From Spirochaetia bacterium (GTDB lineage Bacteria > Spirochaetota > Spirochaetia > SZUA-6 > Bin103), in the NCBI GenBank assembly GCA_965203905.1, contig CBDBDQ010000005.1, forward strand, positions 2,720,001-2,784,000: a stretch of 64,000 bases of DNA, written 5' to 3'. The notes beneath the pieces were generated by a model. It had not been told where the DNA came from, made no database searches, and saw only the letters and a program-made list of their open reading frames with translations. How positions within the stretch are numbered: position 1 is the stretch's first letter; each line of letters starts with the position of its first letter. This document shows, in pieces, positions 1 to 64,000 of this stretch. Both the position numbers and the translations under genes were made by a program.

Positions 1-61
1 TTGCCAGCCGTAGCGCCAGCGATGGGTTCTTCTTCAACTCCCGCACGTTGGTAGTATGCAT
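1..61 (-). CDS. N-terminus of antitoxin-like (Phd/UPF0175-type) protein, truncated by window edge
   Basis: Minus strand reads MHTTNVRELKKNPSLALRLA with GGAG 7 nt upstream; the VRELK-NPS motif is typical of Phd-like N-termini. Confidence 0.5.
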   Translation of the reverse strand, partial: MHTTNVRELKKNPSLALRLA

Positions 62-267
62 CGCGCCGCTCCTCCAGGGGTGATCCCGCACAAGTGTAGA
101 CCACTTGCCGTAGGAACGAAAGGGCCCCCACCCGACAGGTCTGACAGGTCGCTGCGGCATCTCGACCTGTCGGAGGCGGTTCATGGCTCGGCAGGGAAGG
201 CTGACTGCTGCGTTCCGTGCCGTCCGCCGAAGTCTAGTAAGAGCGTTCTTGCGCAGGAGGTCCCCGT

Positions 268-1422
268 ATGATGCCAGCGAACGAGCCCCAACTGGTACCG
301 ATCCTTCCGGTGGAGGCATACACCTCCCCGGCCTGGTACCACCGTGAGCAGGAGAGGATCTTCTCACGCACCTGGGCGTGCGCGGGATTCAGCGACGACA
401 TCACCGCGCCGGGGGAGTATCTGTCCGTGCAGGCCGGGCTGAACAATCTCTTCGTCGTGATGGGACGGGATGAACGACTGCGCGCCTTTCACAACATCTG
501 TCGACACCGGGGCACGCAGTTGATCCGGCCGGCCGGCAAGACCGCTTCGGCCCTGCGCTGTCCCTATCACGACTGGACCTACAACCTGGAGGGCGAGTTG
601 ATCGGGGTGCCCCGGCGCCGCGAGGAGTTTCCCGACATCGACCCCTCGCGCCTGAGCCTGTTTCCGGCCTCGGTCGGCGTCTGGCGCGGGATGCTGTGGG
701 TGCATCCGGAACCGGACGCAGCGCCGGTGAACGAGTGGTTCGGTGCCGTCGAGCCGGACCTCGGTCCGCACCGCGTCGATGAGCTGGTGGAGCGGAAGCA
801 GTTCCGCACCGAACAGATCATCGAGGCCAACTGGAAGGTCGTCGTGGAGAACTTCATCGACGGGTACCATCTCAAGCACCTGCATTCCGGCACGCTGGCG
901 ATGTACGACCACGACCGCATCGAGTCGCGGTGGCACGGACCGCACTTCACGTTCTGGGAGCCGCTGTCTGCCGATTACGCAAAGGATCCTGCGCGACAGT
1001 CGTCGCTGCCACTCATCGACCACATTCCGCGGGAGCGGCTCGGAGCGTGGGTGCCGATGTTGTTTCCCGGCATCGGGTTGGCGGAGACGGAGAGCACCTG
1101 GTCTCTGTTTCACGTCACGCCGCTGGCGCCCGAACGAACGCGGGTCGTGACGCGCACCAAGGTAGCGGATGTCTCCTCATGGGAGTTCGCGGCCCAGATG
1201 TTGACCTCAGGCTGGCTCTGGTCCAGGCCGCGCGGCAAGTTCGAGGGGGATCCCGCCGAGGATCCGCTGGCGTCAGGTGACTTCATGGCCGAGGACAAGT
1301 ACGCCTGCGAACAGCAGCAGAAGTCCCTGCGTTCGCCATATTTTCGGCCCGGACCGTCGTCATTGCACGGCGAGGCACCGGTGCGGAGGCACCAGCAGAT
1401 CGTCCAGGAATGGCTGACCTGA
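268..1422 (+). CDS. Rieske aromatic ring-hydroxylating oxygenase alpha subunit (choline monooxygenase-like)
   Basis: Rieske motif CRHRG...CPYHDW; catalytic NWKVVVENFIDGYHLKHLH. Confidence 0.9.
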   Translation: MMPANEPQLVPILPVEAYTSPAWYHREQERIFSRTWACAGFSDDITAPGEYLSVQAGLNNLFVVMGRDERLRAFHNICRHRGTQLIRPAGKTASALRCPYHDWTYNLEGELIGVPRRREEFPDIDPSRLSLFPASVGVWRGMLWVHPEPDAAPVNEWFGAVEPDLGPHRVDELVERKQFRTEQIIEANWKVVVENFIDGYHLKHLHSGTLAMYDHDRIESRWHGPHFTFWEPLSADYAKDPARQSSLPLIDHIPRERLGAWVPMLFPGIGLAETESTWSLFHVTPLAPERTRVVTRTKVADVSSWEFAAQMLTSGWLWSRPRGKFEGDPAEDPLASGDFMAEDKYACEQQQKSLRSPYFRPGPSSLHGEAPVRRHQQIVQEWLT

Positions 1423-1468
1423 CAAAGTCCATGGCCACCAGACACCGCTTCCTTGAGCCTGCTACACG

Positions 1469-2884
1469 GTGATGACTGGGGAGAGAGCGCCGCTGAACTG
1501 GGCGATTCGCGAGCAGTGGCTGGAACTGCGTGAGGAGTTGCTGTTCGCGGGGGCGCTCGATGACATTCCCGCCAGATGCGAGCGGGCGCGGAGCCGGCTG
1601 GCCACGGAGTGGCAGGCGGCGGGGGCGGAGCGGCGCGCTCAGATCGCGGAGCTGCTGGGCGAGCTGACCATCGACATGCGCTCCTACCTGCCGCGCTGGC
1701 ACCTGCCGGCGGCGCCGGCCCTGCGTGCCGCCGGCAGGGCCGCCTTCGAAGAGCAGGCGCGCGCAAACGAGGAGCTGTGCCGCAATTGGAGCGATGCCGC
1801 TGCCTACCGGATAGCGCGCGAGTCGGACGCGGTGCAGCGAAGCGGCATGCGCCGCGTCACCGAGCTGACCGACGCCGGCGCGCTGGCGAACCGGTTCGGC
1901 AACGACTCTCCGCACGGGGTCACCGACGCGCTCCGGCGCGGCGCCATCCTGGTGACCACCAACCCGGTCATGGCCAACAACGCGCGTCGGGTAGAGGCGG
2001 CGCATTGGGATCCCGTGCGGGAGCGCCTGCGGCGCGATGGCGAGGCGCGGGACCGTGCGCAGCGGGTGGCGCGGTTCACGTGCGAGCTGGTGCTGAACGT
2101 GGCCCGCGAGCTGAGGCCCATATATCGGTCCAGCGGGCGGCGTTACGGCCACGTCACCTACCAGGTGAACCCGCACCGTTCGGACGCGGCGGACGAGATG
2201 GTCGTGGAGGCCGAGCAGGTGTGGGCCTGGGCGGCGGAGCGTCTCTGTGGCGATCCCAACGTCATGTTCAAGGTCCCGGGCACCGAGGCCGGGCTTGCCG
2301 CCGCTGGGCGCCTCGCAGAGCAGGGGATTCCGCTCACCATTACCGCGAGCTGTTCGGTGGCTCAGCACCTGGCCTTCGGTCGCGTGCTGGAGCAGGGGAG
2401 TGCGCACTGCCTGCTGGTGCAGATGAACGGCCGCCTGGACGAGCCGGTGGCCGAGGATCTCGCGGCGCACGGCATCGCGGACGCCGACGCGGTATCCCGC
2501 TGGGCCAGCACCGCCATCGTCCGCCGCTCCTACCGGTTGCTGCACGACGCCCACCGGTGGCGCAACTCCCATCTGCTGGTGGCGTCGCTGCGCGGGCCTT
2601 GGCACATCGACGACGCGCTGGCGGCAGGGCCGGAGCCGATCTTCATCACCGCCTTCCCTGACAAGGCTGCGGAGTATGATTCCACGCCGCGGCAGCCGAT
2701 GCCGGTCGCACACCAGGAAGTGCCGGGACCGATCCTCGACCTGCTCGCGCGCAGCCAACGGTTTGTCCGCGCCTACGAGCCGGACGGCATGACCGCGTCG
2801 GGATTCCGCGACCATCTCACCGTCGCGCGCACACTGGAGGCGTTTCGCGAAGCATACGACGAACTGGCGGCGTACCTCGCGTAG
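1469..2884 (+). CDS. Transaldolase-family protein with N-terminal extension
   Basis: VTTNP, QVNP, NVMFKVPGTEAG and LLVASLRG motifs. Confidence 0.75.
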   Translation: MMTGERAPLNWAIREQWLELREELLFAGALDDIPARCERARSRLATEWQAAGAERRAQIAELLGELTIDMRSYLPRWHLPAAPALRAAGRAAFEEQARANEELCRNWSDAAAYRIARESDAVQRSGMRRVTELTDAGALANRFGNDSPHGVTDALRRGAILVTTNPVMANNARRVEAAHWDPVRERLRRDGEARDRAQRVARFTCELVLNVARELRPIYRSSGRRYGHVTYQVNPHRSDAADEMVVEAEQVWAWAAERLCGDPNVMFKVPGTEAGLAAAGRLAEQGIPLTITASCSVAQHLAFGRVLEQGSAHCLLVQMNGRLDEPVAEDLAAHGIADADAVSRWASTAIVRRSYRLLHDAHRWRNSHLLVASLRGPWHIDDALAAGPEPIFITAFPDKAAEYDSTPRQPMPVAHQEVPGPILDLLARSQRFVRAYEPDGMTASGFRDHLTVARTLEAFREAYDELAAYLA

Positions 2885-3135
2885 CGGGGACGCGGCCGCG
2901 CCCCACGCCGGACGCCAGCCCGGAGCCCGTTTCCGCGCAAGAGGACGCGATTCGGTGCCGCGATGGATGAAGCAGATGAAGCAATGGTAAAGGTACTCGT
3001 CACGGCTCGCTCGTGTGCGTGGCGCAAGGGAGGAACGCAGCTCGCTCGGCGCCGAGTGCTATCGTTGTAAGGAGCAGGGTGCCGGCGTAGACGGCGAAAC
3101 CGGCCCCGAGTGCCGGCGTCTGCGGGGTTCGAACA

Positions 3136-3393
3136 GTGGACAGCCCGATGAAGATGGATGTGCAACAACAAGTCTCGTGTGCAGGCGTGGGGAGCCCAGC
3201 ACCATTGCAGGAACGGGAAGAGGCTCGGGTGCAAGCGGCGCGAGAGGCATTCCGGCAGTTTCACGCCCAGTGTTTCTGGTATCTGCGGGCTGACCTGGAG
3301 ATTACATCTGCGGAGGTGCCCATGATCGCCGATGGGTTGCGCAGGAATGGCGGCCGTGCCGGGTTTCGACTTGCCGCCAGGCTGTGCCGTTAG
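3136..3393 (+). CDS. Small hypothetical protein, probable antitoxin partner of a lost nucleotidyltransferase
   Basis: AFRQFHAQCFW..ADL.I...VP.IADGLRRNGGRAG; ends in GTGCCGTTAG, resembling an overlapping MPL start with no continuation. Confidence 0.45.
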   Translation: MDSPMKMDVQQQVSCAGVGSPAPLQEREEARVQAAREAFRQFHAQCFWYLRADLEITSAEVPMIADGLRRNGGRAGFRLAARLCR

Positions 3394-3398
3394 AGTAC

Positions 3399-4088
3399 TT
3401 ATCGCGCCAATATGTCCAGACAGGATTTCAGGCGTGGGTCATGATCCGCATATTGTTGCAGCCATTCCGTGATTGTTTTTCCATCGCCAAGTTGCGCTTG
3501 TAGATCCGCGCCATGGTCAATCAGAAAACGCGTCGTCGCCACGTGGCCATGACCGGCGGCACAGTACAGGGGAAAGTGGCCGTGATCCGCAATTGCGTTG
3601 ACGTCGGCTCCACTGCTGACCAGCCGCGTTACGATTTCCAGGTCACCATTCCGGGTGGCATGGTGTAGTGCTGTATCGCCACGGGCATAGCGTTCCTCAA
3701 CAAGAGCCGGGTGATCGCGCAGCATGGCGGTGACGCGACGTACATTGGCCAGGAATACAGCGTTTATGAACTGGCGAGCCAGCTCGCTTGATGGTTCGGC
3801 ATGCGCGTCCAATGCACCGTAGGCAACGAGCAACGATACGACTGCCTTGTTGTCGGGAACTTCCCCGGCATAGTGCATCACGTATCCATCATGCGCGGCC
3901 AAATCCGCGCCGCTGTCAATCAGAAACTTGACGACACTGTAGTGACGCCACAAGCCCGCATGAAAGATCGGACGCCACTCGTGGCAGTCATCCTGGTTGA
4001 CTCGCCACGGTTCCTGTTCGACGATTCTCTTTACTGCGTCGAGGTCGCCGTTCGCGGCCGCATCGTGAATCGAGCCGGGTTCCACCAC
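3399..4088 (-). CDS. Ankyrin-repeat protein
   Basis: GDTALHHATRNGDLEIVTRLVSSGADVN, PLYCAAGHGH and IHDAAANGD repeats. Confidence 0.9.
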   Translation of the reverse strand: MVEPGSIHDAAANGDLDAVKRIVEQEPWRVNQDDCHEWRPIFHAGLWRHYSVVKFLIDSGADLAAHDGYVMHYAGEVPDNKAVVSLLVAYGALDAHAEPSSELARQFINAVFLANVRRVTAMLRDHPALVEERYARGDTALHHATRNGDLEIVTRLVSSGADVNAIADHGHFPLYCAAGHGHVATTRFLIDHGADLQAQLGDGKTITEWLQQYADHDPRLKSCLDILAR

Positions 4089-4094
4089 GGGCTG

Positions 4095-4886
4095 CTAAGC
4101 GGTGAGGTACTTTCCCGGAATGCGGGTGCCTTCGTACTCGGCGTCGGGGTCGCGCTCGGCGATGACGCGGGGGATATCGCCGTCCCAAGAGTCGGGCACC
4201 GTGAGCGGCGGGCGCCGGTGCCACAGCAACAGCAGGTCGCGCGGCTCGTCGGTCTGGTTCTTGTAGGCGGCGTGCAGGACGCGCGCATCGGCGAGCACCA
4301 GGTCGCGCGGCCCCACCTCCACGTTCACCTGGTCCGGGTGGTCGCTGAACATGATGGGATGGTCCTCTTCGATGAAGCGGGCCCCCTGTTCGTGTGCGGT
4401 CACCAGTTCGTCGTGCAGCGGGATGCGCTTGAGATGGGTGCCCGGGATGATCTTCAGGCACCCGTTCTCGATGCTGGTGCCCTCCAGGTAGTAGGAGACG
4501 AACATGATCTGCGGCCACGGCGTGCAGCTCAGCGGGTCGTTCCACTGCATCCAGTCCTGGTGCCAGTAGAGCGCCGGACCGCGGGCCGGCTTGGTGAGGA
4601 CGAGCAGGCCCTCCCCGGCGGCGAAGTCGCCGAATCCCAGCGCCTCGAGCGCCCGGCGCGCGGGCTGCCACTCCGCGAGCCGGCGCATGATCGGGTTGTC
4701 GGCGTACTTGATGCCGAGGTGGGTACCCTGGTACTTGGTGTCGGGGTGATGCGCCTCGGTGGCGTTGAGGCGGGCGGTCTCTTCCTTCAGTTCGGCGACG
4801 AACGCATCGGTCAGCACGTCGGGAACCACGCAGAATCCATCGCGGAGCATCTGCTCCCGCGTCTGGCGTGCAACTTCAGGGGTCAT
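4095..4886 (-). CDS. Phytanoyl-CoA dioxygenase (PhyH) family 2OG-Fe(II) oxygenase
   Basis: WHQD motif, ENGCLKIIPGTH, distal LHAA; start taken at MTPEVAR. Confidence 0.85.
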   Translation of the reverse strand: MTPEVARQTREQMLRDGFCVVPDVLTDAFVAELKEETARLNATEAHHPDTKYQGTHLGIKYADNPIMRRLAEWQPARRALEALGFGDFAAGEGLLVLTKPARGPALYWHQDWMQWNDPLSCTPWPQIMFVSYYLEGTSIENGCLKIIPGTHLKRIPLHDELVTAHEQGARFIEEDHPIMFSDHPDQVNVEVGPRDLVLADARVLHAAYKNQTDEPRDLLLLWHRRPPLTVPDSWDGDIPRVIAERDPDAEYEGTRIPGKYLTA

Positions 4887-5023
4887 GCAACGATGATAGG
4901 CACGTTCTCTGCCGCTGTCGACCGCTCCCCCGGCTCCCGGCCGCGCGCGCAACGCGTTTGTCACCGTGGCGTCACCCCGCCATACTGTCGCCCCGGCAGC
5001 AGCGCCGCGAGGGAGGAAGCACG

Positions 5024-6037
5024 GTGAAGGTACTCGTCACGGGAGTTGCCGGTCAGGTGGGATGCCGGCTGGCGCGCCAGTTGCTGGCGCGCAACCACGA
5101 GGTGCGGGGGGCGCTGCTGGCGGACGATCCGCTTGGCGACCGGGTGGCGGGACTGGACCTGGAGCTGGCCCCCGGCGACCTGACCGATGCGGCGTACGTG
5201 ACGCGCCTGGTAGCGGGCGTCGATGCGGTGATCCACACGGCGAACCTGGTCGGCCCCTACTTCGAGCTCAACACGGCGATCAACCTGCAGGTGTCGCGTG
5301 CCTGCGGCGCCCGCGCCGACCGGCTCGAACGCTACGTGTACCTGAGTTCATCGGGCGTGTTCCCCAACAATGGCGAGACCATCCGCTGCGCCTATCACCC
5401 GGTGGACGAGTTGCACCCCAAGCGTCCGGACAACGAGTATTCGCTGTCGAAGTACGTCGGCGAGCTGATGGCCGAACGGGTGGGCCGGGAAACGGGGTTG
5501 CGCTACACCATCGTGCGCCCCTCCCACGTCCTTTCCGACACCAAGATCCTGGGTCAGTTCAGCGTCGCATCGGTGGTGGGCAAGCTGCAGACCAGCCAGG
5601 CCATTCCCGGCACCGAGCTGTACATGGCCGACGGCACGGAGCTCTGGCACGACATCGAGGCGGCTGCCAGCGGCCCCGACCAGCCGTGCAGCATCACCGA
5701 CGGGGAGGGACGGCCGTGGCTGTATCAGCCGCAGGATGCCCGCGACATAGCCCACTGCGCGGTCTGCGCCCTCGAATCCGGCGCCGCGCTCGGGGAGTCG
5801 TTCAACGCCGGCGCCCCGGCCCCGTTCCCCTTCCCCGCGGGCGCCCGGCTGATCGCCGAACATCGCGGCGTGGAGCCGCTGGAGGTCAGAGTCCCCTTCC
5901 AATACCAGTACGATCACTGCATCACCAAGGCGAAGGGCCTGATCGGCTACCGGCCGCGCGGCGACCTCGAGACCATGGTGGCGTCCGCCTTCGCCTGCGA
6001 GGCGGGGGCGACCGACTACACCTGGGATGGCGAATAG
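5024..6037 (+). CDS. NAD-dependent epimerase/dehydratase (extended SDR)
   Basis: VLVTGVAGQVG, YSLSK catalytic motif; GTG start after GGAGGA. Confidence 0.85.
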   Translation: MKVLVTGVAGQVGCRLARQLLARNHEVRGALLADDPLGDRVAGLDLELAPGDLTDAAYVTRLVAGVDAVIHTANLVGPYFELNTAINLQVSRACGARADRLERYVYLSSSGVFPNNGETIRCAYHPVDELHPKRPDNEYSLSKYVGELMAERVGRETGLRYTIVRPSHVLSDTKILGQFSVASVVGKLQTSQAIPGTELYMADGTELWHDIEAAASGPDQPCSITDGEGRPWLYQPQDARDIAHCAVCALESGAALGESFNAGAPAPFPFPAGARLIAEHRGVEPLEVRVPFQYQYDHCITKAKGLIGYRPRGDLETMVASAFACEAGATDYTWDGE

Positions 6038-6049
6038 CGGACCCGCTGG

Positions 6050-7390
6050 ATGTATGCCGGGGCCGCAGAGATCGACATAACCCCACCGGTCGGCACCTGG
6101 ATCGTCGGCAACACCACGCGCAACACGGGCGTGCACGATCCGCTCCATGCCCGTGCCCTGGTGCTTGCGGATTCCCCTGCTCGGGATGCGAACCGGGTAG
6201 CGATCGTCACCATGGACATTACAGGGTTGTCCTGGGACCTGGGGGATGCGCTGCGAGCCGCGATCACGGGTGCCACGGGTATCGGGACGGTGCTGATCAA
6301 CTTCAGCCATACCCACAACGCACCGATGCTGTTTTTCGGCGAGCCGGACACCGATCACGCGCTGGAGCGGGAGCTAGGCGCCTGGCTGGAAGGGCTTGAG
6401 CAAGGTTTGCCGGAGCTGGTTGCGGAGGCGAACGGCTCGCTGGCGCCGGTCATCCTGAGGACCGGCCGGGCACCGGCGCAGGTGGGATTCAACAGACGGC
6501 TCATGAGCGACGGGCAAGTCCGGATGGAGGTCAATCGGGACGGTCCCGTAGTGCCATGGGTCGATGTGCTGCAGGTTTGCGAGTTGTCCGGAGCCCCGCG
6601 GGCGATTCTGTTCGCGCACGCGGCTCACCCCGTAATCGTACACTGGGCCAGTACCCTCATCTCCGCCGATTACCCCGGTTACGCGTGTCACCAGGTCAAG
6701 GAGAACCTGGGGAGTTCGGTGGTGCCGCTGTTTGCTCAGGGATGTAGTGCCGACATCAACGGTTTCCCCCTGAGAGCCGGTTTCGAGGCTGCCGAGAGCG
6801 CCGGTATCGGGCTCTGGCGGGCGGTAAAGCAGGCGTTGGAGAACAGCAGGGAACTGGTCGCCGACAGCTTCCACGTGCAGTCCACGCGGATCCAGCTCCC
6901 CGGCCAGGACTGGCCCTCCGAAGAAACATGCGACGGCATGATCGGCCAGATCGAAGAAGAGCTCGGCCGGGGACGGCAGGTGTGGCTGGATGAACGCTCG
7001 GCTCAGTTTCGGATCCGCTGCCTGGACCAGGTGAAGGAGCTTGCTCGCAGGGGCCGACCCGCGCAGCTCCGATTCGAAACAGTGGCGCTGGCGTTCGGTT
7101 CGGAGTTCTGCCTCGTGGCGATGCCGCACGAGGTGTTCTGCGAGTACGCCCTGTGGATCGACCGGACCTCCCCGTTCGACCACACGATGGTGCTCGGATA
7201 CACGAACGGGTGCGAGGCCTACGTGCCTACGGACCGTGACCTGGCGCTGGGTCCGACCGGGGGATACGAGGCGGCCGCGTTTCCCGACTGGAAAACTGCG
7301 AACCTGCAGTATCCGATCCGTACGCCGCTCGCACGAGGGATCGAAGGACAGATCAAGCACGCGCTCCGGTCGATGGGCGTGGCTCGCTGA
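6050..7390 (+). CDS. Neutral/alkaline ceramidase-like hydrolase
   Basis: DITPPVG, HDPLHARAL, SHTHNAP, ISADYPG, GYTNG..GGYEA. Confidence 0.75.
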   Translation: MYAGAAEIDITPPVGTWIVGNTTRNTGVHDPLHARALVLADSPARDANRVAIVTMDITGLSWDLGDALRAAITGATGIGTVLINFSHTHNAPMLFFGEPDTDHALERELGAWLEGLEQGLPELVAEANGSLAPVILRTGRAPAQVGFNRRLMSDGQVRMEVNRDGPVVPWVDVLQVCELSGAPRAILFAHAAHPVIVHWASTLISADYPGYACHQVKENLGSSVVPLFAQGCSADINGFPLRAGFEAAESAGIGLWRAVKQALENSRELVADSFHVQSTRIQLPGQDWPSEETCDGMIGQIEEELGRGRQVWLDERSAQFRIRCLDQVKELARRGRPAQLRFETVALAFGSEFCLVAMPHEVFCEYALWIDRTSPFDHTMVLGYTNGCEAYVPTDRDLALGPTGGYEAAAFPDWKTANLQYPIRTPLARGIEGQIKHALRSMGVAR

Positions 7391-7404
7391 CAAGGAGGGG
7401 AGTC

Positions 7405-8574
7405 GTGAAGATCACCAATGTCGAGTGCTTCGTGCTGCTGGTGCCGGATGTAGAGGCCGACGCCTGCAGCAGCGCGCAGGACAACGCCGTGGTGCGGATC
7501 ACCACCGACGCGGGCACTGTCGGCATCGGCGAGACCGACACCAATCCGTGGGCGGTGAAGGCGTTGATCGACGCGCCGAGCACCCACTGCATGGGCCTGG
7601 GCTTCAAGGACATGCTGCTCGGCGAGGACCCGCGGCGGCCGGAGGAGCTGTGGGAGAGGCTGTACACCGGCTCCGCGATGTACGGGCGGCGCGGACTCGG
7701 GGTGTGCGCGATCGGTGCCATCGACATGGCGCTGTGGGACATCTGCGGCAAGGCCCTGGGCGAGCCGGTGTGGCGCCTGCTCGGAGGAGCCAGGCAGGCG
7801 CAGTTGCGGCCGTACGCGAGCCTGCTCCCCGACGGCGCCACGCTGGAGGATTACACCCGCAGCCTGGTGGACAAGGCGCTGCAGGCGGTCGAGTACGGGT
7901 TCCGCGCGGTGAAGGCGGAGGTGTGCCTGAAAGGGCCGTACTCCCACATGGGGCTGCAGGAGAGCGACGACACCATCGTCGACGTGGTGCGGCAGGTGCG
8001 CACGGCGATCGGGCCCGACATCACCCTGCTGGTGGACGTGGCCTACGCCTGGACCCACTACAAGGAAGCGCTGCGCGTGATCCGGCAGCTCGAGCCGCTC
8101 GACCTCTACTTCATGGAGACGCCGCTGCGCTCCGACGACGTGGAGGGGTACGCGGCGCTGGCGCGGGCGGCGACCGACATGCGCATCGCCGCCGGCGAGT
8201 GGCTCAGCACCCGCTTCGAGTTCTTCGAGCTGATCGACCGCGGCGGCATCGACGTCGCCCAGCCCGACGTCGGCCGCGTCGGGGGCCTGACCGAGGCGCG
8301 CCGCGTGGTCGACTACGCCCATCACCGGGGCCGGTCGATAGTCCCGCATTGCTGGAAGACCGGCATTGGGATCGCCGCGTCCGCGCACCTGTGCGCCATC
8401 GCCGCCAACGCACCGTTCTTCGAGTTTCTGCCGGCGGAGCTGGCGGAGTCGAAGCTGCGCCGGGAACTGGTCGACGACACCATCGAGCTCGCCGACGGCA
8501 CGATCGCGCTGCCGGAGCGCCCCGGGCTGGGCGTGGAGCTCAACGAAGACGCGCTGCGAAAGTATCAGGTCTAG
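7405..8574 (+). CDS. Mandelate racemase/muconate lactonizing enzyme (enolase superfamily)
   Basis: AIDMALWDICGK, FMETP, AAGE, QPDVGRVGG, PGLGVE. Confidence 0.9.
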   Translation: MKITNVECFVLLVPDVEADACSSAQDNAVVRITTDAGTVGIGETDTNPWAVKALIDAPSTHCMGLGFKDMLLGEDPRRPEELWERLYTGSAMYGRRGLGVCAIGAIDMALWDICGKALGEPVWRLLGGARQAQLRPYASLLPDGATLEDYTRSLVDKALQAVEYGFRAVKAEVCLKGPYSHMGLQESDDTIVDVVRQVRTAIGPDITLLVDVAYAWTHYKEALRVIRQLEPLDLYFMETPLRSDDVEGYAALARAATDMRIAAGEWLSTRFEFFELIDRGGIDVAQPDVGRVGGLTEARRVVDYAHHRGRSIVPHCWKTGIGIAASAHLCAIAANAPFFEFLPAELAESKLRRELVDDTIELADGTIALPERPGLGVELNEDALRKYQV

Positions 8575-8670
8575 TTCGATCTCATATCCAGCAGACGAAC
8601 CATGTGCACCGGATTCATGGTCTCTGCGCCACGGAGTGGCCTTGCGTACTGAGCGCTCGCCGGACTCCGC

Positions 8671-9453
8671 TCAGAGTTTGCCGTACAGCACGGGACAGTA
8701 CCTCGGGTCGTCCAGGTACTGCATCGTTACGTACGGGTTGGGATAGTCCACGACCGGTGTGGCCACTTCGGTGCGCATGTGAATTGCCACACTCACGCGC
8801 TCGGCGGTGGAAACATTCGGGCCGCTGCCGTGGTAAGTCAGGGAGTGGTGGATACTGAGCCCGCCTGCGGGGAGCACCGCGGACACCTCTTCCCATTGGT
8901 ATCCGTCGGGCACCGGAATGTTGTCTCGCAGCGCGTCGTTATCGTGGGAGAAAAAATCTCCGGAGTCCAGGAACCCCCACTGGTGAGAACCGCGAACGAA
9001 GCGTACCGGGCCCGCCTCCTCCGGCACCGGGGACAGGGCCACCCAGGCCGTGAAGAGGGCATCCACTTCGTGCCAATACTGCCAATACTGACGATCCTGG
9101 TGCCACCCGACGTTGGCCGCGTCGCCATCGGTCGGCGGCTTGATCAGGAGCTGGGTTCCGAACACCTGCACCATGCTCGCACCCACCGTGGCGGCAGCGA
9201 GCTCACCGATCTCGCGACACGTAACGAGCCGGTAGATGTCCCGGTCGGCAATGTGCGCGTCGTCGATCTTGCACAGCTCCCCTGCTCCGCAGCCACGAAC
9301 TGAAGTGGGCGCAACGTCGGTGTTGTACCTGCCCGCCCGAACCGCCGTAGCTGCGTCGAACGCGGCATCGACGAGGCCGGCAGGAACGACCTGCCGGTCG
9401 ACCACCGCGATACCATCGTCGTGGTAGCGCCGATATGTGCCCGTTCCCACCAT
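8671..9453 (-). CDS. PhyH-family dioxygenase
   Basis: NVGWHQDRQYW, TAWVAL, FVRGSH, HGSGPN; start approximate. Confidence 0.85.
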   Translation of the reverse strand: MVGTGTYRRYHDDGIAVVDRQVVPAGLVDAAFDAATAVRAGRYNTDVAPTSVRGCGAGELCKIDDAHIADRDIYRLVTCREIGELAAATVGASMVQVFGTQLLIKPPTDGDAANVGWHQDRQYWQYWHEVDALFTAWVALSPVPEEAGPVRFVRGSHQWGFLDSGDFFSHDNDALRDNIPVPDGYQWEEVSAVLPAGGLSIHHSLTYHGSGPNVSTAERVSVAIHMRTEVATPVVDYPNPYVTMQYLDDPRYCPVLYGKL

Positions 9454-9542
9454 GTCCCGAGAATAGAACCTGTTTACCGGCGCGGCAAGCCGGCGAGTGT
9501 GTCTCGTGTCTTGCATGGCAATGGTGGGCCGATGACGCCGCG

Positions 9543-10925
9543 TCAACCCGTGGACTCCGCCTGGCGCCAGAGTTCCGACAGGATCCGCAGACAGGTGTGC
9601 TTGACCTTATGCTCGCAGCTTGGCTGAAGGCGTGGGACGCCATACAGTCGCTGGGCGCCGAACGCTTCGTAGCCCTCCAGGTAGCAGGCGTCCGCGGTCG
9701 GAACGTAGCTCTCGCAGCCGTTGGAATAGCCAAACACCATGGTGTGCGGAAAGGGTGACTCCTGCTGCAGGAAGAGCTGGTACTCGACAAACGCCTCGTG
9801 GGAGAGCCCGACCAGCGCCAGGTCCCGGCCCAGTGCAAAGGCCTGCACCTGAAACGGCAGTCCGGCCGGAGACTGCGCGTCGCGCGCGTATCCCAGCATC
9901 TTCCTTGCCCAGGCCAGAGCGTTCCTCTGCTGGTCCAGGACTCGGTCGTCGGCACCTCCCGCTTGCAACGTCGAGTACGACTCCTGCAGACGTTGAATGA
10001 TGGCACCGCACACGTCGGCGCTCATCAGCTCGAAGTCGAGGTGAATCGTCTCGCTGGCGATTCGAATGGTCCCGCCAGCTATCGCGGGCGCCTGGGAGGC
10101 TGCGGCGACGGCCGCCTGTCCCAGCATCGTCCCCGCCCGTTCCGCCTCGGCAAAGCCGCCGCGCAGTGGCTCCACGTTGATGTCGGCGGCACAACCCTGG
10201 GCGAACAGCGGGATGACGCCGGCGCCCATGGCGTTGCGGATGGTGAGCGCGGCGGCACCCGGGTAGTCGGCGGTAAACTCGGTGGCCGTGCTGTGGACGG
10301 TGACCGGGTGCGCGGCGTGGCTGAAGAGAAGAGCCAGTGGCGTGTCCGCGGACCGATCCACGCGCAGGACGTCGACCCAGGGGGCAACCGGCCCCGCCGG
10401 GTTGGGCGCCATTGTGGTTCCGGTCAAGGTGGAGAGACGGCGGTTGAGGCCGACCTGGACGTCCGCGCGCCCGGCCGCCAGACCTACCGGCTCCATCGCG
10501 GTCTGAGCCCGGGCAACGGTGTCGGCAATGCGCCCCACGAGTTGCGCTTCCCAATCCCGATCCCGGCGCGGCTGAACGGTCACGTCGTAGGGGATCGTGA
10601 GCGGTGCGCTGTGGTTGTGGCTGGCGGTGAGCATCAACCGTTCCCGCGCCAGACCGGTCTGCTGTTCGACGGCGCTGCGGACTCGCTCCAGGAGGTCGGC
10701 GTCCAGGCCGAGAAGATCCATGGTGACGACACAGATGGTGGTGCGGTCGTCACCGAGCGAGATCGCGCGCACGTAAAGATCATCGTGCACAGCGGTCGAG
10801 GGCACGCCGCGCGGCTCGATCATTTCCACCCCGATCGGTGGCGTGATCACCGCCTCCGCTACGTTAGCCGCGATGGCCACGGGCTGCTCGTGCTGCGGCG
10901 TCGCCGCTGTCGCTGTCTTCCACAC
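9543..10925 (-). CDS. Ceramidase-like hydrolase (paralogue of 6050-7390)
   Basis: ITPPIG, HDDLYVRA, SHNHSAP, HAAHPV, ADYPG, FAQGC shared with 6050-7390. Confidence 0.75.
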   Translation of the reverse strand: MWKTATAATPQHEQPVAIAANVAEAVITPPIGVEMIEPRGVPSTAVHDDLYVRAISLGDDRTTICVVTMDLLGLDADLLERVRSAVEQQTGLARERLMLTASHNHSAPLTIPYDVTVQPRRDRDWEAQLVGRIADTVARAQTAMEPVGLAAGRADVQVGLNRRLSTLTGTTMAPNPAGPVAPWVDVLRVDRSADTPLALLFSHAAHPVTVHSTATEFTADYPGAAALTIRNAMGAGVIPLFAQGCAADINVEPLRGGFAEAERAGTMLGQAAVAAASQAPAIAGGTIRIASETIHLDFELMSADVCGAIIQRLQESYSTLQAGGADDRVLDQQRNALAWARKMLGYARDAQSPAGLPFQVQAFALGRDLALVGLSHEAFVEYQLFLQQESPFPHTMVFGYSNGCESYVPTADACYLEGYEAFGAQRLYGVPRLQPSCEHKVKHTCLRILSELWRQAESTG

Positions 10926-11423
10926 CCCGAAGTATGACCCGTCCCGCGAGCCTGTGGAATAGGACGACTCCCGCGCACGACCCGCGCACGCCGGGCGGGC
11001 GCAGCACGGGGGTCGGAGGTTGACAACTCACGGTCCACCACGTAGCGTACTCTCCGGGTTTACCGGCAAAGGATGGGCGCGGACGCCGGCGGCGGCGTAT
11101 CACAGGGATTCGGCACCGGGAGGACAGGTGGCGTAGGATGAGAAGAGGCGGTTATCACCGCGGAGTCCGCTGTGACACGCGATCACGCGGGCCTGTCCGA
11201 AAGTTGTTCCCGGTGCTCATGATCGCCGGTGCCACGCAGCGACCGTGCCCACTGGTACGGAATCGACGGCTGGCGCCTGCCGACCGTCTCGCATCGCGGT
11301 GACCCCCAGCCACACCTCCCTTGAACTATCTCCCAGGCGATTCAAGCCACGGGCACCGCCGCACACCGGCACCAACGGAAAATCGAGATCGCTGACCGTA
11401 TACGTGCTTCTGAGGAGGGAGTT

Positions 11424-12725
11424 ATGGTACGAGGAATCGGGCTATTCCTGGTAGTGTCGTGCATCGCTGGCGCGCCACTATTCGCGACCGGAGAGCAGGA
11501 AGGGGCGGGTCATCGGACGCTTGAACTGGTCAGGTGGCACGGTCCCCAGGAGTCCGTCCACGGCATCGAGGTGGCTTGGGCCAAGGAGTTCCCCGACTCC
11601 ACCCTGCAGATATCCCTGGGGAGTCCAATCGATCAATACATCGAGGCTCGTCTGGCCCAGAACAACCTGCCCGACATGTGGTACACGAGCCCCTTCGAGT
11701 GGACCCAGAACTACGCCCGCAGGGGCATGACCCGGGATCTGGAGGGGTTGCCGTTCGTCGACAAGCTCATTCCGGCAACTCCGCGCGCCGGCCTGACTTA
11801 CGACGGAAAGATCTACGCATATCCTGCCGCGGGTGGGTTCATGGGTGCGTTCTACAACAAGGACGTGTTTGCCGATGCCGGCATCGCCGAGGAGCGCAAG
11901 ACGATCAGTGACCTGAAGTCAATGATCGGAAAATTCGAAGCTCTCGGAGTAGTGCCGTGGTCGACGCCCTACAAGGATATCTGGCCCATGGTGCAGGGGT
12001 TTCAACAGATGATGGCCAATGCCGTGGGGCAGGACGAGTTCTGGAACTGGGTCGGCGCCATGAACGAAGGCGAGCAGACCTACGACGTGCCCAAATTCAG
12101 GCAGATGATGGAAGTCTGGGACCTTATGAAGGAGCACGGCACGCCTAATGCAATGGATGTCACGTACACCAAGCAGATCGCCAATATTGCAGAGGGAAAG
12201 GCCGCCATCTATCTCAACAATGAGTCTTCCATCGGCGAAGTCATCAGTATGAAGGACGATTCCAACATAGGTGCAATGGGGGAACCGGTCAGTGATGATC
12301 CGAACGATTCACTGGTCGGATTCTCGGTATCCATCGCGATCGTGGTCGCCAAGGATACCAAGAACTGGGACCTCGTGCAACAGTTTTTCGAGTGGTGTAT
12401 AGACTCCCAGTACTGGCAGGATGGCAAGGCCAACTATCATTCCGAGATGGCCGACATGTGGGGGATATATCCACTCGTTCCTTACGACGGACCGGGTCAG
12501 GACCTGGGCGGCGCGCTGGAGGATCTCCTGTACTATCGGGATCAAGGCTGGATCACGCCCTGGATGCGGAACCATGAGCCGCCGGGGTCTTACGTAGAGA
12601 TGGCAAATGCGCTGCAGGGGTATTATCTGGGTGAGCTGGACGTCGACGAGTTCATCAGCAAGTTGGATGAGAATTGGCACTCGCTGGCGGCCAAGGCGAA
12701 AGCGGCGAAGGCGGCGGCTCAATAG
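11424..12725 (+). CDS. Carbohydrate ABC transporter substrate-binding protein
   Basis: Signal peptide ending ATGEQE; YDGKIYAYP, FYNKDVF; AGGAGG RBS. Confidence 0.85.
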   Translation: MVRGIGLFLVVSCIAGAPLFATGEQEGAGHRTLELVRWHGPQESVHGIEVAWAKEFPDSTLQISLGSPIDQYIEARLAQNNLPDMWYTSPFEWTQNYARRGMTRDLEGLPFVDKLIPATPRAGLTYDGKIYAYPAAGGFMGAFYNKDVFADAGIAEERKTISDLKSMIGKFEALGVVPWSTPYKDIWPMVQGFQQMMANAVGQDEFWNWVGAMNEGEQTYDVPKFRQMMEVWDLMKEHGTPNAMDVTYTKQIANIAEGKAAIYLNNESSIGEVISMKDDSNIGAMGEPVSDDPNDSLVGFSVSIAIVVAKDTKNWDLVQQFFEWCIDSQYWQDGKANYHSEMADMWGIYPLVPYDGPGQDLGGALEDLLYYRDQGWITPWMRNHEPPGSYVEMANALQGYYLGELDVDEFISKLDENWHSLAAKAKAAKAAAQ

Positions 12726-12757
12726 AAGGAATCTCCGGTACTGACAGGGAACAGGCA

Positions 12758-13678
12758 TTGGAACTGGTAAGCGAGCGAACCGTCGCCAAGGTACGGCGCC
12801 AGAGGCAGCGAGCGGAGTTGCTCGTGTTCCTTGCGTTTGTCGGTCCAGTGCTTGTTCTCTACACCTTCTTCTTGATCAACCCGTTGCTCAGGGCAATCTA
12901 CTACTCGCTCTTCGACTGGAATCTGCACTACGGCAATTACAACTTCTTTGGATTCAACAATTACCTCAACCTGCTCCACGACGAGGTCTTCATCAAGACC
13001 CTGAAGTTCAATTTCCTGTTCGCTCTGCTGACGGTGTTCTTTCCCAATATCATCGCTCTACTGCTCGCTGTCGGAATCGAGTCCGGGATGCGCAAGGGCA
13101 AGAATCTTGCCAGGACCCTGTTCTTCATGCCCAACGTCATGGCGCCACTGCTCATCGCCTTTACCTGGCTGTTCATTTTCACCGAGGTGTTTCCGCAACT
13201 GTTCGAGATCCTCGGCCTGAAACAGTTGGCGGGCATGTCGTGGTTCGGAACTTTCCCGGCGGCATTGTCGGCGATGACCATAGTCGTGGTGTGGAGTGGC
13301 ACCGGATTCCTGCTGATCCTCTACATTGCGGCGCTGCAGACGGTGCCCGAGGAGTTGTACGAGAGTGCCGACATGGACGGCGCATCGTGGCTGCGCAAGC
13401 TCGCATCGATAACCGTTCCGCTGGTGGTGCCGACCATAACCATCTGCCTGTTCGTGAGCATTACCGCGGCGTTCAGGACGTTCGAGCTTTCCTTCGGCAT
13501 GACCAGGGGCAGCCCGATGCGCAGCACGGAGACGTTGTCCTACAACACATTCGTCGAGGCGTTCACCTTTTCCAACTACGGCGCGGCCTGTGCCAAGGGC
13601 GTGGTGCTCATGATAATCACGGCCGTGGTCGGCTTCTTCCAGGTCCGGATGACCAGCAAGCGGGAGGTTGCCTTGTGA
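12758..13678 (+). CDS. Carbohydrate ABC transporter permease
   Basis: EAA loop ELYESADMDGAS; multiple TM segments; start approximate. Confidence 0.85.
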   Translation: MELVSERTVAKVRRQRQRAELLVFLAFVGPVLVLYTFFLINPLLRAIYYSLFDWNLHYGNYNFFGFNNYLNLLHDEVFIKTLKFNFLFALLTVFFPNIIALLLAVGIESGMRKGKNLARTLFFMPNVMAPLLIAFTWLFIFTEVFPQLFEILGLKQLAGMSWFGTFPAALSAMTIVVVWSGTGFLLILYIAALQTVPEELYESADMDGASWLRKLASITVPLVVPTITICLFVSITAAFRTFELSFGMTRGSPMRSTETLSYNTFVEAFTFSNYGAACAKGVVLMIITAVVGFFQVRMTSKREVAL

Positions 13679-14505
13679 CCGTCCGCCGGAACAGCAGTGT
13701 CGCCGTGGTCACGCTGATAATTCTTGTGGTTGCCGCCGGCTATGTGTTTCCATTTTATCTGATTTCCATGAATTCCTTCAAGGGATACCTTGAAGTCATC
13801 ACTTCGTTCTTGAAGCTGCCCCAGGATCCGAGCTTCGAGAACTTCGCACGAGCGTGGGTGCTCATGAAGCTGCCGCGGCCGTTCCTCAACACGCTGATAC
13901 TCTGTGCCCTGTCCATCGGCGGATCGGTGTTGCTGAGCGCCATGGGTGGCTACAAGCTGGAGCGCACCGGGGACAAGAAGTCGCGGGCACTATACTACTA
14001 CTTCATTTTTTCGCTGGTGATTCCGTTCTTCGTCATCATGATTCCGGTGATGAGACTGGCGGCTCAAATGCGCATCACCAACAGTCTGCTGGGCCTGTCA
14101 CTACTGTATATCGCGTTCACCTGTCCGTTTGCGGTGTTCATGATCTACGGCTTCACCAAGACCATTCCGCGGGAAACCGAGGATGCCGCGATCATCGACG
14201 GCTGTGGGCCGTTCATGCTGTTCTTCAGGATTGCGCTGCCGCTGCTGCAGCCGGCGGTGATGACGCTGGTAGTGCTGTACATGCTCTGGATCTGGAACGA
14301 CTTCGCGCTACCCTATCTTCTGATAGCCGACAAGCGACTGCATACCGTGACGGTCGCGGCCTATTACTTCGCGGGCACTCAGATGATCGAGTGGGATCTC
14401 ATCATCGCCGGCATGACGTTGATCACGGCCCCGATCATCATCTTCTACTTCTTCGCTCAGAAGTATATCCAGCGCGGTATCGCGACCAGCGGATTGAAGT
14501 CGTAA
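13675..14505 (+). CDS. Carbohydrate ABC transporter permease
   Basis: ETEDAAIIDGCG, WNDF; GTG start overlaps upstream TGA. Confidence 0.85.
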   Translation: MTVRRNSSVAVVTLIILVVAAGYVFPFYLISMNSFKGYLEVITSFLKLPQDPSFENFARAWVLMKLPRPFLNTLILCALSIGGSVLLSAMGGYKLERTGDKKSRALYYYFIFSLVIPFFVIMIPVMRLAAQMRITNSLLGLSLLYIAFTCPFAVFMIYGFTKTIPRETEDAAIIDGCGPFMLFFRIALPLLQPAVMTLVVLYMLWIWNDFALPYLLIADKRLHTVTVAAYYFAGTQMIEWDLIIAGMTLITAPIIIFYFFAQKYIQRGIATSGLKS

Positions 14506-14508
14506 GGC

Positions 14509-15312
14509 GTGAGGAGCACGACGGTCGCGCAGTTCACCTATCCCAGGCTGCAGGGACTGAAGGCCGCCTACGACGAAGAGGGGTACGCGATCGTCAGGCG
14601 CGTGCTCGACGCGGACCTGCTGAGCGAGGCCAATCGACACATCGACTGGCTCATCGACAAGCACCCCGAACTGGAGACCGAAAGACTGGGACATTGGCTG
14701 GTGGCGGATGATCCGTTCTGGCTGCGGCTGATCAGCGACGACCGCCTGCTGGACATCGCCGAGCAACTCATCGGTCCCAACATAGCCCTGTTTGCCGCCG
14801 ACTATATCGTCAAACGGCCCGGGACCGGTGGCAAGTTCGCCTGGCACCAGGACGGCGGTTACTGGCCGCTGGAGCCGATGGAAGTTGCTACGCTGTGGAT
14901 CGCCTACAGTGCGTCGAATCGCGTCAATGGCTGCCTCCGCATCATACCGGGCACCCAGCACCTGCCGCTGCAGGAACGAGCCCAGGTTGCAGAGGAACCC
15001 GGAGAGTTGCTGCCCGGCATGGACCAGACCCTGGCGGATGAGTCGAAGGCCGTGGACATCGAGTTGGGTCCCGGCGACGTGTCGTTGCACCATCCCCATA
15101 TCATCCACGGCTCGAATGCGAATACCAGCGACCGGTGGCGTCGCGGCGGCACCTTTCTCTACATCCCCACTACGACCCGCATTCGCAGCGAGAAGTTCGC
15201 CAGTTTCCTGTTGCGTGGGGAGGCCGTGGCGGGGATCAACAGCTACCACGAGTTTCCCAGGTATCGGGAAGGGGAGCACTTCCGCTTCCGGGAGCGTGAA
15301 GCATGGCGGTGA
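14509..15312 (+). CDS. PhyH-family dioxygenase
   Basis: WHQDGGYWP, NGCLRIIPGTQ, IIHGSNAN. Confidence 0.85.
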   Translation: MRSTTVAQFTYPRLQGLKAAYDEEGYAIVRRVLDADLLSEANRHIDWLIDKHPELETERLGHWLVADDPFWLRLISDDRLLDIAEQLIGPNIALFAADYIVKRPGTGGKFAWHQDGGYWPLEPMEVATLWIAYSASNRVNGCLRIIPGTQHLPLQERAQVAEEPGELLPGMDQTLADESKAVDIELGPGDVSLHHPHIIHGSNANTSDRWRRGGTFLYIPTTTRIRSEKFASFLLRGEAVAGINSYHEFPRYREGEHFRFREREAWR

Positions 15313-16148
15313 GGGGTGGAGGGGAACGAGCGAAGATTGTTGACGAGGTTGCGGTACGGGAGCGTTACCGCCGAGATGGATTCTACCTCTGCCCGGAGCC
15401 GGTGATCCCCGGCGACGTGGTAGAGCAGGCGGTGGCGGGAATGGACGCGGTGCGGGCGGGCGAGTACGACACCGGCAGGCCGCCGCGGCCGTCGTCCTGG
15501 AACCCTGGCGACGACCCCAACCTGCTGTGCAAGATCGAGATGCCTCAGATCGCCAGCCACGCCATCATGCAGCTCGTGTCACACCCTGCGTTGGGCGCGA
15601 AGGCGGCGGAGATCACAGCTGCCAGAGCGGTCCAGGTGTGGTGGGTGCAGTTGCTGTACAAGCCGCCGAGCGCGGCCGGCCGGCAGCGGGGCACCAACGT
15701 CGGCTGGCACCAGGACTACAACTACTGGCGCTCCTGGGAAGAGGGAAGCGAGCTGTTCACGGCCTGGGTTGCGCTCAGCGACGTGACGGCCGCATCGGGC
15801 CCGATGCAGTTCGTGGTCGGCTCGCACGAGTGGGGCCTGTCGACCAAGAGCGACTTCTACTCGCAGGAATACGAAGCCAAGCGGAAAGTGATCCAGCGTA
15901 CCCACGGCCGGGAGTGGGTGGAGGTGCCGGCCATCCTGCCGCCGGGCGGCGCCAGCTTCCACCAGAAACTGACTTTCCACGGCAGCGGCCCCAATGTGTC
16001 AGTGCAGCCGCGGCGGGCATTCGCGGTCCACCTGCGCACCGAGAATTCGCGGCCCAAGGACGACGCCAGGAGCGGATTGACCTCGTTCATCGATGACCCC
16101 GGCTACTGCCCGGTCATCTTCGGCGATGCAGGCCTGCTGACGCGTTAA
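15303..16148 (+). CDS. PhyH-family dioxygenase (close paralogue of 8671-9453)
   Basis: NVGWHQDYNYW, FTAWVAL, HGSGPNVS, DDPGYCPV. Confidence 0.85.
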   Translation: MAVRGGGERAKIVDEVAVRERYRRDGFYLCPEPVIPGDVVEQAVAGMDAVRAGEYDTGRPPRPSSWNPGDDPNLLCKIEMPQIASHAIMQLVSHPALGAKAAEITAARAVQVWWVQLLYKPPSAAGRQRGTNVGWHQDYNYWRSWEEGSELFTAWVALSDVTAASGPMQFVVGSHEWGLSTKSDFYSQEYEAKRKVIQRTHGREWVEVPAILPPGGASFHQKLTFHGSGPNVSVQPRRAFAVHLRTENSRPKDDARSGLTSFIDDPGYCPVIFGDAGLLTR

Positions 16149-16150
16149 CG

Positions 16151-17200
16151 TTAACCCGCGAGAGGTACCGGCGCCCCGCTCTCGAGGCTGCGATAGATCG
16201 CCGCCACCAGCTCCACGGCCTTCTTCGACTCAGGGCCGTTGGTCAGGGGGACGGCGCCGGTACGCAGGCAGTCGATGAAGTGCCCCCACATCGCCACCCA
16301 TTCCCCCGGGTTGTCCACCTTGAGTTCCCGCGTATGCGGCAGTGCCGGGTCGTCGGACGGAGAGGCGAGGATCAGCGTCTCGTAATCCATCACGTACAGG
16401 CTGCCACGCTTGCCGAACAGCGACAGGCCCTCGTTGTGGCGGATGCGCGCCGGCGGCGACCGGAACGCCGCCCAGTTGCAGAAGAACTCGGCGATCTCGC
16501 CGCCGGTGAACTTGAAGACCGCCGTGCACACCACCTCCGACTCCAGCCGGGCCGGGTCGGTCGCCGAGTAGGCGAACACTTCGGCCGGTGTTCCGAGGTA
16601 CCAGGACAGCAGATCGAGCTGATGGATGCCGGTATCCATGACGCAGCCGCCACCGATCAGCTCGCGCGAGCGGCGCCAGCCGCCGGGAGGATTGACGTAG
16701 TTGGAGTAGTGGTCGACGTGCAGCGCGATCACCTCGCCGAGCACGCCTTCGTCGAGCAGCCGCCTGGCCTCGCGGAACACCGGCGAGTAGCGGTCGGAGT
16801 GGGCGATCATCAGTATCACGCCCGCCTGTCGCGCCGCCGCGATCACCTCGTCCGCCTCGGCGGGGGTGCGCGCGATCGGCTTCTCCAGCAGGATGTGCTT
16901 GCCTGCCGCCGCCGCCTGCCGGCACCCCTCCAGGTGCAGGTGGTTGGGCAGCGCCAGCAGCACGGCGTCGATGGCCGGGTCTGCCAGCAGCGCGCCGGCG
17001 TCGCGGTAGGCGTCCGCGCGCTGCAGCGCGGGATCGGCCGCGCGGCCGCGTTCCAGTGCGCCGGGATCGGGGTCGCAGATCGCCCGGATCGCAACCTGGT
17101 CGGCGTGGGCGCGGAGTGCCGCCACGTGCCGGTTGCGGGCGATGCTGCCCATGCCGATCATGCCTACCTGGATCTTCTCCTTGCTCATGGGTCGTGCCAT
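16151..17200 (-). CDS. Gfo/Idh/MocA oxidoreductase
   Basis: GMIGMGSIA, KHILLEKP, GGGCVMDTGIH. Confidence 0.9.
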   Translation of the reverse strand: MARPMSKEKIQVGMIGMGSIARNRHVAALRAHADQVAIRAICDPDPGALERGRAADPALQRADAYRDAGALLADPAIDAVLLALPNHLHLEGCRQAAAAGKHILLEKPIARTPAEADEVIAAARQAGVILMIAHSDRYSPVFREARRLLDEGVLGEVIALHVDHYSNYVNPPGGWRRSRELIGGGCVMDTGIHQLDLLSWYLGTPAEVFAYSATDPARLESEVVCTAVFKFTGGEIAEFFCNWAAFRSPPARIRHNEGLSLFGKRGSLYVMDYETLILASPSDDPALPHTRELKVDNPGEWVAMWGHFIDCLRTGAVPLTNGPESKKAVELVAAIYRSLESGAPVPLAG

Positions 17201-17201
17201 C

Positions 17202-17452
17202 TACCGGACGCCGGCAGCGGACTCATCCCCGTCCGCCACGCCGCGCACCGCGAACCCGACGGCGTGGGCGGCCGTCCCCAACTGCCCGTCGTGAGTAAGA
17301 GACCGTCATCGCCGTCTGCGGTCGGCCAGCAGCACGGCTACCCCTGGAATCGACCTGCCGGATGGCAAGCGGTCGAGCCGGGCAAGCGCCTCGGGCGGGT
17401 CGGTCGGCTCGTCGATGAGCACTGCGCGGCGGTCACCCGAGCGCGCCGGCAT
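17202..17452 (-). pseudogene. Collapsed type II TA module (antitoxin tail plus PIN toxin C-terminus)
   Basis: ...VAVLLADRRRR* followed at once by LTHDGQLGTAAHAVGFAVRG, resembling a VapC C-terminus. Confidence 0.45.
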
Positions 17453-17453
17453 G

Positions 17454-18320
17454 TCAGTGTGCGCCGGCACGGTCGAGCACTTCCCTCGTGCTGGCGTACA
17501 CGACGCCGAGCGCCTGCTCCAGAGGCATCGCCTTCAGCCGCGTGGCGGCGGGCTCGAACGGCTCCACCCACACCGGGCCGGCGTAGCCCAGCTCATGCAG
17601 GACGCGAATCGCCGCCACGCTGTCGATGACGCCGGTAGCCAGCGGCAACTCACGCTCCAGGTCCTCCTGCTGGTCGCGGGAGCGGCCCTTCCAGCCGTCG
17701 TTGAGGTGGACGCCGACCACGCGATCGCCGCTGCCCAGCAGCCTGATCTCTTCGAGGGTGGTGCCGGACGTATACCAATGGTAGGTATCGAACTGCACGC
17801 CCACCTCCGGAGAGATGGCATCGGCCAGCGTCAGGATCTCCTGCAGCGTCCAGATGAACGGGTAGCGGAACGAGTCGCGCAGCGGCTTCGGCCCGATGAA
17901 CTCCACGCCCGCCTGCAGGCCGTGCGCGCGGGCGGCCGCGAACACCTTGCCGAAGCGCTCCACGCACCAGGCGAAGTTGTCGTCCGGCGCGCGTTCGTTG
18001 CTGCCGGGCCAGATGTGGTTGTAGTAGCGCCGCACGCCGCCCGTCTGGGCCAGGTCCATCTGCCGTTGCAGCCGCTCCAGGTCGGCCGCAAACTCCGCGT
18101 CCGAGCACTCGCGCATCATGTCGAGGTCCATCGGCATGGTCGACCACTGCAGGCCGTGGTCCCTTACCTGGGCGGTGGCCGCCCGCGCCTGTGCCGCGGT
18201 GCTGATTTCCCAGAGCGGGAACGTCACCGTGTCGAAGCCGCATTGCTGCGCCGGCGGCAGCAACGTCGCCAGCGGCACCCGGCCGAGTCCCGACTGGTTG
18301 GTGTCGAGGTTGATCTGCAT
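17454..18320 (-). CDS. Sugar phosphate isomerase/epimerase (AP2-type TIM barrel)
   Basis: GVEFIGP, FDTYHW, VHLND, WVEPF. Confidence 0.85.
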   Translation of the reverse strand: MQINLDTNQSGLGRVPLATLLPPAQQCGFDTVTFPLWEISTAAQARAATAQVRDHGLQWSTMPMDLDMMRECSDAEFAADLERLQRQMDLAQTGGVRRYYNHIWPGSNERAPDDNFAWCVERFGKVFAAARAHGLQAGVEFIGPKPLRDSFRYPFIWTLQEILTLADAISPEVGVQFDTYHWYTSGTTLEEIRLLGSGDRVVGVHLNDGWKGRSRDQQEDLERELPLATGVIDSVAAIRVLHELGYAGPVWVEPFEPAATRLKAMPLEQALGVVYASTREVLDRAGAH

Positions 18321-18327
18321 GGTCGCC

Positions 18328-19170
18328 TCAGCCGCGGTGGCCTTGGCCAAGATGGCCTTGGAGGAACCGAATGCTGGCCTCGACCTGGCTCTCGTCGAGG
18401 CCGTGGAGCAGGATCGGGCCGCGGTAACCGGATCGCTTCAGCTCGCCCAGGTAGTGGCCGAAGTCGAGCCGTCCGGTGCCGGCCGCGGCGTGGCCGGCGT
18501 CGCCGTCCTGCTCGATGTCCTTGGCGTGGGCGAGGGCGATGTCGTTGCCGAGCAGAGCGATCGCTTCGGTAAGTATCTCGTGCTGTCTGGCCAGCTCTCC
18601 CCGGTGATAGATGTTGGCTCCATCGAACACCACCTTCAGGCGCGGCGTCTGCAGTTCGTCAAGGAGCTGGCGTGCCTTCCTGGCTGTGTGAACGACGTTG
18701 TTGACCTCCGGCTCGAACACCAGGGTGATGTCACTCTCCTCGGCAACCTCGACACACGCCGCCATCGAGCTGAGCAGGTCGGCCCAGGCGTCGGCATCGT
18801 CGTTGGCGTCGTGCCAGGTCCACATATTGTGCGGATCCCGACTCCCCGTGCAGAGCGCAACCTTGTCGGCGCCATGCGCCCGAGCGGCGCGAATCAGTCC
18901 GAACAGTCGTCCCAGCGCTGCTTCGCGCCGCGCCGGATCGGGGTCGACCAGGTTGGTGTAGCCGGCCACCGAGTCGACCGTGATCCCCCGGTCTGCGGCC
19001 GCCGTGCGGATGCGCTCGGCCAGCCCGTAATTGACCGCGTCGGGCACTTCCTGCATGCCGATGGCGGTGTAGTTCCACTCCGTGTTCTGCAGACCGTGGG
19101 CCTTGATCGCGTCGAACACCTCTTCGACGGTCGGGCGCACGAACGTGTACGCGAAAATGCCGAGCTGCAT
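18328..19170 (-). CDS. Sugar phosphate isomerase/epimerase
   Basis: FEPEVNN, FDGAN, AHAKD, GTGRLDF. Confidence 0.85.
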   Translation of the reverse strand: MQLGIFAYTFVRPTVEEVFDAIKAHGLQNTEWNYTAIGMQEVPDAVNYGLAERIRTAAADRGITVDSVAGYTNLVDPDPARREAALGRLFGLIRAARAHGADKVALCTGSRDPHNMWTWHDANDDADAWADLLSSMAACVEVAEESDITLVFEPEVNNVVHTARKARQLLDELQTPRLKVVFDGANIYHRGELARQHEILTEAIALLGNDIALAHAKDIEQDGDAGHAAAGTGRLDFGHYLGELKRSGYRGPILLHGLDESQVEASIRFLQGHLGQGHRG

Positions 19171-19194
19171 CGATGGCTCTCCGAGTTCTTTCGT

Positions 19195-20250
19195 TTACAG
19201 GACTCCGGGATCGACCGGCAGCCAGGACCGTTCAGCCGCCGCCCGCGAGATGACCTCCATCACGTAGCTGGCGTACGCGGCCTCGCGGGCGCTCACCAAG
19301 TGACTCCGCTCACCGTGGACGACGGCGTCGATGAACTGCTCCAGCGGCCGCGGCATCGGCGCCGGCAGGTCGCTCCACGGCTCCTTACCGGTGGCTCCGT
19401 CAACGCTCGGCGACAACAGAAACAGCTCGTTGTCCCAGTCGTTCTGGCGCATGCCGGGAGCGTTGCGCATCACGGCGTGTCCCTTCGATCCGCTGATGAG
19501 CAGCGACGTGGGCTCCACCAAATCCACCCAGCTCGCCGCGAGAGTGGCGATGGTGCCGTTGTCGAAGCGCAGGATCGCCTCGCCGCACTCCTCACCCTGC
19601 GGGTAGCGCCCGAGGGGACGGGAGAAGGTGGCGGTCACCGCCTCCAACCGGGCGGTATCGCCCATCAGGAACAGCAGCAGGTCCAGCTTGTGGGTGCCCA
19701 GATCGCCAAACGCCCCGACGCCCGCCTGGCGCGGGTCGGTCATCCACCTCCAATCCGATTGGAACACGTCATTGATTGCCGCGGGGGTGCCGAACACCAG
19801 CCGGATACGACTCATCTTGCCGAACGCGCCCTGAGCGATCAGGCGCTTGAGCAACCGGTGCGCCGGGATGGTGCGGTTGAAATACCCCATGTGGAAGATC
19901 ACGCCCGCGGCTTCCAGCGCCTGCATCATGTTGCGGGCGTCGGCCAGTCCGATGCCCAGCGGTTTCTCGACGAAGCAGTGCTTGTCGGCACGGGTAATCT
20001 GCCGCACCAGCGATTCGTGGCGATTGGTCTGAGACAGCACGATCACGGCGTCCAGATCCGGCATGCCGAGGACGGTCGCGACATCGGCGGCTGCACGGCA
20101 CTGCAACCTCGCCGCGTACTTCTCAGCAATGGCCGGATCGGGATCCCAGACTGCCGCCACCGATACATCGGCACGGGCGGCGAGCACTTCGATGAACCCG
20201 GGCGTGTGGATGTGGCTCGCCCCGAGCAGTGCCAGCTTCTTCATAATCAT
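19195..20250 (-). CDS. Gfo/Idh/MocA oxidoreductase
   Basis: HCFVEKP, GAFGDLGTH. Confidence 0.85.
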   Translation of the reverse strand: MIMKKLALLGASHIHTPGFIEVLAARADVSVAAVWDPDPAIAEKYAARLQCRAAADVATVLGMPDLDAVIVLSQTNRHESLVRQITRADKHCFVEKPLGIGLADARNMMQALEAAGVIFHMGYFNRTIPAHRLLKRLIAQGAFGKMSRIRLVFGTPAAINDVFQSDWRWMTDPRQAGVGAFGDLGTHKLDLLLFLMGDTARLEAVTATFSRPLGRYPQGEECGEAILRFDNGTIATLAASWVDLVEPTSLLISGSKGHAVMRNAPGMRQNDWDNELFLLSPSVDGATGKEPWSDLPAPMPRPLEQFIDAVVHGERSHLVSAREAAYASYVMEVISRAAAERSWLPVDPGVL

Positions 20251-20323
20251 GTGCGTCAGGAAAGCGTCATGGTCGCCTCGCACCAGCGCGATGTCAAGGC
20301 GGTTTGCTCACTCTACTCACTCA

Positions 20324-20360
20324 CTGACCGCGAGGAGTAGCCCGAGCTCATCTCCAGGGT
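20324..20360 (+). repeat. 37-bp direct repeat, copy 1
   Basis: CTGACCGCGAGGAGTAGCCCGAGCTCATCTCCAGGGT; 35/37 identical to 26644-26680. Confidence 0.85.
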
Positions 20361-20364
20361 ACGG

Positions 20365-21603
20365 TCAGCGGGGTGCGGCGCCGGGTGCGACCGTTGCGAG
20401 TGGGTCGCCGGCCGCGTCGAGCGCGGAATCGCGGCCCCGCGCCGCGGCGGAACGTCGCGGCAGGTCGGCCTGCGACAGCACCGGCGGGTGCGCGGTCGGC
20501 GGCAGGGGCGTGTCGTACTGGTAGCCGGGTTCACGCTGCTGCCGCTGCCAGATGGCCAGGATCTCGCGCCACGCGCCCAGGAGCGAGCGCGGCTTGGGCA
20601 CGTCGTCCCGGATCACCCGGTACAGCCTGGCGAGGTTGTAGCAGGGTACGCCGGCGTACATGTGGTGCTCGGTGTGCCAGTTCATGCTCCAGTACAGGAA
20701 CTCCGAGATCGGGTCGAGGGTGTTGCTGCGCACGCACAGGCGGAAGTCGGGCACGTTGTCGCGCAGGCCGGCGTGCATCGGCCCGCCCACCAGCCAGCGC
20801 AGCCAGTGGCCGATCGCCAGGTGTGCGGTCAACAGCAGGGCCAGGATCGGTACGTTCAGGGCGATCGGGAGCGCGATCGCGGCCGCCAGGGAGAGCAGGA
20901 TGAAGCGCGCCGCCCACACCGCCCGGCGCCGCATCACCGGCGCGTCGTGGTAGATCGCCCGCATCCACTCGCCGTCCCAGTCGCCGCCGGCGCCGGTGGC
21001 GGCCGGGTATCGGTTCAGCGCAGTGATCACGTGCAGGCGCAGCACCGGCCACAGCCCGGCCGACTGGTAGCCGCCGGTAATGTTGACGGTGAACAGCTGC
21101 AGCAGGTAGAGGAACCGATAGGCGGGGTTCTGCGGCAGGACCACCTCGCGGTCCCCTTCCGGATGGAGCGTGTAGCGGTGGTGGTAACTGTGACTTACCT
21201 TGAAGTCGTAGATGTTGACGAACCCGAACAGGCAGAACACGCGCATGAACAGCCCGTTCAGCCACTTGCTCCGAAACACCGTGCCGTGTCCGAGTTCGTG
21301 GATCGCCGCCCCCTTGAAGAAGGAGCCCACCACGCCGTGCGCCATCAGCGCCACCGCGAACAGCGGCCACAGCTTCGCCGCGAACAGCAGCCACGCCAGC
21401 GTGCCGGTCGCGCCCCACAGCAGCAGGTGGCCGACGCTGTGCAGGCCGCCGCGCCAGTCGCTGCGCCGCATCAGCTCGCGCAGCAGCGCCGGGTCCACCG
21501 GTGACCGGTACCACTTGACGCGAAAGTCGCGCCGCACCTCCGCCAGCGGCCGGAAGTCGCCGGCCGCGGTTCCCGCCGTCCCGTTGCCCGTGTGCGTGGC
21601 CAT
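20365..21603 (-). CDS. Membrane fatty-acid desaturase/hydroxylase family protein (MocD-like)
   Basis: His boxes HELGH, HSYHH, HTEHH; KWYRSPV..LMRRSD N-terminus. Confidence 0.85.
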   Translation of the reverse strand: MATHTGNGTAGTAAGDFRPLAEVRRDFRVKWYRSPVDPALLRELMRRSDWRGGLHSVGHLLLWGATGTLAWLLFAAKLWPLFAVALMAHGVVGSFFKGAAIHELGHGTVFRSKWLNGLFMRVFCLFGFVNIYDFKVSHSYHHRYTLHPEGDREVVLPQNPAYRFLYLLQLFTVNITGGYQSAGLWPVLRLHVITALNRYPAATGAGGDWDGEWMRAIYHDAPVMRRRAVWAARFILLSLAAAIALPIALNVPILALLLTAHLAIGHWLRWLVGGPMHAGLRDNVPDFRLCVRSNTLDPISEFLYWSMNWHTEHHMYAGVPCYNLARLYRVIRDDVPKPRSLLGAWREILAIWQRQQREPGYQYDTPLPPTAHPPVLSQADLPRRSAAARGRDSALDAAGDPLATVAPGAAPR

Positions 21604-21731
21604 CGTCGCGCCGTCTACTGATACACCCATCGCCTGCGATTGGCTACCCCGCCGTGCCGCGTCCGACTTCTCCCCTGCACGTGCGGTCGAGCGGCACGCT
21701 CGCCCCGGTCGGGCTACAGTGCGGGCGGTCG

Positions 21732-22649
21732 TCAGCCCTGGTCGAAGCGGCCGGCGCCGCCGCGCAGGCGAGGGTCGAGCAGGTCGCGCAGCGCGTCGCC
21801 GAAGATGTTGATCGCGAACACCACGATCGCCAGGCACAATCCGGGCCACAAGGCCAGCGCGGGGGCCACCTCCATGTACTTGCGCCCCTCGGCGCTGAGC
21901 ATGCCGCCCCAGGTCGGCTGCGGCGGCGGAATGCCGAATCCCAGGAAGCTGACCGTCGCTTCGCCGATGATCGCCGAGCCGAGGGTGATGGTGAACAGGA
22001 TGATGTTCGGGGCGATGGTCTGCGGCAGCACGTGCTGGGCCAGGATGCGCATCGGTCTGGCACCGGTGGCGCGCGCCGCCTCGACGTACGCGTTTTCCCG
22101 GACGCTCAGCACCACGCTGCGGATGGTGCGCACGTTGGCGACCCCCCACGGCACGCCGATCACCACGGCGATCGACAGGATGCTCGGACCCAGCAGCAGC
22201 ATCGCCGTCAGCACCAGGAACAGCCACGGGAAGCTCATCAGCGCGTCGACGAAGCGCTGCAGCACGAGGTCGAACGTGCCGCCCCAGTAGCCGGAGGTCA
22301 CCCCGAGCAGGGTGGCGGTGAGGACGGTGACCGTGCTCGCCAGCAGACCGACGACCATCGAGATGCGGGCGCCGTGGATGATGCGGCTCAGCGAGTCGCG
22401 GCCGAACTGATCGGTGCCGAGCAGGAACTCGGCGGACGGTCCCTCCAGGCGCCGCGGTACGTCCTGGTCGGCGTAGTCGTGCGGGGCCAACTGGTTGGCG
22501 AACACGCCGGTAAGCAGGAACAGCAGCACCACGATCAGTCCCGCGGCGCCGAGCGGCTTCTCCTGGAACAACCTCCTGAACAGGGTGAGGATCCTCCGTC
22601 TCGCCGCGGTCGCCGTGGCAGCTTGCTCGGACTCGTACGTTGCCGCCAT
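21732..22649 (-). CDS. Peptide/nickel ABC permease (DppC-like)
   Basis: LGTDQFGRD, YVEAARATGA, GDALRDLLDPR. Confidence 0.9.
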   Translation of the reverse strand: MAATYESEQAATATAARRRILTLFRRLFQEKPLGAAGLIVVLLFLLTGVFANQLAPHDYADQDVPRRLEGPSAEFLLGTDQFGRDSLSRIIHGARISMVVGLLASTVTVLTATLLGVTSGYWGGTFDLVLQRFVDALMSFPWLFLVLTAMLLLGPSILSIAVVIGVPWGVANVRTIRSVVLSVRENAYVEAARATGARPMRILAQHVLPQTIAPNIILFTITLGSAIIGEATVSFLGFGIPPPQPTWGGMLSAEGRKYMEVAPALALWPGLCLAIVVFAINIFGDALRDLLDPRLRGGAGRFDQG

Positions 22650-22676
22650 GAGAGTACCTGCTCCGTCCCCGCCCAA

Positions 22677-23633
22677 TCAGCGGTAGCGAATGCGCGGATC
22701 GAGCCACGCGTAACTGACGTCGATGATCAGGTTCACGAACAGGATGAACGTGGCGGCGATCAGGTTGAGGCCCGAGACGATCGTGTAGTCGCGCTTCTCC
22801 ATCGCCTGCACCATGATGCCGCCGATGCCCGGCAGGTTGAAGATCGACTCCACCACCACCGCTCCGCCCACCAGCACCGGAAGCTGCAGGCCGATCATCG
22901 TCAGCACCGGGATGAGCGCGTTCTTCAGCGCGTGGCGCACGATCACCATCCGCTCCTTCAGTCCCTTTGCCCAGGCGGTCCTGATGTAGTCCTGTCGCAG
23001 CACCTCCAGCATCATGTTGCGGGTCAGGCGCATGGTGATTCCGGACAGCCACATGCCGAGAATGAAGGCCGGAATCACCACCATGATCGTGTGCGCCACG
23101 GGCTTGGCCGTGAACGGGATCCATGACAGGCGGGGCGCCCAGCCCCACCAGATCGGTGGATAGATCAGCACCATGGTGCCGATCCAGAAGCTTGGAACGC
23201 AGATGAAGGTTATGGCAATGGCGCGCAGCACGTGGTCGGTGAGGCTGTCCGGCCGGATCCCGGAATAGATCGCGACCGGAAGTGCGAGCAGCAATGAGAA
23301 CACCAGGGCCAGCGTGCCCACCTCCAGGGAGACCGGGAGCCCGATCACGATCTGCTGCGTCACCGGCAGCTTGGACCAGAACGACGTGCCCAGGTCGCCG
23401 CGCATCACCCCGGCCATCCAGCGCCCGTACTGGACGTGGATCGGCTGATCCAGCCCCAGCTCGCGGCGCAGCACCACGCGCGGGTCCTCGTCGCCGGTCT
23501 TGTAGGGGGTGAGCGTCACCATGATGTCCACCGCATCGCCGGGGATGAACCGCAACCCGGCGAACACGATCAGGGTGATGATCAGCAGGGTGGGGACGAC
23601 CAGGAGCAACCGCCGCAAGATGTACGCGTGCAT
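22677..23633 (-). CDS. Peptide/nickel ABC permease (DppB-like)
   Basis: YILRRLL, QDYIRTAWAKGL, HALKNALIP, LDPRIRY. Confidence 0.9.
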   Translation of the reverse strand: MHAYILRRLLLVVPTLLIITLIVFAGLRFIPGDAVDIMVTLTPYKTGDEDPRVVLRRELGLDQPIHVQYGRWMAGVMRGDLGTSFWSKLPVTQQIVIGLPVSLEVGTLALVFSLLLALPVAIYSGIRPDSLTDHVLRAIAITFICVPSFWIGTMVLIYPPIWWGWAPRLSWIPFTAKPVAHTIMVVIPAFILGMWLSGITMRLTRNMMLEVLRQDYIRTAWAKGLKERMVIVRHALKNALIPVLTMIGLQLPVLVGGAVVVESIFNLPGIGGIMVQAMEKRDYTIVSGLNLIAATFILFVNLIIDVSYAWLDPRIRYR

Positions 23634-23645
23634 GACTACCAAATA

Positions 23646-23676
23646 GAGAGGCCGGGCCGAAGCGGCCCGGCCTCTC
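23646..23676 (-). terminator. Perfect 14-bp stem-loop between SBP and dppB (mRNA stabiliser/attenuator)
   Basis: GAGAGGCCGGGCCG-AAG-CGGCCCGGCCTCTC. Confidence 0.7.
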
Positions 23677-23712
23677 CGGTTGACGTTACTGACTTACCTG
23701 GGTGCTGGCCTC

Positions 23713-25539
23713 CTAATCTTCGCAGGCGCGTCCGGTGCTGGACCGCTTCGCATCGCAGTCCACCCACCACCACTTGCTGATGTTGGCCTGCGAGATCAGA
23801 TCGCCGACGGCGCCGCCAAAACCCTTCACCCACGGCTGCCAGTAGATGTGCTGCTCCACCGTGACGCCGGCGATGTGCCACGCTTCCTCCAGGGTGTGCA
23901 GGTACAACTCCGTCCACAATTCGCGGTAGGTCTCGGGGTCTTCCGCTGTCTTGGCGGCATCGATCAGCTCCATCTGCCGCTCCGCCGCCGCCCGGTTCTC
24001 CGGCGTGACGTTGTCACCGAGCGGGTTGCCGTACCACACCAGCGACGCGCGCGGATCGTGGTGAAAGTTCATCGTACCCATCAGGCCGATCTGCGGCGCT
24101 CCGGCGTCGATGAAGGTGAGCCCGGTGAAGCGCGGGTCGGGGTTCGGGCCCAGCGAGGCGGAGTAGTAGGCCGCCGACTCCATCAGGTCCAGCTCCGCAT
24201 TGATGCCGACTTCTCGCAGGTAGCCGGCGAACAGCTCGACATCCTCCGACACCGAGTGCATCGCCAGGATCGTGGTGTCGAAGCCGTCCGGGTAGCCGGC
24301 CTCGGCCAGCAGTGCGCGCGCCTTGTCCGGGTGGTACTCGTACAGCTCCGCCAGGTCGTCGCGCCCCATCGCCTTCAGTTCGTCGTAGCCGACGTAGTTG
24401 TCGCCGTGCAGCGACTGCGCGGGGTAACCGCCCGGGTAGGCGAGCCCGTAGTAGAACGAGTCCACCATCTCCTGGTGGTTGACCGCCAGCATCGCCGCGT
24501 AGCGCACGCGCTTGTCGGCCCACGGCGAATCGGCGATGTTGAGATTCACGTTGAAGCCGCGCAGCAGCGCCCCCTGCGGGACGTGCCCCAGCTCGGGGTT
24601 GGTACGCTCCAGCGACGACACGTCCTCCGGCTGCAGGCCGTGAAACCCGAACACGTCGAGCTGGCCGCTGCGCAGCGCCGCAATGGTGATCGCCGGGTCG
24701 TCAGCGGTTGGAGTCATCGTCTTGGTGTCCAGGTAGGGCACGCTGTTTTCCGGAATGAACGGGTCGACGTCCCAATAGTTGGGGTTCTTCTTCAGCTTGG
24801 TGGTCACGCCGGGCACGTGGTCGGTTGGGATCCACGGACCCGTTCCCAGGGCATCCTGCCAGTCGTTGGGATTGACGCCCTCGGTGTTGTGCATCGCCGG
24901 ATGCGACCAGCTTATGCGGGACAGGGTGACGACGAACCAACTGGTGGCGTCCGGCTCCGGGAACTTGACGTCGATGACCCAGGGATCGTCCGCACGCACG
25001 CTCCATTGCCAATCCCGGTCGGCCGCAGCAGCGCCCACGACCGCCGCGTCGGCGTTCCAGCGGTCCACCAGGTCCTGAGCGGTCAGCTCCTTGCCGTAGT
25101 ATTCGGCCAGCGCCGGGTTGGGGCGTGCCACGTCCTCGGCCCGCCACCAGTGCACACCCTGGCGGACGCGGAACACGGCGCTCTCGATGTCCGGAAACTC
25201 CCACGATGCGAGCAACTGCGGCATCTGCTTCTTGATGTCGATGAACCAGAAGTTGGGGTACGCTTCCTCGCCGGTGCCGCGCGGGCCCTTCAGATAGTCG
25301 ACCACGTAGGCAAGGTCGTAGAACGAGCCGAATGCCACGCTGTCGCGGTTGCCGTCGATCGGATCGAGCGGCGACGCACCCTGGCGCTGCGCCATGTTCA
25401 GGTTGCCGCCGTACACCGGTACGGTGTCGATGTCCGACGCGGCAGCGGCCTCCTCTTCGCCCGTTGCCCACAACGCAACTGTTGCCAATGGAACGACGAG
25501 CAGCGCAACGAACGCCGTTCTGGCCGAGTAGTAATTCAT
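23713..25539 (-). CDS. Family-5 ABC substrate-binding protein
   Basis: Signal peptide WATGEEEAAAA, RQGVHW, GTGPW, ARALLAEAGYPDG; AGGAGG RBS. Confidence 0.9.
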   Translation of the reverse strand: MNYYSARTAFVALLVVPLATVALWATGEEEAAAASDIDTVPVYGGNLNMAQRQGASPLDPIDGNRDSVAFGSFYDLAYVVDYLKGPRGTGEEAYPNFWFIDIKKQMPQLLASWEFPDIESAVFRVRQGVHWWRAEDVARPNPALAEYYGKELTAQDLVDRWNADAAVVGAAAADRDWQWSVRADDPWVIDVKFPEPDATSWFVVTLSRISWSHPAMHNTEGVNPNDWQDALGTGPWIPTDHVPGVTTKLKKNPNYWDVDPFIPENSVPYLDTKTMTPTADDPAITIAALRSGQLDVFGFHGLQPEDVSSLERTNPELGHVPQGALLRGFNVNLNIADSPWADKRVRYAAMLAVNHQEMVDSFYYGLAYPGGYPAQSLHGDNYVGYDELKAMGRDDLAELYEYHPDKARALLAEAGYPDGFDTTILAMHSVSEDVELFAGYLREVGINAELDLMESAAYYSASLGPNPDPRFTGLTFIDAGAPQIGLMGTMNFHHDPRASLVWYGNPLGDNVTPENRAAAERQMELIDAAKTAEDPETYRELWTELYLHTLEEAWHIAGVTVEQHIYWQPWVKGFGGAVGDLISQANISKWWWVDCDAKRSSTGRACED

Positions 25540-25670
25540 CACTACCTCCTTCAGTCGATGAATGGACCGCACGAAACTCGCGCGGTATGGGCCATCTTAC
25601 TGCGCCGGTCCCACCTGCTCAACGAGGCCGGCCGGCCGGCGCCCGCCTGGTTCGCTATACTCACGCCACG

Positions 25671-26660
25671 ATGAAGCTCTGGGATCCTCACTTTCACATC
25701 TGGGACGTGGCGGCGGGAGTTGACGACGCCGGATACTCCCTGGCCAGCTACGAACGCGATGTCGCCAGCGCCCCGAAACCGCCGCCTCACGGCGTCGCTT
25801 TCGGCCCAGCCCCGCCTACCGTACGGAGTCCTGTCGGATCTGCCGCTCACGCGCCAATCCGACAGACTCCTAACGATGGCTTCGAGCTGATCGGCGGCAC
25901 GTTTCTGGAGGTGATGAGCGCGCAGCACGCCGGCGTGGAAGGGGAAGCCTTCGCCGCCGCCTGCTCCGCCGAAGCGGAGTGGGTTTCGCGACAGCTCGGA
26001 GCCGGGCGGCTCCCCTACGTGATGGTGCCATCCGCGCCGCTGGAGCACGAGGGTGTGCCGGCGCTGCTGCAGCGACTGGCCGCCGACGAGCGCGTCCGCG
26101 GCATCCGCCAGATCCTCAACTACGAGCCATCCTGGCCGCGCAACGGTCATCTCGGCAACCTGCTCGAGCGTGCGGCATGGCGCCAGGGGTTCGGATTGCT
26201 GGCGGAGTACGGGCTGCGATTCGACCTGCAGCTCAACCCGCACCAGTTCGCTGCCGCCGCGCGCCTGGTGGCGGCTCATCCGCGGATTCCGGTGGTGATA
26301 AATCACCTGGGGACCCCGACCCTCGCCGACCTGCGTGGCGAGACCTATTGGGACGGGATGCGCGCCTTTGCCGATTGCGCCCATACCAGCATCAAGCTGT
26401 CGATGCTTCCCTACGTCGACGGGGAGTGGGACACGAACGCACTGGTTACCGAGAGCGTCCTGCGCGTCATCGAGCTGTTCGGCGTGGAGCGCTGCTTCTT
26501 CGCCTCGAACTTTCCCGTCGATCTCAAGTCCGGGTGGCCGGCGGCGCGCCTGTTCGGGGCGTTCGCACGTCTGGTGGGCGCGATGCCGGAGGCGGACCGG
26601 CAGCGGCTGTTCGCCGACAACGCCCGGCGCGCCTACGGAGTCGCTGACCGCGAAGAGTAG
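25671..26660 (+). CDS. Amidohydrolase_2 family protein with apparent in-frame insertion
   Basis: DPHFHIWD, VRGIRQIL, NHLG, FASNFPVD, NARRAY. Confidence 0.85.
   Translation: MKLWDPHFHIWDVAAGVDDAGYSLASYERDVASAPKPPPHGVAFGPAPPTVRSPVGSAAHAPIRQTPNDGFELIGGTFLEVMSAQHAGVEGEAFAAACSAEAEWVSRQLGAGRLPYVMVPSAPLEHEGVPALLQRLAADERVRGIRQILNYEPSWPRNGHLGNLLERAAWRQGFGLLAEYGLRFDLQLNPHQFAAAARLVAAHPRIPVVINHLGTPTLADLRGETYWDGMRAFADCAHTSIKLSMLPYVDGEWDTNALVTESVLRVIELFGVERCFFASNFPVDLKSGWPAARLFGAFARLVGAMPEADRQRLFADNARRAYGVADREE
25822..25872. repeat. Palindromic MITE-like element inside the amidohydrolase ORF
   Basis: TACGGAGTCCTGTCGGAT ... ATCCGACAGACTCCTA imperfect inverted repeat. Confidence 0.6.
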
Positions 26661-26680
26661 CCCGAGTTCATCTCCAGGGT
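26644..26680 (+). repeat. 37-bp direct repeat, copy 2
   Basis: CTGACCGCGAAGAGTAGCCCGAGTTCATCTCCAGGGT; overlaps the amidohydrolase stop codon. Confidence 0.85.
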
Positions 26681-26801
26681 GCAACCGGCGCAGCACTTGG
26701 CGCAAGATTGGCGCAAGCCTACACACCGGCAAAGGATGGGCTCTTTGCCACCGGATGCTGCACTTGCCGCTGCCGTAGTGCGTGCTCTAGTATGCGGCCG
26801 T

Positions 26802-27968
26802 ATGCAACAGAAAGCGCCGGAGCGCGAGTTCCCGCCGCTGGAACGGGTGCGCCGGGACCTGCGCGTCAAGTGGTACCGCTGCCCGATCGAGCCTGCGAAG
26901 CTGCGCCAACTGATGCAGCGGAGCGACCTGCAGGGCGCCTTCCAGACCCTCGGCCACCTGGGCCTGTGGGCCGCCTGCGGCGCGGCCACCGCCTGGTTCT
27001 TCATCCACGGCATGTGGCTGCCGTTCGCCATCGCGCTCTGGTGCCAGGGCACGGTGGGCACCTTCATGCGCGGGCTCGGCACCCACGAGCTCGGCCACGG
27101 TACCGTGTTCAAGACCAAGTGGCTCAACCGCTTCTTCCTGGTGCCGATGTCGCTGCTCACCTGGTGGAGCTACCACGAGTACGCGATGAGCCACACCTAT
27201 CACCATCGCTACACGCTCTATCCGGAGGACGACCGCGAGGTGGTGCTGCCGATCGACCTGCCCCTGAAGCCGCTGCAGATTCTGCAGCGGCTCACCGTCA
27301 ATGTGCAGGGGATGTTTCTGACCATCGGGGCCACCGTGCGCATGGCCATTCCCTACTACCGCCGCGACCTGACCGGCATCCGCACCAGCGAGTGGACCGA
27401 GGCGCTGTTCAAGGTGGCCCCCGAGGTAGAGCGCAAGGCGGTGCGCTTCGCCCGCCTGACGATCCTGTTTCACGGCGGCCTGCTGGTGGTGTCGGCGCTG
27501 ACCGGCGCCTGGTGGATCTCGATCGTGTTCACCGGCTTCCTGTTCTGCGGCAACTGGCTGACCGGGCTGGTGGGCACGCCGATGCACGTCGGGCTGATGG
27601 ACGGCGTACCCGACTTTCGCATGAGCGTGCGCTCCAACCGGCTCGACCCGTTCACGTCGTTCCTGTACTGGCGCATGAACTGGCACACCGAGCACCACAT
27701 GTTCGCCGGCGTGCCCTGCTACAACCTGAAGAAGCTGGCGCGCGAGATCGCCCCCGACATGCCGGAGCTGCGCGGCCTGTGGCAGAGCTGGCGGGAGATG
27801 ATCGAGACCGAGAAGCGGCGCCGCACCGATCCCACCTACCAGTACCAGACGCCGCTGCCGCCGACCGCCCACCCCGCCGTGCTGAGCGAGGAGGACGTGC
27901 CCTCGCGCAAGGGTGAGCGCGCACGGATGGAATCCTCGATCGGCGAGTTGGCCCCCGCAGGCCGGTAG
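26802..27968 (+). CDS. Membrane desaturase/hydroxylase family protein (MocD-like), paralogue of 20365-21603
   Basis: HELGH, HTYHH and HTEHH boxes; shared C-terminal YQTPLPPTAHP. Confidence 0.85.
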   Translation: MQQKAPEREFPPLERVRRDLRVKWYRCPIEPAKLRQLMQRSDLQGAFQTLGHLGLWAACGAATAWFFIHGMWLPFAIALWCQGTVGTFMRGLGTHELGHGTVFKTKWLNRFFLVPMSLLTWWSYHEYAMSHTYHHRYTLYPEDDREVVLPIDLPLKPLQILQRLTVNVQGMFLTIGATVRMAIPYYRRDLTGIRTSEWTEALFKVAPEVERKAVRFARLTILFHGGLLVVSALTGAWWISIVFTGFLFCGNWLTGLVGTPMHVGLMDGVPDFRMSVRSNRLDPFTSFLYWRMNWHTEHHMFAGVPCYNLKKLAREIAPDMPELRGLWQSWREMIETEKRRRTDPTYQYQTPLPPTAHPAVLSEEDVPSRKGERARMESSIGELAPAGR

Positions 27969-28046
27969 ACGTACGGATCGGAATTCCGGCGGTACTGCCT
28001 GCCCGCTCCCGGCTGACGTCGCTCGCTTGCCGTTCCGGTCGCGTCA

Positions 28047-28160
28047 CTATTCAGCCGCGCGGCCGATACCGCGCTTGGCGCCGCCGAACCGCCCGCTCTG
28101 CCCGCGCAGGCGCGGGTCGAGCAGGTCGCGGACCGCGTCGCCGGTGTGTACACGACCATC
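28047..28160 (-). pseudogene. 3' remnant of a dppC-like permease
   Basis: MVVY then frameshift to GDAVRDLLDPRLRGQSGRFGGAKRGIGRAAE*, matching the ends of the four intact dppC genes. Confidence 0.75.
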
Positions 28161-28245
28161 CCAGATTCAGACCGGATCATGCTGCGGGGGCCTTTGTCTT
28201 GACGCAAGGTGGCAGGCGATTCAGCATGCGTTTGGGGGGCGTACG

Positions 28246-29253
28246 ATGCATTACCAGCTTCAGAACCTTGGCAGGGGCGTGATGGTGCCCTGCATCGACC
28301 GGGATCTGACCGGCTCTCCGGATACGCCGGCGCGGCGCGGGCTGGCGGCTGGCATCTACGAGGTCGTGGACCGGGAGGGCGGGCTGCTGATCCGTCAGAC
28401 CGGCATCGAAGACACTGACCAGTACGGAGCATTCCTGGCCTCCATCGACTTTCACCACCATTCGTACGTCGGCGGCACCACGCCCAGGAGCGAGCGAGGC
28501 GGTGGCGTGTATACCGCGACCGAGCTGCCGCCCTCGGTCACGCTGCACAGCCACCAGGAGATGTCCTATCTCGACTCGGTGCCGGACTACGTCTCCTTCT
28601 ACTGCGAGCGTCCGCCCGACCACCGGCAGAAGACCAACCTGTTCGTCGACATGCGCGCGTTCACCGCCCACCTCCCGGCGGAGTTCACGGAGCGCTACCG
28701 CGGCCGGAGGGCGCGCCTGCAGCGCACGCTGGCCAGCAACGACCCTGGTCCGGCGGTGCCCGGCAGGAAGTACTGGCAGGACTCCCTCGGCACCACCGAC
28801 CGCGGCGAGGCGGAGGCGATTGCGAACGAACATGGCTGGGATCTCACCTGGAAGGCTGACGGGTCGCTGGTGATCCTGCAGGAACCGGCCCGGTTCTTTC
28901 GGCCACATCCCATTCACGGCGAGATGTGGTGCACCCAGGCGATGCTCATCAACCCCGTCACCCGGTTGCGCGACGCACAGCAGGATGGCCGGCACGAGGA
29001 TGCGGCCCGCATCGAGCGGCAGCGCGCCGCCGACCCGGACAGCCTGGACCAGATGTTCCTGGAGGACGGCAGCCGCGTTCCGGATGCCGACGTGCACCTG
29101 TGGTTCGACCTGATGCTGAAGCACGAAACCCGATTCGCGCTGCAGCGCGGCGACGTGCTGGTCCTGGACAACATGCTGATCGGCCACGGCCGCAGCTCCT
29201 TCGAGGGCCCGCGCCGGATGTTCGCAGCACTGGGCAGCCGCCGGGCCGCATGA
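28246..29253 (+). CDS. TauD/TfdA-family 2OG-Fe(II) dioxygenase
   Basis: HQEMSY, FYCE.PP, GDVLVLDNMLIGHGR. Confidence 0.85.
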   Translation: MHYQLQNLGRGVMVPCIDRDLTGSPDTPARRGLAAGIYEVVDREGGLLIRQTGIEDTDQYGAFLASIDFHHHSYVGGTTPRSERGGGVYTATELPPSVTLHSHQEMSYLDSVPDYVSFYCERPPDHRQKTNLFVDMRAFTAHLPAEFTERYRGRRARLQRTLASNDPGPAVPGRKYWQDSLGTTDRGEAEAIANEHGWDLTWKADGSLVILQEPARFFRPHPIHGEMWCTQAMLINPVTRLRDAQQDGRHEDAARIERQRAADPDSLDQMFLEDGSRVPDADVHLWFDLMLKHETRFALQRGDVLVLDNMLIGHGRSSFEGPRRMFAALGSRRAA

Positions 29254-29324
29254 CCCCGACCGGCCCGGCGCTGCCCGGTCCCGCGCGTCTGTGTGCGCTT
29301 CCGGCGGCGCGGTAAGATGAGGCG

Positions 29325-30911
29325 ATGACCCGACGCCGGCTGCCCATCGGCATCCAGACCTTCCGCACCCTGCGCGAACGGGACTGCTACTACGTGGACA
29401 AGACCGCCTACATGGAGCGGCTGCTCGACGAAGGCACCCATTACTTTCTGTCGCGCCCGCGGCGGTTCGGCAAGAGCCTGTTCCTGGACACGCTGAAGGA
29501 ACTGTTCCAAGGCAGCAAGGAGCTGTTCGAAGGGCTGCACATCCACGCGGGGCACAACTGGTCGGAGCGGCATCCGGTGGTGCGGCTGAGCTTCGGCGGC
29601 AGCAGCTTCACGGAGCACGCGCATCTGCACGCGAACGTGATGGCGCAGTTGGAGGGGATGGCGGAACAGCAGGGCGTGAGCGTGCGCTACGCCACCGGGC
29701 CGGAGCGGTTCGCGCATCTGCTCAGGAGCTTGCATGCGCGTGCCGGGCAGCGGGTGGCGGTGCTGGTGGACGAGTACGACAAGCCGATCCTGGACGCGCT
29801 GGAGACGCCGGAGGTCGCGCGCGCCAACCGCGACTACCTGCGCGGGCTGTACGGGGTGATCAAGGACAGCGACGCGCACGTCCGGTTCGCGTTTCTGACC
29901 GGCATCAGCAAGTTTTCCAAGGTGAACCTGTTCTCGCAGTTGAACAACCTCACCGACCTCACGCTGGATCCCGTCTTCTCGTCGATCTGCGGGTACACGG
30001 AGGACGATCTGGACGCGGTGTTCGCCCCGGAGCTTGACGGGCTTGATCGGGCGCAGGTGCGCGAGTGGTACAACGGCTATGGTTGGCGCGGTAACGAAAG
30101 AGTGTACAACCCCTTCGACGTGCTGCTGTTGCTGCGCCGCCGCGAGTTCGAGGCGCATTGGTTCGAGACCGGGACGCCCGCGTTCCTGGTGGACACGCTA
30201 TTCCAACGCCGCGTCTCGTCGGTGTCGCTGGGGGATATGGTGAGCACGGGAGAGTTGCTGTCGGAGTTCGACGTCGGTGGCCGCTCCGCCGCCGAGCACA
30301 TCGGCACCGAGGCACTGCTGTTCCAGACCGGTTACCTGACGATTGTGGGGGAGGAGCGGTTAGGCGGCGAGTCGCTGTACCAACTCGGCTATCCGAATCG
30401 CGAAGTGCGCCAGAGCCTGAACCGCGTGCTGCTGCGCCAACTGGTGCAAGACACGGGGCAGCAGATGGCCAACAGCATGCGTCTGGCGCGGCTGCTGCAG
30501 GCGCACGACTGCGCGGGGTTGAAGGCGCTGTTCCACGCCTTTTTCGCGAGCATTCCGTATCAGAGGTATGCCGCCGACGGTGGTCGGCGGACGAACAACC
30601 ACATCGCCGACTACGAAGGATTCTACGCGAGCGTGGTGTATTCCTATTTTGCGGCGCTGGGGTACGAAATCGCGGTGGAGGAGTCGAGCAGCCACGGCCG
30701 GCTCGACATGGCGGTGCGCACCGGCGGGCACGTTTACTTGTTCGAGTTCAAGGTGGCGGAGCTGTCGTCTCCGGGATCGGCCCTGGCACAGTTGCGAGAG
30801 CGGGACTACGCGGCGAAGTACCGGGGACGGGGCGAGCCGATCCACCTTATCGGAGTGGAGTTCAGCCGCGCTACGCGCAACGTGACGGCATTCGAGGTGG
30901 CCGACGGCTGA
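29325..30911 (+). CDS. AAA-ATPase-like protein with C-terminal PD-(D/E)XK nuclease domain
   Basis: LPIGIQTF, YYVDKT, RPRRFGKS, DEYDKP, GRLDM..YLFEFK. Confidence 0.9.
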   Translation: MTRRRLPIGIQTFRTLRERDCYYVDKTAYMERLLDEGTHYFLSRPRRFGKSLFLDTLKELFQGSKELFEGLHIHAGHNWSERHPVVRLSFGGSSFTEHAHLHANVMAQLEGMAEQQGVSVRYATGPERFAHLLRSLHARAGQRVAVLVDEYDKPILDALETPEVARANRDYLRGLYGVIKDSDAHVRFAFLTGISKFSKVNLFSQLNNLTDLTLDPVFSSICGYTEDDLDAVFAPELDGLDRAQVREWYNGYGWRGNERVYNPFDVLLLLRRREFEAHWFETGTPAFLVDTLFQRRVSSVSLGDMVSTGELLSEFDVGGRSAAEHIGTEALLFQTGYLTIVGEERLGGESLYQLGYPNREVRQSLNRVLLRQLVQDTGQQMANSMRLARLLQAHDCAGLKALFHAFFASIPYQRYAADGGRRTNNHIADYEGFYASVVYSYFAALGYEIAVEESSSHGRLDMAVRTGGHVYLFEFKVAELSSPGSALAQLRERDYAAKYRGRGEPIHLIGVEFSRATRNVTAFEVADG

Positions 30912-31079
30912 CGCTGGCCGCTGCATTGCCGCGAGCGCCATGGTGTCGGACTGACGCTGGTCACGGCCGACGGGGATCTGTGCGCCTGCCCCGACATCGA
31001 CGTGCTTCCCGATTCCCCGTAACCGCAGAATCTGACGGCCCCCACGTCCGCCAGAGCCGGGAAACGGGAAACGTGCAAT

Positions 31080-31108
31080 TTGACAGACTGCGACGGGCGG
31101 CGCATAGT
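31080..31108 (+). promoter_or_regulatory. Sigma70-type promoter, leader copy 1
   Basis: TTGACA-N17-CATAGT, conserved in three leaders. Confidence 0.7.
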
Positions 31109-31133
31109 AATTCATTCGGGCCGTTCCGGACTC

Positions 31134-31373
31134 ATGCCGACGAAGCCTCATCATAGCACTCAGCGCCCCCCCCAAAGGGGCGGGCCTCCAAGTATTTGTA
31201 CGAGAAGCATAAACGTACGGGCTGAGTGGGCGCGACGCCATGCGCGCCACGTCACAGCATGCCGCTGGCGTTGCCAGCTACTGCTACCGACACTTGCGCC
31301 GTCGCCGGCCACCGCTCCTCGCGGCGCTCCCGACCCAGGTGCGTGTACGGGTCCAAGGAGGTGCCGCATGTAG
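31134..31373 (+). CDS. Putative leader peptide/uORF copy 1 (79 aa, C8 tract at 31166-31173)
   Basis: MPTKPHHSTQRPP...; N-terminus conserved with 36592 and 45736. Confidence 0.45.
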   Translation: MPTKPHHSTQRPPQRGGPPSICTRSINVRAEWARRHARHVTACRWRCQLLLPTLAPSPATAPRGAPDPGACTGPRRCRM

Positions 31374-31402
31374 ACTCGGGGCTGCCGTTCTCGCTCTCCA
31401 GG

Positions 31403-31480
31403 CACCCGGCGATTGCGGGTGATCTACGAGAGTGGGCGAGGGATGGGCAGTGGCATCAGCACTCTCGAGCATTCAGGAGT
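31403..31480 (+). promoter_or_regulatory. Structured 5' UTR element, copy 1
   Basis: CACCCG/CGGGTG hairpin, then CGAGAGTG (31427-34) / CACTCTCG (31460-67), then SD AGGAG. Confidence 0.55.
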
Positions 31481-31485
31481 CCAGG

Positions 31486-33276
31486 ATGCAATACGTAATC
31501 TTTCGCAAGTTCCTCGCGGTCCTGGTCGGGCTCGTCCTGGCCGCGACCGGCCTCTGGGCGGCTGCCGCACAAGAAGAGCCGGCAGCCGCTATGGAAAAGG
31601 AGATGGTGACCGACCCCACCACCGGCGAGATGGTCACCGCGCCGCAGTATGGCGGGACCTTGATCGCGGCCATGCCGAGCGACCCCGCCGGCTCCGACGC
31701 CTATTTCGGACATCCTACGATGAAGGCGATCGAGCAGGTGTGCGAGATGCTGGCCGGGATTGACTGGGGAGTAGACCGCGACGAGCATGGCTTGAACCGC
31801 ATATACCTCCCCGACATTGCCCTGACCGGAAGGCTGGCCGAACGCTGGGAGATGTCGGCGGACGGTCTCACCCTTACCTTCCACATCCGCCAGGGCGTTC
31901 ACTGGCACGACAAGGCGCCGATGAACGGCCGCGAGCTCACTGCCGAGGATGTCGAATACAACTGGCGCCGCTATACCGGTCTGGGCAGCGGCTTCACCGA
32001 ATTCAGCCCCAACATTGCCCAGTGGTCGGGACTCGACGACTTGGGAATAGCATCGATAACCGCCACCGACCGGTATACGGTCGTCTTTACCCTGGAGCAG
32101 CCCAACCTGCAGGTCCCTCGTGAAATCCTCTGGCCGTACCCAACGTGCATCATGCCGCCCGAGGTGATCGAGCAACACGGCGACGTTACCGACTGGACGA
32201 ACCTGGTCGGCACCGGACCCTTCGAGCTGACCGACTGGGTGGAGGGCAGCTCGCTGAACTTCAAGAAGAATCCCAACTACTGGGGATTTGACGAGAAATA
32301 CCCCGAGAACCGCTTGCCCTATGTTGACCGGTTGCAGGTGATGATCATGCCGGACGAGACCACACGTTTGGCGGCGCTGCGGACCGGCAAGGTCGATTAC
32401 CTGGGTTACCTGCTCTACGCGCACGTAAAGAGCGTCAACACGATAGAGCAGCTCCAGCAGAGCAACCCCGATCTCCAGGTGTTTCCGTTCTACCGAGAGG
32501 CCACCGGTATCGCTCTGTCCGCGCAGAACCCACCCTTCACCGACGTCAGGGTGCGCCACGCCATACAGATGGCACTGGACATCGACACAATAGCCAATAC
32601 CTACTTCAAGGGTTGGTCATTGGGGCCGCCTCAGGGATTCCTGGGGGGTGGGCTGGTCGGGTTTGTTCCCGCATTCGAAGACTGGCCGGAAGAGATCAAG
32701 CAATACTACACCTACGATCCGGCGGGGGCGGAAGCGTTGCTCGATGAGGCCGGCTATCCGCGCGGCGCCGACGGCATCCGCTTCAACGCTGGCATCGACT
32801 TCCGCGACTTGTATGATCTTGGCCATTACGAGTTGGCCGTAGCCCAGCTTGGCGAGATCGGCGTTGAGGTAGAGCTGAAGCCAATGGATACGGGTACTTG
32901 GGCCGGCCGTCTCCGGGAACATACCTATGATGGCATGACCTCGGAACACGTTGGGTTCGAGCACAGCATCGGCATGCTGGGACAGAACACCTCGGCCTCG
33001 ACGTGGAACCCCGCCGGTGTGCAAGACCCGGCGTATGACGCCCTGGCTGCAGCCGTCCTGTCCGCTGCTACCCAGGAGGAGCTGAGGGGGCGGGTTGAAG
33101 AGGCGTTCATGTACCTGACCGAGAACCATTGGCACGTATGGCTCGGGAGAGCGCCGCTGTTCTCCGTGGTTCAACCCTGGGTCATCGGCTACAACGGTGA
33201 AGTTGCGCAGGAGAGCGGGGTCATCCTGGGCCGCGTCTGGATTGACCAGGATATGAAAAAAGAGATGGGCTTCTAG
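31486..33276 (+). CDS. Family-5 ABC substrate-binding protein (cassette 1)
   Basis: VTDPTTGEMVTAPQYGG, RQGVHWHDKAPMNGRELTA, VGTGPF, LLDEAGYPRGADG. Confidence 0.9.
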   Translation: MQYVIFRKFLAVLVGLVLAATGLWAAAAQEEPAAAMEKEMVTDPTTGEMVTAPQYGGTLIAAMPSDPAGSDAYFGHPTMKAIEQVCEMLAGIDWGVDRDEHGLNRIYLPDIALTGRLAERWEMSADGLTLTFHIRQGVHWHDKAPMNGRELTAEDVEYNWRRYTGLGSGFTEFSPNIAQWSGLDDLGIASITATDRYTVVFTLEQPNLQVPREILWPYPTCIMPPEVIEQHGDVTDWTNLVGTGPFELTDWVEGSSLNFKKNPNYWGFDEKYPENRLPYVDRLQVMIMPDETTRLAALRTGKVDYLGYLLYAHVKSVNTIEQLQQSNPDLQVFPFYREATGIALSAQNPPFTDVRVRHAIQMALDIDTIANTYFKGWSLGPPQGFLGGGLVGFVPAFEDWPEEIKQYYTYDPAGAEALLDEAGYPRGADGIRFNAGIDFRDLYDLGHYELAVAQLGEIGVEVELKPMDTGTWAGRLREHTYDGMTSEHVGFEHSIGMLGQNTSASTWNPAGVQDPAYDALAAAVLSAATQEELRGRVEEAFMYLTENHWHVWLGRAPLFSVVQPWVIGYNGEVAQESGVILGRVWIDQDMKKEMGF

Positions 33277-33309
33277 GAAGCGCCAGCTCTACGGAAGAGT
33301 GGGTGTCAA

Positions 33310-33352
33310 GGGACCGGGAGGCTGTCGTTTGCGGACGCGCCTCCCGGCTCCC
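33310..33352 (+). terminator. Stem-loop between SBP and dppB
   Basis: GGGA-CCGGGAGGC...GCCTCCCGG-CTCCC; homologous to 38903-38946. Confidence 0.6.
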
Positions 33353-33384
33353 GCTGCCGGTAAACCAGCAATGACGAGTGTCAC

Positions 33385-34386
33385 ATGAGGGCGTACATCA
33401 TCCGGCGGTTGTTGCTGACCATCCCCACCCTGTTCCTATTGACCATCCTGGTCTTTCTCTCCGTTCGCTTTCTTCCCGGCGACGTCATAGACACCATGGT
33501 GTCCGAATCGTCGGTGTACGGGGACGTCATGGACCGTGCGGCGTTCGAGCGTATGCTGGGATTGGATGTGCCGGTATACGTGCAGTATGGACGCTGGATC
33601 GGCGTGCTCTCGACCCCTGACTGGCGTACCGGTGAGTCCCACTTCAGAGGTCTCCTGCAGGGCAGCCTCGGCCGCTCACTGGTGGGCGGCCGGTTGCCGG
33701 TGGAGCGGAAGATAGTCGGTCGATTGCCGGTGACCATCGAGCTCGGGGTCATGTCCATCATCCTCGGGCTGCTGATCGCGCTGCCGGTGGGCATCTACGC
33801 GGCGATTCGTCAGGACACGGCGGCCGACTACGCGGGTCGTTCGTTCGCCATCATCGGCCTGGCGACGCCCAACTTCTGGCTGGCGACCATGGTGATGATC
33901 TACCCGGTCGTCTGGTGGAGCTGGTCGCCACCGATGCAGTGGGTCAGGTTCACGGAAGACCCGCTGGAGAATCTGGGGGTGTTCATCATCCCCAGCCTGA
34001 TTGTGGGAACGGGCATGGCCGCTGCCACCATGCGGATGACGCGCACCATGATGCTGGAGGTGCTCAGGCAGGATTTTGTCAGGACCGCGTGGTCCAAGGG
34101 ACTGCGGGAGCGGGTCGTCGTCATGCGGCACGCCGTCAAGAATGCCCTGATCCCGGTGGTTACGCTGATCGGTCTGCAGTTGCCGATCGTGGTCGGCGGC
34201 GCCGTCATCATGGAGAACATCTTCAACCTGCCGGGACTGGGCCGGGTCATGGTGCTTGCTCTCAGTGAGCGAGACTACCCGGTGGTGTCGGGGATAAACC
34301 TGTTGTTCGCCGCCGCGGTCGTGGCGATCAATCTGCTGATCGATCTGCTCTATCCGTACCTGGACCCCAGGGTCCGCTATGCCTAG
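33385..34386 (+). CDS. DppB-like permease (cassette 1)
   Basis: MRAYIIRRLL, QDFVRTAWSKGL, LDPRVRY. Confidence 0.9.
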   Translation: MRAYIIRRLLLTIPTLFLLTILVFLSVRFLPGDVIDTMVSESSVYGDVMDRAAFERMLGLDVPVYVQYGRWIGVLSTPDWRTGESHFRGLLQGSLGRSLVGGRLPVERKIVGRLPVTIELGVMSIILGLLIALPVGIYAAIRQDTAADYAGRSFAIIGLATPNFWLATMVMIYPVVWWSWSPPMQWVRFTEDPLENLGVFIIPSLIVGTGMAAATMRMTRTMMLEVLRQDFVRTAWSKGLRERVVVMRHAVKNALIPVVTLIGLQLPIVVGGAVIMENIFNLPGLGRVMVLALSERDYPVVSGINLLFAAAVVAINLLIDLLYPYLDPRVRYA

Positions 34387-35314
34387 CAGTTCGAATACAG
34401 CCGGAGTTGCGCCACGGGCTGCCAGAGAACGGCAAAAGCCTGCTGCGTTCTTTGCCCGACTGTGGCGGGAGAAGCCACTGGGCAGCGCCTGCGGGATCAT
34501 CATACTGATACTGATTCTGGTCAGTATCCTGGCCGATGTTCTGGCTCCGTACGATCACATGGAACCACACCCGTCCGACATTCTGCAGGGCCCGTCAGCC
34601 AAGTATCTCCTGGGCACCGACTACGTGGGGCGGGACTTCTTGAGCCGCATCATCCACGGCGCCCGGCTGTCGTTGGCCGTCGGTCTGGCGGCGACCACGC
34701 TGAATGTTGTGGTCGCGGTGCTGATCGGCGGTACCTCTGGGTTCTTTGGCGGCAAGCTGGATCTGGCTGTGCAGCGATTCGTCGACGCCTGGATGGCGTT
34801 TCCCGGGCTGCTCCTGTTGCTGACCGTAATGTCGATCGTGGGGCGGGGCATGCTGCAGATCATCGTGGTCCTGGGGATAACGGGGGGCATCGTCGGCTCG
34901 AGAACGGTCAGAGGCGCCGTCATCGACATAAAGGAGAACACCTATTTCCACGCGGCACAGTCGATCGGCTCCGCCGGATGGCGAACCTTCATTCGCCACG
35001 TGCTGCCCAATATCGCGCCGGTGGTTATCGTCATATTCACCATCAACATCGGCGGTGTGATCATCAGTGAGGCGTCGTTGAGCTTTCTCGGCTTCGGTCT
35101 GCCGCCGAGCGTGCCGAGCTGGGGCGCCATGCTGAGCCGGGAAGGGCGCCAGTTCATGGAGATTGCCCCATGGCTGGCGCTCTGGCCAGGTCTGTGCCTG
35201 ACTGTCGTGGTGTACAGCCTGAACATGTTCGGCGACGCGCTGCGCGATCTGCTCGATCCCCGGCTGCACGGCGGCGCCGGCCGTCTCGACGCCCGCGGCT
35301 CATCTCCCGGCTGA
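34379..35314 (+). CDS. DppC-like permease (cassette 1)
   Basis: LGTDYVGRD, HVLPNI, GDALRDLLDPR. Confidence 0.9.
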   Translation: MPSSSNTAGVAPRAARERQKPAAFFARLWREKPLGSACGIIILILILVSILADVLAPYDHMEPHPSDILQGPSAKYLLGTDYVGRDFLSRIIHGARLSLAVGLAATTLNVVVAVLIGGTSGFFGGKLDLAVQRFVDAWMAFPGLLLLLTVMSIVGRGMLQIIVVLGITGGIVGSRTVRGAVIDIKENTYFHAAQSIGSAGWRTFIRHVLPNIAPVVIVIFTINIGGVIISEASLSFLGFGLPPSVPSWGAMLSREGRQFMEIAPWLALWPGLCLTVVVYSLNMFGDALRDLLDPRLHGGAGRLDARGSSPG

Positions 35315-35488
35315 CCCGTGGTCGATGGCCCGGGAGCCTGCGTTGCCGTTGAACGGCCCCTGGTACGCCGAGCGCCCGATAGGCGAGGGCCGGATTGCGA
35401 ATGTGCACTTCAAGACAGAGACCGCGCACGGCAAACCACCGTGGTGGTGCTCGCCGTTTCGTTCGCCTACGTGATGTAGCGGGCGAGG

Positions 35489-36457
35489 TCAGCCGCCAGA
35501 TGATCGGCGGAGCGCGGCAAGGAAATCGGCCTCATCGGCGCAGCCGAGGGCCGCTGTCAGCAGCGCCGCCTCCGACGCCGTGGCGAACGCCTCCGCATCC
35601 GCAGAGAAACCCTCCGACACCGCAATGCCCCGCGACTGCAGAATCTGGCGGACCATCCGTGCACGACCTTGCGCCAAGCCGCGCTCGAACCCCTGGCGCC
35701 GTTGCGAGCGCAGCAGCGGGTCGTCGTCCGGGCCGGTGCCTTCGCGCGCGCCGAGCGCCGCGGCAACCCGCTCCACGGCCGCGCTCGTTTGCGCTGACGG
35801 CACCGGTTCGTTCAGCGCCAGGTGAATCTCTTCGGCCTGCCAGCCGGGAAACGCCCGGCTCGCAGCCGCAACCCGGAACCGGCCACGCTCCAGCAGATGG
35901 ATCGTCAGCCCCGAGGGGCGCCGGTGCGGACGGCTCGGGGACGGCGCGTCCGGCACCTCCACCCACACTTCCGGGAATCCCCACGATTCGTACAGCGCGA
36001 GCTTGCCGCGGTGGACGTCGGTGGTGTGATCCACCTCCAGCACCACGTCGGGAAAGTCGTCCTCGCCCACCACCATGGCTGCGGGCCCCGGCTTGGCCCG
36101 CTCCGGATGCAGGTACACCGACTCGTCGGCCTGCATGATGCGCCGCGGTTCGCCGCCGGAGTCGCGCAGCAGCAGGTCCATCGAGCCGTACGATTCGATC
36201 GGCGAGCCGCGCACTCCCGCGATCCGCTCGGCCAGGCGCGTCACCAGGCGCGACGGCCGCTCGTGATAGGGAGTGGTGGGGTCGCAGATCCAGGCGGTCT
36301 CGGTGGCCGCATCCCAATACTCGAGCCGCCCCTCGAAGCGCTCGATCTCGGTGCGCGGCAGGTGCACCGGCTTGCAGCCGGGGAACGCCGGCGGCTGGGC
36401 GTGCCGGGGTTGGGCTGCCGCGTGGCGCCCGGATGGCGGTGCTTCGGTGCTGGCCAT
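35489..36457 (-). CDS. Uma2-family PD-(D/E)XK endonuclease
   Basis: QADESVY, PDVVLEVD, KLALYESWGFPEVW, SRAFPG. Confidence 0.85.
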   Translation of the reverse strand: MASTEAPPSGRHAAAQPRHAQPPAFPGCKPVHLPRTEIERFEGRLEYWDAATETAWICDPTTPYHERPSRLVTRLAERIAGVRGSPIESYGSMDLLLRDSGGEPRRIMQADESVYLHPERAKPGPAAMVVGEDDFPDVVLEVDHTTDVHRGKLALYESWGFPEVWVEVPDAPSPSRPHRRPSGLTIHLLERGRFRVAAASRAFPGWQAEEIHLALNEPVPSAQTSAAVERVAAALGAREGTGPDDDPLLRSQRRQGFERGLAQGRARMVRQILQSRGIAVSEGFSADAEAFATASEAALLTAALGCADEADFLAALRRSSGG

Positions 36458-36538
36458 GACGCCATGGTAGGCCATCTCGCGCGCGCATGCAAACCGAACG
36501 TTCCAGATCCGCCAGAGCCGGGAAGCGTAAACGTGCAA

Positions 36539-36567
36539 TTGACAGTGCGCGGCGGGCGGTGCACAGT
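36539..36567 (+). promoter_or_regulatory. Sigma70-type promoter, leader copy 2
   Basis: TTGACA-N17-CACAGT. Confidence 0.7.
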
Positions 36568-36591
36568 AGAGCGATCAGGGACTCTTGCCTC

Positions 36592-36966
36592 ATGCCGACG
36601 ACGCTCGACCATAGCACTCAGCGCTGTCACCAGTTGACGCAGTTGGTTACGTCCCCCCCCCCCCCCCCCCCCGGCAACTCTTTATACAATAATCCATTAA
36701 CACTAACCGCCCCGGCTGATCGTCCCGTACGCGACCTCGCGTTCGCCGTCGCTTTCACCACCGCCGTAGCTATGGCTGGCGCCGCCTCGATCCATCGCCG
36801 AACCGGCATGCGGGCCGCCCGCCACGCGCAGCCCACCCGACAAATACGGCAAGCACCCGGACCAGGGCCTACGGGCCTACCTACAGAAATGGAGGTGCAA
36901 AATGATACTCAAAGAACCGCACCACGCGCGCGGCCCGAGTTCATAACGCTCATGCCGCGCGCGTGA
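36592..36966 (+). CDS. Putative leader peptide/uORF copy 2 (124 aa) containing the C20 tract
   Basis: MPTTLDHSTQRCHQLTQLVTSPPPPPPG...LTAPADRPVRD. Confidence 0.5.
   Translation: MPTTLDHSTQRCHQLTQLVTSPPPPPPGNSLYNNPLTLTAPADRPVRDLAFAVAFTTAVAMAGAASIHRRTGMRAARHAQPTRQIRQAPGPGPTGLPTEMEVQNDTQRTAPRARPEFITLMPRA
36653..36672 (+). repeat. C20 homopolymer (slipped-strand tract)
   Basis: 20 consecutive C; the only run of this length seen in the window. Confidence 0.9.
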
Positions 36967-36995
36967 CCACCAGGGATTGCCACCGCTGTCTGGAC

Positions 36996-37075
36996 GCCTG
37001 CGTTGCGGGCGCGAGAGTGGCAGGGAAAAGGCAACTCGCTCGGAGAGCACTCTCAGAATCTCAGATATGGGAGAG
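36996..37075 (+). promoter_or_regulatory. Structured 5' UTR element, copy 2
   Basis: GCCTGC-GTT-GCGGGC, GAGAGTG (37013-19) / CACTCTC (37048-54), SD GGGAGAG. Confidence 0.55.
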
Positions 37076-37081
37076 ATCAGT

Positions 37082-38893
37082 ATGATTCTTCCCAGAATAA
37101 GAATCGCACACACTTTCGTGTTTGTGCTCGTGTTCGCCCTGACTGCCACCGGTGTCTGGGCCAGTCCGGCCGGCGAAGAGGAGCCGGCAGCCGCTGCCGA
37201 CAAGAAGTACGTGACCGACCCCACCACCGGCAAGGTGGTGGTGGCGCCACAGTACGGCGGGATACTAACCGCTGGGCATACTCAGGCCGGTAGTACTGGG
37301 GCTCCTAATGACCCCTATTTCGGCAATCCGTGGGGCCCAGGGGCGGCCGTCAATGAGAGGCTTGGTATCGGGAACTGGGGAATAGATAGAGACGTATTTG
37401 ACTTCAAAGCGGTCTACCTACCTCTGTCTGCCCTAACGGGGAGGCTGGCTGAAAGCTGGGATATTTCTCCGGACGGCCTCACCTATACCTTCAACATCCG
37501 CCAGGGCGTTAACTGGCAGAACAAGGCACCGATGAACGGGAGAGAATTCACTGCGGATGATGTCGTATTCAACTTTCACCGCTATCTGGGTCTGGGCGAC
37601 TTCACCGAAGCCGGACCTAGCACCTGGGTTGGCGCTGCCAACTTCATCTCCATACCATTCGAATCGGTAACGGCCACCGATAAATACACGGTTGTGATGA
37701 AGCTGAAGGAGCCAAATCTCACTGCGCTGGAGCTTATCCTCAACGACCGTGCTGTTGCAATATTGCCCCCCGAGGTAATCGAGCAATACGGCGACATGCA
37801 GGATTGGAGGAACGTGGTCGGCACGGGACCCTTTATGGTGACTGATGTCGTCGAGGAGAGCAGCATCACCTGGACCAAGAATCCTGACTACTGGGGCTAT
37901 GACGAGAAGTACCCGCAGAACCGCTTGCCCTACGTTGACCAGTTTCGGCGGCTGGTTATTCCAGAGGAAGGAACAATGATGGCGGCACTACGCTCAGGCA
38001 AGCTTGATTTCAGAATGTTTGCCCCTTCAGATATCGACTCGATAGAGAGCCTGCAGCGGACCAACCCCGAAGTCGAGGTGCACCCGATCTATTTTCGGTC
38101 GAGTGATTCTTTTGCTCCTAACCATCGCGTGCCGCCCTTTGACGACATCAACGTGCGTCGCGCCCTGCAGATGGCGCTGGACAACGAGACCGTTGCGGGT
38201 ACGTACTGGAAGGGTTGGGCAGATCCGACACCTCACGGGCTGGTAGGGTTGCAAGGGTATTTCATCCCCTTCGAGGAATGGGACGAAGAGGTCAAGCAAT
38301 ACTACCGGTATGACCCGGAAGCTGCCGAGAAGCTCCTTGATGAGGCTGGGTATCCGCGCGGCGCCGACGGCATTAGATTCAAGGCCGCCCTGAATTATAC
38401 GGAATCGGCAAGCTTGGATTTTGCAGAAATAGCTTCCGCCTACTGGGCTGAGATTGGCGTCGATTTTGAGATTGCGCCGGGTTCCAGCTACGCCGAATAT
38501 ACCGAGAGAATAGGCTCGGGTACCTGGGAAGGCATGCACAGTCAAATTGCGGGCGCCGCTTATGCCCCTCTCCTGATGGCAAGCTGGTATCACTCGGACG
38601 GGGCATTGAACCGCGGCGGATCCCAGTGGCCTGAGATGGACGCCATGGTTGACGCCGTCCGAGCCGCTACTACCAACGAGGAGCAGAAGATGCTGATAAA
38701 AGAGCTGGATATGTACGCGATAGAGAAGCACTGGCTGATATATGCTCCCAAAACTGCGTTTATTCATTATGCCCAGCCGTGGGTCATAGGCTATAGCGGT
38801 GAATTTCCAAATGCTTTGGGCCAGTCAGAAACCTATACCGTCTTTGCCCGCCTCTGGATTGATAGTGAGCTGAAGGAGGCAATGGGTTATTAG
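37082..38893 (+). CDS. Family-5 ABC substrate-binding protein (cassette 2)
   Basis: YVTDPTTGKVVVAPQYGG, KAPMNGREFTA, VGTGPF, LWIDSELKEAMGY. Confidence 0.9.
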   Translation: MILPRIRIAHTFVFVLVFALTATGVWASPAGEEEPAAAADKKYVTDPTTGKVVVAPQYGGILTAGHTQAGSTGAPNDPYFGNPWGPGAAVNERLGIGNWGIDRDVFDFKAVYLPLSALTGRLAESWDISPDGLTYTFNIRQGVNWQNKAPMNGREFTADDVVFNFHRYLGLGDFTEAGPSTWVGAANFISIPFESVTATDKYTVVMKLKEPNLTALELILNDRAVAILPPEVIEQYGDMQDWRNVVGTGPFMVTDVVEESSITWTKNPDYWGYDEKYPQNRLPYVDQFRRLVIPEEGTMMAALRSGKLDFRMFAPSDIDSIESLQRTNPEVEVHPIYFRSSDSFAPNHRVPPFDDINVRRALQMALDNETVAGTYWKGWADPTPHGLVGLQGYFIPFEEWDEEVKQYYRYDPEAAEKLLDEAGYPRGADGIRFKAALNYTESASLDFAEIASAYWAEIGVDFEIAPGSSYAEYTERIGSGTWEGMHSQIAGAAYAPLLMASWYHSDGALNRGGSQWPEMDAMVDAVRAATTNEEQKMLIKELDMYAIEKHWLIYAPKTAFIHYAQPWVIGYSGEFPNALGQSETYTVFARLWIDSELKEAMGY

Positions 38894-38902
38894 AGAAAGA
38901 AA

Positions 38903-38946
38903 GGGAGCTGGGAGGCTGTCGCCTGCAGGCGCGCTTCCCAGCTCCC
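38903..38946 (+). terminator. Stem-loop between SBP and dppB
   Basis: GGGAGCTGGGAGGC...GCTTCCCAGCTCCC. Confidence 0.65.
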
Positions 38947-38949
38947 AAC

Positions 38950-38988
38950 GAGATTGCCACGCCTCCATGAATCCAGGCTCGCAATGAC
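38950..38988. repeat. Partial REP-like element
   Basis: GAGATTGCCACG...CTCGCAATGAC resembles a widespread bacterial intergenic palindromic repeat (from recall, not searched). Confidence 0.4.
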
Positions 38989-39003
38989 GGGGAGTAATGT
39001 GAC

Positions 39004-40011
39004 ATGAGAGCCTATCTCATCAGGAGGTTATTGCTCATAATTCCCACCTTGTTTATCTTGAGCATCCTGGTCTTTCTCTCGGTCCGCTTCATCCCGGGCG
39101 ATGTAATAGACACAATGGCGGCTAGGATGGCAGAGACGGGGGCGCTGGCATTCAAGATTGATCGTGAAGCTCTAGAGCAAATGCTGGGATTAGACGTGCC
39201 TGTCTACGTGCAGTATGGACGCTGGACAGGGGTGTCGCCAACCCCCGACTTTGTTACCAAGGAGTCTCACTTCAACGGTCTCCTCCAGGGCAGCCTTGGT
39301 GAATCACTGATGAGCTCTTTTACGGTAGAAGAGAAGATAATGGGCAGATTGCCAGTAACCATTCAGCTTGGTGTCATGGCAATCGTAATTGGGCTCGTGA
39401 TAGCGCTTCCGGTCGGCATCTACTCGGCGATGCGCCAGGATACCGCCGCCGACTACCTGGGGCGCTCGATCGCCATCCTCGGCCTGGCAACTCCCAACTT
39501 CTGGCTGGGACTTTTGGTCGTGCTCTACCCCGCCATCTGGTGGGGCTGGTCGCCGCCGATGGAGCTGATTCCTCTTGCCGAAGACCCGCTGGGGAATCTC
39601 CGGATGTTTCTCATTCCCAGCTTGATTGTGGGCACGGCCTCGGCTGCCGCCACCATGCGGATGACGCGCACCATGATGCTGGAGGTGCTCAGGCAAGACT
39701 ATATCAGGACCGCCTGGGCCAAGGGTCTCAGGGAGCGGGTGGTCGTCATGCGGCACGCCGTCAAGAACGCACTCATCCCGGTGGTTACCCTGATCGGCCT
39801 GCAGTTGCCGATCCTGATCGGTGGCTCGGTCATCATGGAGAACATATTCAACCTGCCGGGGTTGGGTCGTCTCATGGTGGTTGCGCTGAAAGATCGAGAC
39901 TATCCGGTGGTCTCCGGGGTCAACCTGTTCTTCGCCACCGCGGTGGTGCTGTTCAATCTCCTGATCGACCTGCTCTATTCCTGGCTGGACCCGAGGGTGC
40001 GGTATGAATGA
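39004..40011 (+). CDS. DppB-like permease (cassette 2)
   Basis: MRAYLIRRLL, QDYIRTAWAKGL. Confidence 0.9.
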   Translation: MRAYLIRRLLLIIPTLFILSILVFLSVRFIPGDVIDTMAARMAETGALAFKIDREALEQMLGLDVPVYVQYGRWTGVSPTPDFVTKESHFNGLLQGSLGESLMSSFTVEEKIMGRLPVTIQLGVMAIVIGLVIALPVGIYSAMRQDTAADYLGRSIAILGLATPNFWLGLLVVLYPAIWWGWSPPMELIPLAEDPLGNLRMFLIPSLIVGTASAAATMRMTRTMMLEVLRQDYIRTAWAKGLRERVVVMRHAVKNALIPVVTLIGLQLPILIGGSVIMENIFNLPGLGRLMVVALKDRDYPVVSGVNLFFATAVVLFNLLIDLLYSWLDPRVRYE

Positions 40012-40891
40012 GGCGCGCGGCCAGTTTGCCGATTTCTTCGGCAGGTTGTGGCGGCAGAAGCCCCTGGGCATCGCCAGCGGGATCGTCATCTTGATCCTGA
40101 TTCTGTTGGCGATCTTCGCCGATGCTCTGGCCCCCTATCCCGTCGATCAACTGAACCTGGCAGAAAGGCTGCAGGGCTCATCGACCCGCCATCTGCTGGG
40201 GACCGACCAGTTGGGCCGCGACCAGTTGAGCCGGCTGCTGGTCGGGGCACGGATCTCGCTGGTCGTTGGTCTGGCGGCGACCACGCTGAACGTGGTGGTC
40301 GCCACCCTGATCGGTGGCACCTCCGGATTCCTCGGGGGCAAGCTGGACCTGGCCGTGCAGCGGTTCGTCGATGCCTGGATGGCGTTCCCGGGGCTGCTGC
40401 TGTTGCTCACGATCATGTCGGTTGCGGGGCAGGGTCTGCCACAGATCATCGTGGTGCTGGGGATCGCCGGTGGCGTGGGCGGCTCGCGCGTGGTCAGAGG
40501 CGCGGTGGTGGCCACCAAGGAGAACGATTTTTTTCTGGCCGCCCGGGCGGTCGGCGCGCCGACGCGACAGGTCCTGGTGCGCCACGTCCTGCCCAACATC
40601 GTCGCGCCGCTGATCATCGTCTTCAGCATCAACGTCGGCGGCGTCATTCTGGCCGAGGCGAGCTTGAGCTTTCTCGGGTTCGGGCTGCCCGTCAGTGTCC
40701 CCAGCTGGGGAGGGATGCTCAGCCGGGAGGGGCGGCGGTTCATGGAGCAGGCGCCGTGGCTGGCGCTGTGGCCCGGGCTGTGCCTGACGATTGTGGTGTA
40801 CAGCTTCAACATGTTGGGTGATGCGATGCGGGACCTGCTCGATCCGCGGCTGCGCGGCGGGGGGCGTCTGGCTGCCGGCGGCGCCACGTAG
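40004..40891 (+). CDS. DppC-like permease (cassette 2)
   Basis: LGTDQLGRD, GDAMRDLLDPR. Confidence 0.9.
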   Translation: MNEARGQFADFFGRLWRQKPLGIASGIVILILILLAIFADALAPYPVDQLNLAERLQGSSTRHLLGTDQLGRDQLSRLLVGARISLVVGLAATTLNVVVATLIGGTSGFLGGKLDLAVQRFVDAWMAFPGLLLLLTIMSVAGQGLPQIIVVLGIAGGVGGSRVVRGAVVATKENDFFLAARAVGAPTRQVLVRHVLPNIVAPLIIVFSINVGGVILAEASLSFLGFGLPVSVPSWGGMLSREGRRFMEQAPWLALWPGLCLTIVVYSFNMLGDAMRDLLDPRLRGGGRLAAGGAT

Positions 40892-41329
40892 CCAGCGCGA
40901 CGCACCCCATGCGGCTCCCTAGTCGTGATGTCCCGCAGGTGGGTCTTGCCCGAGATGTTTTGCGCTCGATCACTCCGCCGCCGGCCGTCTTCGGCTGCGC
41001 GGCCCCGCCCTGCCGACCCGTGCGTGTGCGGCCGACCGGCAACCCGCGGGTCACGCCGATTACTTTGAGAGGCGCTCGGCTGAGTATTGATTTCCGCACT
41101 GGTCTCCTTACGCTGACCTGACACTGATGGCACATGGGCCAGCCCATTGCGGCACAGCCTGAAGACATACCGATGCGGCGCTACCCGCGCCTCGCTGGGA
41201 TGTCCGCCGTGAGGCAGACGTGGGCGGTGAACGGCCTGCGGCCGGCCACATCGCCGGCGAATGACGCCTCTGGTAGGGGCGATGCGGCGCCCTGAGGGGG
41301 CTCTCGGCTGCCGCGGCTGCCCAAATCTG

Positions 41330-41500
41330 GGGACGCGCCTGGATCGGAGTGGACCGCGGCGAGCTTGCAGGCCGAGCGGATCCTGAATGAGAAGCGTCGC
41401 CATCGCGAAAGCTCATTCGACGCCCATCCGACCCCCGGAGCGGGTCTCACTCACCTGGATCTGCGCTACTTCGAGGACGAATACCTACCGCGGGCGATTG
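41330..41500 (+). pseudogene. Fragment of an AlbA/Schlafen-domain ATP-binding regulator-like gene
   Basis: GRAWIGV then frameshift to ERILNEKRRHR..FDAHP....LDLRYFEDEYLPRA; no start and no C-terminal part. Confidence 0.45.
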
Positions 41501-41604
41501 TGGATGAACACTGGTTCGACGGCCCGAACAGCCGTTCCGGCGTGACGCTACTCTCCCAATCGGTGTATGCTGTGATCATCCGGGGTGGATGAGGTGATGA
41601 CGGC

Positions 41605-41976
41605 ATGAGCGGCGACACCATCGCGGTGCTGGGCGTCGGAGTGACGCTGCTGGGGGCGATCCTGACGTTCGGCTTCGCGGTGCTGGGCGCGCACCGCACG
41701 ACGCAGGCTATCCTGAACGCCCGCATGGACCGCATGGATCAGCGCATGGGCCGCATGGATCAGCGCATGGACCGCATGGATCAACGCTTCGACCGCGTGG
41801 AAGGGCTGTTGAACGATCTGCGGCGAGACGTGACGGATATCGACCGCCGCCTGTCGCGCATCGAAGGAGCGGTGTTGGGGCCGTGGCGCCCCGAGCCGCC
41901 TACAGAGCCGCCGCCGGAGCGGGAAGCGCGCCAGGAGCCGGTGCCGGCGGCCGGCACCGGCAGCCCCCGGCAATAG
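41605..41976 (+). CDS. Small membrane-anchored coiled-coil protein
   Basis: N-terminal TM helix, RMDRMDQ x3 (21-bp repeats at 41722-41784), RLSRIEG; GAGGTG RBS. Confidence 0.75.
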   Translation: MSGDTIAVLGVGVTLLGAILTFGFAVLGAHRTTQAILNARMDRMDQRMGRMDQRMDRMDQRFDRVEGLLNDLRRDVTDIDRRLSRIEGAVLGPWRPEPPTEPPPEREARQEPVPAAGTGSPRQ

Positions 41977-42052
41977 ACCGCAAGGGAGCACGCATGGCGG
42001 CGGACGACACCGCCGCCGCCGAACCGATTTTTCCGCATCACCGGGCGCACCG

Positions 42053-42150
42053 GCCCTGACAGGGCAGTTGGCGGAAAGCTGGTCGCAGCTCGACCCGCTG
42101 ACGTCTTTCGTCCAAGTTCGCCAGGGCGTTCACTGGCTGATAAGCCCCCA
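42053..42150 (+). pseudogene. About 100-bp internal fragment of a family-5 SBP gene
   Basis: ALTGQLAESWSQLDPLTSFVQVRQGVHW then frameshift to DKPP; matches SBP cassettes 1-3. Confidence 0.8.
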
Positions 42151-42230
42151 GTATTAAGGTTAAGGGATATGCGGATACGACACCTTGTGGGCTGCCAGAG
42201 CCGCGTGGCGCTGCGCTCGCTGTGACGGGA

Positions 42231-43643
42231 TCAGGCCATTCCGGCTGGAGCGTCGTGCGGCTGAGCGAGCAGGTCTTCGAGGAAGCACATGGTCTTCAGT
42301 ACGCCAACGTCGTCGCGCTGGTTACCGATGATCTGCAGGCCGATCGGCAGGCCGAGTCCGGTCTTGCCGACGCACACGGTACCCGCCGGGTTGCGCGTCA
42401 TGTTGATACCGTACGTGAAAGCGACCCAGCCGTCCGTCTCTTTGCCGTTGATCGTGCCGGAGGCCGAACCGGCCTTGGGAGTCTGGCCGCACGTGGTCGG
42501 CGTGAGGATGAAGTCTCCTGCCTGGAACGCGTCGACCAGCTTGGCGTTCAGATAGTGACAGGCATCGAGCGCCCGGGCGTAATCGACTCCGCTGACGTTT
42601 TCCATGCCGTGCTCGATCTGAGGTTTGAGCCCCTCGTCGATCTGGTCCCATTGCGGTGTGCCGCGCAGATCACCCTGAACTCGCGCACGGGATGCGGACC
42701 AGAACTGGTACCATGGTCCGCGGGGATCCTCTTCCCAGATGGTCTCACGCATGACCACGTCGACACCTGCGCCTCGGAGAGCCGAAATGGCCGCTTCGCA
42801 CTGCTGCATGATCTCCGAGTCGACCGTGGCGAATCCCATCGTCGGCGACCAGACGACGCGCCGCGGCCTGTTGTGCCGGTTCAGTGCGGTACGCCAGGAT
42901 TCGGCCGGCCGGGGCATCGAAAAGATGTCGGTCGGTTCGTGCTCCAGGACGGCATCCAGCGTATAGGCGACGTCACGAACCCGAAGTGCCATCGGCCCCT
43001 TGACGCTCAGGATCCCCGATCCGGGTGGGGACTTGCCACCGGCCGGCACCCGCCCCTGGCTTGGCTTGATGCCGCTGAATCCGCAGACCGACGCAGGAAT
43101 GCGAATGGAACCTCCGCCATCCGATCCGGTGCCCAGCGGGATCATGCCCGAGGCGAGCGCCGCCGCCGTTCCACCAGATGAACCTCCCGGACTGTAATCC
43201 GGGTTCCAGGGATTGCGCGTCGCCCCGAATGGCCGGTTGTCGGTCACTCCCTTGAAACCGAACTCGGGTGTGTTCGTCTTGCCCAGGATCACGCAACCAG
43301 CCTCGCGCAGCAGCGCGACCAGAACCGAGTCGTGTTGTGCGGGTGCGTCGTTGGCGTGCAGTTCGGCGCCGTAGGTCGTGACGAATCCGCGCGCATCCTC
43401 GAGATCCTTGACGCCTATCGGAATGCCGGCCAGCGGCCCTACCGGATCACCGTGCTTCAGGCGCGCATCGATCGCGTCGGCTTGCGCCAATGCATCCTCG
43501 AAGTTCACCGCGCAGAACGCGTTCAGCCGCGGGTTCAACGACTCGATGTTGCCGATTGCGGCTTGCGTCAAGTCACGAGCTGAGACCCGTCGCGAAAACA
43601 CGGCACCGACGAGTTGCTCAACCGTCGTCTCACGAAAGTCCAT
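42231..43643 (-). CDS. Amidase signature family protein
   Basis: GVKDL, GKTNTPEFG, PGGSSGG, GSDGGGSIRIPAS. Confidence 0.92.
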   Translation of the reverse strand: MDFRETTVEQLVGAVFSRRVSARDLTQAAIGNIESLNPRLNAFCAVNFEDALAQADAIDARLKHGDPVGPLAGIPIGVKDLEDARGFVTTYGAELHANDAPAQHDSVLVALLREAGCVILGKTNTPEFGFKGVTDNRPFGATRNPWNPDYSPGGSSGGTAAALASGMIPLGTGSDGGGSIRIPASVCGFSGIKPSQGRVPAGGKSPPGSGILSVKGPMALRVRDVAYTLDAVLEHEPTDIFSMPRPAESWRTALNRHNRPRRVVWSPTMGFATVDSEIMQQCEAAISALRGAGVDVVMRETIWEEDPRGPWYQFWSASRARVQGDLRGTPQWDQIDEGLKPQIEHGMENVSGVDYARALDACHYLNAKLVDAFQAGDFILTPTTCGQTPKAGSASGTINGKETDGWVAFTYGINMTRNPAGTVCVGKTGLGLPIGLQIIGNQRDDVGVLKTMCFLEDLLAQPHDAPAGMA

Positions 43644-43717
43644 GCAGGAGGAACCTCCGGCTTCCTCGCGGCTTTGTCAACGCACGTGGCGCCCACGGCG
43701 CCCCACGCGCCCAGGAC

Positions 43718-43843
43718 CTACCGGAACGCGGCGTAGTCCGGGCCGAGGAAGCCGGCGGCGATCTTGAGCTTAAGTACTTCGTCGGTACCCTCGTAGATGC
43801 GGCACACGCGCACGTCCTTGAGGTGGCGGCTGGGCCGGTAGAT
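43718..43843 (-). pseudogene. C-terminal remnant of an acyl-CoA dehydrogenase
   Basis: IYRPSRHLKDVRVCRIYEGTDEVLKLKIAAGFLGPDYAAFR*. Confidence 0.75.
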
Positions 43844-43850
43844 CGGGGGG

Positions 43851-43891
43851 AAACCACCGTGGTGGTGATGTAGCGGGCGAGATCAGCCGCC
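43851..43891 (-). pseudogene. 3' end and downstream flank of a second Uma2 copy
   Basis: Matches 35433-35497 with an internal deletion between GTG repeats. Confidence 0.75.
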
Positions 43892-44315
43892 GTGGACAGG
43901 GAAGAGGTTTATCGAACCGCCGTCTTGCGTCAGCCGAAACGATCCGCAGTGATTTACACGGGAGAGATTCCTGATGGAACGGCCGTTGTCTTGTGAACCC
44001 GGTGTCGAGCGGTTACGCGTTTGATCCGCTCCAGGGGCTTGTCGTAGTTCAAGCCGAGGTATTCGGCCGGCGGGGGAGTATCGTGCTGCAGCTCGCCCTG
44101 GACACCGGCGCTACTGGAACCATGATCAACGTCGGACCGCTTGCAGCCGTAGGGTATGACCCGTCGTTGCAGACTGAACGGATCCAGGTCACGACTGGAA
44201 GCGGCGTAGAATAGAATATGCTCCGAGGATCTCTGTCGTCCGCATGAAGGCGATTGGTCACGAGCGGACGAACTTTCCGGTCCTCGCTCATACTCTGCCT
44301 CCAAGCACGAGCGTC
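43892..44315 (+). pseudogene. Broken small-protein plus retroviral-like aspartyl protease pair
   Basis: DREEVYR...YTGEIPDGTAVVL* then LALDTGAT motif; TAGAA duplication near 44207-44216 creates stop/frameshift; 3' end truncated. Confidence 0.7.
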
Positions 44316-44408
44316 CTCGCCCACCACCATGGCCGCGGCCTCGGCAGCCTGACCTGCGCCGGGTGCAGGTACACCGACTCGTCGGCCTGCATGATGCGCC
44401 GCGGTTCC
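44312..44408 (-). pseudogene. Internal Uma2 fragment
   Basis: EPRRIMQADESVYLHP, nearly identical to 36058-36151. Confidence 0.85.
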
Positions 44409-44556
44409 CCGCTATGGAACAACTCATCGTTGAACGTGCATGCGCTCGACGGCTGCGCCGGCATCACGCAGGTGCGGGTCGCAACAGCAAGGCGGCCGAG
44501 CTTCCAACATCTCATCGTTTAGAAGCGTCGGCGAACCATACCCCGTAGAACAGGGT

Positions 44557-45540
44557 ATGGCCGGCGAGATCTCCAAGCCCCACGATCACCTGTTTCGCTC
44601 CGTATTCGGAGAAGACAAGGAAGCCGAGGCGGCCAGCCTGCTGCAGGCCTGCCTGCCGCCGGCGGTCAGCCGCGAATTGCTGTGGTCGAGCCTCAAGTGG
44701 CAGTCTGTGAGCTTCATCGACGACCGCCTGCGCGACAGCGAATCGGACCTGCTGTACGCGATCCGTCGCACCGCCGACGGCGCCTCGGCGTGGCTGTACG
44801 TGCTGCTGGAGCACCAGTCGACCCCGGACCCGTGGTTGCGGCTGCGGCTGCTGAAGTACAGCATCCGGATCTGGGAACGCGATCGGCAGCGGCATCCGCA
44901 GGAGCAACAGTTGCGCCCGATCGTGCCGCTGGTGCTGTATCAGGGCGGGCGCGTGTGGCGTGAAGCGCGTGAGTTCGCGGAGCTGTTTTCCGAGGTGGTG
45001 CGGGATTGGCCGGGAGTGCCGCGCTACGCGCACCTGTTGATCGATCAGACGCAGGCCGGACCGGAGGAGTTGCGCGGGGAGCTGCTCGGTCGCATCGCGC
45101 AACTGGCGATGATGGCGGCGTACCGGGCGAGCTGGCCGGTGTTGCAGCGGCTGGTGCCGCTGCTGGCGGAGTTGGCGCAGGCAGGCGGCAGCGAAGACCT
45201 GCAGCGGATCGTGGTGTACATTGCGGCCACGACACGGGAGCCGAAGCGCTGGCACCGATTCGCGGAGGCAGTCCGTCGCCAGGTGCCGGGAGGTGGAGAA
45301 CTGATGAACAAGACCGAGGAGATGATCGAGATATACGGCGACATGAGGGAGCGTGAGGGCCGCCAGGAAGGCCGCCAGGAAGGCGAGTTACGCGGCAAGG
45401 TGCAGACCATCGAGGGTCTCGTGGGACGCGATGTCCCCTGGTCCATCATCGAAGCGGCCACCGGAATCGACCAGGCCACCTTCGACCGGCTCAAGCGCCA
45501 ACTCGACACCGCTGACGGCAGCGCCACCCACTCCAACTAA
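44557..45540 (+). CDS. Rpn/YhgA-like recombination-promoting nuclease (Transposase_31)
   Basis: PHDHLFR, SFIDDRL...SDLLY, LLEHQSTPD, PIVPLVLY, EGRQEGRQEG. Confidence 0.9.
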   Translation: MAGEISKPHDHLFRSVFGEDKEAEAASLLQACLPPAVSRELLWSSLKWQSVSFIDDRLRDSESDLLYAIRRTADGASAWLYVLLEHQSTPDPWLRLRLLKYSIRIWERDRQRHPQEQQLRPIVPLVLYQGGRVWREAREFAELFSEVVRDWPGVPRYAHLLIDQTQAGPEELRGELLGRIAQLAMMAAYRASWPVLQRLVPLLAELAQAGGSEDLQRIVVYIAATTREPKRWHRFAEAVRRQVPGGGELMNKTEEMIEIYGDMREREGRQEGRQEGELRGKVQTIEGLVGRDVPWSIIEAATGIDQATFDRLKRQLDTADGSATHSN

Positions 45541-45566
45541 ACCACGCCCCCGCTGTCCCTGGCTTC

Positions 45567-45650
45567 CGGATGGCGGTGCTTCGGTGCCGGCGATGGCGCC
45601 AGCGCACCCCATCTCGCGCGCGTATTGAAACTGAACGTTCCAGATCAGCC
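45567..45650 (-). pseudogene. 5' remnant and upstream region of the second Uma2 copy
   Basis: CCGGATGGCGGTGCTTCGGTGC...CCATCTCGCGCGC...GAACGTTCCAGATC matches 36429-36510. Confidence 0.8.
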
Positions 45651-45682
45651 GGGAGCCGGCAACGCATCGAAAAAACGTGAGA

Positions 45683-45711
45683 TTGACAGTGCACGGCGGG
45701 CGGTGCATAGT
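45683..45711 (+). promoter_or_regulatory. Sigma70-type promoter, leader copy 3
   Basis: TTGACA-N17-CATAGT. Confidence 0.7.
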
Positions 45712-45735
45712 AGAGCGCTCAGGGATTCTTGGCTC

Positions 45736-45981
45736 ATGCCGACGACGCTCGACCATAGCACTCAGCGCTGTCACCCAGTTGACGCAGTTGGTTACTTCGC
45801 CCCCACCCACCCGGCCCCCACTTTTTCGAACCGAGAACAACTAACCGCTCCGGCTGATCGCCCCGTACGCGACCCCGCGCACGCCGTCGCGTTCACTACC
45901 GCCGTACCTGTCGGTGGCGCCGGCTACGGAAAACGGCAGTGCAAGGTGGTACTCAAAGAACCGCACGCACGCGCGGCGTGA
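45736..45981 (+). CDS. Putative leader peptide/uORF copy 3 (81 aa), interrupted C-tract at 45800-45819
   Basis: MPTTLDHSTQRCHP...LTAPADRPVRD. Confidence 0.5.
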   Translation: MPTTLDHSTQRCHPVDAVGYFAPTHPAPTFSNREQLTAPADRPVRDPAHAVAFTTAVPVGGAGYGKRQCKVVLKEPHARAA

Positions 45982-46042
45982 GCCGGGGTGAACCCGACGA
46001 GTTACACGCCGCGCGCTTCTGAGAACCTGACTCAAACTGGCA

Positions 46043-46118
46043 GCCCGCGTTGCGGCCCGAGAGTAGCCAGGAGGCGGCAATCCGCTGCGCAATACTCTCG
46101 AAAATCTACATACGGAGT
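46043..46118 (+). promoter_or_regulatory. Structured 5' UTR element, copy 3
   Basis: CCGC-GTT-GCGG, CGAGAGTA (46058-65) / TACTCTCG (46093-100), SD GGAG. Confidence 0.55.
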
Positions 46119-46123
46119 TACGT

Positions 46124-47917
46124 ATGAATACTGTCACAATCACCCGGGCCTTTGCGGTTGCGTTGGCCCTGGTCCTGAGCGCAAACAGCGTGTGGGCCAC
46201 TGGCGCGGAAGAGGCGCCGGCAGCCGCGGCCGAGAAGCAGTACGTGACCGACCCCACCACCGGCAAGGTGGTGGTGGCGCCACAGTACGGCGGGACGATA
46301 ACCTTCGTCGACAACGGTTCGGCGGGTACGGTCACCGACTACTACGTGAGTGGGGCTGGCCCGAAGAACGTCCAGCTCTTCATGGAGAAGCTGGGTATCG
46401 CGAACTGGGCAATAGATCGGGACGTATGGCCCTATAACACACAGCACATCCCTGACTTTGCCTTGTCAGGGCGGCTGGCCGAAAGCTGGGAGCAACCCGA
46501 CCTGGACACTATTATCTTCAAGATCCGGCAGGGCGTTCACTGGCATGACAAGCCACCGATGAACGGTCGGGAGTTGACCGCCGCGGATGTCGAATGGAGC
46601 TTTCATCGCCTGTTGGGACTGGGCAGCGGCTTCACCGAACCCGCCCCAACGGTCTGGGCTCTGCCCCAATTCAGAACCAAGTCGGTAACAGCCACCGACC
46701 AGTATACGGTTGTCTTTGAGCTGGATCCGCCAGCCCCCTGGGCGCTGAATCGGATCCTCCGTGGAGATAACACCGCCATACTGCCGCGCGAGGTAATCGA
46801 GCAACACGGCGACTATAATGACTGGCGGAACGTGGTCGGCACCGGACCCTTCATGCTGACTGACCACGTCGAGGGCACCTCTTGGACCTACGTCAAGAAT
46901 CCCGACTACTGGGGTTACGACGAAAAGTACCCGGAGAACCGGCTGCCCTATGTTGACGAGATACAACGCCTGATATCGAAGGAACAAGCGACCATTCTGG
47001 CGATGATGCGCACCGGAAAGGCTGATTACATCGGTTACGGCGGCGACACGCAAATCACTTCTATCGACGCGGCAACAACCCTGCAGGAGACCAACCCGGA
47101 CCTGAACCTGTGGCCATATTCATACCGTGCGGAGACGGCGATGGCCTTCAACACGCAGATCTCGCCCTGGAACGACATCAGGGTGCGCCGCGCAATACAG
47201 ATGGCGATCGACCTTGAGACGATCAACCGGACCTACCACCAGGGTTGGGCAAATCCGACGGCGGCAGCGGCTCTAGGGGACGCCATGGTCGGGTATGTCA
47301 CCCCATTTGAAGAGTGGCCCGACGATCTCAAGGAATACTATACCTATGACTCGGAACGGGCGGAAGCTTTGCTTGACGAGGCTGGCTATCCGCGCGGCGC
47401 CGACGGCATTCGATTCGAAACCGTCTATGGCCACCTGGACCGCGGCGACTTCGATTTGGACTATTTCCAGATAGTCATGGAATACTTGCGTGCCATTGGT
47501 ATTGATATAGAGGTGGAGAAGATCCCGGTAGCGCAGTGGGGGTCTTATGTAAGGGATTCCCGGGGGGAGGGTCTGTTTCTCAACGTACACAACACCGACT
47601 ATATCACTGGCCTAGACAGCTTCTATTCGACCGGATACAACCCGTCCAACGTCAATGACCCGGCTTTTGACGCCATAATGGACGCCTTCCGCGCCGCTAC
47701 TGCGACCGAGGAGCAGCAGAGGCTCGCGAGGGAGGCAGTTATGTACATCGCGGAGCAGCACTGGACCATAGCGGGACCGAGAGTCCCCAGTTTCATGGTC
47801 ACCCAGCCGTGGCTGGTGGGTTACAGCGGCGAAGTCGAGCTGGGGGAAATGGACCGTGCGATCATACTTTCGCGCCTCTGGATTGACCAGGATCTGAAGG
47901 CGGAAATGGGCTTCTGA
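46124..47917 (+). CDS. Family-5 ABC substrate-binding protein (cassette 3)
   Basis: YVTDPTTGKVVVAPQYGG, HDKPPMNGRELTA, LWIDQDLKAEMGF. Confidence 0.9.
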   Translation: MNTVTITRAFAVALALVLSANSVWATGAEEAPAAAAEKQYVTDPTTGKVVVAPQYGGTITFVDNGSAGTVTDYYVSGAGPKNVQLFMEKLGIANWAIDRDVWPYNTQHIPDFALSGRLAESWEQPDLDTIIFKIRQGVHWHDKPPMNGRELTAADVEWSFHRLLGLGSGFTEPAPTVWALPQFRTKSVTATDQYTVVFELDPPAPWALNRILRGDNTAILPREVIEQHGDYNDWRNVVGTGPFMLTDHVEGTSWTYVKNPDYWGYDEKYPENRLPYVDEIQRLISKEQATILAMMRTGKADYIGYGGDTQITSIDAATTLQETNPDLNLWPYSYRAETAMAFNTQISPWNDIRVRRAIQMAIDLETINRTYHQGWANPTAAAALGDAMVGYVTPFEEWPDDLKEYYTYDSERAEALLDEAGYPRGADGIRFETVYGHLDRGDFDLDYFQIVMEYLRAIGIDIEVEKIPVAQWGSYVRDSRGEGLFLNVHNTDYITGLDSFYSTGYNPSNVNDPAFDAIMDAFRAATATEEQQRLAREAVMYIAEQHWTIAGPRVPSFMVTQPWLVGYSGEVELGEMDRAIILSRLWIDQDLKAEMGF

Positions 47918-48110
47918 GGCACTCGCCGTAGGCGATCTGCAGTGGATCCCGCTCTTGGGTGGGGTCCACGAATCCGACTACGTCGGCACGGTCACTCCGT
48001 GACAGGAAGACCATGAACGGCGATGCGCAGGTATCGCCCGCCGGTCAGCTTTTTTGGACCAGGCGCCGGGAGCCTTGAGCTTCCCGGCGCCGCCCGTTTT
48101 ACACGAAGAT

Positions 48111-49067
48111 ATGAGAGCCTACATCATCCGGCGGCTGCTGCTGGTCATCCCCACCCTGCTCATATTGAGCATCCTCGTCTTTCTCTCGGTCCGCTTCATC
48201 CCCGGCGACGTAATAGATGCGATGTTTGGTGACCTGCAATACATGGGTGCGGGTATCGACCGTGCAGCGTTCGAGCGCCGGCTGGGACTCGACGTGCCTG
48301 TCTACGTGCAGTATGGACGCTGGCTAGGGGGTGTTTTCCTGCACGGCACGCTGGGCGAATCACTGATGTACGGTTGGCCGGTAGAGGAGAAGTTGCTCGG
48401 CAGATTGCCGTTGACCATTCAGCTTGGCGTCATGGCAATCGTGATCGGGCTGTTGATCGCCCTCCCCGTCGGCATCTACTCGGCGATTCGCCAGGATACG
48501 GCCGCCGACTACCTGGGGCGCTCCATCGCCATCGTCGGCCTGGCTACGCCGAACTTCTGGCTCGGACTCATGGTCATGCTGTTCCCGGCACTCTGGTGGG
48601 GCTGGTCGCCACCGGTGTTGTGGGTTCCGTTCGCCGAAGACCCGCTGGGGAACCTGGGGGTGCTCCTCATTCCCAGCCTGATCTTGGGGACGGCCTCGGC
48701 TGCAGCCACCATGCGGATGACGCGCACCATGATGCTGGAGGTGCTGCGGCAGGATTTTGTCAGGACCGCCTGGTCCAAGGGACTGAGGGAGCGGGTCGTG
48801 GTCATGCGGCACGCCATCAAGAATGCCCTCATCCCGGTTGTCACGCTGATCGGTCTGCAGTTGCCGATCCTGGTGGGGGGCGCCGTGATCATGGAGAACA
48901 TATTCAACCTGCCGGGGCTCGGGCGTCTCATGGTGCTGGCCCTCGAGCAGAGGGACTACCCGGTGGTCTCCGGGGTAAACTTGTTGTTCGGCACCGCGGT
49001 GGTGCTGTTCAATCTCCTGATCGACCTGATTTACCCCTTCTTTGATCCAAGAGTCCGCTATGAATGA
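48111..49067 (+). CDS. DppB-like permease (cassette 3)
   Basis: MRAYIIRRLL, QDFVRTAWSKGL. Confidence 0.9.
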   Translation: MRAYIIRRLLLVIPTLLILSILVFLSVRFIPGDVIDAMFGDLQYMGAGIDRAAFERRLGLDVPVYVQYGRWLGGVFLHGTLGESLMYGWPVEEKLLGRLPLTIQLGVMAIVIGLLIALPVGIYSAIRQDTAADYLGRSIAIVGLATPNFWLGLMVMLFPALWWGWSPPVLWVPFAEDPLGNLGVLLIPSLILGTASAAATMRMTRTMMLEVLRQDFVRTAWSKGLRERVVVMRHAIKNALIPVVTLIGLQLPILVGGAVIMENIFNLPGLGRLMVLALEQRDYPVVSGVNLLFGTAVVLFNLLIDLIYPFFDPRVRYE

Positions 49068-49986
49068 GGGTGCGCCGACAACGGCAAGCGAGCCGAGGAG
49101 ACATACCGGTCTGGGCGGTTTCTTTAGCAGGCTGTGGAGAGAGAAGCCGCTCGGCAGTGCCTGCGGGATCGTCGTATTGCTGCTGATTGTGGTGGCTGTC
49201 TTCGCCGATGTTCTGGCCCCCTATGGTTATACGGAAATACACTTGGCAGACCGGCTGCAGGGCGCATCAGCCCGGTATCTGCTGGGTACCGACCAGTTGG
49301 GGCGAGACTACTTGAGCCGCCTCATCTACGGGGCCCGTCTTTCGATGCTTGTCGGGCTGTCCGCGACCACGCTCAATGTCGTCGTCGCCGTCCTCGTCGG
49401 CGGCATTTCCGGATTCCTCGGTGGTAAGCTGGACCTGGGTGTGCAGAGATTCGTCGATGCCTGGATGGCTTTTCCGGGACTGCTCCTGCTGCTGACCATC
49501 ATGTCCATATTGGGGCAGGGGGTGCCCCAGATGATCCTGGTCCTGGGGATATCAGGAGGCATCGGTGGCTCGAGAGTAGTCCGAGGCGCCGTTATCGCCG
49601 TAAAGGAAAATGACTATTTTCAGGCGGCGGCGTCGATCGGCTCGGCAAGATGGAGGGCATTTACCCGCCACGTCCTGCCCAATATCGGGGCGCCTCTGAT
49701 CATCATCTTCAGCATCAACATCGGCGGGGCGATCATGAGTGAGGCTTCGCTGAGCTTCCTCGGATTCGGTCTGCCTCCCGAGTTTCCCAGCTGGGGTACT
49801 CTGCTGAGCTGGGAAGGCCGGCGGTACATGGAGCAGGCGCCATGGCTTGCACTCTGGCCAGGTCTCTGCCTGACCCTCGTCGTGTACAGTCTGAACATGT
49901 TCGGTGATGCCATGCGCGACCTGCTCGACCCGCGGCTCAGAGGCGGCGGCGGGCGGCTGGGTGCCAACGCCGCCACGTCGGTTTAG
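49060..49986 (+). CDS. DppC-like permease (cassette 3)
   Basis: LGTDQLGRD, GDAMRDLLDPR. Confidence 0.9.
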   Translation: MNEGAPTTASEPRRHTGLGGFFSRLWREKPLGSACGIVVLLLIVVAVFADVLAPYGYTEIHLADRLQGASARYLLGTDQLGRDYLSRLIYGARLSMLVGLSATTLNVVVAVLVGGISGFLGGKLDLGVQRFVDAWMAFPGLLLLLTIMSILGQGVPQMILVLGISGGIGGSRVVRGAVIAVKENDYFQAAASIGSARWRAFTRHVLPNIGAPLIIIFSINIGGAIMSEASLSFLGFGLPPEFPSWGTLLSWEGRRYMEQAPWLALWPGLCLTLVVYSLNMFGDAMRDLLDPRLRGGGGRLGANAATSV

Positions 49987-50148
49987 CAGCCCGTGATGGA
50001 ACCCGGCGTCGCACCGAGAGCGGCGAGGCGCCCGGCTGGCAAGGCGCGACGACCGAGCATATCAGGGCATATGTGAGCGAGGAGCAACGCAGCCAGCCGG
50101 GATGGATCGCTGCTCGAATGCAGCCGGTGTTTCGCCACGGGCTGCTAG
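49983..50148. mobile_element. MITE-like palindromic element (about 165 bp)
   Basis: Terminal IR TAGCAGCCCGTG / CACGGGCTGCTA, YTAG ends, nested IR CCCGGCTGGC / GCCAGCCGGG; no transposase. Confidence 0.75.
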
Positions 50149-50157
50149 TGTGGAGTG

Positions 50158-51936
50158 CTACGAAGTCCGGCGCGGGCGGCGTACCAGGCGGCCGGGGAGC
50201 GCGCCGGTCAGCTCGTCCTGCTCCAGCACGATCTCGCCGCCGCAGATGGTGTAATCGTAGCCCACCGGGCGCTGCATGAACCGCTTGGCGTTCTCCGGCA
50301 GGTCGTAGACGATGTGCGGCGCCGGCCATGACAGGCGCGCGAAGTCGATGACGTTGACGTCGGCGCGCATGCCGGGCTGCAGCAGGCCGCGGTCGAGCAG
50401 CCCGTACACCTCCGCCGGACCGCGCGTCTGCTTGTTCACGATCGTCTCCAGCGCGACCTTGCCGCCGCGGGTGCGGTCGCGCCCCCAGAACGCCAGGTTC
50501 CAGCTCGGCATGTGCGCGTCGCAGATGGCGCCGACGTGGGCGCCGGCGTCGCTCAGCCCGTTGCGGGTGATCGGATGGCGCATCATCTCGGCCATGTACT
50601 CCAGGTTGCCCTGCGAGTAGCCTTCCAGGTAGTGGATCAGCATGGTCTGGCCGCGGTCGGCCGTGAGCAGGTCGTAGAACGCCTGGGGGGCCGGGATGCC
50701 GTGCTTGCCGGCGTAGGCGGCGACGCTCGCCGACGCGTCCGGCTCGTAGTCGGGCGGATCGCCGAGCACGTAGACTTTCGCGGGATTGGAGATGATCCGC
50801 TCCAGCAACCAGGGCAGGCGGCTGCCCGGCGTGGTGTCGTCGACGAACGTGTTGTCGTCGGGCCCGACCTCGCCATACTTGTTGCCGGGCTTCAGGCGCA
50901 CGTCGTTGGTCAGGTCCCAGTCGCTGGCGAGAATCCGTGCTCGCACCTCGGGGTCGCGCATCTTGCGCAGCCGCTCCGCCATCGGCAGCGAGCCGGCCAG
51001 CTCCCGGTACGCGTAGTTGAGCAGGTACGGATGTAGCGATGCCTCCAGGTTCATGATGATCATGGTGCCGCGGCCGCGCACCTGGGGATACACCCGCCAG
51101 CCGTTGGCGTACGCCTTCTCCTCCAGCGGGTCCAGCGATTCGCGCCCGCCTTCGCCCATGAGGTAGGTCACGCTGATGCCGGCCATCCGGGCCAGGGAGT
51201 AGAGCCACTCGCGCTCGAACGGCCCTACGAACTGCAGCACGCCGCCACCGGCCTCGACCGCGCCCTTGGCGATCGCCTCGATCTCGGGATAGCGGGCCAG
51301 GGTGCCGGGTATCAACTCGCCCGCCTTGGTGCGGTGCGCCAGCAGGCGGTTGCTGGAGACGCCGAACGCGCCCGCCTCGATCCCCTGGCGTACGATGCGG
51401 GTCATCTCGACCAGCTCGGCGTCGGTCGGCTGAATGTCCTCGGCGCCGCGCTCGCCCATCACGTAGGTGCGTAACGCGCAGTGCGGAAGCTGGGTCAGGA
51501 CGTCCATCACGCGTGGCTGGTGGTCGATCGCTTCCAGGTATTCGGGAAACGTCTCCCAGGCCCACTCCATGCCGGCCGACATCGCGATCGCCGGGATATC
51601 CTCGACCGCGTCCATCAGGTCCATCAGCCAGTCGCGATCCTTGGGATGCACTGGGGCGAAACCGACGCCGCAGTTGCCCATCACGATGGTGGTCACGCCG
51701 TTCCAGCAGGAGGGCGTAAGGTAGGGATCCCACGACACCTGCGCATCGAAGTGGGTGTGCATGTCGATCCAGCCCGGCGTTACCAGCTTGCCGGTGGCGT
51801 CGAGCTCGCGCCGGGCGGGCCCGACGTCCGCCCCGACGGCCGCGATCCTGTCGCCGTCGATCCCGACGTCCCCCCGAAACTCCGGCCCGCCGCTGCCGTC
51901 GATGACGCGGCCGTTGCGAATCGCCAAGTCGTGCAT
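50158..51936 (-). CDS. N-acyl-D-amino-acid deacylase family amidohydrolase
   Basis: VIDGSG, PGWIDMHTHFD, MGNCGVGFAP, GLSDAGAH. Confidence 0.88.
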   Translation of the reverse strand: MHDLAIRNGRVIDGSGGPEFRGDVGIDGDRIAAVGADVGPARRELDATGKLVTPGWIDMHTHFDAQVSWDPYLTPSCWNGVTTIVMGNCGVGFAPVHPKDRDWLMDLMDAVEDIPAIAMSAGMEWAWETFPEYLEAIDHQPRVMDVLTQLPHCALRTYVMGERGAEDIQPTDAELVEMTRIVRQGIEAGAFGVSSNRLLAHRTKAGELIPGTLARYPEIEAIAKGAVEAGGGVLQFVGPFEREWLYSLARMAGISVTYLMGEGGRESLDPLEEKAYANGWRVYPQVRGRGTMIIMNLEASLHPYLLNYAYRELAGSLPMAERLRKMRDPEVRARILASDWDLTNDVRLKPGNKYGEVGPDDNTFVDDTTPGSRLPWLLERIISNPAKVYVLGDPPDYEPDASASVAAYAGKHGIPAPQAFYDLLTADRGQTMLIHYLEGYSQGNLEYMAEMMRHPITRNGLSDAGAHVGAICDAHMPSWNLAFWGRDRTRGGKVALETIVNKQTRGPAEVYGLLDRGLLQPGMRADVNVIDFARLSWPAPHIVYDLPENAKRFMQRPVGYDYTICGGEIVLEQDELTGALPGRLVRRPRRTS

Positions 51937-52029
51937 GGTTGCCCCCGCGCGCCGGGTCGGATGCCCGCGCCACGCTGCCGGTGCGACGTTATCCCCGCGC
52001 CACCCCGGCGTCAAGGTGGAGTCGCGGCG

Positions 52030-53076
52030 TCACTCGCCGTTCGCGGCGATGGCGATCTTGAGGGCGTCGCGGCCGTCCAGCCGGTAATTGCTGTCCAGGG
52101 CGTGAAAGCCGTCGGCGACCCGCTCCAGCGGGATGACGTGGCTCACGAACCCCTCGAACAGCGAGGCGTACTGTTGGAGCAGCGCGAGCGAGCGCACGAA
52201 GTGGGGGCCTTCGAAGCCCCAGGCAGCCTCCAGGCGCAGATTCTTGCGCATCAGCATCTGATTGGGGTTGCACTCGAAGGTGCCGGTGTCCACGAAGTGG
52301 CCGAACTCGACGTAGGTGCCGCCGTACCGCAGGTAGTCGAGTCCCTCGGGAATCGCGGCCAGGAAACCGGCGCACTCGCACACCACGTCGGCGCCGGCTC
52401 GGCGCGGCGTGCTGTCGCGCACGATGCGCTTGCGTTCCTCGGCGTCCGGCACCTCGTCGATGTCGATCACCAGATCCGCGCCGAGCCGCTCGGCGAACTC
52501 CAGGCGCCCGGCGGGTCCGCCGACCGCGATCAGCCGTCCGGCACCGGCGCGCCTGGTCCAGGCGATCGCCAGCAGGCCGATCGGTCCGGTGCCCTGAATC
52601 ACCACGGTGTCGCCGAGTTGGATGCGGGCGCGGGACACGCAGTGGTAGGAGCAGGCGGACGGCTCGGTGAGCACGGCGATCGCGGCCGGCAGGTCGGTTT
52701 TCAGGAACACGTTCCGGGAATCCCAGAGATAGAGATACTGGCCGAAGCCGCCGCGCAGAGGAGGCACCCGGTCTGCGGGCTGAAATCCCACGCCCAGGTG
52801 CGGGGAGACCACCACCCGGTCGCCGGCCCGTACCGGATTCCCGGCGGCGTCTTCGCTGACTCCGGCGCCGAGCGCAGCGAGCGTGCCGACGTTCTCGTGG
52901 CCGAGGATGATGTCGAAGCCGAGGCGCTGAAACTGCCAGTTGTGCAGGTCGGTGCCGCAGATACCGCCCAACTCCTGCTTGACCAGGACCCGCCCCGGTT
53001 CCACCTCAGGAACCGGATACTCGCGAATCTCGAACTCCCTGCCGGTCATCACGCTGGCGCGTGCCGTCTTTCCCAT
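52030..53076 (-). CDS. Zinc-binding alcohol dehydrogenase (MDR)
   Basis: GICGTDLH, ILGHE, GTGPIG; structural-Zn Cys loop appears absent. Confidence 0.88.
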   Translation of the reverse strand: MGKTARASVMTGREFEIREYPVPEVEPGRVLVKQELGGICGTDLHNWQFQRLGFDIILGHENVGTLAALGAGVSEDAAGNPVRAGDRVVVSPHLGVGFQPADRVPPLRGGFGQYLYLWDSRNVFLKTDLPAAIAVLTEPSACSYHCVSRARIQLGDTVVIQGTGPIGLLAIAWTRRAGAGRLIAVGGPAGRLEFAERLGADLVIDIDEVPDAEERKRIVRDSTPRRAGADVVCECAGFLAAIPEGLDYLRYGGTYVEFGHFVDTGTFECNPNQMLMRKNLRLEAAWGFEGPHFVRSLALLQQYASLFEGFVSHVIPLERVADGFHALDSNYRLDGRDALKIAIAANGE

Positions 53077-53220
53077 CGCTGACCTCCCTCAGATCGCCTG
53101 ACCTTGGTGTTGCCGGCAAGTAACGCAGCCGCCGGCCAACCCGTCAAGCGGCGCTGCGGGCAGTGTCGGGCAGTGGACGACTACACGCCACCCGTGTATC
53201 GTGAATGTTTCGATGGGAGG

Positions 53221-53529
53221 ATGGCCATGCCTACGAGGTCCGCGTCGAAGACTATCACTAGAGATCCGAGTTGGCTCGGGCCGGCCGTTTCCCCCGGCGA
53301 GATGCTGCTTGAGGAGTTCATCAAGCCGCTCGGGCTGCGTCAAACCGATGCGGCGAAGCAGATGGGGATTTCGTTGAACCGGCTGAACGAAGTGGTGCGA
53401 GGGCGGCGGCGCATCACCGCCGACACGGCAATAAGGTTGGCGGACCTGCTGCGGACCTCGCCGCAGTTCTGGATGCGGCTCCAGGCGGACTGGGACCTGC
53501 ACGAAGCCCTGGAGCGCAGCGCGTCCTAG
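53221..53529 (+). CDS. higA: HigA-family antitoxin (HTH), orphan
   Basis: PGEMLLEEFIKPLG, RRITADTAIRL, QFWMRLQ..WDL. Confidence 0.85.
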   Translation: MAMPTRSASKTITRDPSWLGPAVSPGEMLLEEFIKPLGLRQTDAAKQMGISLNRLNEVVRGRRRITADTAIRLADLLRTSPQFWMRLQADWDLHEALERSAS

Positions 53530-53589
53530 CACGCCGGACGTGCGTGCGCTGAAAGCACGCCCGGAAGGGACTACACTCTGGGCACCATC

Positions 53590-54108
53590 ATGACTGTGAA
53601 GGGAAACCAGGTTCGCTCCGGCTGGACCGGGCGATTTTACGAGGACCTCGCCGTGGGCGACGTGTACCGCAGCCGGTGGGGACATACCGTGACCGAGGCC
53701 GACAACGCGCTGTTCACCCACCTGACCCACAACACCAACCCGCTGCACTTCGACGCCCGTTACGCAGCCGGCTCGCGGTGGGGCAGGATTCTGGTCAACA
53801 GCAGCTTCACGCTGGCGCTGGTCACCGGCATGAGCGTCAATGACGTCACCGAGCACGCGATGGCCAACCTGGGATGGGAGGAGATCAAGCTGCCGAATCC
53901 GGTGTTCCTGGGCGATACCCTGTACTGCGAGACCGAGATCCTGGCGCGGCGGGACTCGAAGTCCTACCCGGAGGCGGGCATCGTGCGGTTCCGGTCGCGC
54001 GGCATCAACCAGAACGGCGACGTGGTGCTCGACTACACCCGCAGCGCGATGATCTACCGGCGGGCTGCCGCGCCACGGGTGCCGTTCCCGGAACCGAACG
54101 GGCGCTGA
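53590..54108 (+). CDS. MaoC-family enoyl-CoA hydratase/dehydratase
   Basis: GRFYEDL.VGD, TEADN..F, NPLHFD, PVFLGDTL. Confidence 0.88.
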   Translation: MTVKGNQVRSGWTGRFYEDLAVGDVYRSRWGHTVTEADNALFTHLTHNTNPLHFDARYAAGSRWGRILVNSSFTLALVTGMSVNDVTEHAMANLGWEEIKLPNPVFLGDTLYCETEILARRDSKSYPEAGIVRFRSRGINQNGDVVLDYTRSAMIYRRAAAPRVPFPEPNGR

Positions 54109-54118
54109 CGCGGCAGCC

Positions 54119-55402
54119 GTGAAACCGCTGGCAGGGCTGCGTCTGATCGACCTGTCCACGGTCCTGGCGGGCCCCTACTCGGGCTCGCTGCTGGCCGACC
54201 TGGGCGCCGACGTGATCAAGGTGGAGCCGCCGGCCGGCGACGCCGCCCGCGCCCTGGTCACCGAAGAGGGTCTTGCGCCCCATTTTCTCACCAACCAGCG
54301 CAACAAGCGCGGCATCGTGATCGACCTCAAGCATCCCGCCGGCAAGGCGGCGTTCGACGACCTGGTACGGTGGGCGGACGTGGTGCTGGAGAACTACCGC
54401 CCCGGCGTCACGGCGCGCCTGGGCATCGACTACCCGGCGCTGGCGGCGCTCAACCCACGCATCATCATGTGCTCCATCACCGGCTACGGGCTCACCGGGC
54501 CGGGCAGGGATCGCGCCGCGTTCGACGCCAACATCCAGGCCTACGCCGGCATCATGGGCTTGACCGGCGACCCGGACGGGATGCCGGTACGGGCGGCGCC
54601 GGCGTACGCCGATCTGTGCGCGGGCATGGCGGGCGCGCTGGGGATCCTGGCCGCGGTGGTGGCGCGCGAGCGCACCGGACGCGGCCAGCACGTCGACTTG
54701 GCGATGTTCGACGTGCAGCTCTCGATGCAGAACTACTACTGCACCATGGAGCTGGCGTCGGTCCGGCCGCCGCGGCGGCTCGGCAACGAGCATGAGCTGC
54801 ACGTGCCCTACAATGCGTACCCCACGGCCAGCGGACCACTGTGCGTGACGGTGGTGACCGACGCGCAGTGGAGCGGCCTGCTGCGCGCGCTCGGGCGGTT
54901 CGACCATCCGGCCGAGGTGCGGGCACACCTGGAGCTGTTGGCGGATGGCCGGCTGCGCCGGCGCGGCAACCGGATCGCGGATCGAGGGCCGATCAACGCG
55001 GCGCTGAGGGCCATCCTCGCCACGCGCCCGCGCGAGGTGTGGATGGAAACGCTGGCCGCCGAACGGCTGCCCTTCGCGCCCGTCAACACGCTGGCTGAGG
55101 CGCTGGCCGACCCGCAGGCGGCGGCGCGTGACATGGTGGCCCGCATACCGCTGCCGGACGGCGGCACCTGCCCGGCGCCCGGCAACCCGATCAAGCTGTC
55201 GGACGCCGGACCTGACACCTTTGCGCCGCCGCCGTCGCTCGGGCAGCACACCCGGCAGGTGCTGGCCGACGTGCTGGGCTACGACGAAGCTCGCATCGCC
55301 GGCCTGCTGAAGTCGGGCGCGTTCACCGCGACCGCGGACCGGCGTGCTCCCGGCGGCGCAGCCACCGGCCCCGGCGCGGCGTCCCCCGGCACCGGGGCCT
55401 GA
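54119..55402 (+). CDS. Class III CoA-transferase (CaiB/BaiF)
   Basis: LAGPY..LLADLGADVIKVEPP, RNKR, ENYRPG, LGQHT. Confidence 0.9.
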   Translation: MKPLAGLRLIDLSTVLAGPYSGSLLADLGADVIKVEPPAGDAARALVTEEGLAPHFLTNQRNKRGIVIDLKHPAGKAAFDDLVRWADVVLENYRPGVTARLGIDYPALAALNPRIIMCSITGYGLTGPGRDRAAFDANIQAYAGIMGLTGDPDGMPVRAAPAYADLCAGMAGALGILAAVVARERTGRGQHVDLAMFDVQLSMQNYYCTMELASVRPPRRLGNEHELHVPYNAYPTASGPLCVTVVTDAQWSGLLRALGRFDHPAEVRAHLELLADGRLRRRGNRIADRGPINAALRAILATRPREVWMETLAAERLPFAPVNTLAEALADPQAAARDMVARIPLPDGGTCPAPGNPIKLSDAGPDTFAPPPSLGQHTRQVLADVLGYDEARIAGLLKSGAFTATADRRAPGGAATGPGAASPGTGA

Positions 55403-55405
55403 CCG

Positions 55406-56305
55406 ATGGTGCTGCCGGCGCGGTCGCTGCTGTTCGTCCCCGCCAACCGGCCCGACCGCTACGCCAAGGCGGCGGCCGCGGGGGCGGACAAGGTGATCAT
55501 CGACCTGGAGGACTCGGTGCCGGCCGACCAGCGCGCCGCGGCGCGCGAGATGATCGCCCCCGCGCTGCCGGAGGTGCCGCGCGAACGGTTGCTGGTGCGG
55601 GTCAATCCGACTGCCGACCCGGATCACGCCGCCGACCTCGACGCGGTGCCGCTGGCGGCGGTGGGCGGGCTGATGGTGCCGAAGCTGGAGCACGCCGCCG
55701 AGCTGCGCGGCCTGGCCGGCGAGCTGGGGCGCCGGGAGGCGGCGGCCGGCCTGGCCGTGGGTTCGACGTTCCTGGTGGTGCTGATCGAGACCGCACGCGG
55801 CGTGCGCGATGCCGACGCACTGCTGGAGGCGGCCGCCGGTCTCGGCCGCGACTGCCTCGCCGCGTTCGGGGCGCTGGACTACGGCGTGGAGGTGGGCACC
55901 GAGGCGTCCGGCGTCGAGCCGGAGCTGCTGTATCCGCGCGCGCGGTTAACGGTCGCCGCCGCCGCTGCCGGCCTGGAGCCGCCCATCGATTCGCCGAGCA
56001 CCCACCTGCGCGATCCCGACCCGGTCCGCGCGGAGGCGCTGGCGGCGCGCCGGCTCGGGTTCCAGGGCAAGCTGTGCGTGCACCCGCTCCAGGTCGGCCC
56101 CTGCAACGAAGTGTTCACCCCGCCGCCGGCGGCGGTGGCCGCCGCGCGCGCCGTGGTCGACGCCTACGATGCGGCGCAGGCCGCCGGGCGCGGCGCCGTG
56201 GCGCTGGACGGCCGCATGATCGACATGCCGGTAGTAAGGCGGGCGCAACGCACGCTCACCCTGGCGCGTCGCCTGCACCAGGCCCACTCCGCCGGCAATG
56301 CGTGA
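55406..56305 (+). CDS. CitE/HpcH-family acyl-CoA lyase
   Basis: RSLLFVPAN, IDLEDSV, LIETARG, GFQGKLCVHP, GRMIDMP. Confidence 0.9.
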   Translation: MVLPARSLLFVPANRPDRYAKAAAAGADKVIIDLEDSVPADQRAAAREMIAPALPEVPRERLLVRVNPTADPDHAADLDAVPLAAVGGLMVPKLEHAAELRGLAGELGRREAAAGLAVGSTFLVVLIETARGVRDADALLEAAAGLGRDCLAAFGALDYGVEVGTEASGVEPELLYPRARLTVAAAAAGLEPPIDSPSTHLRDPDPVRAEALAARRLGFQGKLCVHPLQVGPCNEVFTPPPAAVAAARAVVDAYDAAQAAGRGAVALDGRMIDMPVVRRAQRTLTLARRLHQAHSAGNA

Positions 56306-56379
56306 GCGCCGCTGAGCCCGCGGCGGTTACCGGATGCGACAGTCGTAGTCCGCGATCCTGGAGTCGTCGGTCACCAGTG

Positions 56380-57111
56380 TCACGTCGTTCCGGTGATGAA
56401 GGACAGGACCTGGTCCATCCAGCCATTGAGCGTGCGGTACTTGGCCGGTTCCGCGGCCAGGATGCGCTGCTCGGACTGGACGTACATCGACGGCACCAGC
56501 TCGGCGCGGCAGTTCTCGACCAGCGCGCGGGCGCCGTCCGCGGTGGTGTCGAGGTGAAACTGCATACCGATCACCGATGCGCCGAGCTGGAACGCCTGGT
56601 TCAGCGCTCCGTTGCTGCGCGCCAGGCGAACCGCTCCTTCCGGCAGGTCGAACGTGTCGCCATGCCAGTGGAACACCTCCAGGAACGGCGGAAAGCGGAA
56701 CCTGGCCGGCTGCTCCGCATCCGCATCGCGGTCACCGCCGTCGTCGCCGGTGGCGGGTGCCACGCCCTGGATCGGCAGCCAGCCGATCTCCTTGACCTTG
56801 TTGGGGTACACCGCCGCTCCGCAGGCGCTGGCAATGAGCTGCGCGCCCAGGCACACGCCCAGCACCGGCCGCCCCAACTCGATCGCGGCGCGGATGAACC
56901 GCTTCTCCGCCACCAGCCACGGATGCTCGCCTTCGTCGTTGACGCTCATCGGGCCGCCCATCGCCACCACGAGGTCCACTTCGGCGGGTGGCGGCAGCTC
57001 GGTCGAGTCGTAGAACCGCGTCGCCGTCACCTGGTACCCGGCGCGATGCAGCCAGGACTCGATGCTGCCCAGCCCTTCGAACGGAACGTGTTGCAGATAA
57101 TGCGCGCGCAC
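56380..57111 (-). CDS. Type 1 glutamine amidotransferase
   Basis: QHVPFEG, MGGPMS, GVCLGAQL, WHGD, QFH. Confidence 0.88.
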   Translation of the reverse strand: MRAHYLQHVPFEGLGSIESWLHRAGYQVTATRFYDSTELPPPAEVDLVVAMGGPMSVNDEGEHPWLVAEKRFIRAAIELGRPVLGVCLGAQLIASACGAAVYPNKVKEIGWLPIQGVAPATGDDGGDRDADAEQPARFRFPPFLEVFHWHGDTFDLPEGAVRLARSNGALNQAFQLGASVIGMQFHLDTTADGARALVENCRAELVPSMYVQSEQRILAAEPAKYRTLNGWMDQVLSFITGTT

Positions 57112-57156
57112 GGATCACCTCGGGTATTGGAAACTTGCAACCGCCGCGGCGGCCCT

Positions 57157-57260
57157 GGCGTCATAGTAACCCGGAACGCGGTACGCTGGCGCCGATGGCT
57201 GCGCAGGCGAACCCGGCAATACGCGAGCGTCTCGCGTCGACGCCGGGCCACGAAGAGGAC
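57157..57260 (+). repeat. Diverged direct repeat of 57655-57757 (promoter and 5' end of a Uma2-like gene)
   Basis: GGCG.CATA.TA.CC.GGAA...ATGGCTG.GCAGG.G.ACC.GGCAA.ACGCGAGCGT in both copies. Confidence 0.7.
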
Positions 57261-57322
57261 AGCACCTCAATGCGGTGTAGATACAGTAGCGGCGAGGTGT
57301 TGCTGATGATGATGTCAACCAT
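57260..57322 (-). pseudogene. 5' stub of a DUF3368-like PIN toxin
   Basis: MVDIIISNTSPLLYLHRIEVL, coupled to the UPF0175 stop, then cut off. Confidence 0.65.
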
Positions 57323-57584
57323 GCCCTCGTTCCAGGTCCGACAACTCAGATTCAAGCGGAAAGACCTGATAACGAGCAAGCTGCAGCAGAAACTCTACAC
57401 GAACCATTCCCGCCAGTTCGGCTGCTCGACCCGACGACAACCGGCTGAGCTCGAACAGCTTGACTGCCGCGAGCATGCGCAGTTCGCGGGCGAACAGGCG
57501 TTCATCGGTCTTCTCGGCCAGGAGTACACTCTCGGGAACGTCGATTGCGATCTTGCGTGTTGCCACGGTGGTGTTCCTCTCCAT
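57315..57584 (-). CDS. UPF0175-family antitoxin-like protein
   Basis: AAVKLFE..RLSSGRAAELAG..RVEFL. Confidence 0.8.
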   Translation of the reverse strand: MERNTTVATRKIAIDVPESVLLAEKTDERLFARELRMLAAVKLFELSRLSSGRAAELAGMVRVEFLLQLARYQVFPLESELSDLERGHG

Positions 57585-57689
57585 GACTATCGCATAGATC
57601 GCCCCTCAACCGCCGCGCCGGGGCTGCCGCCGCGAACCGCCAGGGCAGGCACGGCGCCATAATAGCCTGGAATGTCGTGTGGTGGTGTC

Positions 57690-58102
57690 AATGGCTGTGC
57701 AGGTGGACCAGGCAACACGCGAGCGTTTCTCGCCGGCGCTGGGCACGGAGAGGAACGTGCCGCGGGCAAGCCGTTGCCGTTGGAGAACGGCGACCGGCTC
57801 TCGCGCGCCGAGTTCGAACGGCGCTATACCGCTCGGCCGGACGAACCGCAACCCCACGCGTTGCTTCGTATCGTCCCGGCGGCGAGTACCGACCGCTGGC
57901 CGCGACCGCGGGCGGCATGCTCGAGAGCCGCGTGTTTCCCGGCCTGCGCCTGGCGGTCGATGCGCTGCTGCAAGGTGACATCGCCGGGGTACTTGCCGAG
58001 TTGCGAAACGGTCTGAGCATCCCGGAGCACGCCGAGTCTGTCGAGCACCTGCGGGCAGCGGAGACGGCCGCGAAGGAAGATTCCCGAGGTGGTAGCGACT
58101 GA
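57690..58102 (+). pseudogene. Internally deleted, frameshifted Uma2-family gene
   Basis: PLENGDRLSRAEFERRY (N-terminal) and LESRVFPGLRLAVDALLQGD (C-terminal) lie in different frames. Confidence 0.75.
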
Positions 58103-58239
58103 GGCGGACGCCGCCGGTAGTTGTGCACCCAGTCTCGAAGTGTCGATGCGACCTTGCCGACTCTGAGTTCACCGGACTACGCATTTTTCTGGTCACCATG
58201 TCTCGCAGCCACTGACTCCGCCACCGATAATGGGCTCGT

Positions 58240-61200
58240 ATGTTGCGTCCGAATCCGGCAGTCGAGCGGTGGCGAGATGGCGAACGGGTCGGGCCGCGCT
58301 TGGCGGCGCATCAGCTTGCCGGCCTGCTCTCCATCGACCTTGAGGGCAGCGAGAACATCCACGCGATCGGTGCGATACGCACCGACCGTTCCACGACCTT
58401 CACCTGGCGCGGCGACAGCAATGGACTACCCGCGGCCCTGGCAGCTCTGGAGGAATTCTCCGAAGGAGCCTCGTATCTGGTCGGGCACAACATCATCGAG
58501 CACGATCTCGAGCTTCTCGCCAAGCATGCGTCCCGCCTCGAACTGCTCCACTTGGCCGCCATCGACACGCTCTACCTCAGCCCTCTGGCATTCCCCGAGA
58601 ACCCCTACCATCACCTCGTCAAGCAGTATCAGGAACCTGCACTGGCGAGGGCGCAGGTAAACGATCCCCTCCTGGATGCCGAGCTGACACTGGAGCTGTT
58701 CGCCGACATCGCCGATGCACTGAAGTCGGCTGACGAAGACCTGCTGCTCGCCTGGCACGCCCTGCTTTCCGCCGGCGTCAAGGGACACGCCTTCGACCAC
58801 GTCTTCCGCACCGTCCGTGCCGCCGAAGCAACGCCAAGCGTCGCAGATGCGATTCCGGCAATCATGGACCGCCTTCGAGAACGCGGGTGCGCGAACCAGG
58901 CCGCCCATATTGCCAACGCCGCACCCTCGCATCCTCTCGCCCTCACGTATCTGTTGGCATGGCTGCCGGCTGCAGGAGGCAACTCCATCATTCCTCCCTA
59001 CGTCGAAAAGCGATTTGGACCGGGCACCCTGGCAACGAAGCTCCGCGATACGCGCTGCGGAGACCGAAACTGCTCCTGGTGCGCGGAGCATCTCGACCCT
59101 GAGAAGGCGCTGCAGCGATGGTTCGGTTTCGAGGCATTCCGCGATCGGCCTCAGAGTCGAGACGGCGAGAGCCTGCAGCGTTCCATTACCGAGAAACACC
59201 TTGCCCGCGCGCAGGTACTCGGGATTCTTCCCACCGGAACCGGAAAGTCGCTCTGCTATCAGCTCCCGGCGCTGATGCGCTACGCAGCAACCGGGGCGCT
59301 CACCGTGGTGATTTCTCCGTTGGTGGCGTTGATGGCCGATCAGGTCACGGCGATGCGGCGCCAGGGCGTCGTCTGCGCCACCACGATCAACGGCCTCATA
59401 TCCATGCCGGAACGTGCCGAAGCGCTTGCCCACATCCGTCTCGGTGACGCCGGTATCGTCCTGGTCGCTCCGGAGCAGCTTCGCAATCGTTCGTTCAGGA
59501 AGGCGATCGCGGGCCGCCGCATCGGCGCGTGGGTCGTGGACGAGGCGCACTGCCTCTCGAAATGGGGACATGATTTCCGCCCCGACTATCGCTACGTCGC
59601 GCGTTACATCGCCGAGCACCACGGAGAGGATTCCGCGCCCATCCTCTGCCTGACCGCCACCGCCAAGCACGACGTCGTCGCCGACATCGTTCAGCACTTC
59701 GAACGGACGCTGCAGTCTCGGCTCGAAGTCGTCGACGGTGGAGCGGAACGCACCAATCTCGAATTCGTGGTGATGCCGACTTCGGCTTCGCAACGCATCG
59801 AGCACATCCATCGGGCACTCGAAGACGCACTTGAGAGAGAACGCTCGGGAGGCGCCATCGTCTACTGCACGACCAGGCGGAGCACCGAGGAGACCGCGCA
59901 GGCGCTCGCCGCCAGAGGACTGGTCGCGCAACACTTTCACTCCGGTCTCTCGCCGGAGCGAAAGCGCGAGATCCAGCGCGGCTTCCACGACGGCGACATC
60001 GACGTCGTGGTCGCCACCAACGCCTTCGGCATGGGAATCGACAAACCGACCGTGCGCGCGGTGGTTCACGCCGAGATTCCGGGCTCCCTCGAGAGCTACC
60101 TCCAGGAAGCCGGCAGGGCGGGAAGAGATGGCGCGCCGGCGCACTGCCTGCTGCTGTTCGAGCCCGACGACACCGAACGGCAGTTCTCACTCACCGCCGG
60201 CTCGCGGTTGGAGCGGCGCGACATCCAGGCCGTGCTGCGTGCGATACGCCGTCTCGACGCGCGCCGCCGGCGCCACCACGCGGACACCGAGGACGCGGTG
60301 GTCGCGACCTCGGGGGAAATCCTGCTGCAGGACGACGACGGCGAATTCTCGCGCGACAGCGTCACGGACGACGACCGGGTGCGTACCGCCATCGCGTGGT
60401 TGGAGGAATCGAGGCTCGCGCGACGCGACGAGAACCACACGAGTGTCTTTCCCTCGTCCTTGCGTCTCCCGAGCCTGGCGGCCGCACGCGAACGCATCGA
60501 GCGTGAGGGCAACCGGCGCAACATTCGAAGCGATGTCCGGGCGCAGATGCTGCGCGTCGTCCAGACCCTGGCGCACGCAGACCCGGACACCGGTGTGTCC
60601 ACCGACGAGTTGATGAACGAATGCGGCTGCTCGCTGCAGCAGCTTCGCAAGATCTTCAGCACGCTGGAGCAAATCGGCGTCGCATCGAACGACATGCGCA
60701 TCACCGTGTATGTCCATGTGGGAGTTGGGAACGCCTCCACACGACGCCTTGCGCTTGCACAGGAGCTGGAGCAGGCGCTCATCGCAGAGCTTCGCGAGGA
60801 AGCGCCGGACCAGGAAGTCGATACCTGGACCCTTCTCGCGCTCCGGCTCCTGGCGCAGCGGCTTCGGCAGAAGGAGATCAGCAACCCGCTGCCCGAGCGG
60901 CTGGTCAGGCTTCTGCGCAGCATCTCCTCGGACGGCCGCGACGAACCGGACGCGAAACGAAGCATCGAAATCCGTGCCCGCGACATGGAAACCATCGGGG
61001 TTCGGCTGCGGCGGAACTGGGCGGGCATCGAACGTATCGCCCGACTTCGCCGGGACGGTGCGGCGCGGCTGCTCGAACATCTGATCGGAAAGGTGCCCGA
61101 GAACGTTCGTGGCGTCGATCTGCTGGTGGAAACCACCTACGGCGCGCTCGAACAGGCCATCAAGGCCGACCTGGTGTTGAGGTCGCAGTTGAAGAACCAG

Positions 61201-63504
61201 GCGGCACAGCCGCTCGTCGACCGCGCGCTCTTGTGGATGCACGAGCAGGAGGTCATCACGCTCAACCGCGGTCTCACGGTGTTCCGGCCGGCCATGACCT
61301 TGAAGGTCACGAGAGATGGAAGAACCTTCACGGTGGCGGACTTCAAGCCCCTGCAGCAACACTATGCCGAGCAGACCGCGCAGATCCACGTCGTTGCCGA
61401 ATATGCACGGCTCGGCGTGGCCGACATCCATCTGGCGCTGCGCCTCGCGGCCGATTACTTCCGCCTCGCCAACAACGAGTTCGTCGACAAGTGGTTCAAG
61501 GGAAAGGAGACGGCGCTGCGCCGAGACACCCTCCCGGAGCACTACGAGCAGATTGTCAGGAAGCTCGGCAATCGGACCCAGGAGCAAATCGTCGCCGACG
61601 ACCGCGAGCGCACCAATGTGCTTGTGCTCGCGGGACCGGGATCGGGCAAGACCCGGGTGCTGGTGCATCGCATCGCCTACCTCATCCGCGTGCGTCGCGA
61701 GAATCCGGGAACCATTCTGGCACTGACGTACAACCGCCACGCGGCGGTGGAGGCGCGGCGGCGCCTCGACGAGCTGATCGGAAGCGACGCCCGAGGCGTC
61801 AACGTCATGACGTGCCACGCGCTCGCGATGCGCATTCTCGGCATCTCCTTCGCCGAGGCCGCTGCGAATCCAGGCGCTCAGACATTCGACAAGATCATGC
61901 GCGACGCCACTCGCCTGCTCCGGAGCGACGGGACGGCCGCGTTCGTCACCCGTGAGCAGATGCTCGGGCGCCTCAACTGGATTCTGGTCGACGAGTATCA
62001 GGACATCGGTGAGCCCGAGTACGAGCTCATCTCGGCGCTCGCCGGAAAGACGCTGGCCGAAGACGACGCAAGACTGAACCTGTTTGCGGTCGGCGACGAC
62101 GACCAGAACATCTACGCCTGGAAGGGCGCATCGGTGCGCTACATTCGCCGCTTCGCCCAGGACTATCGCGCGAAGGAGGAGTACCTCGTCGAGAACTACC
62201 GTTCGAGCGGTTTCATCATCGATGCGGCGAACCGGTGCATCGAAGGCGCGCCAGAGCGTCTCAAACGCGACCACGGGCTGCGAATCGATACCTGTCGGGG
62301 TGCCGATCCGCCAGGCGGACCGTGGACCAACCGCGACAGCCTCGCCAAGGGCAGAGTCCAGATCCTTCGCCTCAGCGGCGGCCAGCTTTCCCAGGCCGTG
62401 GCCGCGGTCGAGGAACTCCAGCGGCTCTCCAAGCTCGACCCGGGCTGGCAGTGGAACCGTTGCGCGATCATCGCCAGAAATTGGGCGGACCTCGACCCGG
62501 TAAGAAGCGCCTGCATGGTTCACCGAATTCCGGCGCAGAGCGCCCGCGAGGAGCTCTCATCGTTCTGGCGTGCCCGTGTGACACAGAGGTTTCTCACCAC
62601 GCTGGAAGCTAGCGGGTCGACTACCATCGAGACCGCGAAGATCCAGCGCTACCGCACGGACCTGCCTGGAGATCAGTGGGCCGCACTCCTGGCTCAGGCG
62701 CTCGATGAGCTGATGCTTGAGGAGAGCCACACGGCGGTTCTGCCAACCGCGTTCGTGCGTAACTGGCTCGGCGAGTGGAGCAGGGAAGTTCGGCGCCGAC
62801 AACGGGGGCTGCTTCTTACCAGCGCGCACCGGGCAAAGGGCCTGGAGTTCGATCACGTAGTCATTCTCGACGGTCGCTGGAGGTGTACGAGCGATTCAGA
62901 GGATTCGGAGGCCCCTCGCCGCCTGTACTATGTCTCGATGACGCGTGCGCGGGAGACGCTCTCGCTGATCAGCCTGGAGGATGGAGACCGCCGAGGTTCG
63001 CGGGACAATTTACTTCCGGCCGGTCGGGACGAACGTGCCAGCGCCCTGCTTCGGCAGATCGGGGGCGCCCCTTCGGTACTGGAACGCCAAGCCCCAAGTC
63101 CCGAAATTGACGATCCCCGGTTGGACGTGAGGGTCGCAGAATGCACCATGAAGGACGTCGTGCTGTCATTCGCCGGTTGGAAAACGGTGAACGGCAAGGC
63201 ACTCCGCGCCATTGCGCGACTCGAGCCCGGCGCCCCTTTGTCCCTGGCGCGCGAGAACGGACACTGGGAGATTCTCGACCACATCGGAGACCGGGTCGGC
63301 CGCATGGCGCGCAAGTGGTCCCCGCCCCCCGGCATGGCCATCGAGCGAGCGGTCGTGCAGGGCATCTTCACCCGATGGGCACGAGACGAGGCGGATGAAG
63401 AACGCAGGCGGAGGCTTCGCTGCGAAACGTGGGAAGTCGTCGTGCCGAAGCTCCAGCTATCACGCAGACGACTACCGGCCACCGATGGGCCGCGACAAGA
63501 CTGA
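58240..63504 (+). CDS. Exonuclease-like + RecQ (SF2) + UvrD/Rep (SF1) multidomain helicase, 1754 aa
   Basis: SIDLE..VGHNIIEHD; PTGTGKSLCYQL, VDEAHCLSKWGHDFRPDY, QEAGRAGRDG; AGPGSGKT, VDEYQD, VGDDDQNIY, HRAKGLEF, YVSMTRA. Confidence 0.9.
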   Translation: MLRPNPAVERWRDGERVGPRLAAHQLAGLLSIDLEGSENIHAIGAIRTDRSTTFTWRGDSNGLPAALAALEEFSEGASYLVGHNIIEHDLELLAKHASRLELLHLAAIDTLYLSPLAFPENPYHHLVKQYQEPALARAQVNDPLLDAELTLELFADIADALKSADEDLLLAWHALLSAGVKGHAFDHVFRTVRAAEATPSVADAIPAIMDRLRERGCANQAAHIANAAPSHPLALTYLLAWLPAAGGNSIIPPYVEKRFGPGTLATKLRDTRCGDRNCSWCAEHLDPEKALQRWFGFEAFRDRPQSRDGESLQRSITEKHLARAQVLGILPTGTGKSLCYQLPALMRYAATGALTVVISPLVALMADQVTAMRRQGVVCATTINGLISMPERAEALAHIRLGDAGIVLVAPEQLRNRSFRKAIAGRRIGAWVVDEAHCLSKWGHDFRPDYRYVARYIAEHHGEDSAPILCLTATAKHDVVADIVQHFERTLQSRLEVVDGGAERTNLEFVVMPTSASQRIEHIHRALEDALERERSGGAIVYCTTRRSTEETAQALAARGLVAQHFHSGLSPERKREIQRGFHDGDIDVVVATNAFGMGIDKPTVRAVVHAEIPGSLESYLQEAGRAGRDGAPAHCLLLFEPDDTERQFSLTAGSRLERRDIQAVLRAIRRLDARRRRHHADTEDAVVATSGEILLQDDDGEFSRDSVTDDDRVRTAIAWLEESRLARRDENHTSVFPSSLRLPSLAAARERIEREGNRRNIRSDVRAQMLRVVQTLAHADPDTGVSTDELMNECGCSLQQLRKIFSTLEQIGVASNDMRITVYVHVGVGNASTRRLALAQELEQALIAELREEAPDQEVDTWTLLALRLLAQRLRQKEISNPLPERLVRLLRSISSDGRDEPDAKRSIEIRARDMETIGVRLRRNWAGIERIARLRRDGAARLLEHLIGKVPENVRGVDLLVETTYGALEQAIKADLVLRSQLKNQAAQPLVDRALLWMHEQEVITLNRGLTVFRPAMTLKVTRDGRTFTVADFKPLQQHYAEQTAQIHVVAEYARLGVADIHLALRLAADYFRLANNEFVDKWFKGKETALRRDTLPEHYEQIVRKLGNRTQEQIVADDRERTNVLVLAGPGSGKTRVLVHRIAYLIRVRRENPGTILALTYNRHAAVEARRRLDELIGSDARGVNVMTCHALAMRILGISFAEAAANPGAQTFDKIMRDATRLLRSDGTAAFVTREQMLGRLNWILVDEYQDIGEPEYELISALAGKTLAEDDARLNLFAVGDDDQNIYAWKGASVRYIRRFAQDYRAKEEYLVENYRSSGFIIDAANRCIEGAPERLKRDHGLRIDTCRGADPPGGPWTNRDSLAKGRVQILRLSGGQLSQAVAAVEELQRLSKLDPGWQWNRCAIIARNWADLDPVRSACMVHRIPAQSAREELSSFWRARVTQRFLTTLEASGSTTIETAKIQRYRTDLPGDQWAALLAQALDELMLEESHTAVLPTAFVRNWLGEWSREVRRRQRGLLLTSAHRAKGLEFDHVVILDGRWRCTSDSEDSEAPRRLYYVSMTRARETLSLISLEDGDRRGSRDNLLPAGRDERASALLRQIGGAPSVLERQAPSPEIDDPRLDVRVAECTMKDVVLSFAGWKTVNGKALRAIARLEPGAPLSLARENGHWEILDHIGDRVGRMARKWSPPPGMAIERAVVQGIFTRWARDEADEERRRRLRCETWEVVVPKLQLSRRRLPATDGPRQD

Positions 63505-63527
63505 ATCATGTCGCGCCGCCGTCCTGT

Positions 63528-63647
63528 TCACGCGCGCAGGCACGGCACGTCGTAGTTGGGGATCGTCGCGTCGCGCGTGACGATGGTGAGACCCTCCAGG
63601 CGTGCCTGCGCGACCTGGATGCGGTCGAAGGGATCGGCGTGGATCAG
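63528..63647 (-). pseudogene. C-terminal remnant of a VapC/PIN toxin
   Basis: LIHADPFDRIQVAQARLEGLTIVTRDATIPNYDVPCLRA*. Confidence 0.75.
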
Positions 63648-63745
63648 AAGGGCCACGGTGATTGGTTCTCGGCTGCGGCCTGGCCGCGGCCTCGGCGGCC
63701 TCGGCTCGGCTTGTCACCGGTAATTCAGGTCGCCTAAGGTACGGT

Positions 63746-64000
63746 GTGAAAGTACTCAGCATTGAGACCCGCCACTGCGACGCGGGCTGGCGCAACTACC
63801 ACTTCGTGAAGCTCACCACCGAAGACGGCATCGTGGGCTGGAGCGAGTACGACGAGCACCAGGGTGCCACCGGCGTCACCAGCGTGGTGGAGCGCATGGC
63901 TCCGTCGGTGGTGGGCGAGCGCGTGCTGGACACCGAACTGGTGTTCGCGAGGCTGCATGCGCTGGCGCGCCAGTCGATGTCCGGCGTGATGGCGATGGGG
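63746..64000 (+). CDS. Mandelate racemase/MLE family enzyme (partial, runs off window)
   Basis: MKVLSIETRHCDAGWRNYHFVKLTTEDGIVGWSEY. Confidence 0.75.
   Translation, partial: MKVLSIETRHCDAGWRNYHFVKLTTEDGIVGWSEYDEHQGATGVTSVVERMAPSVVGERVLDTELVFARLHALARQSMSGVMAMG

Follow-up and report, generated by a model that had tools for sequence, protein, structure and literature searches.

A genus-restricted family of structured 5' leaders with a putative regulatory mini-ORF upstream of paralogous ABC transporter operons

Three leaders in the window (the whole stretch of 64,000 nt analysed here) are members of a homologous, mosaic and genus-restricted family of structured 5' leaders of uncultured bacteria. 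They are termed L1, L2 and L3 and lie at approximately 31050-31485, 36500-37081 and 45640-46123. From the pattern of sequence conservation, the uORF that matters in these leaders seems to be a short Shine-Dalgarno-led ORF and not the long frame. An earlier note on this DNA had described a promoter, a long uORF with a C-tract and a conserved stem ahead of each operon, and all of the features it listed were found where it had placed them. Its wider interpretation held in part: the reusable cassette and the link to transporters stand, whereas the uORF of 79-124 codons as the working part does not.

The family numbers 44 module-C loci in the window's genome, not three. An SBP_bac_5 gene is directly 3' of 42 of the 44, and a covariance model of the leader gives 39 matches in this genome, both in keeping with a cassette tied to a transporter repertoire. 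With L3 as query 51 matches were obtained within its own genome, and a match to L1, L2 or L3 was seen for 37 of the 46 regions upstream of paralogues. Each of L1, L2 and L3 precedes an SBP_bac_5 gene and, after it, two permease genes, i.e. the three ABC transporter operons already recognised in the earlier note. Such operons form a paralogous family of about 48 copies, nearly every member of which is preceded by the leader. Leaders are 400-650 nt long and located 5' of the operon; L1, L2 and L3 fall in three different subtypes of the 3' block. In a covariance search of 92 genomes of the order (91 plus the window's own), all matches were within the window's genus, with the leader present in 7 of its 10 other genomes and in none of the 81 that represent other genera. 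Dozens of further copies occur in sister species. Comparison with Rfam returned no matching family. The binding proteins have diverged to 41-52% identity, and the leader design is kept in at least 7 other genomes of the genus.

Leaders are assembled from modules in the order A (promoter unit), a sense-strand simple repeat that is either poly-C or otherwise C-rich, B (a C-rich, G-poor stretch) and C (a block of about 200 nt); all features given below are on the + strand. Unit A, some 125 nt long, carries a promoter of the sigma-70 type; certain loci have 2-5 copies of it in tandem, and homologous units were located by profile. The promoter previously reported, TTGACA-N17-CA(T/C)AGT, is read in each window leader: L1 (31080..31108) has TTGACA at 31080-31085 and CATAGT at 31103-31108, L2 (36539..36567) has TTGACA at 36539-36544 and CACAGT at 36562-36567, and L3 (45683..45711) has TTGACA at 45683-45688 and CATAGT at 45706-45711, with 17 nt between the hexamers in all three. 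A promoter scan called L3 only (10/12 matches; shuffles average 0.1 sites), L2 being missed because its second hexamer, CACAGT, breaks the scan's rule of A at position 2.

Downstream of the promoter, and inside the long frame as had been noted, are a C8 tract in L1 (31166..31173), a C20 tract in L2 (36653..36672) and an interrupted C-tract in L3 (GCCCCCACCCACCCGGCCCCCA, 45799..45820), all on the sense strand. A C-tract encodes poly-proline in whatever frame it is read. Homology between L2 and its orthologue in a second genome of the set (G004) breaks exactly at the C20 tract, and differences in repeat length are seen between species. Module B begins with ACTAACCGCCCCGGCTGATCG in L2 (36702..36830) and with ACTAACCGCTCCGGCTGATCG in L3 (45840..45925), the ends of both being approximate. 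The C/G ratio is 2-4 over 36591-36798 (L2) and 45741-45896 (L3), against a 99th percentile of 1.94 for the window; in L1 the C-rich zone is weak and the ratio does not exceed 1.6. The genome holds 50 C/G runs of at least 8, of which 18 are sense-strand runs within 900 nt upstream of a module-C locus and none is an antisense run within that distance. Similarly, a run of at least C7 or a tandem repeat of at least 50% C is found in 35 of 46 upstream regions, and a run of at least G7 in 0 of 46. C-rich repeats are thus a hallmark of the leader family and are strictly strand-specific.

Block C runs from a Shine-Dalgarno and mini-ORF through hairpins P1 (main and L2 types), P2 and P3 to the Shine-Dalgarno and ATG of the gene. 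The mini-ORF, a strong Shine-Dalgarno with a short ORF, is conserved, separate from and downstream of the start of the long frame, and 200-450 nt downstream of the C-rich tract. In L1 (31355..31373) it is a start-stop, with Shine-Dalgarno AAGGAGGTG at 31355-31363 and ATG TAG alone at 31368-31373. L2 (36891..36946) has GGAGGTG at 36891-36897 and an ORF from ATG to TAA at 36902-36946 (MILKEPHHARGPSS), and in L3 (45946..45981) the ORF runs from GTG to TGA behind a weakened Shine-Dalgarno. The peptide is MILKEPHARAA in copies 2 and 3 (with the GTG start, VVLKEPHARAA in L3 itself) and contains no run of one regulatory amino acid. By hand count from the copy listing, the start codon is kept in 33 of 36 distinct copies (25 ATG, 6 GTG, 2 TTG; the script's own pattern matched 30 of 36), with GGAGG 5-7 nt before the start and a conserved (I/V)LKEP peptide. 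Single-base codon differences (n=70) are 2056 synonymous to 1361 non-synonymous in the mini-ORF's own frame, versus 644:2670 and 435:2820 in the other two, and fall 997, 303 and 2117 on codon positions one to three. Among 27 L1-type copies from five genomes, in an alignment judged by eye, the Shine-Dalgarno and start are kept, most ORFs are 1-4 codons long and nine are ATG TAG. The start-stop is interchangeable with the 11-codon ORF between sister leaders.

The mini-ORF end is overlapped by P1, a 12-bp GC hairpin of the main and L2 types that is absent from the L1 type; the mini-ORF stop lies in its 5' arm in L3 and in its loop in L2. P1 occupies 36923..36965 in L2 (CACGCGCGCGGC / GCCGCGCGCGTG; 5' arm within the short uORF, TAA 36944-36946 in the loop) and 45969..46016 in L3 (ACGCGCGGCGTG / CACGCCGCGCGC; TGA in the 5' arm). 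P2 is found at 31403..31421 in L1 (CACCCG / CGGGTG, with compensatory changes), at 36995..37011 in L2 (CGCCTGC GTT GCGGGCG) and at 46043..46056 in L3, there weakened by a one-base deletion. P3 corresponds in all three leaders to the conserved stem that the earlier note had seen before the binding-protein start: 31428..31466 in L1 and 37013..37054 in L2 (GAGAGTG / CACTCTC in both), and 46059..46099 in L3 (GAGAGTA / TACTCTC, inner GGCGG / CCGCT). Among 39 leaders the pair that closes it is A-U in 18 and G-C in 16, and each of the three subtypes retains P3 together with an AGGGA motif in the 5' half of the hairpin. The gene follows, with AGGAG and ATG at 31475..31488 in L1 (gene 31486-33276) and a Shine-Dalgarno-like GGAGAGA and ATG at 37070..37084 in L2 (gene 37082-38893). 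L3 adds a small hairpin P4 at 46109..46126 (CATACG GAGTTA CGTATG), which holds the Shine-Dalgarno mostly in its loop (the first G closes the 5' arm) and the gene ATG (46124) in its 3' arm.

P2 and P3 are supported by compensatory changes across subtypes and species, as judged from aligned sequences. In 39 leaders of the three subtypes, P2 and the outer P3 helix are 93.0% paired versus at most 58% with slid partner columns. The helices are nearly invariant, so that most pairs are uninformative, and because the structure was read from the consensus the comparison with slid controls is biased in its favour. Changes on both sides affect 34 cells in the same set, versus an average of 10.6 after shuffling, and none of 500 shuffles gave as many. 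For the main type (74 leaders), pairing over all helices taken together is 92.4%, and both-side changes affect 10 pairs and 25 cells versus 4.7 and 9.5 on shuffling (0 of 500). Frequent U-G pairs fit + strand RNA only, and the predicted folding energy of L3 block C is -82.6 kcal/mol (z = -3.59). No + strand intrinsic terminator was called in L2 or L3 by a terminator scan, and no U-run follows P2 or P3. Modelled accessibility of the gene start across 44 copies was 0.65 for the Shine-Dalgarno whether or not the mini-ORF region was held open and 0.22 versus 0.23 for the ATG, so no simple switch is visible.

These features may be combined in an attenuator acting at the level of the leader, a reading we hold tentatively and at somewhat less than an even chance. 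Transcription would start in unit A. The untranslated C-rich RNA of the repeat and module B would serve as a loading site for termination factor Rho, whose gene is present in the genome, and Rho would end transcription in or just past block C unless a mini-ORF ribosome intervened. That ribosome, held on a start-stop or unwinding P1 while terminating, might block Rho or couple to polymerase, and P2 and P3 could be pause or processing structures. Because simple repeats mutate by slippage, repeat length could set each operon's level or switch it heritably. With 200-450 nt between the C-rich tract and the mini-ORF, the mode of interference with Rho is conjectural. Counting against the attenuator are the L1 type, which has no P1 and whose C-rich zone is weak, and CTG in place of the expected mini-ORF start in four of the five own-genome L2-type copies.

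Control by block C on translation or mRNA life, free of Rho, appears unlikely, though more probable than the other alternatives. A ribosome retained by the strong Shine-Dalgarno and mini-ORF might protect or remodel the mRNA; or a common protein or small RNA might bind P2/P3 and the repeated ACUC / GGGA motifs and so set translation of all binding-protein genes together. The nine-base Shine-Dalgarno of L1 is far stronger than the genes' own; that the ORF can shrink to a start-stop implies that ribosome binding and not the peptide matters, and start-stops in E. coli bind ribosomes and damp expression according to the available portion of one report (10.1101/520783). The retention of P3 and AGGGA in three subtypes and a gene start codon that a small hairpin mostly keeps paired (probability of being unpaired 0.22) also fit. 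However, a Rho-free scheme leaves the sense-strand C-rich repeats, the family's hallmark, without a role; its partner RNA or protein is only hypothetical, a CsrA gene was not found in the genome (98.7% complete), and the modelled gene start is insensitive to the state of the mini-ORF.

Improbable by comparison with either is a scheme in which the long ORF after the promoter is translated through the poly-proline tract and operon expression is decided by its ribosomes as they stall at prolines or cover module B, with C-tract slippage toggling a long and a short frame. The frame can be read much as first described. Its ATG lies 25 (L1), 24 (L2) and 24 (L3) nt past the second hexamer and begins a peptide read as MPTK..HSTQR for L1 and as MPTT..HSTQR for the other two; the frame stays open for 79 codons in L1 (31134..31373, ending at the TAG of the start-stop), 124 in L2 (36592..36966) and 81 in L3 (45736..45981, ending at the short-uORF stop), reads LTAPADRPVRD in L2 and L3, and ends 55, 47 and 78 nt before P3 in L1, L2 and L3. 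None of the three frames has a Pfam family. Of 34 homologous leaders 28 have an ATG at the corresponding place in the alignment; most of these ORFs extend to the C-tract, and as many as 19 prolines in a row are encoded. Where module B begins, the conserved sequence ACTAACCGCTCCGGCTGATC includes one TAA and one TGA; together they close two of the frames, one in all 23 rows and the second in 20, and the remaining frame is open in 23 of 23.

Against translation of the long frame, the conserved module stands in frame 0 relative to the ATG in 17, +2 in 10 and +1 in 7 of 34 distinct leaders, and the ORF runs on only in the 17 with frame 0. Random frames are what the earlier note had named as telling against its uORF. 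The mix would also be the expected residue of a phase-variable switch, and a share of 17 in 34 for one frame exceeds one third only weakly (binomial 0.033, the copies being related). In G004 the orthologue of L3 has a long ORF of 30 codons versus 81, and that of L2 is out of frame with about 40 codons (by hand translation of the alignment) versus 124. The ATG has no Shine-Dalgarno at the usual distance, and the first 16 codons show no coding periodicity (entropy 1.14, 1.26 and 1.28 from the first codon position to the third). The ratio of synonymous to non-synonymous differences is 676:2281 in frame versus 748:2284 and 773:2053 out of frame. In module B, read in the long frame, the third codon position is the least variable (0.40 vs 0.66 and 0.51) and the synonymous share of 0.22 is the lowest of the three frames; the LTAPADRPVRD module has no coding pattern, and between two orthologous versions of 140 codons there are 6 synonymous and 18 non-synonymous changes, a balance no better than in the other frames. 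Moreover, the promoter and ATG unit occurs in tandem arrays, in which upstream copies would read into the next promoter. The openness of the frame is no greater than expected from composition and chance, and the long ORF does not look like a conserved coding unit; C-rich composition appears to be what keeps it open.

A classical leader-peptide attenuator, with P2 as a terminator lacking a U-tail, is doubtful to a similar degree. With no ribosome on the mini-ORF, P1 would form and P2 terminate; a ribosome at the stop in P1 would free the P1 3' arm to pair with the P2 3' arm, giving read-through. The textbook order of a Shine-Dalgarno-led short ORF, an overlapping hairpin and a second GC hairpin suits this scheme, and in predicted folds with the mini-ORF region open (e.g. 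leader L007) the P1 3' arm does pair into P2. On the other side are the missing U-run past P2 or P3 and the scan without a + strand terminator, a peptide with no run of one regulatory amino acid, the L1 type, which keeps P2 and P3 yet has no P1, and the alternative pairing itself, which has no covariation support since the bases involved are invariant.

High conservation of the leaders could be caused in part by gene conversion among paralogues: the conserved block spans about -190 to +180 across the start codon, continuing into the first ~180 nt of the genes, with a mean pairwise identity of 0.56-0.83 (minimum at the start codon itself) versus about 0.45 deeper in, and modules have been exchanged between orthologues (L2 versus L148 and L036). 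That there is no regulatory device at all, only recent duplication and gene conversion of 5' ends with repeats as neutral debris, is the least probable reading, given a synonymous excess confined to the mini-ORF frame, the compensatory changes that P2 and P3 show between subtypes and between species, 18 sense versus 0 antisense C-rich repeats, and a design kept in at least 7 other genomes of the genus despite proteins at 41-52% identity.

The Rho-based attenuator has its closest counterparts among leaders in which a uORF controls Rho-dependent termination, such as those of tnaC and mgtA. Control of the same kind is described for E. coli toiL-topAI and Salmonella corA in the available parts of the reports (PMC12121999, PMC5314796). 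As far as those parts go, these systems share with the present leaders a long 5' leader, a short uORF and a C-rich region (Rho-loading there, predicted here), and operon expression is decided after initiation, as in the model proposed here. Within the same limits they differ in that here a single design is repeated ahead of some 40 operons from one gene family, a simple repeat (up to C20 in the window) makes up the C-rich region, the ORF is downstream of that region and not over or beside it and can be a start-stop alone, and the role of Rho is a proposal.

Classical attenuators of trp, his and leu have several hairpins, the first of which overlaps a short leader ORF. The present leaders share this overlap, and differ in having no regulatory-codon runs, no U-tailed terminator and uptake systems as downstream genes. 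The start-stop of E. coli yecJ binds ribosomes and lowers host-gene expression (10.1101/520783, available portion), and the L1 mini-ORF likewise consists of a Shine-Dalgarno, a start codon and an immediate stop. Start-stop sites as covered there are inside genes and found singly, whereas here they belong to a 5' leader, some 115 nt ahead of the gene, and are conserved across species and interchangeable with an 11-codon ORF.

Homopolymer tracts are found near the promoters of Bordetella fim and Treponema pallidum tpr genes. Phase variation by simple repeats is described for contingency loci, e.g. in Neisseria (PMC5084427, PMC13742949, PMC7864442, each as partly available). In those accounts, as here, long homopolymer or short-unit repeats are at control regions of many surface or uptake family genes; the known tracts are in the promoter spacer or inside the gene, whereas here they are in the putatively transcribed leader, always C-rich on the sense strand, with length differences known between species only. 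The Borrelia 'upstream homology box' is a conserved upstream box of paralogous erp-type genes, and pneumococcal BOX elements are modular intergenic repeats with a variable number of middle units. The leaders resemble the former as a shared upstream block on many paralogues and the latter in their modular build with middle units that vary in number. Whereas these elements are promoter or operator DNA, or dispersed repeats without a fixed partner gene, the family described here is a putatively transcribed, structured leader with a mini-ORF that is probably translated, fixed to one gene family.

The three leaders before the first, second and third SBP_bac_5 genes (L1, about 31050-31485; L2, 36500-37081; L3, 45640-46123) carry promoter, ATG, C-tract, open frame, stem and binding-protein start in the same order, as the earlier note had described; reading, alignment and script-checked coordinates agree on this. 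Its reusable cassette before transporters holds for a whole family and is not confined to the trio, there being 44 module-C loci in the genome by profile scan (7.99 Mb, 66% G+C, five contigs, 98.7% complete, 7.9% contamination). Matching pieces found by blastn in the own genome number 7 for L1, 45 for L2 and 51 for L3, and sort into three modules: A (promoter and ATG region), B (the C-rich 'LTAPADRPVRD' stretch) and C (the last ~200 nt before the gene). The third binding protein has 48 tblastn matches of at least 41% identity in the same genome, itself and three truncated copies included; the paralogues are 41-52% identical, with signal peptide and N-terminal linker strongly conserved. A start codon could be placed for 46 paralogues; the leader resembles L3 in 30 of them and one or more of the three window leaders in 37.

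The search of leader against genome and relatives that the earlier note proposed gives a nearly uniform list of downstream genes, 42 of the 44 module-C loci preceding SBP_bac_5 genes. A paralogue lies within 500 nt downstream of 40 loci, two loci precede more distant SBP_bac_5 genes, and two are truncated fragments, one of them adjoining a reverse-transcriptase ORF. The latter ORF (RVT_1, E 1e-34; L115:1322-2431, G000:C5 ~4845600-4846700) is also ~2 kb upstream of an intact leader, and the locus looks like a retroelement inserted into a leader. Each SBP_bac_5 gene in the window is followed by two permease genes (Pfam). The operons (31486-35314, 37082-40891, 46124-49986) comprise only these genes, with no ABC ATPase gene found by Pfam after any of them; the ATPases must therefore be encoded elsewhere, and are perhaps shared. 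Convergent with the second operon is an amidase gene on the minus strand (42231-43643; PF01425, E 1.5e-98), which may act on the substrate of that transporter.

Distribution of the family was followed with a covariance model, R1, of the region holding hairpins P2 and P3 of module C, across 92 genomes of the order (the window's own and 91 others). Eight genomes are positive, all of the window's genus (the own genome and 7 of 10 others), and no match was found by this search in 13 sister-genus genomes or in 68 genomes of other families. BLAST gave the same distribution. Rfam (release 15) yielded no match at gathering scores for the whole window, and at E up to 1 the sole match in 30900-46300 is a chance miRNA on the other strand (26.6 bits, where the gathering score is 104), in keeping with the earlier note, which did not recognise the leader as a described element. 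The leaders thus represent a cis-regulatory RNA family without an Rfam match and of unusually high copy number, with 39 (R1) to 44 copies in the own genome and 46 or more in each of three sister genomes. Several of the 23 public runs listed as containing the stretch are labelled sponge metagenome, and one control design stands before the whole peptide-type uptake repertoire of an uncultured, sponge-associated lineage.

Module C occurs in three subtypes, and the window has one of each. The main type, that of L3, reads GGAGGTG, 5-7 nt, then ATG ATA CTC AAA GAA CCG CAC GCG CGC GCG GCG TGA, a short uORF distinct from the long upstream frame. The 12 nt that precede its stop make up the 5' arm of P1, a 12-bp GC hairpin, after which come TGACTC, P2 (CGCCCGC GTT GCGGGCG) and P3, the conserved stem of the earlier note, with outer helix GAGAGTA/TACTCTC and inner helix GGAGCGG/CCGCTCC. 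On the 3' side of P3, an A-rich spacer leads to a small hairpin whose loop takes in most of the gene's Shine-Dalgarno and whose 3' arm contains the gene's ATG. The L2 type has the same ORF start; its P1 differs in the arms (CACGCGCGCGGC/GCCGCGCGCGTG), and the ORF ends within the P1 loop. The L1 type consists of AAGGAGGTG, ATG, then TAG or one to three codons; P2 and P3 are kept and P1 is absent. A ~22-nt insertion (ACTACGGGCCTGGTTCCCGCTC) enlarges the P1 loop of some main-type leaders, and others are without a 10-nt piece between two GTGA repeats, the uORF stop still being kept; these variants are found at L007, L012 and L025 (G000:C5 near 7565900, 6003600 and 2904750).

In 74 main-type leaders, pairing holds in 92.4% of the 2701 cells of the six helices, compared with 29-63% for slid partner columns, a comparison that flatters the helices because they were read from the consensus. 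Changes on both sides occur in 10 pairs and 25 cells, against shuffled means of 4.7 and 9.5 (reached by none of 500 shuffles). Across 39 leaders of all three subtypes, P2 and the outer P3 helix are 93.0% paired (slid, at most 58%), with 34 cells changed on both sides against 10.6 on shuffling (0/500). At one position of P2 the pair is G-C in 24 leaders and A-U in 10, at another it is U-G in 15, C-G in 10, U-A in 5 and G-C in 2, and the closing pair of P3 is A-U in 18 and G-C in 16 of the 39. The frequent U-G pairs fit the plus strand only, so the hairpins belong to the sense RNA. A separate pairing count on 114 leaders agrees. P1 is uninformative on covariation because it is almost invariant. 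RNAalifold, run on the 74-leader alignment, returned a poor, gappy consensus with no compensatory pairs, and the consensus-read helices were counted instead. Folding of L3 block C gives -82.6 kcal/mol (z = -3.59; 0/200 shuffles as good). CUGGC before P2 and GCCAG inside P3, complementary in 91-97% of main-type copies with nearly invariant bases, are a candidate pseudoknot.

The short uORF looks real as a translated unit, judging from its codon pattern. A start codon stands behind a strong Shine-Dalgarno in 33 of 36 distinct copies (ATG 25, GTG 6, TTG 2; hand count), the remaining three comprising two without a start codon and one truncated copy. A script pattern matched 30 of the 36, and LKEP is kept in 26 of these 30 (hand count); the His position is free, and a few copies have a stop codon there. 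Over the six conserved codons in 70 copies, synonymous and non-synonymous changes stand at 2056:1361 in frame and at 644:2670 and 435:2820 in the other frames; these pair counts are non-independent events, and the three-base rhythm is plain. At codons 3-6, entropy is 0.4-0.7 at third positions, 0.0-0.1 at first and 0.0-0.2 at second. A weakness is that CTG replaces the start codon in four of the five L2-type copies of the own genome. The leader peptides are MILKEPHARAA or variants, or a bare start-stop. No paper on the string 'MILKEP', or on sponge-symbiont, spirochaete or binding-protein leaders of this kind, was found in the open-access literature searched.

Start-stop organization is seen in L1, where AAGGAGGTG, 4 nt and ATG TAG occupy 31355-31373 by script-checked coordinates; the short ORFs of L2 and L3, of 14 and 11 codons, are not start-stops. 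Shine-Dalgarno and start are kept among 27 L1-type copies from five genomes, with an ORF of 1-4 codons in most and ATG TAG in 9 of the 27 (by eye). Retention of the start while the ORF shrinks points to ribosome loading as the conserved function.

The long uORF shows a different picture. From the promoter-proximal ATG, which opens MPT(K/T)..HSTQR in L1-L3, frames of 79, 124 and 81 codons are open in L1, L2 and L3, and P3 follows 47-78 nt after the end of the frame, before the SBP_bac_5 start. The earlier note saw the frame stay open in all three copies; such openness does not hold among homologues at large. In 34 distinct leaders with modules A and B, from the own and four sister genomes, an ATG is at the aligned site in 28, and module B stands in frame 0 relative to it in 17, in +2 in 10 and in +1 in 7. 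The ORF runs past module B in exactly 17 of the 34 and in the others ends after 2-43 codons, mostly soon after the C-tract; for 17/34 against one third the binomial tail is 0.033, among copies that are related to each other. Orthologues disagree as well. In the sister genome G004, a leader alignable with L3 over its whole length precedes a binding protein of 94% identity; it carries an indel at the C-rich tract, and its ORF stops after 30 codons. By hand translation, the ORF of the G004 orthologue of L2 (~40 codons) ends before module B.

Signs of a coding unit are likewise lacking for the long uORF, in which homologues show the random frames that the earlier note had named as evidence against its proposal. 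Within the first 16 codons, entropy is 1.14, 1.26 and 1.28 at codon positions 1, 2 and 3, and synonymous to non-synonymous single-base changes number 676:2281 in frame and 748:2284 and 773:2053 in the other frames. Module B varies least at the third position of the long-uORF frame, and the synonymous share of that frame, 0.22, is below those of the other two. An orthologous pair of 140-codon versions differs by 6 synonymous and 18 non-synonymous changes, and the translations matched no family in Pfam. One observation speaks for the earlier note: at the conserved start of module B, TAA and TGA shut the two other frames, one frame being open in 23 of 23 ungapped rows, and thus a ribosome from the long-uORF ATG may matter by the place where it stops and not by its product.

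All three leaders have TTGACA and a 17-nt spacer, with CATAGT (L1, L3) or CACAGT (L2) as second hexamer and the ATG 24-25 nt beyond it. A promoter scan called the L3 site (10 of 12 matches) and did not call that of L2, where position 2 of the second hexamer is C. Module A as a whole is ~125 nt, with TTGACA, a variable second hexamer, the ATG region and TGAC-containing repeats; the promoter unit spans TTGACA to ..CCGAGTCG, and TGAC recurs about six times per unit at 10-15-nt spacing. Tandem arrays of 3-5 units stand ahead of some leaders, with three units before G000:C5:3636634 and 6003705 in the own genome and five at two sister-genome loci (L040 and L106). Only the last unit of an array reaches the C-tract. 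The tandem units could be stacked promoters or a protein-binding array.

Likeness between L2 and L3 extends ~110 nt 5' of TTGACA (36430-36538 and 45560-45682), with shared blocks CCGGATGGCGGTGCTTCGGTGC .. CATCTCGCGCGCG .. AACGTTCCAGATC that are partly common to the G004 orthologue of L3. In L2 this region overlaps the 5' end of a minus-strand ORF (35489-36538) with a weak Uma2 match (E 3e-6), and the shared block may represent either an upstream control site or the start of a gene that was duplicated. A YhgA-like transposase gene (Transposase_31, 44440-45540) ends ~140 nt before the L3 promoter, and an AAA-ATPase_like/PDDEXK_9 gene (29325-30911) ends ~170 nt before that of L1. A conserved ACCGGT..ACCGGT hairpin before the C-tract is present in many copies and absent from L2 and L3.

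C-tracts are C8 in L1 (31166-31173), C20 in L2 (36653-36672) and interrupted in L3 (45799-45820). Genome-wide, 18 of 50 C/G runs of at least 8 lie in sense-strand position within 900 nt upstream of a module-C locus and none of the 50 lies there on the antisense strand, with ~0.1 expected by chance (target-size estimate, hand arithmetic). A homopolymer of C7 or longer, or a tandem repeat of at least 50% C, is present at -900 to -150 in 35 of 46 upstream regions, and none of the 46 has a homopolymer of G7 or longer there. Homopolymers in other leaders of the genome range from C9 to C16, and non-homopolymer repeats include (CCACTCA) x10, (TCCCCTCG) x13, (ACCCGACT) x7 and (CCGCTCA) x7. C-rich repeats are present even before paralogues without a recognisable module C. 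The C/G ratio is 2-4 over 36591-36798 in L2 (~200 nt) and 45741-45896 in L3 (~150 nt) and peaks at 1.6 in L1, the 99th percentile of the window being 1.94; L2 and L3 therefore have a C-rich, G-poor untranslated stretch of at least ~80 nt, as for Rho attenuation. Repeats long enough to slip (a homopolymer of ~8 or more, or several short-unit copies) are present as in contingency loci. Repeats of this kind are expected to vary in length, and between-species differences fit, e.g. C20 of L2 against C9-T-C5-T-C6 in the G004 orthologue. Contigs from four of the public runs (X2, X3, X17 and X19) matched 36300-39000 in short pieces that pass over the C20 tract, and at 90% likeness the RNA contigs are indistinguishable from paralogous leaders.

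The leader is long and combines a promoter-like unit, a strand-specific C-rich repeat and C-rich stretch, a selected mini-ORF with a very strong Shine-Dalgarno, and RNA hairpins with no intrinsic terminator, a scan having found no plus-strand terminator-like site in 36400-37100 or 45550-46140. Rho classically prefers poly(C) and unstructured RNA rich in YC as its ligands, so the repeat and module B are taken as a putative Rho loading site; the leader would then be a premature-termination device and a ribosome on the mini-ORF its modulator. The genome has a Rho gene (PF07497, 116 bits, open 573-codon frame). As a model this Rho attenuator is offered tentatively, with a chance put somewhat short of even. 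Its extension is judged unlikely: that ~40 operons each carry a hypermutable, sense-strand C-rich leader repeat, that slippage tunes the Rho site or flips the frame of a poly-proline ORF so that single cells inherit different random subsets or levels of the uptake repertoire, and that the repeat is also the joint at which promoter units are swapped. If true, the slippage reading would describe a contingency-locus system for metabolism, not surface antigens, acting via transcription termination in the leader.

A simple translational switch was rejected, as holding the mini-ORF open in silico in 44 copies left the accessibility of the gene's Shine-Dalgarno and ATG unchanged. In such folds P2 can take up the 3' arm of P1, a candidate for the mutually exclusive hairpins of classical attenuators, through bases whose invariance leaves covariation uninformative. 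Repression by CsrA was dropped because no CsrA gene (PF02599) was found in the 98.7%-complete genome, the same search having found PF02599 in three control genomes.

Leaders have been swapped without their genes. In G007 the orthologue of the second binding protein (87% identity) stands behind a main-type module C, and nothing there aligns with module A or B of L2. The G004 orthologue of L2 is 97% identical in module C (161 nt compared) and aligns almost without mismatches in module B; its sequence 5' of the C-tract is unrelated to L2, a different module A being joined at the C-tract. For 27 main-type copies compared pairwise, identity averages 0.69-0.83 at -180 to -60, 0.56-0.61 around the start codon, 0.72-0.81 at +30 to +180 and ~0.45 beyond, protein motifs excepted. 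Relatives of the window binding proteins occur at loci L041 (record OZ242383.1) and L062 (record OY761144.1). One, 86% identical to the third binding protein, lies in a MAG; the region upstream of it is AT-rich and unrelated, with TAACCGCTC-N4-CTGATC as the sole motif retained. The other, a relative of the second at 70%, comes from a MAG titled Dehalococcoidia. Together they suggest gene transfer between co-resident bacteria.

The family unites conserved mini-ORFs, start-stops among them, structured leaders and simple-sequence repeats, which are usually studied apart. Should the C-rich repeats be Rho loading sites of varying length, they would offer a new route to heritable cell-to-cell diversity of uptake; even otherwise, dozens of natural leader variants are at hand for testing how bacterial mini-ORFs and start-stops act.

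Nearest to the proposed device would be uORF-controlled Rho attenuators such as toiL-topAI (PMC12121999) and the corA leader (PMC5314796). From the classical leader-peptide attenuator the window leaders differ in being without an intrinsic terminator (GC hairpin and U-run) and without a peptide enriched in a regulatory amino acid, no such enrichment having been found in the leader peptides. L1, with Shine-Dalgarno, start codon and immediate stop, resembles the start-stops of E. coli, which are documented to bind ribosomes and damp expression (10.1101/520783). The kind of device, a leader with a short ORF and hairpins that probably acts by termination control, is already known. As far as Rfam and the searched literature show, what is new is the leader family itself, its copy number and fixed link to one transporter family, together with its tandem promoter units, its obligatory C-rich simple repeat on the sense strand and the way in which a start-stop and an 11-codon ORF stand in for each other.

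Follow-up and report, generated by a model that had tools for sequence, protein, structure and literature searches.

Three ABC-importer operons lie on the forward strand of the window, i.e. the whole stretch of 64,000 nucleotides analysed here (Spirochaetia bacterium, contig CBDBDQ010000005.1, positions 2,720,001–2,784,000). Each comprises a gene for a solute-binding protein (SBP) of the SBP_bac_5 family and a pair of BPD_transp_1 permease genes, and each SBP gene is preceded by a structured leader. The first-pass annotation had reported a stem in front of each SBP gene, with a small hairpin containing TTGCGG on its 5′ side. On rechecking, the three stems proved real, with both arms at the positions listed below and perfectly complementary in every copy, and the hairpin was found in three of three. 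As read from the sequence, each stem is one helix (P3) of a longer leader, which measures about 190–220 nt. The annotation had captured the last third of it while missing an upstream open reading frame (uORF), a long hairpin (P1) and the size of the family. The features of the three copies, which represent types C, B and A of four leader subtypes (A–D), are as follows.

Copy 1 (type C)
31355–31373, + strand: Shine-Dalgarno site AAGGAGGTG (31355–63) and uORF ATG TAG, a minimal start-stop (31368–73)
31373–31394, + strand: linker, with GACTC motif (31373–77) and TTCTCGC (31388–94)
31403–31421, + strand: hairpin P2, CACCCG/CGGGTG, loop containing TTGCGG
31427–31467, + strand: helix P3, 8 bp, CGAGAGTG/CACTCTCG, arms 31427–34 and 31460–67, purine-rich interior
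31476–31488, + strand: gene start, Shine-Dalgarno GGAGT (31476–80) and ATG (31486) of the SBP_bac_5 gene 31486–33276
33385–35314, + strand: BPD_transp_1 permease pair of operon 1

Copy 2 (type B)
36891–36946, + strand: Shine-Dalgarno GGAGGT, then the 14-codon uORF MILKEPHHARGPSS with TAA stop (36902–46)
36924–36964, + strand: hairpin P1, perfect 11-bp GC-rich stem, 36924–34 with 36954–64
36970–37011, + strand: linker and P2 (36995–37011), with ATTGCC complementary to GGCAA inside P3
37013–37054, + strand: helix P3, GAGAGTG/CACTCTC, arms 37013–19 and 37048–54
37069–37084, + strand: gene start, Shine-Dalgarno GGGAGAG (37069–75) and ATG (37082) of the SBP_bac_5 gene 37082–38893
39004–40891, + strand: BPD_transp_1 permease pair of operon 2

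Copy 3 (type A)
45946–45981, + strand: uORF of 11 codons, GTG start, VVLKEPHARAA, TGA stop
45970–46015, + strand: hairpin P1, perfect 11-bp stem, 45970–80 with 46005–15
46028–46057, + strand: linker and P2, with TGACTC (46028–33) and P2 core CCGC/GCGG (46045–55)
46058–46100, + strand: helix P3, CGAGAGTA/TACTCTCG, arms 46058–65 and 46093–100, inner hairpin P3a (46073–86)
46109–46126, + strand: hairpin P4, CATACG/CGTATG, with Shine-Dalgarno GGAG in the loop and the gene ATG (46124) paired
46114–46118 and 46124–47917, + strand: Shine-Dalgarno GGAGT and SBP_bac_5 gene
48054–49986, + strand: BPD_transp_1 permease pair of operon 3

From 5′ to 3′, the leader consists of a strong Shine-Dalgarno site with a tiny uORF, P1, a linker, P2, P3 with its inner hairpin, and the ribosome-binding site of the gene itself. 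P1 is a 12-bp GC hairpin that occurs in types A and B, with the uORF stop codon inside its 5′ arm, and is absent from types C and D. In copy 2, it encloses the 3′ part of the uORF including the stop codon, and in copy 3 the stop codon overlaps the top of the 5′ arm. The linker carries the motif GACUC...CUGGC or a type-specific equivalent. The G-UU-GC loop and the 3′ edge of P2 are nearly invariant, the P3 core GAGAG/CUCUC is invariant, and the purine-rich stretch AGGG...GGCAR inside P3 is conserved. P3 is followed by a spacer of 20–35 nt, which holds the Shine-Dalgarno site of the gene. About half of the copies further place this site and the AUG in the small hairpin P4, which is missing from the other half; another copy carries the compensatory variant CATAGG/CCTATG (CAUAGG/CCUAUG in the RNA), and the AUG is fully paired in the predicted fold of 26 of 58 leaders. 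Since the interior of P3 is complementary to the linker, a pseudoknot is possible. In copy 1, TTCTCGC may pair with GCGAGGG (31436–42, inside P3), including two G-U pairs, which makes it a candidate pseudoknot strand, and in copy 3 the linker CTGGC (46037–41) is complementary to GCCAG at 46066–70. Across the family, this pairing was moderately above chance (mean z −1.2; p ≤ 0.05 in 17 of 63).

The uORF of types A and B reads M-I-L-K-E-P followed by zero to eight further residues, most commonly MILKEPHARAA, whereas types C and D have AUG-UAG or an unrelated ORF of 3–8 codons at the same position as in copy 1. An NTG start was found in 67 of 71 leaders (ATG 47, GTG 10, CTG 6, TTG 4), and the stops that are kept are TGA in 56, TAG in six and TAA in three. 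Among 65 parsed uORFs, 45 have 11 codons with the stop inside the 5′ arm of P1, and two keep the stop as TAA, not TGA. The variation is coding-like: non-consensus cells in codons 2–6 fall on codon positions 1, 2 and 3 in 15, 17 and 46 instances, and a codon-table tally gave 35 synonymous and 32 non-synonymous changes, compared with about 22% synonymous for random single changes. With its Shine-Dalgarno site and start codon, this short ORF thus appears to be read as codons. Types A and B keep the MILKEP core with synonymous changes, but since types C and D do without it, which peptide is made may be of no importance.

The pairing was assessed over 64 distinct copies, in which 89.5% of the cells pair, against 29–49% when the partners were slid. 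Compensatory changes on both sides were present in 20 of 27 pairs, and the observed values were reached by none of 500 shuffles, a control that overstates significance because the copies are paralogues. The exchange of a G-C for an A-U pair in P3, which had been noticed in the third window copy, was upheld (A-U 48, G-C 8, G-U 5, unpaired 3), and the adjacent pair behaves alike (U-A 57, C-G 3, U-G 1, unpaired 3); the outermost P3 pair is more often open (C-G 27, U-A 7, U-G 1, unpaired 29). G-U cells exceed A-C cells (108 vs 57), which favours the sense RNA strand. There is little variation in the P3 core, the P2 loop and the P1 stem, so the covariation derives mostly from comparison of the four subtypes. 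The proposal that each SBP gene carries, in its 5′ leader, an RNA helix that is conserved and covaries is therefore supported, and a conserved fold backed by covariation, as in riboswitches, is present, with paralogous copies and an invariant core.

Within a single uncultured bacterial genus, the leader precedes dozens to about 100 operons for nutrient uptake, which are paralogous to one another. Searching the window for the composite pattern TTGCGG-N1–14-GAGAGT-N20–40-ACTCTC gave three hits, against none in 100 dinucleotide shuffles (mean 0.00, maximum 0); the whole 8-Mb genome holds 13, and a reversed control pattern gave 0 there. With a covariance model of the leader, this genome yielded 36 matches and seven congeners 105, 69, 69, 41, 8, 3 and 1, the genome with 105 copies measuring 4.9 Mb, while 13 genomes of the sister genus yielded none; across the 92 genomes of the order searched, matches are confined to one of 27 genera. 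The link with SBP genes is strict: 37 of 39 distinct sites in this genome lie at most 60 nt upstream of an SBP_bac_5 ORF in the same orientation, and the remaining two are 5′ halves only. In one congener, leader-headed importer operons make up about a tenth of the genome. Rfam 15 gave no match at gathering scores in the 64-kb window. At E ≤ 5, six matches were obtained over five leader-bearing loci (15,178 bases), none on the leader: two represent domains of group II introns that adjoin leaders, the other four being at chance level. With no family matching it, the leader stays, as first suggested, a candidate cis-regulatory RNA. Contigs of four metatranscriptome libraries cover the leader region. 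This evidence is weak, since neither the ends of a transcript nor the linkage of leader and SBP in one mRNA can be told from contigs.

We favour, with moderate confidence and from comparative sequence data, the reading that this is a new, lineage-specific, cis-acting leader RNA that bears a uORF, heads the expanded SBP_bac_5 ABC-importer operons and acts after transcription has started. It would do so on translation initiation of the SBP gene or on the fate of the mRNA, and would answer one signal common to all paralogues. Ribosome traffic on the uORF could alter P1 and the linker, upon which the fold of the P2/P3 domain would change; alternatively or additionally, a ligand or a protein might read the invariant P2 loop and P3 core. 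A bolder version, which we offer as a tentative possibility, is that of a new class of RNA switch, in which occupancy of a minimal uORF (from start-stop to MILKEPHARAA), with or without a small ligand, sets a pseudoknotted P2/P3 fold and acts as a master control. If true, a single post-transcriptional control would govern from about 40 to more than 100 ABC importers.

Bacterial leaders controlled through a uORF or leader peptide comprise the pyrBI, trp and his attenuators and the arrest-peptide leaders of ermC and tnaC. Like these, the element has upstream of the gene a short ORF that is served by a Shine-Dalgarno site of its own, and the end of this ORF lies within a strong hairpin, which a translating ribosome must therefore melt. 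Unlike leader-peptide attenuators, it has neither tandem regulatory codons nor a canonical terminator: MILKEPHARAA contains no run of more than two codons for the same amino acid, and the leaders, including the part after P3, gave no terminator prediction on the + strand. An intrinsic terminator of the trp/his/pyrBI type was rejected, as only 14 of 71 leaders have a U-rich tail behind P1 (at least four U in 8 nt), with two U or fewer in 47 of 71, and types C and D lack P1. Also unlike leader-peptide systems, P1 is separated from the gene by about 110 nt that are structured and conserved as well (linker, P2 and P3), and types C and D swap the peptide for a start-stop or an unrelated tiny ORF. 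The conserved peptide core of types A and B may recall arrest-peptide leaders, as which toiL is described (PMC12121999). Modelled ribosome occupancy hardly altered access to the ribosome-binding site: when the end of the uORF was constrained as ribosome-covered in the folding model, the unpaired probability of the Shine-Dalgarno site went from 0.54 to 0.57, with accessibility up in 13 and down in four of 55 leaders. Minimal start-stop uORFs are described in eukaryotes (bioRxiv 10.1101/2021.07.26.453809; PMC13338717), and for upstream ribosome-binding sites in Sinorhizobium the proposed occlusion needs start codons 3–25 nt apart (PMC13285730). In copy 1, by contrast, about 115 nt that include structured RNA separate the two starts (31368 and 31486). 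Type C leaders, including copy 1, resemble the start-stop uORFs in that a strong Shine-Dalgarno site is followed by ATG TAG, where a ribosome can bind and should be unable to elongate.

Several features of P2 and P3 would also suit the aptamer of a metabolite riboswitch that senses a global nutrient-status metabolite, with the uORF and P1 as accessories, an explanation that we regard as rather doubtful. Riboswitches include classes with pseudoknotted aptamers and translational expression platforms. Like them, it has a conserved multi-helix domain in the 5′ UTR, with invariant loop nucleotides, covarying stems and possibly a pseudoknot, and this domain adjoins a transporter gene's ribosome-binding site. 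Identity in the P2 loop and the P3 core is 95–100% among all four subtypes, which diverge elsewhere, the purine-rich interior of P3 is conserved, and the linker of each subtype complements that interior, as in pseudoknotted aptamers; no known Rfam family matches. However, there is no evident expression platform, given the lack of a predicted terminator after P3, the weak anti-Shine-Dalgarno pairing and the presence of P4 in about half of the copies. The copy number, up to 105 per genome and all before paralogues of one gene family, is extraordinary compared with known riboswitches, and a single ligand for about 100 transporters with diverged binding proteins would be unusual.

The conservation of the stems in sequence as well as in pairing (GAGAG/CUCUC core and P2 loop) would fit sequence-specific recognition by a factor acting in trans, an RNA-binding protein or a small RNA, that uses the leader as a binding platform and co-regulates all paralogous operons; the identical sites, up to about 100 in a genome, would make up its regulon. 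We hold this to be unlikely. In leaders under CsrA/RsmA control, the Shine-Dalgarno site overlaps with hairpin loops containing GGA motifs, and the AGGGA in the interior of P3 and the GGAG in the P4 loop at the ribosome-binding site are reminiscent of them. However, a search of this 98.7% complete genome for PF02599 (CsrA) gave no match, in contrast to three control genomes, and type D has AGGGG in place of the GGA motif.

The first-pass annotation had further proposed two alternative folds, in which the 3′ arm of P3 pairs either with the 5′ arm, freeing the Shine-Dalgarno site of the gene, or with that site, hiding it. The underlying complementarity of 5–7 nt is present in the three window copies, and the GAGAG of the 5′ arm looks like a Shine-Dalgarno site, yet the complementarity is no stronger than that of a shuffled arm. 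Over 58 leaders, the mean duplex energy was −4.3 kcal/mol, compared with −3.4 kcal/mol for permuted arms; the duplex surpassed 95% of the permutations in a single leader and was −3.0 kcal/mol or weaker in 12. Only the subtype with a GGGAGAG-like site, which includes copy 2, reaches −7.4 to −7.6 kcal/mol. Moreover, the 3′ arm is invariant, whereas the Shine-Dalgarno sequences vary among copies, and P3 remains formed in the minimum-free-energy folds of two type-A leaders; in the predicted folds of the type-B window copy, it is not formed. Such a simple switch is probably not the mechanism in most copies, and as an account of the family we deem it improbable.

The favoured reading, i.e. a leader that acts in cis on the operons, must also be set against the absence of any regulatory role, with a conserved 5′ module (leader and signal-peptide coding region) copied along with the genes and P1 as a leftover terminator-like hairpin. 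Leader number rises with the size of the expanded SBP subfamily (105 leaders for 147 SBPs in genome G005; one SBP and no leader in each of G009 and G010). The start of the coding region is conserved nearly as well as the leader (0.77 identity over the first 90 nt; 0.75–0.77 over positions 1–180), so a conserved 5′ module could have other causes. Nevertheless, median identity is 0.81 for the leader, 0.66 for coding DNA and 0.47 for the protein, with 0.59 for the DNA upstream of the uORF, and in each of 91 pairs the leader is better conserved than the coding DNA. Of 29 leaders in this genome, 18 have their nearest relative in another species, which argues against homogenisation within the genome as the source of conservation. 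Together with compensatory and wobble changes in the pairs and the bias of uORF variation towards third codon positions, this renders a passive module very improbable. Finally, it is hardly credible that the inverted repeat works as DNA, serving as operator or recombination site: the repeat is perfect over 7–8 bp with invariant arms, but these are 25–28 bp apart with variable spacing, G-U exceeds A-C, orientation and distance to the start codon are fixed, and the nested helices P2 and P3a covary as well.

The three stems, the small TTGCGG-containing hairpins that precede them and the Shine-Dalgarno (SD) strings were all recovered at the positions reported in the first-pass annotation. On recheck, the arms of all three stems were perfectly complementary, and the exchange of a G-C for an A-T pair in copy 3 was present. 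Each stem lies upstream of a gene for a solute-binding protein (SBP), as had been described, with every copy adjoining the ATG of a ~600-aa SBP_bac_5 (PF00496) gene that is followed by two BPD_transp_1 permease genes. The composite pattern was found three times in the window, compared with no occurrence in 100 dinucleotide-preserving shuffles. The window copies and their operons are as follows.

31427–31467: stem P3 of copy 1 (type C), preceding the operon at 31486–35314
37013–37054: stem P3 of copy 2 (type B), preceding the operon at 37082–40891
46058–46100: stem P3 of copy 3 (type A), preceding the operon at 46124–49986

Alignment of the copies placed the beginning of conservation ~150 nt upstream of the stem first noticed. 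The complete element is a leader of ~190–220 nt, comprising an SD with an upstream open reading frame (uORF), a stem P1, a linker, and stems P2 and P3, followed by the gene's own ribosome-binding site. Four subtypes (A–D) were distinguishable, with the following features.

Type A, the commonest (includes copy 3)
5′ half: SD and uORF, then P1, with a lower stem of ~12 GC-rich bp and an apical hairpin
Linker: UGACUC...CUGGC
P2: 7 bp with a G-UU loop
P3: 8 bp, CGAGAGUA/UACUCUCG, with an inner hairpin P3a
Spacer: a hairpin P4 (CAUACG/CGUAUG) is often present and pairs the AUG
Type B (includes copy 2): 5′ half as in type A; P3 is GAGAGUG/CACUCUC, without P3a
Type B linker: AUUGCC, complementary to GGCAA in the P3 interior
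Types C (includes copy 1) and D: no P1; the uORF is a start-stop (AUG UAG) or has 3–8 codons
Types C and D after the uORF: GACUC, a CCCUCGC-like strand complementary to GCGAGGG inside P3, then P2 and P3
Type D P3: GAGAGC/GCUCUC

The best-conserved positions over all subtypes were the P3 core GAGAG/CUCUC (97–100%) and the loop and 3′ edge of P2, G-UU-GC (95–98%). Complementarity between the linker and the P3 interior recurred in every subtype with different sequences, namely CUGGC:GCCAG in A, AUUGCC:GGCAAU in B and CCCUCGC:GCGAGGG in C/D. A test of the corresponding candidate pseudoknot, pairing the 39 nt before P2 with the P3 interior, gave a moderate signal (mean z −1.2; 17 of 63 leaders at p ≤ 0.05). 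A small GCCGG...CCGGC hairpin was often observed 5–90 nt upstream of the uORF SD (e.g. at loci L013, L015, L020 and L029), and might represent either the transcript 5′ end or a terminator belonging to the gene before it.

Exact matches to the pattern number 13 in the 8-Mb genome (reversed control, zero) and 1–41 in five congeners; overall, 6 of 61 genomes held a match, and it was absent from every other genus among the 22 sampled. R1, a covariance model built on the 3′ domain from 41 seed sequences (89 positions, 22 pairs), matched 36 times in the own genome and 105, 69, 69, 41, 8, 3 and 1 times in seven congeners, with no match among 13 sister-genus genomes. Across the order, 8 of 92 genomes were matched, all in one genus of 27. 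These copy numbers are lower bounds, as R1 and the HMMs miss some type C and D leaders (e.g. L061). With nhmmer, 39 distinct sites were located in the own genome, 37 of them on the same strand as, and at most 60 nt upstream of, an SBP_bac_5-type ORF, which was intact in 35 cases. The two remaining sites are 5′ halves only, one of which precedes a reverse-transcriptase ORF. The two interrupted SBP genes (L007, at G000:C5 near 5140558, and a second at G000:C5 near 7736684) have in-frame stops after 81 and 117 codons, beyond which the remainder of the gene continues; they are likely pseudogenes or sequencing errors. No Rfam 15 family matched at gathering scores, nor at E ≤ 5 on five leader loci. 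The literature searches returned no description of the leader; they were not aimed at it specifically, and absence from print is not claimed. On the sequence evidence, the leader constitutes a new RNA family that contains a uORF, is confined to one genus and reaches very high copy numbers, and any mechanism for it is a proposal.

SBP_bac_5 itself is hugely expanded, with 183 ORFs of at least 400 aa matching the SBP profile at E ≤ 1e-10 in the 8-Mb genome. Close SBP paralogues at E ≤ 1e-60 number at least 147 in the 4.9-Mb congener G005, one each in genomes G009 and G010, and none in G002, and leader counts rank the genomes in the same order as SBP counts. R1 found no match at the loci of a low-GC metagenome-assembled genome and of Dehalococcoidia that encode related SBPs. 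The SBP genes of the low-GC lineage (L046, L051, L052, L055, L059 and L060) carry their own near-identical block ~250 nt upstream of the SBP start, which holds a GC-rich island, is unmatched by R1, and could either belong to a neighbouring gene or represent an unrelated leader. Metagenome contigs scanned with an exact 22-mer gave no match, and nothing was concluded from this.

The proposal of a covarying RNA stem was borne out. In an alignment of 64 distinct copies, which was fitted to the model, standard pairs occupied 89.5% of cells, compared with 29–49% when the 3′ partners were slid by 1–3 columns, and 20 of 27 pairs were changed on both sides in at least one copy. None of 500 shuffles attained any of the five pairing measures, a test that overstates significance because the copies are paralogues. 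A MAFFT-based seed alignment agreed (87.5% paired; 17 of 27 pairs changed on both sides). The five P3 core pairs are near-invariant, with at most two departures among the 64 copies, and the variation lies in the outer pairs (A-U 48, G-C 8, G-U 5 in one; U-A 57, C-G 3 in the second; C-G 27, U-A 7 in another). The C-G variant of the second pair stems from the type D loci L044, L054 and L067, which were collected by protein homology rather than by pattern, and this lessens the bias of pattern-based collection. G-U cells outnumbered A-C cells (108 vs 57), which is the direction expected if the sense RNA is the strand that pairs. For P1, the support is stability (96% of cells paired), not covariation. 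RNAalifold recovered P1, P2, P3 and P3a from 30 type A leaders with a covariation term of −0.2, type A copies being too similar to covary appreciably, and covariation emerged only after subtypes B to D had joined the alignment. Folded singly, the window copies were unremarkable (z-scores −0.9 to −1.6), and the single-sequence fold is not diagnostic.

The uORF starts with NTG in 67 of 71 distinct type A/B leaders (ATG 47, GTG 10, CTG 6, TTG 4). In codons 2–6 (I-L-K-E-P), the first, second and third positions held 15, 17 and 46 non-consensus cells, respectively. Tallied from the codon table, 35 changes were synonymous and 32 non-synonymous; the synonymous share among the possible single-base changes of these codons is 10 of 45. 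Among 65 parsed uORFs, 45 have 11 codons, typically MILKEPHARAA, eight have 14 codons, and five end after the proline with TAG; in two leaders TAA replaces the usual TGA at the stop position. Judged from sequence comparison, these are the marks of a translated ORF. The stop usually falls 12–14 nt into the 5′ arm of P1, and a ribosome finishing the uORF would have to open this stem. As types C and D lack the type A/B peptide, what the subtypes have in common is a very short ORF behind a strong ribosome-binding site, and no particular peptide.

Conservation of the leader exceeds that of the gene it precedes. Among 14 full-length own leaders (91 pairs), the leader had a median identity of 0.81, compared with 0.66 for coding DNA and 0.47 for protein, and was the better conserved in all 91 pairs. 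Identity was 0.59 in the 200 nt upstream of the uORF, 0.77 in coding bases 1–90 and 0.75 in the next 90 (signal peptide and N-terminal linker), and 0.62–0.66 in the remainder. Homogenisation by gene conversion within the genome is argued against by the nearest relatives of 18 of 29 own leaders, which were found in other species' genomes even though these were only partly sampled.

The leader is likely to be a cis-acting regulatory RNA, which is the best reading given its anatomy, its conservation and its exclusive link to SBP genes. In the mechanism that we favour, ribosomes moving along the uORF would reshape P1 and the linker, hence the P2/P3 domain, and would in this way control translation of the SBP or the fate of its mRNA; the invariant P2 loop and P3 core may in addition be recognised by a ligand or protein. 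A global signal is more probable than the individual substrates, since ~40–100 transporters with diverged binding proteins share one leader, and nutrient status and translational status are candidates for it. A riboswitch is a less likely alternative: the leader resembles pseudoknotted riboswitches, but has no recognisable expression platform or ligand. A protein operator is likewise a less likely alternative; a CsrA gene was sought in the own genome and none was found.

The anti-SD role that the first-pass annotation had assigned to the 3′ arm of P3 fared less well, so that its interpretation stands only in part, the observation itself being confirmed and greatly extended. The best duplex of this arm with the 17 nt that precede the start codon averaged −4.3 kcal/mol, compared with −3.4 kcal/mol for permuted arms; it was significant in 1 of 58 leaders and amounted to −3.0 kcal/mol or weaker in 12. 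The minimum-free-energy fold kept P3 in the two type A leaders inspected, with or without a ribosome constraint, and P3 was unformed in both folds of the type B window copy, constrained or not. When the end of the uORF was blocked as if covered by a ribosome, predicted SD accessibility went from 0.54 to 0.57, rising in 13 and falling in 4 of 55 leaders. An SD/anti-SD toggle fits, at best, the type B minority. In 30 of 58 leaders the spacer gave a more stable fold than its shuffles did (z < −1.64), and 26 of 58 have every base of the AUG paired, with a compensatory CAUAGG/CCUAUG variant; in leaders without a structured start, the region around the start codon is open and A-rich. For most copies, the idea that P1 is an intrinsic terminator was rejected, as at least four U follow it in only 14 of 71 leaders. 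A terminator scan predicted none on the plus strand of the leaders, and the minus-strand terminator-like predictions at 45980–45964 and 36930–36918 simply reflect the uORF and P1 start read on the opposite strand. A sigma-54 promoter in the P3 interior (GG...GC spacing) was dropped by eye, as copy 3 lacks the GG.

Among known systems, leader-peptide attenuators likewise have a uORF running into a hairpin, whereas this leader has neither regulatory codon runs nor a terminator. The type C start-stop uORFs recall regulatory eukaryotic start-stops (10.1101/2021.07.26.453809, PMC13338717) and the upstream ribosome-binding sites of Sinorhizobium (PMC13285730). In Sinorhizobium, the proposed occlusion mechanism needs start codons 3–25 nt apart (PMC13285730), whereas those of the leader are ~115 nt apart. 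If the leader is functional, few known cis-regulatory RNAs would be as highly repeated within one bacterial genome, with 36 copies here and 105 in the 4.9-Mb relative, all serving a single expanded transporter family. Hundreds of paralogous copies in four subtypes provide a natural mutational series for the cooperation of a uORF with a structured RNA, including bacterial start-stop uORFs, the function of which is little explored. The leader also gives an indication of how nutrient uptake, with its very large repertoire, is coordinated in an uncultured lineage, and it is defined well enough to be put forward as a candidate Rfam family.

Contigs of four metatranscriptome libraries, two of them labelled sponge metagenomes, cover leader and gene at 90–99% likeness, and some reach upstream of the uORF SD; such contigs are no proof of transcription and do not reveal transcript starts, ends, strand or level, and most, being 90–95% alike, derive from paralogues or relatives. 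Retroelements appear to insert at or near leaders. At L101 (G000:C5:4844700–4849400, ~235–2031), the leader is broken off just after the linker's GACTCAGA, and a reverse-transcriptase ORF (RVT_1, E 1e-34) starts ~580 nt beyond the break; group II intron domains (RF02005, 180 and 105 bits) adjoin two other leaders (L013:1725–1944 and L020:1203–1348).

Each window operon encodes a binding protein and two permeases without an ABC ATPase gene, and none of the 150 listed PF00005 matches (of 151 in the genome) falls inside the window; genes for the ATPases must lie elsewhere, and these ATPases are presumably shared. A further conserved block lies ~230–360 nt upstream of P3 in all three operons (31080–31166, 36589–36624 and 45683–45768). 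Within this block, copies 1 and 3 have the same promoter-like TTGACA-17-CATAGT. The motifs of the block have only 5–6 copies in the genome, and the block may be a promoter common to the local operon cluster. The genes between the operons (27913–30911; 35489–36538, minus strand; 42231–43643, minus strand; and 44440–45540) encode a TauD-family dioxygenase, an AAA-ATPase_like/PDDEXK_9 protein and an amidase. A weak Uma2 nuclease-like ORF and a Transposase_31 (YhgA-like) gene are also found there, such that the repeated operons are flanked by nuclease or transposase-like genes.

Follow-up and report, generated by a model that had tools for sequence, protein, structure and literature searches.

What a run of 20 cytosines is doing in the leader of a solute-uptake operon, and whether its length could matter to the genes behind it, is the question raised by this locus, which lies in the 64,000-nucleotide stretch of Spirochaetia DNA that was analysed here as a whole (hereafter the window). 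In a preliminary description the run (C20) was read as a reading-frame switch, such that with 20 C a short upstream ORF (uORF) would stay open and the gain or loss of a single C would close it at once. The observation is confirmed and is larger than was then seen: the run is part of a genus-specific cassette that carries a hypervariable repeat at a fixed joint. As for its function, C20 has the look of a regulatory dial that can be tuned, and a role as a reading-frame switch is unproven. Of the earlier interpretation, the slippage-prone repeat upstream of an operon is supported, while for its action through a frame-switched leader peptide no independent support was found.

The sequence of the run was checked directly, and in the window there is only one other run of at least 8 C, the C8 of leader copy 1 (Table 1). 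From the ATG at 36592, the frame reads SPPPPPPGNSLYNNPLTLT and is open for 124 codons until a TGA at 36964-36966, just as had been described, and the slipped frames do stop almost at once: the 21-C frame reads RQLFIQ* (stop after 6 codons) and the 19-C frame reads PATLYTIIH* (stop after 9 codons), both non-open frames being closed within 25 nt past the run. In copy 1, the two other frames end 36 and 49 nt past the run, which agrees with the earlier account of their early closure, and the tract of copy 3 is indeed broken, being an interrupted C-rich stretch. The A+T-rich patch that was said to supply the stops in the other frames is also seen in the mean over 29 copies, where the 40 nt 3′ of the run have 50-52% A+T as compared with 33-36% further off. 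The patch is a conserved module present behind the run in most members of the family described below, and the stops in the two closed frames derive from it.

Runs of this kind are rare, with only 18 runs of at least 10 C or G in the whole 7.99-Mb genome; ten of these lie inside full members of the leader family described below, an eleventh is followed by the family's downstream module, and C20 is the longest family run in its own genome. The exact length of this 20-nt homopolymer is that of one assembly, to within 1-2 bases either way, which bears on any mod-3 argument. An assembly artefact as the source of the runs was rejected, since four genomes assembled independently of one another all have runs at the homologous spot, a rejection that covers the existence of the run and not the exact count of 20. 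In public data examined over 36300-37100, contigs of the best-matching run (X1) include exact pieces on both sides of the locus and none across 36651-36758, one low-depth contig of a further run (X3) spans the place with 36642-36680 masked, and an RNA run (X19) gives almost no cover past 36523; these data are uninformative on heterogeneity, expression and habitat. Metagenome scans for the C20 locus, made with both flanks and a variable gap or with the left flank alone, gave no matches.

Table 1. Positions in the window of the C20 leader, its parts, its operon and its two paralogues.
Feature	Position	Strand	Basis or remark
Promoter-like pair TTGACA, 17-nt spacer, CACAGT	36539..36567	+	conserved, head of module A
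Purine-rich SD-like AGGGA and conserved ATG (36592-36594)	36577..36594	+	start of proposed uORF
Short hairpin, 7 pairs including G-U, 3-nt loop	36630..36646	+	directly before run
C20 run, length-unstable C-rich simple repeat	36653..36672	+	sequence; predicted unpaired
A+T-rich patch, stops in two frames	36673..36705	+	frame reading, composition
Module B, conserved C-rich, G-poor segment with short hairpins	36702..36830	+	BLAST, 16 genome copies
Module C: strong SD GGAGG, 14-codon ORF 36902-36946, hairpin	36891..36965	+	fold, SD pairing
Module C 12-bp G+C hairpin arms	36923-36934 with 36954-36965	+	fold
Open frame through run	36592..36966	+	judged no conserved coding sequence
Operon behind C20 leader	37082..40891	+	Pfam
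SBP_bac_5 binding protein, copy 2 operon	37082-38893	+	Pfam
Two permeases, copy 2 operon	39004-40011, 40004-40891	+	Pfam
Leader copy 1, C8 at 31166-31173	31030..31485	+	ahead of SBP gene 31486-33276
Leader copy 3, interrupted C-rich stretch 45800-45819	45630..46123	+	ahead of SBP gene 46124-47917

The window contains three paralogous operons, each encoding an SBP_bac_5 binding protein and two permeases, with leaders of 450-600 nt before them that are related to one another. A search of the genome of origin with 36490-37100 gave 46 matches, in separate modules, and a profile of the leader region (nhmmer) gave about 50 hits; about 30 of the copies in this genome are full leaders, mostly ahead of SBP_bac_5 ABC operons, and 29 copies carry a C run of 5-20 at the equivalent position. 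Among 27 first large ORFs downstream of the leaders, 20 are homologous to the binding protein of the window (44-66% identity), and the others include one SBP_bac_5 protein recognized by Pfam, one SBP_bac_1 protein and one homocysteine methyltransferase. Many copies of the leader occur in six of ten congener genomes, and none turned up in the 30 genomes searched from other genera within the same taxonomic family and order. With a small covariance model that combines hairpin and run, three congeners yielded 102 (E threshold 0.01), 19 and 25 matches (E threshold 1e-4 for both). Nothing in the whole window matched Rfam 15 at the gathering score, and at E up to 5 the region 36400-37150 drew only a chance match to a vertebrate lncRNA model (14.6 bits vs a gathering score of 55 bits). 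Full-text literature searches gave no description of a leader family like this among the matches listed, which is not proof of absence. The leader is a modular cassette confined to one genus and precedes mainly SBP_bac_5 ABC-uptake operons. All three operons of the window (31486-35314, 37082-40891 and 46124-49986) lack an ATPase gene directly behind them, and the next ORF after the copy 2 operon lies on the opposite strand and has no Pfam match.

Read in the 5′ to 3′ direction, the cassette has one or more promoter-like units (each about 126 nt long), followed by a small hairpin and then by the C-rich repeat, the A+T-rich patch, module B and module C. The motif TTGAC[AG] stands 107-129 nt before the run in 69 of 98 members and is followed at 17-nt spacing by an A2/T6 hexamer in 51 of these 69; in the C20 copy, the second hexamer fits at 3/6 positions only and the consensus scan found no site. 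Given the position of this promoter-like pair upstream, the run is probably transcribed. The pair is followed by a conserved segment of about 60 nt holding a nearly invariant ATG (A in 87, T in 91 and G in 92 of the 98 aligned copies), with a purine-rich motif 8-12 nt to its 5′ side. Pairing potential is conserved in the hairpin before the run, where the helix is paired in 88.2% of cells (41 copies) vs 5-44% with a slid partner. We do not claim this hairpin as a proven RNA helix, since its covariation is at the level of shuffles (63/500), and it is weak in the C20 copy itself (-6 kcal/mol, z -0.6).

At many loci module A lies behind a tandem array of up to five further units, each about 126 nt long. 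Every unit repeats the conserved ATG segment and has a TTGACA-like and a -10-like hexamer of its own, and none of them contains the run. The spacing from unit to unit is exactly 126 nt in 14 of 18 cases (examples are found at about 1500-2300 (-) of locus L014 in congener G005, and at C5:6002836-6003075 and C5:3635708-3635957 in the own genome). One frame is open across four such units, and they were considered as possible protein-coding sequence and rejected as such, as there is no synonymous excess and opposite-strand frames are open too. Module B similarly has no 3-nt periodicity, with gap lengths of 1, 2 and 7 and a diversity by codon position of 0.291, 0.287 and 0.243, so that third positions vary least. 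Module C folds strongly in the C20 copy (z -4.24, with 0 of 200 shuffles as stable), and is found in copy 3 as well (45940-46015, fold z -3.3). The 5′ arm of its hairpin lies inside a short ORF, which in copy 2 has 14 codons and begins MILKEPH; SD pairing of this ORF averages -10.7 kcal/mol over 23 genome copies, whose start codons are ATG (14), GTG (3), CTG (3), TTG (2) and GTA (1). As a translation-coupled attenuator, module C looks more convincing than the frame that passes through the C run.

Variation in the run itself was followed across 98 members, 31 from the own genome and 67 from loci of three congeners, after the removal of one false site. Their runs range from 5 to 55 C, with 7 the commonest length. 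In 21 of the 23 pairs whose flanks (60 nt each side) are at least 90% identical, and which are paralogues or orthologues and not cells of one population, the run lengths are unequal, with differences of 1-21 nt; the length therefore changes far faster than the flanks, which bears out the earlier view of the tract as slippage-prone. C20 is also long enough to slip, for which a homopolymer of about 8 or more suffices, and the family extends to 55. Repeat type varies as well: a run of C5 or longer is present in 99 of 117 terminal-type members (four genomes sampled) and lacking in 18. Some of these 18, like some other members, have alternative C-rich repeats at the same spot: an 8-mer present about 13 times, a 7-mer, a 4-mer, and (AC)n directly after the run. 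As other repeats can replace the run, the conserved property is a C-rich, G-poor simple repeat of unstable length and not a series of proline codons.

The run appears to be a breakpoint between modules as well. The counterpart of the C20 locus in congener G004 is 94.6% identical over 1377 nt, and this homology ends inside the run, which in G004 is a C9 followed by an unrelated leader and a different binding-protein gene. Among the members there are 23 pairs that are at least 80% alike upstream and less than 50% alike downstream, and no pair in which the reverse holds. The leader DNA of copies 2 and 3 is 86-88% identical, as against 48% for their binding proteins; leaders being far more alike than the genes they serve, the cassettes would have spread, or been homogenised by gene conversion, independently of those genes. 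Judging from these alignments, the run is apparently also the joint where modules are exchanged.

The explanation that we tentatively prefer is that a slippage-prone, unpaired C-rich platform in the 5′ leader tunes Rho-type attenuation. Partition-function folds over -105 to +330 predict an unpaired run (mean P(unpaired) of at least 0.5) in 26 of 28 copies, with a value of 0.86 for the C20 of the window copy, and no common pairing partner was found for it within the same range. A pairing of the run with the SD of module C was weighed by eye and dropped, the window copy not covarying. C exceeds G for about 180 nt from the run onward; the first 78 nt from the run are at or above the 94th percentile of the genome for C-G in 27 of 29 copies, and with the run left out the C-G excess still averages +11.2. 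The region folds no better than its shuffles in the C20 copy (z -0.06), and genes for both Rho and EF-P are present in the genome. About 80 nt of C-rich, G-poor, unstructured RNA in a genome that encodes Rho are features necessary for a rut-like site, and not proof of one. What is conserved here is a C-rich, G-poor, unpaired stretch of unstable length, and neither a reading frame nor proline codons.

As we envisage it, transcription from the upstream promoter-like site would run across the C-rich repeat, and the unpaired C-rich stretch would then be the entry platform from which Rho-dependent (or similar) attenuation acts ahead of the binding-protein gene. Replication slippage would alter the length of the repeat, and this length may in turn tune read-through copy by copy. 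C-richness and non-pairing are compositional arguments only, and as the copies are related, their counts overstate the independent support. The 18 of 117 terminal-type members without a C5 run speak against an indispensable run, and the closure of exactly two frames after the run, considered below, is a pattern that the platform does not predict and that fits the uORF alternative.

It is somewhat unlikely, in our judgement, that the run is instead a neutral microsatellite and recombination joint between module A and what follows, without a regulatory role. A neutral microsatellite at a tolerated spacer would give equal length variation, and the run-free members, together with lengths such as 28 and 55 that look like free expansion, are in line with this. 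The same is true of the exchange of sequence around the run, to which belong the similar leaders ahead of dissimilar binding proteins in copies 2 and 3, the G004 homology that stops inside the run and the 23 pairs alike on the upstream side only. Neutrality accounts less readily for the persistence of a C-rich repeat at the same position in 99 of 117 members despite diverged flanks, for the origin of different C-rich motifs at the same spot, or for a C-over-G skew that extends over about 180 nt even where, in certain subtypes, the downstream sequence is unrelated. Persistence, varied C-rich motifs and extended skew suggest a constraint on composition.

The frame switch of the preliminary description we consider unlikely. 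Here repeat length would set the frame of a leader ORF that starts at the conserved ATG: in the OFF state, either of the two frames that stop within about 60 nt would leave the C-rich RNA bare and Rho would terminate, and in the ON state the third frame would be translated as far as module C and shield the RNA, with slippage yielding per-operon phase variation. In E. coli, polyproline translated in the absence of EF-P, or uncoupled translation, leads to Rho termination when it lies ahead of rut sites (PMC5021804), and because polyproline so placed triggers termination, both our own reading and the earlier one are plausible. The arrangement of the leader is in several respects what a frame switch would call for. 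The ATG, with its purine-rich motif, is among the best conserved columns, the frame that it starts enters the run in 94 of 98 copies, and in 79 of 98 copies the 60 nt that follow the run close exactly two frames, as compared with a share of about 0.40 in block shuffles. Furthermore, every repeat unit seen (1, 2, 4, 7 and 8 nt) is no multiple of 3, and the long frame is found in 24 of 41 copies with runs of 8 or fewer and in 16 of 53 with runs of 9 or more (Fisher 0.007, on copies that are not independent). The open frame always ends in module C, but as stops occur there in every frame this outcome is trivial, and the overall division of the 94 copies into 40 long and 54 short is near the neutral 1:2 (p 0.06).

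Against translation of the uORF stands, first, the lack of a synonymous excess in its frame, as the synonymous share of pairwise single-base differences is 0.289 in this frame vs 0.274 and 0.304 in the other two. The internal tandem units likewise have no coding signal (0.290 vs 0.347 and 0.217), and they contain the same ATG and SD-like motif though they lack the run. Measured against an anti-SD yardstick, SD-like pairing at the uORF ATG averages -5.1 kcal/mol, stronger than at random ATGs (-3.6) and weaker than in four real genes (-6.1 to -7.4), and it falls well short of the -10.7 of the module C ORF. A 1-nt indel separates copies 2 and 3 inside the supposed uORF, as happens between other close copies too, module B lacks coding periodicity as noted above, and stop avoidance tested by column permutation (P 0.33) is uninformative, with just 10 of 98 copies free of indels. 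The excess of open frames is strong at the level of copies (p 1.6e-5) but is carried by one cluster of 51 copies: when copies are grouped into 17 clusters by downstream sequence, the frame open through the patch is stop-free in 0.45 vs 0.41 for the others (p 0.93), so that one open frame with the others closed does not exceed shared ancestry at this level. Neither a codon-level signature nor regulatory codons kept as codons were found, and since repeats that do not encode proline can replace the run, polyproline stalling is not the conserved feature. We judge the frame 36592..36966 to be no conserved coding sequence. The leader-peptide switch as first proposed has no independent test in its favour, with no codon-level signal and mixed frames among the copies; it is coherent, and lacks support once ancestry is controlled.

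Broader in scope, and in our view quite unlikely, is the proposal that each of the 30-100 ABC-uptake operons per genome has its own slippage-driven dial within a shared mobile leader cassette, where the state of each transporter, be it ON, OFF or intermediate, would be set by repeat length, acting via a short leader ORF and Rho polarity or via a common C-binding factor.

That the C run is the target of a trans-acting G-rich sRNA or of a poly(C)-binding protein, with its length setting the strength or sign of the effect, seems very unlikely. A precedent is found in Helicobacter pylori, where the sRNA RepG targets a G-repeat in the tlpB leader and control is gradual and length dependent (PMC8295292), and the run considered here is also predicted to be unpaired and lies in a presumed 5′ UTR. 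Like ours, the tlpB repeat is a variable homopolymer located in a 5′ leader, outside any ORF or promoter core, and in both cases the expected effect of length is to tune expression, beyond simple switching. It differs in that the run here is of C and not G, in that dozens of paralogous leaders carry one in each genome, and in that here no complementary sRNA is known and other C-rich repeats substitute. No partner was found among the genome's 18 C or G runs of at least 10, where those G runs that lie outside the family have no sRNA-like context, and the substitution of non-homopolymer repeats for the run also argues against such a target.

Promoter-level phase variation, in which the run would alter the spacing or melting of an overlapping promoter, is extremely improbable and was rejected, for although poly-G and poly-C tracts in the promoters of paralogous families are established switches (PMC7864442) and a TACAAT-like hexamer occurs in the patch after the run in this copy, the sole conserved -35/-10-like pair is 107-129 nt upstream, the consensus scan found no promoter-like site that spans the run, the -10-like hexamer is absent in most subtypes, and with 20 C the nearest TTGACG is 45 nt from TACAAT. 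Those switches resemble the present family in one respect: poly-G tracts are described in the promoters of the Treponema pallidum tpr paralogues and of tp0126, and poly-C or poly-G tracts in the opc and porA promoters of Neisseria meningitidis (PMC7864442), and as in those genes, paralogues here each have their own upstream homopolymer of varying length. The tracts in those examples lie within or beside the -35 and -10 elements, whereas in our family the conserved pair is far upstream of the run.

Returning to the attenuation platform that we prefer, the Rho attenuation described for EF-P and polyproline (PMC5021804) has in common with it a possible short ORF, proline codons and then C-rich RNA. 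In our leaders, unlike in that system, the 'proline codons' are a pure nucleotide run that is replaceable and has no codon-level conservation, and the uORF is putative. Translation-coupled Rho attenuation at proline codons is also the mode of control in the mgtL and mgtP leaders of Salmonella. In their modular structure the cassettes resemble the BOX elements of pneumococci, which are dispersed intergenic repeats: in both, modules recur in varied combinations and copy numbers in the intergenic DNA of a single lineage. Unlike BOX elements, the cassettes described here are oriented and tied to the 5′ side of one operon class, and they combine promoter-like units with a hypervariable simple repeat at a module joint.

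Hypermutable simple repeats are mainly known from host-adapted pathogens with small genomes, in which it is surface structures that they switch. In the genus studied here, an unstable C-rich repeat precedes dozens of solute-uptake operons in genomes of 5-8 Mb and about 66% G+C, and if its length affects read-through, this would amount to genome-wide, per-operon tuning of nutrient uptake. Were the slippage dial real, a clonal population would be a combinatorial mix of nutrient-uptake states, and a large high-G+C genome would possess, in its cassettes, a system of contingency loci that serves metabolism instead of surface antigens. The 30-100 paralogous leaders of a genome, with runs from 5 to 55, provide a natural series for length effects on Rho loading, translation or RNA decay, and an effect of homopolymer length across this series could be read from a single transcriptome. 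If length is without effect, the family would still clearly exemplify the concerted evolution of regulatory cassettes ahead of diverging genes.

Several further observations concern long homopolymers in and around the family. The longest runs, of 55, 28 and 28 C, come from congeners (L213 in G004, L183 and L176 in G005) and may be assembly-inflated or real. One contig (L024, G006 contig C1, first 200 bases) ends in more than 40 G at the place where the C run is expected after module A, which is probably a sequencing or assembly artefact at a homopolymer. Outside the family, the own genome has a G22 (C5:2839144-2839165) in A+T-richer intergenic DNA about 290 nt before an ORF, and a C11 (C5:7258295-7258305) that comes just downstream of an SD-like site and a TTG, where a permease-like ORF starts.

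The Rho protein of this genome (L043, 610-2316 (-)) is 568 aa long, and about 140 of its residues precede the segment alignable to most relatives; the closest public relatives come from Spirochaetota MAGs, with up to 81% identity, which is a hint only. Finally, the genes immediately upstream of the three leaders in the window encode an AAA-ATPase-like protein with a PD-(D/E)XK domain (copy 1, 29325-30911 (+)), a putative endonuclease of the Uma2 family (copy 2, 35489-36457 (-)) and a YhgA-like putative transposase (Transposase_31; copy 3, 44440-45540 (+)), all three of classes linked with mobile or defence DNA.
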